Origin: Seison nebaliae
Taxonomy: Eukaryota
Length of the DNA: 48,749 nt
Reading direction: 5' to 3'
NCBI GenBank assembly: GCA_023231475.1
Contig: JALJEE010002665.1
Span: forward strand, 1 to 48,749
Shown here: piece by piece, positions 1 through 48,749 of the stretch
How the letters are laid out: each line of letters starts with the position of its first letter
How positions within the stretch are numbered: position 1 is the stretch's first letter
Program-made: the position numbers and the translations under genes
Notes under the pieces: generated by a model
What the model was told of the DNA's origin: nothing
Databases searched by the model: none
Seen by the model: the letters and a program-made list of their open reading frames with translations, nothing else

Positions 1-831
1 TGTATTTTAGAAATAGTTAAATAGATTAATATTAATTGAAAGTTAAGCCTTGTAAAATGTAATTAAAATTGAAGATTTATTATTGAAATAATGAAAAAGA
101 AGTTTACTTCCTTCAAAGACAAATAACGTCTAACGAAAGAAACAGTAAATTGCCTTCTCCATTTCTCATATAAAATATATTAAAAGTCTATTTTAATTTT
201 TTGTTAGTTTAAATTTGAAAATTTTACTGTTCTTTGGGAAAATGAAAAATTTTCTCCTCCATTAAAATCAGAAATATTATTTCTCTGAAAATGACTCAGA
301 TATCAAAACTAAAAAAGAACTGTTCTAATTATCAGACTAGAAGTTATATGTATTTCGTAAAATAATATTAAGCAGGAACAGGTTAGGAAGAATATAATTA
401 TGATACTATGTTATTAATAAAGTAGACAAAACAGTTTCGAATTACGACAATAATTATACGTATTTTCTGAGAGGAAAAAGAAGGAAATTAAAAATTTTAT
501 CAACTCACGTTTTCAGTTCAACAAAAAAACACGTTTAAAAAATAAAGTAAAATTATTGTAAAGTTGCATGAAAAATAAGTAGAACAAATCCCATTTTTTT
601 TATATTTCTTAACATTCGATTAAATTGGAAGACTTAATTTTCATTTTCCATTATATAGCTATTAATTTGAAGTTGGTAAGTTTGAATTAATTCTTTCATT
701 CCAACTCGTTTGAATAGAAGAGGAAGTAATTGAGAAATGTAAACTTAAAATTTGTTTGTTGTGCAATTTTGGAATGTCGCAAAGGCGAATTGTTGAGAAA
801 GCATTTGAACAATTGTTGAAGAAAGTGGAAG

Positions 832-2151
832 ATGAATGTGGGACATCGTTCACTTGATTTACTAAAATTTCATAAACTACTTCATAATGTGGTTCCGATT
901 GATGAATATGATTGTACATCATATCGATCAGTGAACATGGGATATTTCGATGAGAATATCTGTCGAGCTGTCGTCCCGATTATTGGAAAAAACATGCAAT
1001 ATGAGATGATATTAATACCGATAAATTATGAGGAGAAATCTTTTGGATTCATAGAAGAGAATAAAGAATTCTTTTTCTCCTCAATTTTCATCGATTCGGG
1101 TAAATCTCTCTTGTCATTACAAGATGAATTGATGAAAGATTGTGGAATTGAGAATGGTCATTTAAAAATGATCGGAATTAATGAAGTTACTCCTCAATTC
1201 TTTCAATTTCTCTTCGTTCATTATTCGAATCAATTCCAAAATAATTATCAATATCAACCACTGCTAACTAATTTACCGGTTTCTCATAAAATATTCCGTT
1301 CGAATCATTCAACAATATTACAATTGATGATGGAACAATATTCAAAAAAATTTAAAGATAATTTAAATTGTGAAAATGTTGAGAAGAATTTCATTCCTAT
1401 TCAACATAATCATTCGACGATTCGACTCATCTGTTATCGGCAAGATGAAGTGAATGGCTCAATTTCTTTTTTGAATTATATGAATTCGATTCCGATTATT
1501 CCCGTCCTCCCAAATCGTTCGATCTGGTTGACGATTCTCATATTTCTGCTTTATAAAAATATCATAAAAATTCATCAAGTTAACGATAATACGGAAAGGT
1601 CAGATATGAATTCAACTTATGAGAAATTGTTAGGAGAAGTTGTGAAAATTCGAGGAATTCATCGAATTGAAATGAATCCGACGATGAAACATCAACATGA
1701 CGGTTTCCGAATAACGTTAATCGTCGAATTGGTCAATCCATCAGAGAACGTATCGAATGATAATAAACGTCGACGAATATTGTTCGACCGAATTCATCTT
1801 GATCAATTACCGAATAATGGAGAACTTCATTGGATTCGAACGGATTTGAAAACAAATTTGACAGGTCATATCGAACCGCCAAACGTCACTCCCATCGTCA
1901 GTCGAACATCGAGAAATTCTTTCCTTTTAAGAAGAATGACAAATGACTTTACTGTTAATCCAATTGAACTCAAAAAAAAAGTAACAACCGATCTTTTTGA
2001 GATCGATGCTGATGTTTATGGTAATGGATCTGATAGTCTAATTGGATCAGGAAAAGACACTGATGAGAATGATGAGAAAGATGTTGAGTCATTCTTAAAT
2101 CTGCTAAAGAATTCTTCATCGTTTCAAGCTAATCTTATTTTCTATTCATAA
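832..2151 (+). CDS. Uncharacterised 439-aa protein, apparently single exon
   Basis: A 1.3-kb stop-free ORF in very AT-rich DNA, with an acidic C-terminal patch. No motif recognised. Confidence 0.6.
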   Translation: MNVGHRSLDLLKFHKLLHNVVPIDEYDCTSYRSVNMGYFDENICRAVVPIIGKNMQYEMILIPINYEEKSFGFIEENKEFFFSSIFIDSGKSLLSLQDELMKDCGIENGHLKMIGINEVTPQFFQFLFVHYSNQFQNNYQYQPLLTNLPVSHKIFRSNHSTILQLMMEQYSKKFKDNLNCENVEKNFIPIQHNHSTIRLICYRQDEVNGSISFLNYMNSIPIIPVLPNRSIWLTILIFLLYKNIIKIHQVNDNTERSDMNSTYEKLLGEVVKIRGIHRIEMNPTMKHQHDGFRITLIVELVNPSENVSNDNKRRRILFDRIHLDQLPNNGELHWIRTDLKTNLTGHIEPPNVTPIVSRTSRNSFLLRRMTNDFTVNPIELKKKVTTDLFEIDADVYGNGSDSLIGSGKDTDENDEKDVESFLNLLKNSSSFQANLIFYS

Positions 2152-2649
2152 AAATTCTATAATTAGATTTCATTATCCAAAATTTTAACTTTCTTATTCA
2201 CATTTTAAATTATCCCAATTTCACCTTAACATAAGTTCAATAGTCTTATTTTATTTTTTACACATTTTAACATTTTCTCTTTAAATCTAAAAAAATTCTA
2301 CAAATTTTCATAAAATTCATATTTTTTTCATAATCGATTCAAATTCATCTTTGTGATGACAACTTTGATTGTTAATTGTGTTCGAAAAATTTAATGAGAC
2401 TTCGGAAATTTTATTAGGAAAGATTAATATACATTTCCATTGTTGACGTTTTTGTGGAAATTGTTTTTTATTTCAAAGTTTTTTGAAATAGTTCGTGAAT
2501 TTCATTCGTTTCTTATCCTTAATCATCGTGGTGATTTGTGAGTAATAAATTCTCGTGAAATATTTTCGGACAATAATGAAGTTTTCAGACGACAAAGTAT
2601 TCCAACGATTGGATTTAATTGTAATAATATTTTATTTTCTTTCTTTTTT

Positions 2650-4656
2650 TCACAAATAAAAATAATAAATTAACATTAAACAAATCATAGAGATGACGAA
2701 AGTAATCAGAATGAAATGATGTTTCTTTATACTTTCCGTCAACTTCGTTCGTTCTCTATCGAATAAGTCGGAAAAGAATTGATCAATTCGTGTTAACATA
2801 TTTAATTTTTTATTATTTTGATGCATGTTCATTGGAATGTTGTTATTGGTGTTATTGTTGAGATTGTTGTACATTTCGTTCTTTCTTCGTCTCATCAACC
2901 AATAAATTCGGAAGAGTTGAGCTAATAAACATTTTATTAGACGATATGGTAATATGATGAGAATGAGTAGTAGAGAAAGAAGTGATCGGAGATATCTTGA
3001 GATGTTTTGAGATTCTCGATTTTTCTCTTGTGTAGGAGAACGGGCGGTAGCTGATGGAATGACAATGCACAATAAGAGGAATAACAAGAAAATGAATGAG
3101 ATAATTCTGGTTAATAAGCTAGCGATATTCCGTCGAAATTTCAAATGTCGATTCCATTCAATCAGGAACGAATAGAGAAATGTTATTTGTTTACTTGCTG
3201 CTTCCCATGTATATTGACTGGGAACATGATTTATGGTGGAGCGAATTCTTTTTCGATTTTTCACCGTCGTCAAAATAGCTGTGACTGCTCCTTCAATATC
3301 GTTCGATTGCCACAAATAACCACTTTCTCCAGGAACAAAATATTCCTTGATTTGTGGACCATCTACAGATGCAATTGGTAATGCTGATGCCATCGCTTCC
3401 AAATACACTTGTCCGAATGTCTCCGTTTCACTGGCGTAGACGAAGACGTCAGCGGATGAATAAGCTTCATATAATTCTTTACCGTGAAGAAATCCAATAA
3501 ATTTCGTTCGTTCATTATCGAATAACGGTTCTAATTTACTTTTGTATGGTCCATCGCCAATTATCGATAAATGGTAATTGGATGGAAGTAATGGCATGAG
3601 TTTGGCGAGAAATTCAAAATTCTTCTCTGGTGATAATCTTCCTACGCTCAGAAGTAAAATATTCTCATCTTTTTTCTCATCATTCTTCTTATCTCTAACC
3701 GAACTATCCATCAATCGTTCTTTCATCGCTTTGTTTGACAAGTTGGGACGGAAACTCTGAGTATTGACACCTGTCTTCCATACCCCAACACGACCACCAT
3801 CAATAATGATACGATCAAATAAATGTTTATTCGATCCGTTGACGTCAAGTGGCTCATCGAAATTTTGTTGAATTGTTACTCGTTCACCGAATAGATACAT
3901 TAACTCGTCATAGAATTCCGACGGTTCACGTGCTCCAAAATCCGATAATTTATTAAGAATCATTTCTGATTGTAATTCATGATCTTCAATCGTCTCATCT
4001 TCTTCGTTCAAACGAATTTCATAATTAGTCATCTTATCCAACTTTTGTCGTTTCGATGTAATTCGTTCCATTAATTTATCTATATCCGTTTTATCGAATA
4101 ATAAGGAAGTGCAACCAGTGGATTCGAGTTGATCAGCGAAATTTCTTGAAACGGTCAAATTCACATTGGCCAATTGGAGGAAATGTGCACGTAATTTTCG
4201 ATAAAGGAATAGAATGAGATTCGATAATATTTTCGTTGGTATAAATGAGGGAATGTAAGTGTCAAGTGAAGTGTGATGAGACCAGATGATGGGAATGTTG
4301 AGATAATAACCGAAAATTGCGGTTAAAATCGCTCCAGGAGTATGCTCCACCACATGAATACAATCTGGTCCGAAATCTTTGATGATGCTTAATAACTTCC
4401 ATTGTGGAATGATGAAAGGAAGCATACAATCAATTCGATCTTCAAATTCAATCGATTTCACTATCGATAAAGTGACATGAGTCAATTGTTCATTAACAAT
4501 ATAATCGTTGGCATCACGACATCCGGTAACGATATGGATATCATAAAGATGGGGATCCATATGACGAATAATCTCTTTGAATCGACGACATATTCCACTG
4601 GTGTATGGATGGAAGCTTTCGGTGAATATTAACAAACGATATTTCTTCTCAAACAT
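2650..4656 (-). CDS. GT4 (GT-B fold) glycosyltransferase resembling sulfoquinovosyltransferase SQD2/SqdX and MgtA-type lipid glycosyltransferases, with C-terminal hydrophobic helices; intronless
   Basis: Motifs: LLIFTESFHPYTSG, IWSHHTSLDTYIP, VWKTGVNTQSFRP..SNKAMKERL, LLSVGRLSPEKN, IIGDGPY, FIGFLHGKELYEAYSSADVFV, and the EX7E motif ETFGQVYLEAMAS. Three hydrophobic segments lie after about residue 510. Confidence 0.88.
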   Translation of the reverse strand: MFEKKYRLLIFTESFHPYTSGICRRFKEIIRHMDPHLYDIHIVTGCRDANDYIVNEQLTHVTLSIVKSIEFEDRIDCMLPFIIPQWKLLSIIKDFGPDCIHVVEHTPGAILTAIFGYYLNIPIIWSHHTSLDTYIPSFIPTKILSNLILFLYRKLRAHFLQLANVNLTVSRNFADQLESTGCTSLLFDKTDIDKLMERITSKRQKLDKMTNYEIRLNEEDETIEDHELQSEMILNKLSDFGAREPSEFYDELMYLFGERVTIQQNFDEPLDVNGSNKHLFDRIIIDGGRVGVWKTGVNTQSFRPNLSNKAMKERLMDSSVRDKKNDEKKDENILLLSVGRLSPEKNFEFLAKLMPLLPSNYHLSIIGDGPYKSKLEPLFDNERTKFIGFLHGKELYEAYSSADVFVYASETETFGQVYLEAMASALPIASVDGPQIKEYFVPGESGYLWQSNDIEGAVTAILTTVKNRKRIRSTINHVPSQYTWEAASKQITFLYSFLIEWNRHLKFRRNIASLLTRIISFIFLLFLLLCIVIPSATARSPTQEKNRESQNISRYLRSLLSLLLILIILPYRLIKCLLAQLFRIYWLMRRRKNEMYNNLNNNTNNNIPMNMHQNNKKLNMLTRIDQFFSDLFDRERTKLTESIKKHHFILITFVISMICLMLIYYFYL

Positions 4657-7600
4657 TTACATTACACTTCGGTCCAATTCATAATAAGATTCCATGAAAC
4701 AACTAATTCTTCTGGTTACTTCCTTCACACTCTGTAAAAAAATTAACGAAACAAAATTCTTCTCCTAATAAAACTGCGAATGTTCATAAAATTCAATTAT
4801 AAACCAAATCAAATCCAAATCAGATTTTCTCATTATCATTTCTCCGTCTTATATTTGACGACAGCACTCGCTCTTTCACTACAAACAAAAAAAGCCTTTA
4901 AACTTATCATTCTTCAACTCTCAGAAATCTTATTCCACATCGAATTTGATATGGGAAGAAAATTAATGAAAATTTCTTATGTATAACGTTTCTAAATTAG
5001 TTTGATTTTTGTTTCTATTATTGCCTCTATAAAGAAACCTGAATAGAATGCCTTGGAAGAAATAATCGAAGGAAACTTAATATATTTTAAACGGAAATGT
5101 TCCCATTTGGCCTTAATCGATTCGAATAACAACGTACGTCAGTTAAACGACCTTTCCCTCTTGAAATGATTTATAACAAAAATCTTGTTAATATATAGGA
5201 TGGTAGAATAATATATTAATAGCACAATAATTCATTGAATCGACATAAATGATGATGATGATTGAATAATTATTAATCAGAGTACATTACGAGGAAATAT
5301 TCGTTTGATAAGAAAATGGCGTCGTTCTAAAAATAGTCCTTACTCGCTCTATTGATCAATTGTTTGATAAATATTTGTTCATATGAATTTAATTCAATCT
5401 GACTATGAAAGAATTGTTGGGAAGATGATGACAATTAAAATTGTCCAATAATCAACATAAAGAACGCCAGCTGCCAGTGACGTAAGTCAGGCTGTTTTCC
5501 TTGAGAAGAATATTCTTTTCTGTAATCGAAAGAGAAGGAGAATTATTATTAATGAGAAAGAGAATTTCTTTATTCTAAATATCCTCCTCTACACCATTCG
5601 TACAATCGAGGAATTTCTCCTCTATTCTAAATGACTTCCACTTCTAATTTTTTTCCGAATTAATTCGATCACGAAGCGAATTGTATCTGTGAAGTATTAT
5701 TTGGGTAAGAAAGACTATTGATATTCACACGTTCTAATATTCTATAAAATTCTTTCATTACACATTTTACTTCATTTTCGGATCGTATTGCTATTATGCA
5801 ACTATTTCTTGTTTTCCATTATCGATTTGGCACCGATTCTAATCATGATTCGATTCCATATCATTACCAATTCATCTTTCAACATTATCTCCCTAATTTC
5901 TTCATTACCATGGCAACATATTAGGCAAATGTTTCCCATCTGCGAATAATCTAATTTTTATTCTAAATTATCAATTAAACTTACATCAGCAATTAATCAT
6001 TTCATAGTGAATATAACGAATACTATTGAAACTATGAATTTCTACTTACAGAATTCTTCATTATTATCTTAATTCTTAATTATGAATATAATTTCCTGTC
6101 ATTCTACCACATGTTCTAGTTATGCAACATATGTTTGTTTAGTAAATTTCTGAGTATAATTCATTTGGAAGTGGTTTGGAATTTTTACTAGAAAAATGAA
6201 TGAAATTTTTTGAGTGTTATACTGCAGTATAGAAATCAAACAGTTTGTGAATGTGTAAATTTAACAATCAATAAACAATTTGTTTTCCATTAATGGAAAA
6301 ACAGAAAGTCGATTCTTTAAGGAATTACCTTAAAAAAATTAAGGTAAGCGATTTGTGGGGAATAAATAATGAGAAATTAATTGCGAAGAAAACTTCTTCT
6401 GACCAGGAAACAATTTCAATTCCAACTTTTATTAATGACACATTTGTTGGGAAAAAGAATTTTGCGTTGATAAGGAAACTGCAATTGTTTCTTCTTTCCA
6501 CAACTTAATCACCTTATACTACCCATGAACACACGCTAATCATAAAATAGTTGTGATATGAAAGAAATTTTATAATAAATTTAAGACAATGAAAGAATTG
6601 ATGTTGATCGGTGTACCAATTATTTCTAATGGAAAAGGTTAGAAGAAACTTTATAACAATCAAACATCAGATATTGGATTATTCTCATGAAAATGAGAAA
6701 GTTAAAATTTTACAAAAAAAGAGATATTCCATCTACTGACCTGTTAGTATTATCATCATATGATGAACTATCATCAGGTTCCTCTGTACATAAATGAATA
6801 CGACAAGAATTTTTCTCAACATTTTTTTTTGATTTCTCTAAAAAAAATAATAGTTTTAAAATATTTCTATCATTATTCCATAAATCATCTTCGAATATAA
6901 AACAAACAAATTTCTCTGGTACATTTATCATTAAAATGGAGAATTTATTTCAAATTATATTTATGATAATAGAGTGTGAATTTTTCATGTTCGATATTAG
7001 TCAACTAAATTTATCTAATAATATATGCATAATATAATTAAATTACGTATAATGTCGATGATATGATGAAGAATTAATGTTTGTCATTTTATTTACTTTG
7101 TAAACTTTAATTAAATATTTCAAGGGATGGTGTTATGCTTAAAATAATCAATCAATTTTGTATAAACTTTCAGTTTTCTTTCATTCTTTCCGAAAATATT
7201 TAAGTGTCTGTTTGGGGAGGTGAAAATCTGGGATAATCTATTCAATGTCATTTCATTATTCTTCTGTCTTCTTTATTTTGTTAAACTATAAACTTTGTTA
7301 AACAATAAACTCCTTCAAAAATGTTCACGTTCCTGAAAAGTTTTTCTTTCGATAGTAATTCGGTAATAATTTTTTTGTAAAATAACATTCTCCCTTTCTT
7401 CCAACCCTTTAACACATTTCTTCCACACAATTTCGTGCTTATGTTGCACATTCTTGTTTGGTGAAATGATTGAAAGAATAAACTTAAACATCCCGTAAGT
7501 ATAATGAATAATTTGTAAAGGATTTTAAGAAATTTTTGAAATAGTAAATTTGTAATTTTTTTGTAATTTCTAAAAAAGTTTTAGTGGAACATTTTGTTAT

Positions 7601-7956
7601 TATTGAGTGAAAGCAATTTTTCTAAAATTTATCTAAATAAATTTTGTAAATAAATATGAATTTTAAGGTGAAAAATTTTGGGATAAAAAGTGAAAAATTT
7701 GGACAGATTTTTATGTAGTTGCTAACTAGAATGATATGATATATATTAGGTGAATGTTATCAAAATGAAGATTGTGTATGGGTAACGACGGAATTAATCG
7801 TCAAATTGATGAATGAGGAAAACCGAGATTGTTTGATCGACAGAGAACTGAAATTAATTTGACCCATTTGTTACTCGACGAATTGTTGTGAATGGCAAAT
7901 GTGTCATGTTTGGATGGATTAGATAATGAATGAATCTAAAAAAGAATTAATTATTG

Positions 7957-9373
7957 TTAAAGATGAATTTGAATTAAAACTTGAAATAATCCTAATGAGC
8001 TTGAGATTATTGAAGTTTTATTAATAAAATCGTTTTTGCTCAATGGTAAATCGAACAAGGATTTATCATCAATTTCAAATTTCTGTTGTTTCTCTTGACA
8101 ATAACGACGTGCTGATAATGTGGAATCTAATCGAATAATTTTATTATTATCATTCATTTGATGTAGTTCGAAGTCTTTTTGAATAATAGACTTAATATTA
8201 TTTTCGAGTTGTGCTCGTTTCACTCGACGTTTTCTCCCGTTCATTCCAAACGGATTCGTATCTTCATTCGATTTCTTATCAATCTGATTGATATGGAGAC
8301 TCGTTAGATATTGGATCTTTCTTATCATATTTTGAGAAGATTTACTGGTAAGTAGATGGAATTGAATTGAATCGTTGGAGAGGAAAAATAATGGTAAAAT
8401 TTGTTTAATGTTCGTCTGGTCGATGGATGGAATGTAATAAATTTTCTGAAGGATTGAGAATGCCAATAATTTCGAATATTTTGTTATGTACACAATGATG
8501 GGATATGGATAATCGATACCGATTGTGGAATGACAATCGAATCGAATAAATTTATTCAGTGAATTATATAAATCTTCAGGAATCTCTTTGGAGAGAATAT
8601 CGAGAAATGATAATTTGCATTGAGGAAATTTCGATAAGTCGAAATGAACACCATATTCATTCAGATCACCATCGACAGTTTGAATAACACTGTTTTTGAC
8701 GACGTAACCTTTCTGGAGACTTCTCCTAATCGATTCTTCGTCATCATTAGAGAGAATACTCGTCATATAATTTTTGGAGGAACTAATCGAATTTAATGCT
8801 TGTACATGTGTTCGTAACATGGATGATGATTCATTATAATCTTTATATCTCGATGAATCATTAAGAGAAGATGGTGGAAAGCTGATTAATGAATGTCCCG
8901 AATCCTGCAACGACGATGTTGAATGAACAGCGAGATTTGTATGAGAATTAGGTGAAACGAACAATTCTCTAAATTTTGTCATTATAGTTGAACGATGTTT
9001 ATTATTATTATTATTATTATTGTTGTTGTTAGTGGTGGTAGTGGTGGTATTGGTGACGGTATTTGATTTGACGATGAAATTTGAGGAATGACTTGTTGAA
9101 TGTGATCGATTGTGGTCGTTAGTGGAGGAGAGTGTTGATACTGTGGAATTTCTGTGTAATTCATCATTGGATGTTGGAGGATTGTGAAATAGATTGAATA
9201 AATTTGATCGTTGTGGTTGTTTTGATGGTGAGTCGATGGAATTAATTTCATTCTTCTTCTCGTCATAAATGAAAATCAATCTGTTATTCTCATTGATTGT
9301 CAATGAATGATTAATTAATTCTCTTTCTAATCGATGTATCATTTGATCTATTTCCAAAGACGACGACGATGAC

Positions 9374-9409
<36 letters not shown>

Positions 9410-11289
9410 AAAACAAATTGACTTAAAAGAAATTTATTATTTTCTCGCCATAATTTCCACAAGAATTGTGGATGAAGTGAAATGAGAGACATATCAATAA
9501 ACGAATTATTTCGAAAAGTGAATTGTGGTAGAAATTGAAGGAAATTATCTTTCCTCTTCACCAACTGTCTCACCAAATGCAAATATCGATAATTCGACAA
9601 TTGAGATGAAAATGAGAATCGCCAAAAATTTCGTTTTTCAAATTTGTCCGATGTCTCCTTACATAACAGATCGACCATCTGACATCCTTGACGGAGTGAC
9701 ATACATGAACCAATAAAAAGATCTTTATTGAAATATTGGTCGATATGTACCATAATCTCCTTCACCATTCCAATTAACAGACTCAAATTATTCACATCAA
9801 ATGGATAAGTGTGATCGTTCAAAACATTCACCCATTTCCTCGTTGATTGATGACTAATATTCATTAAACGTTCATCTAATTCATTATATTTTTTATTAAT
9901 TTCTTCGATCAATTCCATCACTTTACCATCATTCAAATTATTCTCATCCATAGTCAATGATTGTGATTTCAATGATGGTGTTGGTGTACTTGGTAAGAAA
10001 TTTGATATTATTTCGTTAGATGTTGTTGTTGTTGTTGTTTGAATGGAAGTTGATGATATTATATCAGGGGTGATGGAAGTGGATGATGATGTCACTTCTT
10101 TTGGAGTATGTGGAGTGAAGAATGGCAATTTTTTGAATGACGAACATTTCACCAAATCATCTTTCTCCATATGTCGATGAATGAAAGGAAACTTCCCCAA
10201 TTTTCCTTCTTTTTCATCATATGAATTTTTCCGATTAGTTTCTCGTCGATTATTAGAATCTCCCGGTCCACTGAGACTATGTCTTTTCTCATAATATTGT
10301 CGAATAGGAATTCGATGATTTTTCATAATTGAATTCTCTTCTGATGTCGAATTGCCGTTATCATCAGATAAGAAACAATTATCATCATTTGTATCAGAAT
10401 TTGATTGTGTCACTTTTATTTCAGGAATATTTCTTTTCTGATTAACTGATTGATGAATTGTTCCCAATAAATCTCTCTCGTATTTGTGAAGATGGAAATA
10501 TTTCAAAATTTCTTGACCACTCTCCATCAAAAATTGATGTAACTCTTCCAAACGTCCATTACTTCCATCCAGATACTCGGAAAACAAATCGATAAAATTC
10601 GACAATTCTTTTATGGACAATAATAAATGGAGAACGTTGTGGAATAGCTGAAGTGTATAAAATTTGAATGAATTCTCTTTCAGTTTCTTTTTTTTTCTCT
10701 TCTTCTTATTCGTCGATTCAACACAACAATGGAAAGTGAGATAATTATTAATTTCATCAATATCGATCAATTTTTCCGAATGGAAAACAGTTCCCGAGAA
10801 CAATTGATCGAAAGACGTCAATTCATTCAATTTCCCAAAATCCAATTTCCGTTGAAGACGATTATTTAAATAATTCTTTTCAATCACTAAAATCCGTTTA
10901 GCGATATATAAATCAACAGAATCTAAAGAACTCGATGCAACAACAATCTGACTGACACGTTCTTGGAGATGTGAAATGAATTTCAATAATTGATCCGATT
11001 TTGTTTTGATCTGATTCAAGAGAGACAGTATCGTATCTTCTTCGCCTGTTCGTTCAATGAGATTATTTACAATTTCACGAATATACATCTGCTCTCGCAA
11101 TTTCCATATACCAGCATTCTCCATATCCTCTCGTTCCAACACATGTAAATGACATCCATTCCAATTACAATTAATTAAACGTTCTAAAAGAAACTTATCG
11201 AATATAATTCGACTAAAAAACGTTCGAACATCTTCCTCACTCCAATCATCAATATTCATCTTATTCTGGTAGTCTATTGACAAATTCAT
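7957..11289 (-). CDS. 1110-aa SAM-domain scaffold-like protein (possibly a divergent CNK-like protein); intronless
   Basis: N-terminal SAM pattern IDDWSEEDV..F....L..NWNGCHLHVL.REDM.NAGI.KL..Q..I...V..L. The ORF is open for 3.3 kb and contains Ser/Thr/Asn low-complexity tracts. Confidence 0.7.
9001..9050. repeat. Trinucleotide tract (ATT/GTT/GGT) encoding poly-Asn/poly-Thr in the SAM protein
   Basis: Seen directly: attattatta...tgttgttgtt agtggtggta. Confidence 0.9.
9359..9407. repeat. (GAC/GAT)n microsatellite encoding poly-Ser in the SAM protein
   Basis: Seen directly: gacgacgac gatgatgat... run of ~16 units. Confidence 0.95.
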
Positions 11290-11899
11290 TCACTTCTTCA
11301 CCAACTCCTTCATTTTCTTATTCTTTAATGTCTCATAGAAAGCCGTCGACTTTCTTCTCAAATTGAATCTATTATGAAATTCTTAATTTTCCTCTCAAAC
11401 AACTTTCTCAAATTCAAGCTAACAATTTCAATTTGTATATCTTTACTCTCTTTATTCTTCTTTCAAAATAATTGCTCCTAAATAAACCAACATGTTTAGT
11501 GCACTAGAAGTGGAACTTTTGATATCATAATAAACCAAAAACCTCTTTTAAGTTTACAGTTTTAGGTTTTTTTTTGAATAAAATTCAGCTTTATTTACTT
11601 ATTATCTTATTATTAATTAACCTTTTCTAATTTTGACGAAAGAAGGACTATTAGAACTATACCTATAAACCTTTTCTTTTTATATATTACAACCGACATT
11701 CTTCAAAGGTTCACCTCTTTCACCAATTTCTTTTATATCGATAAATTATCTTACAACATATCAACTTGGGAGGAATTATTATTAACGAAAATTTTTGGAA
11801 CTTTGGAAACTGTATGCACATTCCCAAAGCCACAACGATGATATACACGTCTCACGCAACGTAGAGATCTCCTACCACTGACCGTAGATGAGGAGATCG

Positions 11900-12900
11900 A
11901 TCCAAAACTTCAATTGTCAAAATGTCACCTTGGTGAATGATAACGCATCCAATAGACTCCGATTAGACGTGGAAAACAGTACGATGTCATCAGCGTAAGC
12001 ATATGCTGTTGGAATACGTGAACCGTTGACATAAATAGAAAAACGAGAATTGATTAAATCGAGTGCCGAATCGAGAGCAAGACCGAACAGCTACGGTCCT
12101 AGTATCGAGTCTTAGCGAACACCTCGATTAACTTGGAAAAAAGCCGACTGCTGATTTTTGCCTCATACGGAACAGAATGATCGTGAACACAATGTTTTGA
12201 TGAACGATAATATCGAGTTATGAACTTCACGGGATTGCAGATAATTTAGTGCCGGAAGCACATCGATGGAATCGAACGCTCTTGATGCGTCGAGAAACGA
12301 AATATGAAGAGGACGGTTCGTTGTCCTATGATAATAGATTAAGGATCTCACAATGGCCACGCAAGGATGCACCCCTCTGTTGTTTCTGCTATAAGCACAT
12401 TGAACTGTGGAGGAATAAAATTCATACTGGAATCTTCTTATAATCACACGTTCAAAAATGCGAAGAAGGAACAAAGGAACACAGATGGGACGAAAGGAGC
12501 TAACCAAGGACCAATCCAACAGTTGATTCTTCAGTATTGGGACAATCCTGAATTGGAACATATCGTTCGGAAATTCATTCTTCGCCAGACAATTGTTAAT
12601 GAGAGAAGAAATCTTTGGTAGAAGACTCTCGATCGAGAATTGAGCCAGCATCGGACAAACGTTATCACAACCATGTGCAGTTGAGCTCTTTAGTTAAGTA
12701 ATGGCAGATCTAATTTCATCATTTGAAAAAGAAAAGAGAGAAATGTTGGATGAATTAGAAGAAAAAGAAAGTGAGATGTCGGATGAAAACATATAGGACG
12801 TATAATGTTCGAAAAATTCCTGAATAGTTGGATTCGAATTGTTCCCAGAAGAATGAGTTTTCCTCAAGAACCTCCATAATGAGGAATCATCCGTGGTTCT
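11900..12900 (-). mobile_element. Decayed non-LTR (LINE) retrotransposon reverse-transcriptase fragment
   Basis: One minus frame reads EIRSAIT*LKSSTAHGCD, IVPILK, SFRPICV, FLDASRAFDSI, GVR*DSILGP*LF and AYADDIVL (YADD at 11986-11997). It has several in-frame stops. Confidence 0.9.
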
Positions 12901-13840
12901 ACAAATACGATGGTAGGTATCCAGTCTGATATTGGTAAAAGTAGTATATAAAGTATCTAGCGATATATATGGCGCTTGATATTGTTCCTAATTAATTTGC
13001 GTGTCCTATGGCTGGTGCTTTGTTTTAATCCCATTATGTTTCGTCAAACCTTTTGTATTTCGTTCTTCACAAAGAACTGAACTCTAAATTATCTTCAGGG
13101 AAACAAAGAATTTTTTTTTAAAAACTGATGTTCCAATCTAATTTATAGACTATAACTAGTTGAACGAAATTAGTTCTCTGATGACCGGTTCATGCTTTTC
13201 AACACAATAATTCTTCCTCTACTTTACATCGATCATTGTCATTCTTTCCATCAAATAATTTACTATTATGAGATATCCGTTGATTATGAGGAATAATTAT
13301 TCCTCGACATATTTTTGATACATTCAATAATCGTCCTCCATAACGCGGAATTACAAGCATCAGCTAGCTCAAAGAGTTCAACGAGTTTTTGAACCGAACT
13401 CCATTCATTAATTTGATAATAGTTTATATTATAGACACAAAAATATAGAAATATTTATATCCATTATACAAGTGAGATTGAAAAGAGTAAAATGAAAAAT
13501 GATAATTTCATTCAAGAACTTACAGTCATTAATTTTTTTGAAAGACAATCAGAGAAATGAATTCTTAACATTTGTTTATTTGTTGGAAGGGAAAATGTCT
13601 ATGAATAGATAGTATAAAAAATTTCGATTCTAATTTTTGGTTCTCGTCAAAAGTAAAATAGATTTGTTGAAGTTCTACAGAAAGTTTCCTTATTTATGAA
13701 TTGAAGAAAGTGACAATATAATAGTATTTCTTATAAATAAATTAGTTACCAAGACTTAAATTAATAAAAAAATAAGTTGAAAAAAATTACAAGCAATTCT
13801 GTGCCCGTTTCTTTCCAGATCAATTCCAGTATATTCAAAA

Positions 13841-14944
13841 TCAGAAATTGAGAGTCATTTTTTCATGAACGTCAGTGGCTAATCCGTCGCCAACCGCCTA
13901 AAAAATTATAGATGAATAATTAGATATTTTAAATAAATTATATTAAATAAACATTAAAAAATTCGTCGAAAGATATTTTCCCGTCTTCATCCTTATCGGC
14001 GTAAATGATGGTTTTATCAACAATTTGTTGTAGTTGCGTATCTTTCAAATTACTCCCTACCATCATTTTCAATACCTGTTTGTTTTGTTGTGATTAAGAG
14101 AGATATGGAAGTGGAAAATAACTTGGAATAATTCTCCATTTCCAATATATCCATCTTTGTCGATGTCATAAATTTGGAAAGCGAATCGTAATTTTTGTTC
14201 TTTTTCACCTTTAATGCTGAAGATTGAGATACCTTCTATGAATTCTATAAAGAATTTAGAAAGAAAGAAATTATCACTGAATTTAAGCTAAAGAGAAAAA
14301 CCTTTAAAATCGACTTCTCCATTGCCATCGATATCGAAAATATCGATTAATCTCTGAACTAGAGGATTTTGTTGGAGTTCGGGAATATTAGTAAATTCTT
14401 CAGTGGACAATGCACCACTACGATCGATGTCGAGTTTCCTAAATCGTTTACCTAATTTCCTGACTTCTTCAGGATCGACTAGAAATCGAATGATTTTATT
14501 GAAGAAATGAGTGAGAAAACTAACACTTGTTGATAAGCTCAATGGGTAAGGAGGAGGTAATTCCCTGGAAAAGAAGAAGAAGTAGAAATAGATGATTGTG
14601 AGAAAGTAGATTAGATTACAAGTGGATATAAGTTGAAGAAAAGAAATTTTAGTTCGCCTCTAGAGAAATATGAGATGGGACGTATAATCTGATTTTCTAG
14701 ATAAAATTCATTAAACATTCTACTTCTTCGACGATTCATAGACTCGTTATTCTCCTTATAAGAAGAAGAAGAAGAAGAAGAAGGTAGAAGAATGGGAGAG
14801 TGAAGTGCAAATAATTTATATTTCTTCTCATTTATCATTCATTTTAATCAATCTATTAAATATGTAACGTTTCCCCCCCGCTCATACAATCCATCATTAT
14901 CAGGATGAGAAGAATAATAAGTAATAATTTCAAAAAAGAACCAT
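13841..14944 (-). CDS. PPP3R1: Calcineurin subunit B (4 EF-hands). Exons: 14944-14942 (ATG only, inferred), 14564-14525, 14478-14302, 14244-14123, 14075-13953, 13897-13841
   Basis: Spliced product [31 protein letters not shown]...[32 protein letters not shown]...[47 protein letters not shown]...VHEKMTLNF. The position of exon 1 is inferred from ATG|GTT. Confidence 0.95.
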
Positions 14945-16846
14945 TGAGATACGAATAAATGTTCAATAAAATTTCTTTTCCTTTGTTTGTAAGTGCAATG
15001 TAAATAGTTACAACTATTCCGTCCACCAACCAATAAAACTGTTGTTCTTTCCTACTGATATTTCGGTATGTGTGTTTATGCGTGTGACGACGATCAGCAA
15101 AGACGAGTTCTACACAAATCTGTTTATGTTCCGTGCACAACTCTTATAGATTATCCTCCAATCCATCGTACGACAGTTTATCATATTATTCCATCATTTT
15201 CCTTATTTACAATAATAGCTTACTTCCATTCCAATTTTCTCTTATTTTCCTTTTAATTTTTCATGTTCTTTATCATCCTCACTTCCTATTTAATTCTAAT
15301 ACTCCTCCTAATTTCATTAATGGAATCTATTGAAACATTTCTAATTTTCCAAATGATATTTCCTGATTAATAAATTAACTTTTTTTTCCTTACAAAATAT
15401 CGGCTGTCATCAATTCAACAATTCTTCACGAACACTTTCAAAAATACAGAAAAAACTTCATTCTAACTCTGTACCGAACTGGAATTTTACATAATATGTT
15501 CATTTTCCAGTTTTAAATTGAACATAATTTGAAGGTTTTCTCAAAGAAAATTCTTGAGAATGAATTTATTAAAAAAATATACTTGAAAATTCCACATATA
15601 AAACTATAAAATAAACTTCAAATTTATTTCTGTTTTATAAATTACTGGTTACTTGCCACAGTTTTCAAATACAATTAACGTGGCGGCATCTCTGAAAAAG
15701 TTTGGTGAAAAACAAATATTAAAATAATCCTAAAAAAATAAATGTATACTCTTAATCCATTAATAATATGATTGATAAGATTATTCGTTTCAAGTCCAAA
15801 ACTGGATATATTAGTTACCAGATTGAGAGAATGACCATTAATTATATTTCAGTTACATAAATCTCCTCAAACTACATTTCATATAGAAGAAACATGATTT
15901 ATACATTGAACAATCTCATATCTTTCATAAAACCAAGTTCAGTAGAATACATGAATAAATAGAGGGAAGAAGTTGAGAGAAGAGTTTGGGTATTCTCAAG
16001 AAAGATTTTAACAAGATCATATCATGAGAATGATGTTGAGCGGAAGTTTTTAACTGCTTCTTCAAAAATCATATTTAAAGTTGATTTTTGATTGAAGTCG
16101 ATTAACATAAAGAAACTTCACGTAATCTTGTGATATGTTCCATTGTATTTTATTATCATCTGTTTCCCTTCTATTCATTCATTCTTGAACGATACTCCAA
16201 ACAACAGTTTTTGCCTTTCAGCCAAACGAAACACTTATTTGTTTGAAAGAATTGTATGTGATTAATTTGAAGTTCTTGTTTGGTGAATGGAAGGCGAGTA
16301 CAAATATTATTTGCATCATATGTCGAGAAGTCACGTTCAAGTTTGTTTTCGATAATATTTGTTCACCCCCAACTTGTAGTGACTGAAAGGTAAAAAAAAA
16401 GAATAATTTTTTTCTTATCACTAAACACTTTCCTGTTATACCAATTGACAAATGAAGAAATTTAATATTTTTCTTAATTGTCCATTAAATTGTTGTTAGA
16501 GGCGAAAAGGAATTGAAAAAAGAAAAAGTTGAAAATCCAACGGATATAACTACCTCAACATAATATTGATTCAATTTCCATAGTTACACTTTTAACACCA
16601 TCAGTCTCATATTAGTTTTTATTACATGATCCGTCAATACATTTCTTTCCAAATGGGAGAACGTATTGCATCAAATAAAAAAAATAATAAACTAGAAAAT
16701 CTATCCTTCACAATCTTTTTCTTTACCTTCTACTCTCCATCCATCAGATTCATCAATCTTGAAAAAGCGAAGGAAAAAAATTAGATTAGACCGACAAAAA
16801 ACTGAAACGAAAATTTAGTATCGAAAAAAAAAAGTTTTTTCCCCAA

Positions 16847-18326
16847 ATGCCATCGAAAGGAAAGAAAGCTCCACCGAAAAGTAAAGAACCGAAAATTGAT
16901 GATTTGACGAAATTGAAAAACGAGAAAAATGTTAAATTATTTTAATGACTTAAAATGATCGAAATTGAATTTGAAGGAATTGGAGGAACGTTTGGGAAAA
17001 CTCAATCTTTCGATTTTGAGAAATAAGAAATTTCTTAAGAAGGAAAGTTCCATTGACAAATTGAAATGTGACGATTTGACGATAGAGGAAGCGTTTCTTG
17101 TTGACGAGAAATCCATCAATGGTTTCTGAATTTCTAATTATTAAAAATTTGATTTTGTTGAGATTAGCCATTTTTGCTGCTATGGAATTGCAGGCGACAA
17201 AAAATGAAGAAAGTGGAAAAACAATTTTGGAGAAACGAATAATTAATGTAACTGACGAATGTCGTCGATTAGACGCCTCACTCACCATCAGTCAATCAAG
17301 AAATAATACTTTGACGAAAGAATTGAGATATCTTAAAATCGAAAAACAAATTTGGGAGAGAAATGCGAGACAACTCAATAGTTTGATTGTTGCTGAAATG
17401 ATAACAATTCGAAATAAAATTATACCACAAAATTGTCAAATGAAACCGATAACAGAAATGATAGGAGACGAAATAATTGAAGAAGAAAAAAATAAAAAGA
17501 AAGAAAAATGTTCGGTCATTCCTAATTTCATTACAAAACATTATGGAGATCTGACAACTCTACCACAAATTGATAAACTTAAAGAAACTAATTTGAATGC
17601 AGAAGAGAAAGAACTTTTCAAAAAATTTCAACGAATTAAAATTCTATTCAAATCAATTTCAAATAAATCTACAGATGAATTCAATAAATTATCAACGTTT
17701 TTATTCTAATCTATTTCCTCAAACTTTAATTTTAGTTCCAGTTCTGAAAGTTCAACGAAAACTCCAAATTCACTGACAACTAATAACGGAAGTAATACAA
17801 CAATAACTGGATTATCTATCTCTCCAAAAACACAAACGAAAAAAGGGAAATTATACAAAATCGATTCGATCTATTCAGATATATGGAAAAAAGAACTAGA
17901 AAAGTTAGGAAGGATTTTGTAAAAGTTTTTGCTCTAAATTTATTTTTATGAAATTTTCAAACTTATTTTTTAACTTAATTTTCTTATTTCCTTTATAATA
18001 TATTTATAATTATATAATAATGGTTCAATTATCATTAAAATTATTATTTCTAATTTTTTGATCGATGAAAAATTATTATATGTCTATTCTCTTCTTTTAG
18101 TTTTTATTCGCCACAATGGAGTTTAGAACGTCCATTGATCGTCTCGAAGAATTCTTCTATACAATCCACAATTACCGGAACAACGTCGACGACAAATCCG
18201 ACGATAAAACGAGGAATAATGAAACGACCACAAATCGTAGATAATTCGAAAGTTTTCCTCACTGATTTAAATGAGAATTGTCATTTGTTGCCCAATCGAT
18301 ATCGACGTCGATTGGAAATAAATTAA
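16847..18326 (+). CDS. Uncharacterised coiled-coil protein. Exons: 16847-16930, 16977-17121, 17168-17696, 17736-17903, 18101-18326
   Basis: Starts MPSKGKKAPPKSKEPK. Four GT-AG introns join the ORF-track pieces 17098-17709 and 18135-18326 in frame. The middle is heptad-like. Confidence 0.7.
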
Positions 18327-18416
18327 AAATGAAAAAATTTATTCAAATCTTTTTTATTATTCGAAGGAAATACGTATCGATATGTTTAATAATAATAATC
18401 ATCTATTAGAATAAAG

Positions 18417-19106
18417 TTAGAACTTCATTTTGTGAGGCATCATCTTATTCTTGATTGAAAATTTGGTGGCGAGATATGCTCGTTCATCCGAACCGATTAA
18501 TTTTAAAATTTGACTATCGATATCTTTTTGTAATTCTTTTCGTTTGTCACTTACTTCATATTTCTTCTGTTCTTTCACATCGAATACATCTCCTTTACGT
18601 TGGAGATTCTCTTTCTTTGATCGATCGAAAAATGAGTCAGTCATTTCTTCTGATAATTTCAATTTTGATACATCGATCTTTAAACTACTTGCAATCACAT
18701 ATTTTTGACTGATACGTCTCAATGGACATCCATTGACAACGAATGGTCCAGTTGTTAATAAAAGACCAGTTGATTCCATTTGTTTAAGAAGAACGACACG
18801 TTTTCCTTTATAAGGACCAGCTAATAGAATTAAAACGGTCCCTGGTGTCAACGATTTCCTCAATCTCACAATTTTCTCAATTCGCTTTCCTTTAGGATTC
18901 TTGTTAATTGTTCGCTCATTTCTATATGCACGAACTGGTAATCTGTCGTACACATCTTTTTCCATCTTCTTTCCTTTTCTTTCCAATTCTAATTTCTTCA
19001 TTTTTGGCGCCATCAATGCCAATTCTTTGTCGACCAATTCATTGAAATATTTTTGTCGTTGGGCGACGGGCCGTTTCTGGGAAAATGTGCTTTTACCTTT
19101 AACCAT
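18417..19106 (-). CDS. RPL6: 60S ribosomal protein L6 (eL6); coding region intronless
   Basis: LRKSLTPGTVLILLAGPYKGKRVVLLKQMESTGLLLTTGPFVVNGCPLRRISQKYVIA and the C-terminal YLATKFSI...PHKMKF. First ATG at 19106. Confidence 0.97.
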   Translation of the reverse strand: MVKGKSTFSQKRPVAQRQKYFNELVDKELALMAPKMKKLELERKGKKMEKDVYDRLPVRAYRNERTINKNPKGKRIEKIVRLRKSLTPGTVLILLAGPYKGKRVVLLKQMESTGLLLTTGPFVVNGCPLRRISQKYVIASSLKIDVSKLKLSEEMTDSFFDRSKKENLQRKGDVFDVKEQKKYEVSDKRKELQKDIDSQILKLIGSDERAYLATKFSIKNKMMPHKMKF

Positions 19107-19678
19107 ATTTTTCAAGTTGAAAGAAAACTACACGAAAATTATCTGACAATTAAAATGAGAAAATTAAAGAGGAATTACGTATATCTTGGTGTATGTTTAA
19201 AAAAAAGGTAGAATTGTTGTTTCTAAATTACACGCGTGAGAAGAAAAGCTTCAAATTTAAACATGAATTAAAATTAAAATTTTCATTTATAACGGGATAA
19301 AATTGAATATAAATCGATGAGAAATTCCTTATATTTCTTACTTCCTCCAAACTATTATAATAAACTTATTTCCACTTAAAATATTATTATATATTTATAT
19401 ACTCAATTTTTCGATAATCTCAAATTTGAAGTTTTTAATTTTGAAAGCACAAGAAAGAAATAAGTAAATTAGAAAGAATAATTAATATAATAGGTCATTC
19501 AACATAGTAAATTAGTTAGATTTCAGTTTTCTACCAGGACAATCAAAATTAGAATTAGAATATATAGTTCAATTTTTTCGTTTCCTTTTTTGTCAATCTT
19601 TTCTCCTCTACTTTGAGGAAACTTACGGAAATTTACTTCGATTGATACCGCCATTAATTTGTTTGATTTGCGAGAAGG

Positions 19679-20363
19679 ATGGGCGACACCGAAGCAGTAC
19701 AGTCCTCAACGTATCTAAATATTCCACAGATTTACGCAGCAGAAAAAGAGATTTATCCAGACGCTTGGGATAACATCATCAATAGTCATGGTACGACACC
19801 GATGGATCGTCGTGCCATAATGATGAGAGGTAGCAGTGGAGAGAATTCTTTTTATAATGCAGCGTCTGTTAAGAAATTAGAATTAGAATTGTTACAAAAT
19901 GAAATATTACATGAACAACAAGTAGATAATGAATTTCGGAAATCTGTTAATTATTTCTTTATTATTTTCTATTGAAATCTTTTTTTAGCTATTAGAAGGT
20001 CGAGATGAAACGGAAGGATCACTTCTATCGACAGGTAGTTATGCATCCATAGCTGTATCGGATGTTCATCCAACTAAAATGTTTATGGCGAAAGCAGCAA
20101 AACTTCAAGTTGAAGTTGAGAGTGGTAGGAAGACAGCGTCTGAAATTTTGATGGAACAACGTCTCAAATCCATTATAACGGCGAAGAGTTTAAGTGCCAA
20201 ATATGGAAGTCATCGAAATGATATAAAGAAATCGGTGATAAAAAAATTGTTTGGACGATGTCTTCCTCAACCGACGAAATTGCCGGAAGAATTTACTTTA
20301 GTTATTCCACAAATCGTTTTCCATCCAGCTGAACCAGTTACGGAACCAGACATATGGAATTAA
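19679..20363 (+). CDS. Uncharacterised 213-aa protein; exons 19679-19945 and 19989-20363
   Basis: A 43-nt GTT..TAG intron (19946-19988) joins two ORF-track ORFs in frame. Confidence 0.7.
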
Positions 20364-20480
20364 TAAATGATGGACGGAATCGTATTTGGAAAAGTCTCCA
20401 AAAAATATTTTTAATAAATAATTAAATTTGAAAATTGTTTCATCCACCGAAAGTTTTTGGAAGATAATAAAATAGGAAAA

Positions 20481-23400
20481 TTACGAGCGATTCTTTCCAA
20501 TTAGTTTCTGATGAATTTCCATCATTTTCTTCGCATCATAACTTCCTGATGGTTGTCCTTCCGTTCTCTCCATCATTTCGATACGTGTCTTTTGCTTCTC
20601 AATAATTTTCTTCATTCGATAAATTGTCAATTCTAATTCTTTCGTCGATCTTCCACTTTTTCCGATCTGAAATTTATTAATAAGAATTTCATTTTTCAAA
20701 ATTTCAAACTTTCCGAACACTACTATTGGAATCAGTAGATATTTCTGATGGTTCCTTCTCATCGAAATGTGGCCGAACATTTCCACTGTTTCTGATAACA
20801 TCTTTGAGATTTTCTAATTTTGGTTGATATAATAGAGATCTCAATTTCTTTTGCAATATTTCGTTCTCATCTTTCGTCGATAATAATTCTTCCTCTAATT
20901 TCTTTATTTTAATATTATATAATTTATCTGAAAATACTTCGATAATAATTAGGAAAGAAAATGATGAAAAACCTTTCTGATTTGGTGATTTACTATTCGG
21001 TGAATTATTTTGTCTCATATGAATAAATTCTTTTTTCACTTTTCTCGCTTGGTTTCTAAATGACGTTAAGGGAGACACTTGTTCATATGGTGCCAATAAT
21101 TCTCGTACACTATTCCTATTCATATCTCCACCTGCCCATTGAGCAGCTGATAATGAGAATGAAACGAAAGTTTTATTTAAAAAATTATTATTAAACTTTG
21201 ACTATTTCCAAAATCTATCGAAGTATTTTGAGATTTATTCAATAATTTCTCTACAGAAATAAATTGATAAGAATTGAAAGTTTGACAAAATGAAACTTGA
21301 TGAAATATTCGATTTAGGTTCAATATTTCTGTTTACTTTTATTGGAACTTTCTTTGATTTTTGATATTTGTTCAATTTCTTCTCATTCGCCAATTCTTTC
21401 TTTAAATTCTCGATTTCATTTTGGAATGCCTCCATTCGTTTTTTCAGTAATTCTTCAATTTTCTTATCGTTCGCAGAGTTTCTTCTAATCACACTAATTT
21501 TCGGTTGTTTTAATAACTTCTCAATCTCATCTCTAGCATCTTTTAACGCATCTGTCACTACCTAAAGTGTTTCCAAAATAAAAATATTTAAAAAGTTTTT
21601 CAATACAAAATTAATTTTTAAAATTTTCAACGAAAAATTTTTTAAAAAATTTTTCTATATAAAATTTCCAATTATATAAGTTTTTCAAAAAATTTTAGAA
21701 AAAATCTTATAAAGCAAATTGAGAAGTGTTGAAATAGAGTTGAAAAAAGAAGACTAACAGAATGTTCTCGTTCCTTATCTAAAATCTTCTTACGATACGC
21801 TTCGCAAATATTTTGGAGTTGATCTTTCAACGATTTATTATTCGTTTTATTCGTTTTATTCAGTTCTAGATCAACTTTCAATTCTTCAAGTCCTTCATCG
21901 AATATCTTCCGATATTTACGAAGTTTCTCTTCCGCGGATTTCATAACATCCTGACATTTTCTATTGACATCATCCATCGCTCTTTGACATTCGTCCTCCG
22001 TCGATATTTTATCTTTCCGCAATTGATGCGCTTGTTCATGAAGAATTTTTATTTCGTTATTCAATTCTGCAATTTGTAAATTCTGTTGATGAGAGAATTC
22101 TTCCAATTCATTAATTCTCTCCAGATCCTTCTCTGTTATCAATTGATTTTGATTGAGTAGTGATCGATCTAACGATAAATGAATTTCATCTTTCAAATTC
22201 TCAATGTATCGATTGTGACTGTCGATGATTTGTTGTTGGAGATTTTTTCGTTCCTTCTCATGTTCCATGACCAGATTTGTCGTATCGATTTTCATTTGTT
22301 CAATCAATTTCTGATAATTGAGAATAGTTTCCTCTTTCGATTTCAATCGTTCTTCAATTCCTTTCACCATCGATGATGCTGCCATTGCCATTGCTGAATT
22401 CTTTGCAAATATGATATCTTCCGTTTCTAATCGATCACTATGACGTTCGATATTTCCGAGGAATATATCTCGGTCATTAGTATTAGGCAAATGTCTCCGA
22501 AGAGTGTTAATTATTTCATCTTTCTTCAACGATTTCATTTCTAATGATTTGTTGACCATTTCCAATTTCTCTAATTTCTCATCAACTTTCTTTTTCTCAT
22601 TCGATATCGCTTGATACAATTTATGTAATCGTCGAATATTCTCTATTGATTGATGTAATTGTTCCGGTAACGTTAACAATTCGTTCGGCATTAAATTCGA
22701 TGCAACTTCGAACTAAAATTAAATTTATTTTTTAAAAATAAAATAGTTTTAAAATTTTCTGGAACTTGTTTAGCTGATAAAATTATATCTTTCTGATAAG
22801 ATTCTAATTGAGATATTTGTCGTTCCAATTCAATTTCTCTTTCTTCCCAAATTAATTGTTTTTCCCAATTTGTCTTTTAATTCGAATTAAATGAAATTAG
22901 AAAAAAATTTGGAAAAACTTTATCAAGCTCCAGTCGCTCGTCTTCAATTCGAGTCAATTTTTCGTCTTGTTGATTGATCAAATTTTCAAGAAATTTCTCT
23001 TTCATTTTCATTTCGTCAAGTCGACGATTTTGTCTCATTTCATTGAAATCTTCTTTCAATTTCTTCTTTTGTAATTCCATCAATTTTTCCGTAACTGATA
23101 ATTTTTTTAAGTTTGTATTTTTTAAAATTTTAAATTAAAATCTGTACGAACTTTTATCATTTTTTACACTTTTCAATAAATCAGCGAGACTTTCTTGTTG
23201 TAATTGTAATTCCTTCTTTTTCAATTCCAACTATATTATCATGAAAATTTATTATCAGAATTCGATTCAAATAGAAATGAACTTGAAATTTATCTTCTTC
23301 AATTTCGATTTGTTTCGTTCGAATCTTCTTCAAAATGCATTTCCTTTCAATCACTTCCTTTATCAATTCTTCTTGTTTATGTTGTGGTAAGACGTTTCCG

Positions 23401-26400
23401 TAACGATTTCTCATATCTCGAATGATGGAATTCAAATACTGTTTCTTTCGACAATATTCGTTACGGATCTGGAAGATGGTCGAGTAGAGATCACTATTCA
23501 TTTTTTCAATTCGATAAATTTGAGTTTCCACAACTGCATTTCGTTTTTGTTTCTTATGTAAGTTCCGAAGAGCTGTCGCTTCACTAATTTGTAACGAGAC
23601 GATTTGTCGACTTAATTTTCCTGAAGAAAATTAAATTTTAAGAAAAAAAATTTGAATAATCATCAAACCAATTTCCGTTTTCTCATCAGTTTTCGATTGG
23701 AGATTCCTCAATTGCCATTTTAGACTAATCATTTCTTTTGCTTCATCTTGATGAATCGCTTTAATTGCTTGTACTTGATCAGTTGCAATATCAGCTATCG
23801 ATCTTAATCTCATCATCTTTGAGGAAAAAACATTTTAGAGAAATCGTTTAATTAAATTGGAAATTAACTTCAGTTCTCATTTTCTCATTCTCCTTCTCGA
23901 ATTCTTTATTTGTTTCGTTTATTTGACGTGCTTCTTCTTTATTCAACGTCATCGAAAGTTCATTAGTCAATTCGACATGTTTCCCTTGCATATCGAAGAA
24001 ATCTTTGGACATTTTATTTATCTTCTTCTCCAATTCGATATTTCTCTCTTCCGTTTCTATCAATAACTTCCGTTGTTCTCCATACATTTTCTGAGCATGG
24101 TCAGCTCGTTGTCTTTCATTCAATTCTTTCATTTCTAATATGATAATTCGTTTCGATTGTGATTGATCATCTAATTTTGATTCATTCAATTCATTCCCAG
24201 TAATTAAATCATCTGAACATAAATCATCAATTTCATCTATAATGAAATAAATGAAGAGAATTAACATTTTCCAAGACGATTCGTCAATTTCTCCACATCC
24301 GTTTTAGTTGTTAATTCATTTGGATTTGTCAAATTCTTATTGAAAATATCTTGTCGCTCCACCTGGGGAATAAGTTTCGAGAAATTTTTCATTCTCATCA
24401 AATTATCTTCATTGATCTCTTTCTCCTTTTCCAATTGTTTCGTCAACATTTCCGTTTGGGATAATAGTCGTTTATTTTCCTCCTAAATTTCGTAGAAATT
24501 TACATTATCATATAATAGAACTTCCATATCAGATTGTTGTCTCTCCACAAAATTTGATTCCATCTCCTTCGTTAACATTTCATTATACTTCAATTGTAAT
24601 TCACTAAATTTCCGATTCATTACTTCCATCTGTGGTTGCGGTACTGAAATCAACAATTGTTTTTGAAGAGTTTTTATCTAAATTTTCGAATTTTCGAAAA
24701 ATGATTCGGTCATTATCCTTAATGATGAATTAACTTGAAATTGAGAAGTATTTCGACATTGCTCAAGAAACGTTAATCGTAATTTGATAGCACTGTCACC
24801 TTCCACCAATTCATGGCGTAATTTTGATTTTTCCTGAAATTTTATCGAAATAATTTTTTTTCAAATTTCAACTATAAACTTTCAATAATTCTTGTTCGAT
24901 CTCTTCCAGTGCCGTACATCTCCGTTTCAGACTTTTCTCGTTGAATCTGAATAAAATTAAATTTTTCGTTTTCTCACTCAATTCTTTCTTCATGTCATCT
25001 GTCGATGATGATGATTCGATTGTTGATTGAAATTTCTAGAAATTTTTATGAGAATGTGAAAAAATTTTAAATTTCCAACTTCTAATTCTTCGATTTTAAT
25101 TTCCTTCAATTCATTATCATTTTCCAAATCAGCAACTTTTTTGGAATCTCGTTCGGAATTCTTCTTAAGTTCTTTCTTGAATTCCTTTAATGGAAATCAT
25201 AAGAGAATTTTTATTGACAACGAAAAATTGTAACTGTAAAGTCTTTGTACAATACTCCCAATTGATTTTTCATTATTTGATATTTGTCTTTATAATTCAA
25301 ATAATTTATTTGTAATTCCTTACTCGATTTCTGAGAGACACTCAATTCCTGAAAGAAATTGATGAATAGATCGATGAATTTTATTTATTGTCTAACATGT
25401 AAAGTTTGCACTAGATATCTGTTCAATTCTTCGATAATCGTTCGACTACTAGTGGCAATTTTCAAATTATTCTGATCATCTTTAACGAATTTCATTCTTT
25501 GATCAATTATTTTCGTTGTCCATCGTTTCTCGTTCCCATTCACATCTCTCACTTGATGCTGAAGAGATTTTATAATTTTTTACCTTTCAAATTTAAACTT
25601 TTCTTAATTGCGATATTGTTTCCATAAGATCCGTTTTCACTTTAGATAATTCACATTTCAATTCGATACAAAGATTCTTCAGCGCTTTACTATCTCCTGA
25701 ATTGGAACTGAAATTTTGGTTATTCGTTTTCAATAGTTCCAATTCACTCTTCGACATCTGATGAAATATATTAAATAAATAAAGAAAATAATTAACTATT
25801 ATTGTATCTTCTTTATCAATTGAATCCTTTATTGATAATAATTTTTCTTTGAACTTCTTCAAAATATCTTCGTTAGATGGAGCGAATGAATATCTGGAAA
25901 AACAAATGTTATAATTTTTTAAAGTTTAAATAAGTTTGATGATTTTAAACCCTTCGTTTCTAGTTCGTAAATCATCGGTCAATTGTTCCAAAAGAACCAC
26001 ATCATCAGCTGTCAAATTTAAGGTGGATGCATAACTTCCAATTTGTTTCGTCATATTTCTCAATTGTTTCTTTAATCGAATTCGTTCACCTTCCAAATCT
26101 TCAACCTCTTTTCCGAGAATGAGCAACATAGCTCGATCTTCTTCTTTTTTGGCGAGACGTTTCGCTTGTACACTACTCAAATCGACATGTTCTCGTTCTG
26201 GTAAATTTAATCGATTACGGAATTCTTCATTTTCATCAGTGATACGATTGAATTCCAAATCCAATTTATTCACTTCTTTTACTAATTTCTCGATAGTTTG
26301 ATCACGGAAGTAAACAGTTTTCTTTACCGTTCGGATCTCTTCAACTGCATCAGCTAACTGATAATCTCCTGATTCATATTCTCTCATTCGTTGTTCCAGT

Positions 26401-28172
26401 GAAACTAATGTCGACTCTTTTTCCGTCATCGCTTTCTCCAATTCCATTTTTTCTTTTTCCGTATCGTTCAAGTCTTTCTTCATATTCTCATTGAGAGTTT
26501 CTAGAAAATCGATTTTTGATAATAATCCATCAGTCGTCGATAATTCTAATACAAGATAGAAATAATTATTTCTTAATAAAAATATTGAAAAAAAAACCTC
26601 CTCTATTAATACCACCTCGAATATTGTCAACTTTACTGCTAATCAGATCAGTCGCTTCCCGTAATTTCTTTGTTAATTCTTTTACTTCCAAATCACGTTC
26701 TTTCAGTTGCTTTTTATTCAATTATCATCACTTCAATTTAATTCAATGCAACTAACCGATTTGATGATATTCAAATTATGTACTTGATCCCATTTTTCCA
26801 TTTCTTTCATTTTATCTGTTAATATTATGATTTCATTCTTCAAATTATTAATATCATCATCCTTCACCGTTAATTGACTCTAAATTAAATCAGATCTAAT
26901 AATTGTGAAGAATTCGAAAATTAACTTTCCATTTCTCAACTTTCGTCGATACCAAATTCATTATTTCATCATCTTCTTGTTCTTTTATTTGTAGTTGTGA
27001 TAACAATTCTTCGATCTATAAAAATTATGTATTAATTCACTTATCATTCAAAAATTAACCTGCAATTTCAACTTTTCATTCTCCTGTTGGATTTCATTAA
27101 ACGTTTTATATTGTGCTTGGAGAGAATTGTCATGTTGTGTAATCTCTTCCGTTGTCTTCTTCATTTGATGTTTCGCATCGATCATTTCCTTTCGAGCAAC
27201 ATCTAAATCTCGTCTTAATCGATCATTCTCTTCTAATAACATCTACAACAACCCTCAAAATAGAAGAGAATTAATTTAAAATTTATTAACCGCATTCTCA
27301 TCCAAAACATTATTGAAATCAGTATTCGATTTTTTCATCCTTTCTTGTAATTCACTTAATTCTCCTTTCCTAACGGACATGATTCGATCCGATTGGATCT
27401 TCGCCAACTGTTTCCGTCCATCGGCAATTTCTGCTTCTAAAATTTTTTTCTAAAAACCTTTACCAAAACACGAAATGAATGAGAATGTAACTCGATTGTC
27501 CAATTTGTTAAAATCGTTTTCAAGTTTTTTTATTTTATTTTTCTGTTTGTCAATAATTTGCGATTTGTCTTTAGCATCATCTATTCCATTCAATATTTCC
27601 TTCACATATATTTCCCTTTTAGTTATTTTAGAAATAAACCTTCTGCTTCTTTGAGAGCTTCCATATAAATTTCTGCTTTTCTTTCCGCTCCGATTAATTG
27701 AGCACGAAATTCTGAATTCATTCCCGGATCGAAACTCTGATCTATTCGAGTAGACACACGCTAAATGAATAAATTTGAAGAAAAAATAATATTCGACAAA
27801 TTTAACTTTGTCAATTGCAACTTCTTGTCTCAACATCTCGATAGTTTCATCTGGAAAAATTTTGAAACATTTCCATAAATTTATCATTAGAACCTTTTTC
27901 CACTGACGCGTTGTGAATTGTTTCATATTCTTGACACATTGCTTCAAATTCATTCCTCCTCACTACCAATAACGTTTGTGAGATAGCGAAAGCTTTCCGC
28001 AAATCATCCTCATCATCAATATCATCAGGAGATACCTGGAAAAAAAAATCAGAAAATTAAAAGAAAGGAAAAGAACTTTAATCAGATCATCGAAACAATC
28101 TTCGAGATCACTCGCTTCTGCTTCTTCAAGATCGATCTTTCCAATCTTCGACCAGAATCCTGTTTTACTCAT
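20481..28172 (-). CDS. CEP290: Centrosomal/ciliary transition-zone protein CEP290, ~32 exons
   Basis: Conserved blocks RMREYESGDYQLADAVEEI...RDQTIEKLVKEVNKL...DENEEFRNRL, MKKELSEKTKNLILFRFNEKSL, LEMKELNERQRADHAQKMY, QSKTDEK and IGKSGRSTKELELTIYRMKKIIEK. I joined ~31 short introns in frame by hand (first: 28036-28076). Confidence 0.92.
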
Positions 28173-28343
28173 GATTATTATGGAATTTTCCAAGACGTTT
28201 CCAGAGATCGACTATCATACTTCGTTGTTATTGACAACATTTTAATTGACTCATTATATCCAATTGAATTATTGAGAAATAGTTTTCTATTGAAAATTTT
28301 AGCTGAAAAAAATTAATTAAAAATTTTCAAAGTTTTGGAGAAA
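28173..28343. promoter_or_regulatory. Putative bidirectional promoter between CEP290 and U2SURP
   Basis: Only 171 bp separate the two divergent start codons. No core motif identified. Confidence 0.55.
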
Positions 28344-31597
<3,254 letters not shown>

Positions 31598-31630
31598 TAA
31601 ATTTGCTTCTAATTTGAATTTGTAAAAATT

Positions 31631-32644
31631 TCAAAATTTAAATTTATTCAATTTCTCAATATTTTTTGAATTGGATTGTTTCTCTAATCGGTCGATAAGA
31701 AGACATGCTTGACAGATGGATTGGGATGTGAATTCGCCACATCTCTCACAAGACGATAATGTTCGTTGATTAGTTTGATGATTAGCGAATGATAATTGTT
31801 CAGCTGAATGGATGATATTTATGATGGATTTCGGATCAAACATTTCCATTTGTTTAATTAATGAACGAACATATCCACGGAATGCGAGAGGTGAATAAAT
31901 ACATTCAGTTCTAAAAAAGAATAGAGAAATTATAAAAAGAAAAAGAAAATAAAACGTAAAATAAAGTAATCTCCTTAAATGAGCATACATCACAATCTCT
32001 TTCTCGTAAGTATATTTAAAGGGTTTTGATCGTGGTAAATTGTTTTTACTTCCTGTTACTAATGAGACACATCGCTCTAATTGTATAGCGTTTCCACGTT
32101 GCATATTCATTAGAATTGTCTCCGCTATATCATCGGCGTTATGACCTGTAACTATTTTGGTAGCTCCAATAATTTTAGCACCACGATTTAATGCCTGTCG
32201 ACGAAACGTTCCACAATAAGTACAATTATTCCTATTACCCATCAATTTCACGATCTCATCCATCGTCCATCCAAATACGTCTTTATACGAAAGAATTGTT
32301 AGAGGCAAATCATAATCGATTTGATTCTGTTTCACAGTTTCTAACGAATCGTCTCGATATCCTTTTATTCCTTCGTCGATCGATAATAAATGAAGATTGA
32401 GACCATAATCATATTTGTCATTCAATAGTTTCATAACATACGCGAGAACCGTACTGTCTTTCCCACCACTTGCTCCAATAGCTACTATGTCATTTCTTTC
32501 GAACATCTTACCATCAACGATGGTTCGATGAATCTCAGTCTCGAATTCTTCGAAGAAACATTGGGCACATAATACTGCACGTGTGACAGGTCGCAGGATT
32601 TTCGCTACATCTTCTCCACATCGTTCACATTTCTTCTTCCCCAT
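31631..32644 (-). CDS. CTU1: Cytoplasmic tRNA 2-thiolation protein 1 (Ncs6); one 45-nt intron at 31911-31955
   Basis: PP-loop ASGGKDSTVLA, IDEGIKGYRDDSL, NCTYCGTFRRQAL, TGHNADDIAET, KPFKYTYEKEIVMYA and CxxC pairs. Removing the intron restores YFTTECIYSP. Confidence 0.96.
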   Translation of the reverse strand: MGKKKCERCGEDVAKILRPVTRAVLCAQCFFEEFETEIHRTIVDGKMFERNDIVAIGASGGKDSTVLAYVMKLLNDKYDYGLNLHLLSIDEGIKGYRDDSLETVKQNQIDYDLPLTILSYKDVFGWTMDEIVKLMGNRNNCTYCGTFRRQALNRGAKIIGATKIVTGHNADDIAETILMNMQRGNAIQLERCVSLVTGSKNNLPRSKPFKYTYEKEIVMYAHLRRLLYFTFYFLFLFIISLFFFRTECIYSPLAFRGYVRSLIKQMEMFDPKSIINIIHSAEQLSFANHQTNQRTLSSCERCGEFTSQSICQACLLIDRLEKQSNSKNIEKLNKFKF

Positions 32645-33079
32645 CAATTTTCACCTTATCTCTTTCTTTCTCTCTCAATTATATTGTGCTAATTTGATAT
32701 TTTGGCGAAATTTCCAAACGAAACTTTATTAAAAAAGCTTCAAAAATTTCACGTTTTCAGACAATTAATTTAATTTAATTTAATTAAAGCCAACATATCC
32801 AATTAAAAAAGAGAATATCAATTTCTATTTATAGTTTGTATAAATCTAATATTTGTTCTGATTATAAAAACTTATAACCTTAATTGGTTCAAGTTTAATC
32901 TTAATCGTAGCTAATTGTATTTAGCAAAAAACATCGGAATTCCATAACTTTGAATTATGAAATGAAATAAGGTGTTGTTTAAAAAATGACAATAAATTTT
33001 TCATGACACTTTACCTAATTTAAATCTAACATTAGTTTAAAAAACAAACTAACTTCTACAAAAATGAGGGATGAATTTG

Positions 33080-33850
33080 AAATTTTTACATTGTAAAGTT
33101 TTACGTAGGCGTCATTAAATTTATTTATTACCATATGGTAGTCGACAATAAAAGATTATCTACCTTTATGTTAAAATAAAGCATTTTTGTGGCTCAAAAG
33201 GATGCACGTAAAGTGATCATAACGCACCTACGTTTATTGGTGCAAAACAAGTAATTGAGAATCAATTTAGGATCGAAACAGATATGATTCCTGTGAGATC
33301 TACCTAGTGGAGATTCATTCCCGCTCGACCTTGGTGGGGAAGATTTTACGAAAGAATGGTAGGGTTAGTAAAGAGCCAGCTGAGAAATGAAGGATTATTA
33401 TGTGATAAATCCTACTAAGAATGTGAGACAGCCATAAACGAAATACAAAGGCGAATCAACTCCCGTTCTCTGGGTTACATGTACAAGGATAATAGTGGTG
33501 AACCAACCATTTTAACACCAATTATTGGAAATAATTGGAATAGAAAAAAGTCAAGACTATAAGATGCCCCTTTGGGAATATCAGAATAGAGAAACCTAAA
33601 TCGAAACCGTGAAAAGTTGTTCTTTGAATCTGGATGATACTACGAAGAGAGTCATTAGTTGACTTTGGAAAACAAATGTGCAATAATAGCCGTTTTTTTT
33701 CGGAGAAAGGGCATTCTTTAGACCGTCATAATGGGGAGTGAGCGATGTGAACAAATGACCTAGGAAATGGCGAGATGGTCGGATAAGGAGGAAAAATTGG
33801 AATCGATCAGAATACTACAGTCGAAGATGGAATCTAACTACCACCACGAG
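33080..33850 (+). mobile_element. Decayed BEL/Pao LTR-retrotransposon integrase fragment
   Basis: Broken frames read NAPTFIGA (SDNxxxFxGA-like), WRFIPARPWWGRFYERMVGLVKSQL from 33308, INSRSL (INSRPL-like) and KWRDGRI. Stops and frameshifts are present. Confidence 0.8.
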
Positions 33851-34684
33851 CCTTAAACATGAAGGAATGACCGTCGCACCATTCATAATCGATAGCCGAT
33901 AGCAAGACAATTGAGTAAAATAACGAGGATGGAGATCTTTTGAAATAAACGTACACAGTCTTTCTGAAGGTCGACCGACCCTGTTATCAGAATTAGGTGG
34001 ATCAGCTGATGTACAGTAGATGAAATGGTCGATGAACTCGAGCCAAACAAGTTTTTTCCCACAACCCACGTCTCTTGAGAGAAAATGATGTCATAAGTGT
34101 TGAAAGAAGAAATGGAAGAACGGAGATTAGTTGGACCATGAGTGTTAAACGAAATAAAGTGAATATTACGATCGTTGTTATTCGAATGATCAGAAGTAAG
34201 TCCACCGTGATGTCATAAAGATGTGGACGAAGAAGCTGATGGTACGCTGGGACACGTAGATTGACTGTCCAAAAGAGATGGGCCGGAGATTTTTATGGAA
34301 ATATCGAATGGATTATTGACAAATTCGATACATCGGTCTTTAAGAAAAACGTTTGTTGTTGGACGCTGTTGTTGGAGAGAAAAAGAATTAACGAATATGG
34401 GTTATTTCCGGCCAAAGAACGTGATCCAGAAATTTATTCAAGTTGTCAGCAGTTAACCGAATGATGAAGGAACGCATCGACGTGGAAATGAATGATTTAT
34501 CATTTTCAAGACGAAAATCTATGAAAGATAATTTCGTTCGATTATTATTTATTTTGATGATAATTTGTTAGAAATGAACATTAATTAATTATTATTATTA
34601 TTGACTCATTATCGATTGAATTGATTAAATATAAAAATTATTTGTCATCGACTTTCACTTCACAGTTTTTAAACTTTGTTAGAC

Positions 34685-35074
34685 TTATACAGGCAAATAA
34701 CAAGTCGGCGGTTTACAATTGCTCCAATATTTTTTTTGTTTAATGACATAATCCTTGTCGTAACATTTGCGGGAAGGACAACATACACCACTCATCGGTC
34801 TGTAACAGGTGGTCCCTTCTTCACAATCACAACCTTCACAGACTTCTCCTTTTTTCGCAATTCGTTTTCGACAACGACCAATTTTCAATTGGGATCCCAT
34901 GAAAAGGTTATGGAAACTTTGGAAATGTAAATCGACTAATTCATCCGCTCCGGGATTCACGCAACATTCTCCTTTTGGACATTCACCGGAACTAGAACAA
35001 TGTTTGTCTTCGTCATGTGTTGTCTTGCACAAGACAATGGAGAGAGTAACCAACAGAATTAGTAAAAATTTCAT
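34685..35074 (-). CDS. Secreted Cys-rich peptide, colipase/prokineticin-like fold with a Cys-rich C-terminal extension (paralogue A)
   Basis: Signal peptide MKFLLILLVTLSIVLC. Pattern C-x5-C-x4-CC...C..G..C..CxC..G..C with 14 mature Cys. A TATATAAA lies ~50 nt upstream. Confidence 0.85.
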   Translation of the reverse strand: MKFLLILLVTLSIVLCKTTHDEDKHCSSSGECPKGECCVNPGADELVDLHFQSFHNLFMGSQLKIGRCRKRIAKKGEVCEGCDCEEGTTCYRPMSGVCCPSRKCYDKDYVIKQKKYWSNCKPPTCYLPV

Positions 35075-36337
35075 TTTTTTTCAAATTAACATTGAAATTT
35101 TGATTCAAATATTTCAAAGCTTTATATATCAACTACATTTAACGTAGGTGTAGCATTATAGGAAAATTAACATCTGAAATTCATCTCTACTTTGTCCTAA
35201 TGCTAGTATAAAGGACAAAACTTATAAGTTATAACTATAAACTGATAAAGTAGTTATTTTAAATACAGACGATAAAGACATATATTAACATCTAGATAAC
35301 TTTAACCAAAAGGTGAATATTTAAATTTATCTAACAAATGTATATACAAATCTTGTAAAATAAAAATTTAAGTGATGAGGAAACGAAATACGATGGGAAT
35401 TAACTACCTTCGTTTCCTTTTTAAACTAGGATTAAAATTTTAGAATTAATAAAATTATAATTATTATTAACTATTTATATACTATTAATTAGAATTAATA
35501 GAATTTAGAACTTTTTTTTAGAATTTCTTTTTCATTATTAATCGGATTAAATAGTCGTAGACTGATTTATTCTCTTAAAAATTACAAAGCAGTGATCCTT
35601 TCTGTAAATATTAAGAGTACGTACAACTATAAATTAAATAGATGTTGGAAGAACTAATAACTCATATTTTTGATGATTCTACATTTTTCATTGTTAATGA
35701 TTTAAATATGTCCCTAGTAGATATTGTCATCGTATTAAGTGCGGGAAATGTTTTCAGTGGCAACGTTCAATGTTGTTATGTCAAATATCTATCTCCAATG
35801 AGATGTAATTGTTGCATTAATAAACATGATAGGAATGATGACAATTAGGTGAAGGTAAGAGAAGAGGGAAGAAATATCTTCATACCTTTAGGGATTGAAT
35901 AAGAAAAATAAAAGAGAAAATATCATTAATGTAATATGTAAATAATATATATCACCTTATTTAAGTTCATGGTATGAATAATTATTATTTTTTAGTTGCT
36001 TCCCAATGATGAACTTCGAACATCATTTTGGGAAAGATGACTTATCATTTATGCTTAAATCATGAGAATTTTTAGTATTTAATTAAACCATAATAATTAT
36101 TACATTAATAACACCATTTATGGTAGGTCCGATTTCTATGAGAGAACTTCAAGCAATAAAATTTTTACAAAGTTTTATAAACTAAACATATAATTCACCT
36201 AATTGAACTTTGAATGTTAACTCAAATTAATTTTTAAATGTCCTTAAATCAATCTACATTAGTGTATCTGAAAAAAAAATATATATAACTAATATCATTA
36301 AATTATAATTTTATTTAATGAATAATAATTTACAATA

Positions 36338-36730
36338 CTAGTTTAATTTTCTAGGAAAGAAACAAGTTGGTGGTTTACAATTGCTCCAATATTTCTTTTG
36401 TTGAATAACGTAATCTTTGTCGTAACATTTGCTAGGTGGGCAACATACACCACTCATCGGTCTATAACAAGTTGTGCCTTCTTCACAATCACATCCTTGA
36501 CAAATTTCGCCTTTCTTTGCCACTCGTTTCTGACATCTTCCAACGATCAACTGCGGACCACCAATTAATAAATGGAAATTTGGGGATGAAAAATCCACCA
36601 AACGGTCAGTGTTTGGATTTACACAACATTTTCCTTTCGGACATTCAATGGAACTTGAACATTCTTTCTTTTCAACTGTCTCATTTAGGACTGTTGATAT
36701 CAAAACTATAAAAATAATTATGCATTTCAT
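36338..36730 (-). CDS. Secreted Cys-rich peptide, colipase/prokineticin-like (paralogue B)
   Basis: Signal peptide MKCIIIFIVLISTVL. Same 14-Cys frame, sharing GCDCEEGTTCYRPMSGVCCP and QKKYWSNCKPPTC with paralogue A. Confidence 0.85.
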   Translation of the reverse strand: MKCIIIFIVLISTVLNETVEKKECSSSIECPKGKCCVNPNTDRLVDFSSPNFHLLIGGPQLIVGRCQKRVAKKGEICQGCDCEEGTTCYRPMSGVCCPPSKCYDKDYVIQQKKYWSNCKPPTCFFPRKLN

Positions 36731-37211
36731 TTTGTGACCAGAATGAAATTTAAAATTGTTTCATTCGCTGTACATTCATTGGGAACGTTTGGGAAATTAC
36801 ATGGCTGTTGAAATTTCGGAAATTATTTTTTTTAAATAGAAGATGGTCCTTTAGAAGATGAAAGTGCAACATACATATAAATTCGACTAATAAAACTATT
36901 CACATGAAATCATACGGTTCCTGTTCGATTGTTTATAAATAATATTTCAAAATCAATAGTAATTTTTCGTTTCTGAAAAACGAGAATTAAAGGAAATGAT
37001 GAACAATTTTTTAGAAATTCGACAAGTGAACAAGAATAATTAGTAACTATAAGTAATTAGGTTTGTATTGTTCAATTTACTGGTGAATATAATGGTTTAG
37101 GGGGGGAAGGAAAGGAATAATTTGATGTTCGCATAAAATCAGCTATTAAAGAGTTGTAGAGTTGTATAAGAGAAAAGGGAAATTGAAAAACTGATCATCA
37201 ATAAACTGAGA

Positions 37212-40200
37212 ATGATATTTTTCCTTTTAATTCTTTCATGTTTCAATCAAATTTTCTCCCAAGAAATATGTGACGAAAACTTTATCGTCCGAACTTTAAT
37301 GGAAGAGGAGACACATGAAGATTTCAGTATTGACTTGCATGATTATTGTAAAATGACGAATGATCTCGAATTTGAGGAGTTGAATAGAACGACAACACCA
37401 GAATTTTATCAGCATTATAATTGGAATAAAAATGGAGGTGTTATCCGCAAGAATAATAAGGAATTATTATTCAAAGAGATTAGCAAAACAATTTTTGATG
37501 TGAAAATTTCTCGTTTAGAATTCATCCCTAAAATTATTCGAGTCATAATTTACACGAAGAAGAAAAGGAGAAACATTCCGATTATAAAGAATGAGAAGGA
37601 TTTGCAATATATTCTCGTATCTGAGAAAATCTTATCGTTACCATTAATTATAACGAAAGTTGAGGGTTTCGACGAAGATGAAGATGATAAATTAAAATAT
37701 GAAATAAAACAATTAAACGAATTTAGCAAAAAATTAGACATCCATCCATTTCGAGGTATCATCTCAACGGAAGAAACATTTGATAGTGAAATTGATGATG
37801 AATTTCAATACGAGATCACTGTCCGAGATATGGACAATAATACCGTTTCAATGACAAGTACATTGAAAATTATTGATGAAGATGATAATCGAATAGAATG
37901 TGATTCAGAGAGATTTCTCATCAATTTGGATTTGAAGGCGACGAATGAAGAACGGGAAATTCTTTCGTTTTATTGTTACGATAAAGATTCGTCAGATATT
38001 TGGTCGACAATCGACGGACGGATCGAATATATTCGGCCGAATATTCCTCAATTTTATTTGAAAGATTTTGTGGCAAAATCTCATCGGAATAAAATCAAAT
38101 TAGCTATGAATGGATTACCACCGGTGGATTGGATGTTGTATCATAATTTTCAGATAAAAATCATTTTAACACCCAACACCACAACAATTATTAGTGATCC
38201 AACAATAGTTTATGTTGTCATTCAATTTGCAGATATTAAAGGAAAAACCGATTTCTCATCATCATTTCTTCCGACGTCCACAAATCCGATAATTCAAGTG
38301 CAGGAGAATGTTCATGCGAATGTTCCATTCTCTTATTTGAGTTTGAACAAACAACAATCTTATTCCGATTGTCGATACGAATTGGAGAATAATCGAGACC
38401 TTTTCCAGTTAATTTCAAAAAGACAATTGGAAATGTTAAATTGGAGAATTGGAGAAGTAGTGGAATCGATTGACGATAGACAAAATTGGACTCATGGAGT
38501 TTATGTTCAAACGATGTCGAATCTTTTGGATTTTGAGAAAAGACAAAATTATCAATTGAAAATTTTAATAAAGTGTGGACGACGATTAATTCGTATGGAA
38601 GTGACGATAAAATTGATCGATGTTAATGATAACAAACCAATTTTCACCGAAGTACCACCAGTCTCATATATCGATGAACGGAACACGGATTATGAGGCAA
38701 CATTCACTTGTATCGATCGAGACATTTCTGCTCCATATAATCAAATTCGTTACTCGTTCACTTCTTATGATCATTATTTGTTGGATAAATTTAGTTTACA
38801 TTCAACTTCTGGTGTATTGAAACAAACAAAGAAGATTGATTATGAGAAACTCAAATTCGATAATCCATCATTTAGTGGAATAATAACATTGATGATAAGT
38901 TGTCGAGATCAGGGTGAATTGATGGAATTACCAAATTATCCGATACAACCCCAAACCTCATTGATCACTTCGACGTCATTACAAATTGTGGTGAAGAATT
39001 TTAATGAACATCCACCCCAATTCGAATCGACCATTTTCGTTAAAGCAATTATGGAGAGCGAGAATATTGGTACGATGGTCTCATTACCTTTGGCATTCGA
39101 TCGTGATGGTGATGAAATACATTATCAATTTTTGAACGATAATGACGAAGTAAGAAAATATTTCATTTTAAATCAATTGAATAATGAACTTCGATTATAT
39201 AAGAATATCGATCATGAAATTTTGAAGGAATTGAGATTTACGATTCGAGCTACTGATATATCGAAAGATAATACCATCTCTCATTCCACGAATTTAATGG
39301 TAATATTATCGATTGATGACGTTAATGATAATAGACCAGTTTGTCGACCATCAATTTTGACGATTGATTTGGAGAGCAAAGAATTTGATGGCGAACTCGC
39401 ACAAATTCATTGTGAAGATAAAGATGATCATTATTCAATTTTAACGGCAAAAGTCGACGATGAAGCTGATAAAGACGTGATAAGAATTGAGAAGCGATTT
39501 AATAATTTCTCTTTCATTCTCAATCAACTTCCTTCCACTTTAGTCTCCAGATATGTTATCACTATATCAGATAATGGAGAAGAACCATTATCTGATAAAG
39601 TGATTTTAATATTGAATAATAACAATCGAAATCAATTGGAAATTTTAGATGAATATTCAACCACTTTTCTTGTCAAAGAGACAACTCGTATCGGCAGTTT
39701 AATTGGGAAAATGAACGCGATTGAATTAACTAATTCCTCCATTTCTTATCATTTCACTTCAGAGTTGGAAGATGGAAATGAATTAATCGTAATCGATGAG
39801 AACTCTCAAGAAATGACGATAAATCTCAAAGATTTTCCATTTGAAATTCTGAAACAATCGGGAGAAATTATCACGAAAGATTTCCTCGATTATGAAAAAT
39901 ATGAATTTTATAAATTTAATTTGACTGTGCAATCCGTTTTATTTCCAGGAATCATCTATCAACAACAGTCATATATAGTGGAAGTGATTGATGAGAATGA
40001 TAATCGACCAAAATGTTCCTTAATCAACAACGTAGAGAATGACTTGATTCAGATATCGAATAACATTCCTGCCGATATCATAACGGAAATTCATTGTTTT
40101 GACAAAGATAAAAATTCGATAACTCAAATAAAAATTACTGATCAATTCTTTCTCAATTATAAACCTTTGACAAACGAAAATGATTTGGAAGAGATCTTCG

Positions 40201-43200
40201 CTTTAGACGAAATATCGGAGGGAAAATTTCAATTGAATTTATTGAAGAATTTATCATTAAATTTCGATGAAGATAATATTATTCAATATATCATTTTGTA
40301 TGAGATTATCGATACAGAAAAATATGTTGAGAAGAGAAATTTGAAAATCGAAATTTTGAAAGATGCGTTAGGAATCATTTATTTATCCGAATTGACATCG
40401 ATGAGAATAAAGTTGTGGGAGAATGAACCGATTGGTAAGAAGATTATCGAATTTCCAAATCATTCCGCAAATGAATTAACTATCAGTTCCGGTCCATTGA
40501 ACATATTTGCGAATTATGTTTTTCTTCAAAAAACTTTAGATCGAGAACGAGAAAGTTCATTCCAACAAACCATTAATTCTCCTAATCGTCAAATGACAAT
40601 CGATGTAAATGTAGAAGATGTGAATGAATATGCACCAGAATGTCAATTTAATGGACAGAATTCTTCTCTCGAATTCATGACATATAGCGAGAATGAATTC
40701 CAAGATAATATCATAACGTTCTCTTGCATTGATCGGGACGCCACAAAAATTGATCAATTCAAATTTGAAATATTTAATTCGATCAACGAATTAGACGAAT
40801 TGGAATCCATTTCCAAATATGAAGGCCAATCGAAATTTTATGATTCTCAATCACTCAAAATTCCAACACGATATTTCTATTTGTCTGCTAATAAATTGTA
40901 TAAACATTCTTCAATTTTCATTCCAGCCGGTTCCTACGAAATTACATTGACAGTATCTGATAATGAAAAGAATGGAAATGTTCGGACATATCCAATCACC
41001 ATTATGGTCTTTCCCACATTATTCTTACCAGTCTTCCAATCTACCAGGGAAGAAATCATCGATCTACCAGAAAACACAGATATCTCCATCTTTCTCATCC
41101 GTTTGGAAGTGGATTTATGTTATGTTGATCCATATCTTCAATTGAATTATACGAAACAATCATTATCATATAATCTCCAATATTTCAAATTCGAATTGAT
41201 GAGTGACATAGAGAATCTTTTTGAAATCGTGGATAGTCAAATAATTGTGAAGGATTATTTCGATTATGAGAAAGCAAAATCAGCGAACATCTCAATAAAA
41301 GTCACTGCGAATATCGAAAACTTTTTTTATGAACAATTCAAACAAAATGAAACGATTTGGAATTTCATTAAAGAACATGAATCAAATCTCAACATTCTCA
41401 TACAATTGTCAGATGTTAATGATAATTATCCCCAAATCATCAATATACCAAAAAAACCGTTATCGATTGAAGAAGAATTAGAAAATGAAATTTCAGTTTA
41501 TCAATTCCAAGCGATAGATGAAGATGAGAACGACATCATTTATTTTCAAATTGATGATGAGTCGTCGAAAACATTTTCAATTGATCAATTATCTGGTAAT
41601 TTGACGACACGTTTCCCCATCGATCGAGAAAAGACAAATCAGTTCATTGTGGAAGTAATCGTCTCCAATGAAGTATTGAATAGTTCTACGGAAAATTTAT
41701 TCTCCGTTTATTCCATCATAATCAATATAATCGATATTAATGATAATATACCAGAATTCCAAAGAGATTTATTAATTTTGAAAGTTAAGGAAGAAATTCC
41801 TTTGGTCACTCCATTAGCCATTTCACAGATTGATGAAACTAGAGCGATTGATCGAGATATGGAAGAGAATGCTCATATAATTTATAGTATGAATAATAAT
41901 GAGAATTTTGAAGTCGATTCAACCACTGGTCAAATATTTCTCATCAAGACATTAGATCGAGAAATGAAAGAATTTTACGAATTTGAAATTTATGCACAAA
42001 ATCCAAATAAACAGGAGAAGAATCAGATGAATGTGATTGTGAATGTGAAAGATGAGAATGATCATTTCCCACAGTTTAATGAAAGAGAAATCTCATTGGA
42101 AATCGTTTCGGACAATATCGAATTGAACAAACCATTTTTTCAAATTTCTGCCACCGACAAAGACGATTCGAATACGCCAAATGGAAAAATTAATTATTTC
42201 ATTTCTGCAAATGAAAATTTTGAAATTAATAAATTCTCGGGAAATATTCGTTTGACTTCTCCACTACCAAATGAATCTGATGTTATTCTATTAGAATGCA
42301 GTGCATGTGACGAGACAACAGTGCTCATGAATCGTAGAGAGAATTGTACGAAAATGAATTTATATATCAAAATAATTTCAACATCATCAGGAAATTCGTT
42401 GAATAATTCCACGTTCAATTTTACTTTATTGGAAAATTCACCGAAAAGTTTTTCGATAGAAAATTCTCGAGAAAAATTATCATCCAGTTATAAAGATTAT
42501 GAATTCTCGTTAATTTCTTCAACGGAAAAGGAAATGATTTGTTCCACGAACAACTTCCGAATTAATCCGTTAACTGGAGAAATCATTCAACTTGTTCCGT
42601 TTCTTTCTAAAATGTTCAAAATTTTTCTTTCACTTTTTTTAATAGGAAAGTATCGATCGCGAAATGGATTGTGAAATTATCCGATTGTTAGTTAAAGCAA
42701 CGACTAAATTGAAATCAATTCGATTACTGATCAATATCATAATTTTGGATATAAATGATAATCTACCACAATTTCCTCACAATATTCAACATTTACATTT
42801 CTCCGAAAATATTCGTGATGGTTTTCCTATATTGTCATTCTTTCTAATTGAAATATTTCTCAAAAAATCAGGAACTTTACCTATAGAATTAGCTCAAGAT
42901 AAAGATGATGATTTACTGTCTTATCGAATGATTTTCAATGATGATTATACAAGAAATTATTTTGCATTAGATGAAACTAATTCTCAAATCAAATTACTCA
43001 AATCTCTCGATTTTGAAGAATATGAAGTTCCTTTTCCAATTTATTTCGAAACTTCAGTTTATTTTCCAATTTGTTTCGAAATTTTCATAATAACTTCGAA
43101 TTTGTTTATGATTTTAAAATTTTAATGATTTTCTAATTTTTTGTAGAAATTTGTATTTGTCATCGAAGCGAAAGAAAATTTAACAGAAGAACAAAATAGT

Positions 43201-44031
43201 GTTCAATGTGAAATTGTTATTGAAGTTGATGATATCGATGATTCAGCAGTTTTAAGTTCGAAATTTAAATTGAGAAGAAGATCGCATAAAAACTTTTAAA
43301 AATTATATAGCTCGAACTAAACCGATTTTCGTCAATGAAATTTTACCACAAACATCAAAAAAAATTTTATCAAATTCTTTAAACAGTAAATTTATTCAAT
43401 TTGGTGAAAAGAATTATGTAAAAATTAATAAGGAAACGAGCGAATTAAATTTGTTGAAAGAAAAGATGTGGAAGAAGTCGATGAAAACGAAAAAAGATCA
43501 GACATTTCTATATTATATGGAAATGAAAGATGAAGGAGATGGGAAAATGAAATTCATTTCAAAATATACACCAATTATAAAAGTTGATGCAGAGAACGTT
43601 ATTAAGGTGCAATCGGATCTTTCTCTGACACGATTAGAGAAAATAATGAAATCGAAATATTCTAATAGATATTTAGATATTATCAATTCCGATAATGAAG
43701 AAAAGTTTGAAACCATAATTTTTGAAAAATTTCTAATTTCCATTCTAGAGCGGACAATTCTCGAAGTTCTCTGAAGGATTACGAGATGATCTTGTTGACT
43801 GATAATCAAATTCCCGAAATTTCAGATAAATTGGAATTTTCGAAGGAAATCGAATATTATTCCTGTGAAAAGATTAAGGAAGAAATGAAGGATGTTTTGG
43901 AAATAAAATGCGAATCGGTCAAATGGAATAAACGGTTTATAATTCTTTTGTCCGTCATAGTAATTGTAGTAGTTATTACAATTATTCTCATAATTTTGTG
44001 CATTCTGAAATTTGTATTTAAAAAAATTTAA
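37212..44031 (+). CDS. Large cadherin-superfamily protein (~17-18 EC repeats, single TM). First exon 37212-42593, then five introns starting at 42594, 42821, 43027, 43256 and 43704
   Basis: Signal peptide. Repeated LDFE/LDRE/IDYE, AxDxD and DxNDNxP motifs. TM segment FIILLSVIVIVVVITIILIILCIL near 43936-44007. The 3' end is uncertain. Confidence 0.9.
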
Positions 44032-44950
44032 AAAGGATCCAAATAAAATCCTAAATTTATTTTTAAACTTAATGTAAATATAACTGACTTCTGATCTTAC
44101 AGAGCTAATTTTCGTATAGTGCGACAGTATAAATTCTCCAAACCAACAAATTTCCGCGTGGGAAATAAAGGAGTAAGACGGATAAATCATTAAATAAGTC
44201 ATCGGAAATCAATGATTTATTCTGATCTGTTTTCGAACGGAACAGATCAGACACGGAAGATATGATGTTAAAATTCAACAATATAGTACAAAAATCAGTC
44301 ATAGAAATAGGGGTTCCAAAAAATTCCTCACATTGACCGAAAGATGGAGTGGAGATTCCTGAGATATCCACAGAATCAAGAATTCTCAAATATTTTTCGC
44401 AAAGAAAGGTATTCAATTATTCAATTTAAATCTTGGTAAAGATTTGTTTGAAGAAAGAAATAGAATAATCATCTAATCCACCGTTGCCCTATACCTTCGT
44501 ATCATGACGTATACTTCTTGAATCGAAGAAATATTTAGAATTCTGCTTTAGAAACATCGATTAAATAGAGGAAAAATTGCATTATTGATTGATATTGCAT
44601 AAACATTGGCATGGAAACAGTTTTTTCAAAGACCTACTTGTCAATATTTAATGGACAATATTGTCCTTTTGGGCATACATCGAAAAAAACACAGTTTTTC
44701 TACATCAATCTTTGAAGTTCTATATCTAACATTTATGTGTCCGATTATTTTAAATTCCTACTGTATATGTCTCGTATGTCATGACAATGGAAAAAGTAAC
44801 CAAGAAAATTAGCAGAAATTTCATTGTTTTCAAGTTACCATTAGAATTAGAAATTATCAGAATGAAACGAAGAATTTATTGTTCAAAAGAATCTATATTG
44901 TAGAAGTGATGTATTGGAGATATTATTTATTTATTAATTAAATGAAAATA

Positions 44951-46729
44951 TTACAATAAAAGTAAATCAATTTGTCCAATAACTTTAAACGATTCATTTC
45001 CTGCAGCCAATTTATTGGTGAACGATTTAGTGAGAGCGTTCATCGACCGATGACATTTCATTAAAAGATTCTCATATTCTTCCTCATCGTTTGGGAATTT
45101 CTTCGTTTTATTAACAAAATTCTTTATGAAGACTGATAATAAAATTTTCACTGAATCGATTAAATAGATAGTATAATTTGGATGGAATAGATATTTCCTG
45201 AAAAAGAGAATAAGTTGATAGAAATATTTCAATTGGAGAGATTGCATGCACATTCCAATTTGTTGACGTCTAAGCAACTCATAAATGAGATGGACAATCA
45301 GATCAGGTTTCTTTTTATAAAGGACAAGTGAATATTTCAAAGCTTTCGATAATTCGAACCGTTTGAGAAATTTATGAATTTTATCATATTTCTGTGTTAA
45401 TTTATTCGTTCCAATTTGTAAATCTACATTCATCATTCTTTCACCATTGTAATTTTTGGTGAATTTGGAAGAATAAATTTCTGCTTTATCTGCTTTTGGA
45501 TATTGATCCATCAATTGAACTCGTTTTCGGACACTAACATGTCCATCAGTCATTCCGGTGATTAGTGAACAGTGACAAGAATGTGGCAGGAAAGCCATTG
45601 TTGAAATTGGTGCCGATTCTTTGAATGAGGAGATTAATTGATAATTAAGTGTATCATAAATATTCACTTTCATATCTAATGCGCCAGATAACAAGAAGGA
45701 TGAGGTGGATGAAGTGTGAGAATTATCAGAATGAAGTAGAATCGATTTAATCGTTGCACGATGGTTTGACATCTCTCTCATCAATTGACCACCATTCATG
45801 ATATCCCAAACAAAAATCGATTCTCCTCCACAACTATACAATAAATTTGAATTTGGTAGAATTGCAATATCTTCTACAGGAATTTTATGTTCCAAAGAAA
45901 AAACGGAGGATTTCATGTCAATTCTCCTATCGAACATTTTCACCAAACCATCATAAGATGCGGTAAAAATGAGATTCTGTTGGAGAATTGTATTGGGTAC
46001 AAGACATTTTTGTACTCGATCATTATGACATTTCTCATATGTATCGACGATATTCTCCGTTTGTATGTCCCAAATTCTCAAAGAACCGTCGTCACTACCA
46101 CTACATAATCTTTGACCATTATCCAACCATGACAATGCACGAATTGTCATTGAGGAAGTTCTTGTGAGAATTTCTTGTCGTTTCTTCTCCAATGCTTTCG
46201 AAGAACCTTTAATCATGTTATCGAACATGGTATTGTTGGTGGTGAGTGAGGAAGTTAAGGGATTTGTCGACATCGATTGACATTTATCAAATGACGACGA
46301 ATTATTCACTTTAAACGTTCTCAATAATGCACCATTGATTGTATCGAGAACTTTGATATGTCCTTCTTCACCACCAGCAGCTAACAATCGTCCGGAATCG
46401 GTCGGACGGAATGACAATTGACAAACTCGTCTATGAAATTTGGAGAGAAGTCGATCAGATTTCTTTGTCAATCCATCGAACAAATGTATGTGCATCGAAT
46501 TACTTATACCATATTTCACCGGTAACAATTTCATTCCATCTTTCTTCTCATCAATGTCCACTAATTGATGGGAGACTTTTATGTCCGTTATCGGCCCATA
46601 CTCTTTTATTATCTGTATACTATCTCTCCGATTATACGCCTTCCAATAATCGACAGCGTCATTACATTGAATATCAGAACTCCCGTAATGAACTTTGCCG
46701 ATCGAATTCAAATTTTTGAAATCCGCCAT
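44951..46729 (-). CDS. UTP15: U3 snoRNA-associated protein 15 (WD40 repeats plus UTP15 C-terminal domain); intronless
   Basis: MADFK...YWK, GRLLAAGGEEGHIKV, SGSDDGSLRIWDI, TASYDGLVKMFD, NHRATI, LLSGALDMKVNIY, and the C-terminal KFLKRFELSKAL...LIYELLRR. Confidence 0.9.
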   Translation of the reverse strand: MADFKNLNSIGKVHYGSSDIQCNDAVDYWKAYNRRDSIQIIKEYGPITDIKVSHQLVDIDEKKDGMKLLPVKYGISNSMHIHLFDGLTKKSDRLLSKFHRRVCQLSFRPTDSGRLLAAGGEEGHIKVLDTINGALLRTFKVNNSSSFDKCQSMSTNPLTSSLTTNNTMFDNMIKGSSKALEKKRQEILTRTSSMTIRALSWLDNGQRLCSGSDDGSLRIWDIQTENIVDTYEKCHNDRVQKCLVPNTILQQNLIFTASYDGLVKMFDRRIDMKSSVFSLEHKIPVEDIAILPNSNLLYSCGGESIFVWDIMNGGQLMREMSNHRATIKSILLHSDNSHTSSTSSFLLSGALDMKVNIYDTLNYQLISSFKESAPISTMAFLPHSCHCSLITGMTDGHVSVRKRVQLMDQYPKADKAEIYSSKFTKNYNGERMMNVDLQIGTNKLTQKYDKIHKFLKRFELSKALKYSLVLYKKKPDLIVHLIYELLRRQQIGMCMQSLQLKYFYQLILFFRKYLFHPNYTIYLIDSVKILLSVFIKNFVNKTKKFPNDEEEYENLLMKCHRSMNALTKSFTNKLAAGNESFKVIGQIDLLLL

Positions 46730-47962
46730 GTGCAAATATTAATTGAACTAGGCTAACTATTTGTTTCAGCATTACATTCCATTTTTTCAATCATCAATTT
46801 AAATTTATATTCAGTTCATTCTCAGTCCACTACATTCCTTCAAAGAAAGTTTTTTTCGATTTTTCGGAATGGAGATCGAAAATGAAAAATATTTTAAGTT
46901 TTCCGATAATTAATAAAATAATATTCTCGATATTTCGAGTAATACTTGAAAGATATTTCCGCTATTTCCATTAAATCATCAATAGAGACCGATATATTAA
47001 AATATTTCTCATATTAAAAGTTTTATGTAAAGTTTAAGTTAATCAGTGAATTCAGAAATGTTTTAATTAATAATTATTAGGTATTAGTACCGGAACAGTC
47101 CATAATGACTGTTGTAATTGTAATTATATTGTGAGCAACATGAAACCGAAAAATCAAAGACAATTTCTATCATACTTATACATTAAGTGTCATTTTAATT
47201 AATAATGTTGTGAATGGGAACTGGAAGAAAATTTATGATTTGATATTTATTTATCATTTCACATGATATTTGTGTATATGATTATATTTTATTATATAAA
47301 TATAAGTTAAATGTTAATTAATTAATATTATATTTGACAAATAACTGAAAGTGATCTATTTCTTATAAGGTTTTCTTATTTAAATTGCAAAAAAGAACAA
47401 TTTAAAAAAATTTCGTTATGTTATATGAATTTCTATCATATGATAGAAAGAAGAATTTAAACAGTAGAGAGATAAAAGTCGTTATCTAACCTATCTTACC
47501 AAAATAATTTCACTACAACATATTCATTTCCTATCGTTTGTATGATTTTGTTTCTTAGGTAAACAATATGAATGTCCTATTATAATTATCAAATAATCAT
47601 GTCAACACTAACATTTTCGATTGTGCAAACTGTAGTTTGCTAAAATAAATTTATTATTAAAAGAAATGGATTTATTTATTATCTACTGTTTCTTATTATT
47701 GAAGTTACAATCCAACATTCCCACCAACTCAATTGCTACTCTAGCATAAGTTTTCCCTGTTTCTACTAGTATATTAGTAAGTCATAATTTTCAACAATTC
47801 TCGACAATTCCAATAAAACTATGCAAATTTATGCGCAAATTTCTCGTTGGCAGTTTCTACTTTGTTATTTCAGCGAAGCAACCTAAAAAATGGAGTGCAA
47901 TTCCCCAAAAATTTAATCTCACCCACTTTTATTTCTCGACGCGTACGTAGAATAAAATTAAC

Positions 47963-48749
47963 ATGAATACTTACAGATCGTTGATTTTCTGTTCCATAAC
48001 TTTAGTGGTTATTTATATGACTCTACCCGTTTTCCGAAACTTCGATTATTGGAAAAGAAACGGAATTCGGAAAGTTAACGAACTGGAATCAACTGTGGAT
48101 TTTAGTGATGAAGTAAAAGAAAAGATAGATGAAGAATTTCATTCAACTTTCAAACTCTTCTCAATCAGTACACATTTTCATAAAATGAGGTCAACTATGA
48201 ATAATTATGGACAATGTTTCGATTTAGTTAATTCGTCTGCTCACGACCTTTGGAATGAAGATGCCAAAAGATTCTTCCTCAATAGCGAGTTACCGAAACT
48301 AAAAGAAAAACTATATTGTATTGATTCGACACCGTTAAGTACAGATGGAAAGTTGCTAATCCGCGACACTTTTACCAATATCTCCCAAACTTATACATTA
48401 AATGAGACAAGATGGAAGATATTGCAAAATTTATATGGCGACAATCTAGAATGTGAATGGACGAGTTTAGACTCAAATGAAATTATTAAGCTTAATTATA
48501 CTGAAGATGAATTTTTTCAAAAAACATTTGTAATCGAAAGGGAAATGTTTTCTGTCAAATGCAAGAATGGTAGCAAGACCGTAATAATTGAATCATATTT
48601 TAATTTCAATTCGAAAAAGTTCCGTCAAATGGAACAACAAAAGATAAAATTTGATAAAGATTTTAAGAATAAGAAGAATATGAAGAAAAATAATGATAAA
48701 TTGTACAACATTGTCATTTTGGGAATAGATTCGTTATCTTCTCAAACGA
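47963..48749 (+). CDS. DUF229-family protein (alkaline-phosphatase-like superfamily), 3'-partial; missing from the ORF track
   Basis: Open from ATG 47963 to the window end. N-terminal signal anchor SLIFCSITLVVIYMTL, a Cys-spaced stem, and the end YNIVILGIDSLS typical of the DUF229 domain start. Confidence 0.8.
   Translation, partial: MNTYRSLIFCSITLVVIYMTLPVFRNFDYWKRNGIRKVNELESTVDFSDEVKEKIDEEFHSTFKLFSISTHFHKMRSTMNNYGQCFDLVNSSAHDLWNEDAKRFFLNSELPKLKEKLYCIDSTPLSTDGKLLIRDTFTNISQTYTLNETRWKILQNLYGDNLECEWTSLDSNEIIKLNYTEDEFFQKTFVIEREMFSVKCKNGSKTVIIESYFNFNSKKFRQMEQQKIKFDKDFKNKKNMKKNNDKLYNIVILGIDSLSSQT

What the first reader, a model, noticed from the sequence alone, without database searches (positions are those of the whole stretch)
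13841..43746. Near-universal GTT 5' splice sites: a rewired splice-donor code
Seen: I placed ~63 introns by frame and homology (CEP290 ~31, U2SURP 16, calcineurin B 5, cadherin 5, others 6). Essentially all start GTT (GTTAAT, GTTTTT, GTTTAA, GTTAGT, GTTCAT, GTTTCA...). No coding intron starts GTA, one starts GTG (29812), and one is ambiguous GTT/GTC (~24265). Positions +4..+6 are degenerate and the last exon base is often not G. Known: most eukaryotes use GTRAG, pairing with the U1 5' end (ACUUAC) and the U6 ACAGA box. Inference: this lineage has a compensatory U1 snRNA (for example ACUAAC, which would pair with GUUAGU) or altered protein-based donor recognition.
Basis: partly seen in the sequence, partly recalled or inferred. 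Interest (0 to 1): 0.88.

Follow-up and report, generated by a model that had tools for sequence, protein, structure and literature searches.

The report
Animal whose introns start GTT
In this stretch of DNA from the tiny marine wheel animal Seison nebaliae almost every predicted intron begins GTT instead of the usual GTA or GTG, while the rest of the usual start signal has faded, so its splicing machinery likely carries a rewritten recognition RNA, a change so far found in print only for amoebae in the searches run here.

Summary
Confirmed. NCBI names the window's proteins as Seison nebaliae (Seisonidea). A gene finder blind to the third intron base picks GTT at 49 of 56 donors (background 0.42-0.46). 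The three deposited proteins map with 50 of 51 donors GTT, none GTA, one GTGAGA. Non-Seison homologues back the boundaries. The same method gives 4 GTT of 45 in other eukaryotes and 0 of 10 in two bdelloid-like loci, partly at the same intron positions, so old introns were converted in place. +4 and -1G sit at background; +5G is a faint residue. No RNA reads and no snRNA gene were reachable, so splicing itself and the mechanism are inferred: compensatory U1 about 0.45, U6/Prp28/Prp8 about 0.3. Closest published case: Entamoeba GUUUGU with U1 ACAAAC. No animal case turned up in ten searches. The scan noted GTT donors before on other DNA (Bonamia, other protists; unchecked notes).

The parts
13841..14944 (-). 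Calcineurin B gene (deposited protein SNEBB_002667); introns 14941-14565 GTTCTT (inferred), 14524-14479 GTTAGT, 14301-14245 GTTTTT, 14122-14076 GTTATT, 13952-13898 GTTTAT
   Evidence: positions aa15, 74, 114, 155 are shared with other animals that use GTA
16847..17922 (+). Unnamed gene, 3 predicted introns: 16931-16976 GTTAAA, 17122-17167 GTTTCT, 17697-17735 GTTTTT
   Evidence: donor-blind gene finder only; the third needs the stop fixed at 17922
19679..20363 (+). Unnamed gene, one intron ending 19988; donor ambiguous: GTAGAT 19922 or GTTAAT 19946 (same frame)
   Evidence: scores 63 vs 62; left out of counts
20481..28172 (-). CEP290-like gene (SNEBB_002671, 2020 aa), 31 introns, all GTT..AG, 39-59 nt except one of 197 nt
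   Evidence: no Pfam hit, named by homologues
24213..24265 (-). CEP290 intron 20: GTTAAT in the deposited model; GTCTTG at 24277 scores about equally by homology
28344..31597 (+). U2SURP gene (SNEBB_002672, 764 aa; RRM, SURP, CID), 16 introns, 15 GTT
   Evidence: human U2SURP E 1e-81
29812..29876 (+). The one non-GTT donor of the deposited set: AA|GTGAGA, canonical at +4 and +5; 65-nt intron
   Evidence: gapless alignment to human U2SURP across this junction
31911..31955 (-). In-frame 45-nt intron GTTTTA..TAG in the CTU1/NcsA-like gene (31631-32644)
   Evidence: the unspliced frame carries a 15-residue insertion against archaeal NcsA at this region
37212..44031 (+). Cadherin gene; introns 42594-42645 GTTCCG, 42821-42886 GTTTTC (in frame, low penalty only), 43027-43146 GTTCCT, 43256-43310 GTTCGA, 43705-43748 GTTTGA
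   Evidence: gene finder only, deposited protein not retrieved
7936..7980 (-). GTTTTA intron in a 1137-aa unnamed gene, outside the finding's range
   Evidence: gene finder only

Best explanation
Seison nebaliae introns in this window begin GTT at 50 of 51 mapped donors, and the spliceosome likely reads that third U through a changed U1 snRNA whose 5' end would carry A instead of U opposite +3. Shown: the +3U rule, the loss of +4A, most +5G and -1G, short (median 47 nt) AT-rich introns with a T-rich [T/C/A]AG end, and GTA at shared intron positions in bdelloid-like loci. Inferred: these are ordinary U2-type introns; each is defined across its short length; the donor helix has shrunk to G1-U2-U3 plus -2A, so the +3 pair became indispensable; after the partner base changed, old GTA donors were replaced one by one by GTT. 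At the later step U+3 would be tolerated opposite U6 G50 as a wobble. The lone GTGAGA donor would make up for its +3 mismatch with canonical +4A and +5G. The confidence given is for the U1 mechanism; for the donor rule itself in this window it is about 0.97, genome-wide about 0.9.
For: +3 is under positive selection for U, not merely relaxed: 0 of 51 A where intron background is 38% A; 15 in-frame GTA/GTG/GTC sites within 30 nt of mapped donors are not the ones used, and homology favours the GTT site in 7 of 8 testable CEP290 cases. Mean Watson-Crick pairs with a standard U1 end are 5.1 for Seison vs 6.9 for control donors and 6.5 for bdelloid-like donors; a U1 with A opposite +3 brings Seison to 6.0 (the gain is by construction, and the 11-nt U1 end is recalled, its core ACUUAC being). 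In the one published lineage with +3U, Entamoeba, U1 changed (ACAAAC) and U6 ACAGA did not (passages). -2A, +5G and +6W residues fit the normal register.
Against: No snRNA gene was seen. In most lineages with atypical donors (yeasts, Giardia, Trichomonas, Thecamonas, Micromonas) U1 stayed ACUUAC, though those changes are mainly at +4. +4 shows no preference for A or U, so neither ACUAAC nor ACAAAC is singled out. One A-U pair enforcing 98% conservation while the G-C pairs at -1 and +5 are free is odd for U1 alone. In yeast +3 faces U6 position 50 and is proofread by Prp28. The residues at -2, +5, +6 fit U5 and U6 as well as U1. No RNA junction was observed.
Confidence: 0.45

Rival explanations
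1. U1 is standard or plays a loose role; the +3U is selected at hand-over to U6, either by a U6 change opposite +3 (G50 to A) or by a G-U wobble that makes up for the lost +5G pair, with altered Prp28/Prp8 proofreading.
For: In yeast +3 is matched with U6 position 50, U6 G50A pairs with A3U, and Prp28 E404 alleles improve A3U, A3G and G5 mutants, the positions changed here (PMC3632134 passages; PMC11331412 passages). +3 is also the most fixed free position in the bdelloid-like loci (10 of 10 A) while +5G is 2 of 10, which suggests a reader specific to +3.
Against: Entamoeba keeps ACAGA with +3U. Relaxed proofreading explains tolerance of U, not the absence of A. Extra pairing at +3 can block the second step. 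U6 is far more conserved than U1 (own knowledge).
Confidence: 0.3
2. Protein-led or U1-independent recognition: a U-binding protein (TIA-1/Nam8-like, U1-C or Luc7 variant) reads GUU, and length plus AT-richness define the intron.
For: Very low donor information beyond GTT; 49 of 51 introns are 39-65 nt and 19% GC; U1-independent splicing and U1 loss have precedent (PMC10158995 passages); Entamoeba U1-C is diverged.
Against: A U-rich-binding protein would be expected to enrich U at +4 onwards; +4U, +6U, +7U are at background. No splicing factor of this kind could be examined.
Confidence: 0.14
3. A standard U1 pairs one base out of register (A|GUUAAG type, known from rare human sites; recalled, and prompted by scan notes).
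For: It predicts -1A and +3U; -1A is mildly enriched (28 vs 20.5, p 0.025) and GTTAAT is the commonest hexamer (8 of 51).
Against: It also predicts +4A, +5A and +6G: 17, 21 and 1 of 51 vs 19, 19 and 3.7 expected. Shifted-register pairing does not separate real donors from 116 decoy GTT sites (5.00 vs 4.80, p 0.15), whereas the normal register does (5.16 vs 4.38, p 3e-5) (decoys are mostly exonic, so composition differs).
Confidence: 0.06
4. Artefact: T-rich sequence, gene-model bias, assembly error, or a burst of new introns from one mobile element.
For: No RNA evidence here. The deposited models come from a pipeline I could not read. In 4 of 7 CEP290 junctions with too little homology signal a non-GTT option scored up to 1.4 bits higher.
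Against: Blind finder 49 of 56; still 37 of 51 with a human-like +3 prior; forcing GTA/GTG cuts CEP290 from 1986 to 570 aa. 16 of 31 CEP290 introns have no frame-keeping non-GTT donor at all. AT-rich control loci give 31 GTA, 2 GTT of 34. Run X5 contigs match 13500-22373 without a difference (may be the same source). Intron positions are ancestral.
Confidence: 0.03

Closest known systems
Entamoeba GUUUGU(U) donors with co-evolved U1 snRNA (ACAAAC) - Roy and Bowser, bioRxiv 10.1101/2022.06.08.495308 (passages read)
   Same: +3U replaces +3A/G at nearly all introns; GT..AG ends; AT-rich introns.
   Different: Entamoeba is intron-poor with a strict 6-7-nt motif (+4U, +5G, +6U); Seison has intron-dense genes (31 and 16 introns), +4 free, +5G only 20%. 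It is an animal. Its U1 is unknown.
Mastigamoeba balamuthi GUGCGC donors with U1 ACGUAC (same preprint)
   Same: Intron-richer genome with a transformed donor.
   Different: The change is at +4, not +3; a conserved motif remains.
+4U/+4C donor lineages with unchanged U1 (Saccharomycotina, Giardia, Trichomonas, Thecamonas, Micromonas), linked to METTL16/SNRNP27K (PMC11732430 passages; PMC10581693 search listing only)
   Same: Lineage-wide shift of a donor position without change of GT.
   Different: Affects +4 and keeps +5G; here +3 is changed and +4 is unconstrained.
U5-class donors AG//GUNNN (PMC11732430 passages)
   Same: Degenerate +4..+6 with some exon-side signal (-2A).
   Different: That class rests on -1G, which is not enriched here (13 vs 11), and does not fix +3U.
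Shifted-register U1 sites in human genes (recalled; named in scan notes)
   Same: GTT start, often non-G at -1.
   Different: Rare exceptions needing +6G; +6G is 1 of 51 here.

Membership tests
Major (U2-type) spliceosomal introns | GT..AG ends that restore an open, homologous reading frame | tested here: met
   51 of 51 junctions have exactly one GT..AG placement; homology
Major (U2-type) spliceosomal introns | Purine at +3 (GTR consensus) | tested here: not met
   1 of 51
Major (U2-type) spliceosomal introns | Removal from mRNA at these junctions | not testable with these tools
   No RNA holder listed; runs laid gave no splice joint
Minor (U12-type) introns | GTATCCT/ATATCCT donor (recalled) | tested here: not met
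   No such hexamer among 61 donors
Entamoeba-type transformed donor with co-evolved U1 | +3U in nearly all introns | tested here: met
   50 of 51; 60 of 61, one contig only
Entamoeba-type transformed donor with co-evolved U1 | Strict GUUUGU motif (+4U, +5G, +6U) | tested here: not met
   +4U 24, +5G 10, +6U 27 of 51; GTTTGT 0 of 61
Entamoeba-type transformed donor with co-evolved U1 | U1 5' end complementary to the new donor | not testable with these tools
   No snRNA gene in the window; no genome held
Shifted-register U1 donors | +4A, +5A, +6G and better pairing in the +1 register | tested here: not met
Introner-type intron burst | New intron positions with related sequences | tested here: not met
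   All 4 mapped calcineurin B positions are shared with other animals; similarity among intron sequences was not tested
Shared trait of Rotifera-Acanthocephala | GTT donors in relatives | tested here: inconclusive

The most novel reading that the evidence does not exclude
Seison has rewritten the core of animal 5' splice-site recognition: U1 and perhaps the U6 ACAGA box read GUU, the rest of the donor signal is gone, and tens of thousands of ancestral introns were converted from GTA to GTT in place - an intron-rich animal with a new donor code, which gives a natural test of how a spliceosome and its introns cross such a valley together.
Probability: 0.5. Interest if true: 0.88.

Novelty: new variant of a known kind. 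Interest (0 to 1): 0.74.

Why it matters
Why splice signals change wholesale in some lineages, and which part of the spliceosome changes with them, is an open question; the compensated cases in print are amoebae. An intron-dense animal with a near-fixed +3U and little else isolates one position, so its snRNA and factor sequences would say directly whether U1, U6 or a protein reads +3. A genome and transcriptome of the species are described (PMC8351084), so the test is a day's computation. Practically, gene finders with standard donor priors mis-splice such genomes: a human-like prior moved or lost donors, leaving 37 of 51 as GTT.

Tried and rejected
This is no evidence either way. Whole genome: not held, so no snRNA or splicing-factor search. 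Rfam: 0 hits at gathering score, 7 weak non-spliceosomal hits at E up to 5. The deposited CEP290, U2SURP and calcineurin B clusters each have one member with NCBI sources only, so no transcript-derived copy was available. A calcineurin B tree was too weakly resolved to place loci; a direct search named the bdelloid-like ones instead. Branch-point motif: no CTAA/CTGA/TAAC excess in the last 40 nt against base shuffles. GC donors: none chosen when allowed. Shifted register and introner origin rejected. First profile run timed out and was repeated with 18 homologues. The annotation paper (Hagemann et al., Hydrobiologia, DOI seen) is not held; it or its supplements may describe intron signals. Control rows dropped: 53 of 80 loci were not examined (match span near three times the protein length, i.e. 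apparently unspliced or transcript-like); of 27 examined, 7 gave no intron, L042 duplicated L040, L076 and L077 were misaligned, leaving 17.

Full report
Source. A search with a calcineurin B exon returned a protein that NCBI names SNEBB_002667 of Seison nebaliae, on a contig of 48,749 bases, the window's length. Seison is a seisonid wheel animal living on Nebalia, placed next to Acanthocephala in PMC8351084 (abstract, passages and section 9 read).

Test 1, blind to the donor. I wrote a gene finder that allows any GT..AG intron and scores only coding potential, intron length and the acceptor. It chose GTT at 49 of 56 donors in six genes (3 GTC, 3 GTG, 1 GTA), against a background P(T after GT) of 0.42 in the window, 0.46 in non-coding DNA and 0.35-0.59 per gene. 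With a human-like prior against T (my approximate, recalled frequencies) it still chose 37 of 51. Restricting donors to GTA/GTG dropped the total score from 1530 to 996 and CEP290 from 1986 to 570 residues; restricting to GTT cost 11 points.

Test 2, deposited proteins. Spelling the three proteins exactly on the DNA leaves one GT/GC..AG placement per junction: CEP290 31 of 31 GTT, calcineurin B 4 of 4, U2SURP 15 of 16 with GTGAGA at 29812. 50 of 51 gives p 4e-16 against 0.46. How these models were made I could not read, so they are a second prediction, not RNA proof.

Test 3, foreign homologues. A coral calcineurin B aligned to the window with +3-blind introns gives the same four GTT introns. 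For CEP290, 16 of 31 introns have no frame-keeping non-GTT donor within -45..+30 nt; of the 15 with a rival, 8 had enough signal against a profile of 18 non-Seison homologues and the GTT site won 7, losing by one bit at 24265/24277; in the 7 low-signal cases a non-GTT option was ahead in 4, by at most 1.4 bits. Human U2SURP aligns without gaps across the GTG junction. In CTU1 the unspliced frame shows a 15-residue insertion against archaeal NcsA, matching a 45-nt GTT intron. A weak extra hint: low-depth contigs in runs X1 and X5, many under 90% alike to the window, which would fit a second lineage such as PMC8351084 describes for the species, align over exons, and the 4 listed pieces that end on a donor side run 3-5 bases into the intron, covering GTT (13950, 25392, 25595, 25793, table 8; letters not shown, only 16 pieces listed).

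Controls. The same alignment on 17 intron-bearing calcineurin B loci from metagenomes gave 37 GTA, 4 GTT, 3 GTG and 1 GC of 45; loci under 40% GC gave 31 GTA and 2 GTT of 34 (dropped rows are listed under Tried and rejected). One control locus (L067) has GTT at both its introns. Two loci are 97-99% identical in protein to named bdelloids; their 10 donors are all GTA, with introns as short and AT-rich as Seison's. They are two copies of one gene and not independent. Positions aa15, aa74 and aa155 are shared with Seison: GTA there, GTT here. So AT-richness and short length do not produce GTT, the trait is not shared with these bdelloid-like loci, and old introns were converted in place.

Anatomy. 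49 of 51 introns are 39-65 nt (median 47), 19% GC, evenly spread over length mod 3; the acceptor is T-rich with T at -5 in 38 of 51 and T/C/A (24/17/10) before AG; no branch-point word stands out. At the donor, +4 is at background, +5G is 10 of 51 (3.7 expected), +6 is A/T in 49 (42 expected), -2A is 36 (22 expected by codon phase), -1G is 13 (11 expected) and -1A 28 (20.5 expected, p 0.025) (several positions tested, so the weaker p values are soft). The key point is that A is absent at +3 although A is 38% of intron bases: +3U is required, not just tolerated.

Mechanism. Something must read U at +3. From established knowledge the candidates are U1 (the base opposite +3), U6 position 50 and nearby proteins. 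With a standard U1 end Seison donors form 5.1 Watson-Crick pairs on average, controls 6.9; an A opposite +3 restores 6.0, by construction. Entamoeba, the published +3U lineage, changed U1 to ACAAAC and kept U6 ACAGA, whereas lineages with changes at +4 mostly kept U1 (Roy and Bowser preprint, passages; its supplements are closed). That precedent makes compensatory U1 my first choice (0.45). Against it, +4 does not favour any one variant, and yeast genetics shows +3 facing U6-50 with Prp28 proofreading +3 and +5, the two positions altered here (PMC3632134 and PMC11331412 passages): 0.3. Protein-led definition of short introns is third (0.14; PMC10158995 passages). A shifted U1 register fails on +6G and on the decoy test. 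The single GTGAGA donor, canonical at +4 and +5, fits compensation under either RNA model but is one case.

What is known. Ten full-text searches found no report of Seison or other animal GTT-dominant donors. 'Seison' with 'splice site' gives two papers: PMC8351084 has no donor analysis in the passages seen and no hit for splic/intron/snRNA/snRNP in its two supplements; PMC10125929 concerns lamins (passages). PMC12256650 has no 'splic' hit; PMC10639083 does not mention Seison; PMC10599564 (30 species) and PMC12690905 were seen as passages and add nothing on this. The library lacks most subscription papers, including the annotation paper, so absence from print is not established. Scan notes report GTT donors in Bonamia and other protists, one with a second U1; these are unchecked and not used as support. 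None concerns this genome.

Verdict. A real, strong and apparently unreported donor rule in an animal; a new variant of the 'transformed splice signal' kind, differing from Entamoeba in being intron-dense and in losing rather than tightening the rest of the motif. The mechanism is open but testable with existing data. Interest 0.74.

Noticed in passing
window 18417-19106 (-), 44951-46729 (-), 832-2151 (+), 2650-4656 (-): RPL6, a UTP15-like gene and two other long genes are single open frames with no predicted intron, next to genes with 31 and 16 introns: a very uneven intron density.
   Followed up: partly
window 2650-4656 (-): Intronless 668-aa GT4 glycosyltransferase whose best NCBIfam matches are bacterial glycolipid synthases, all below cut-off; no PDB hit at 1e-10. 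Horizontal origin is possible, not tested.
   Followed up: partly
window 34685-35074 (-), about 36345-36730 (-), about 44380-44830 (-): Three related small, signal-peptide-like, cysteine-rich reading frames; the first has no Pfam hit. The third was seen by eye only and may be degraded.
   Followed up: partly
L069:1740-2362, L079:939-1680: The bdelloid-like donors are GTA with +5G in only 2 of 10 and -1G in 3 of 10: the fading of +5G may be older than the A-to-U switch at +3.
   Followed up: partly
L067:443 and 683: An unidentified eukaryotic calcineurin B locus (49% GC) has GTTCGT at both introns.
   Followed up: no
window 29812-29876 (+): The only non-GTT donor of the deposited set lies in a splicing-factor gene (U2SURP), just before the SURP domain; a regulatory role is conceivable, untested.
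   Followed up: no
window 13841-13897 (-): The calcineurin B C-terminus carries a small insertion that looks shared with the Pomphorhynchus protein P0367, read by eye.
   Followed up: no
window about 11800-12900 and 33150-34500: GC-richer stretches without a good reading frame; fragments look like decayed retroelement sequence (by eye).
   Followed up: no
window 13500-28280: Runs X1 and X5 hold a second, low-depth set of divergent contigs over exons, with differing intron-region lengths at two places (86 vs 99 and 91 vs 98 letters).
   Followed up: partly
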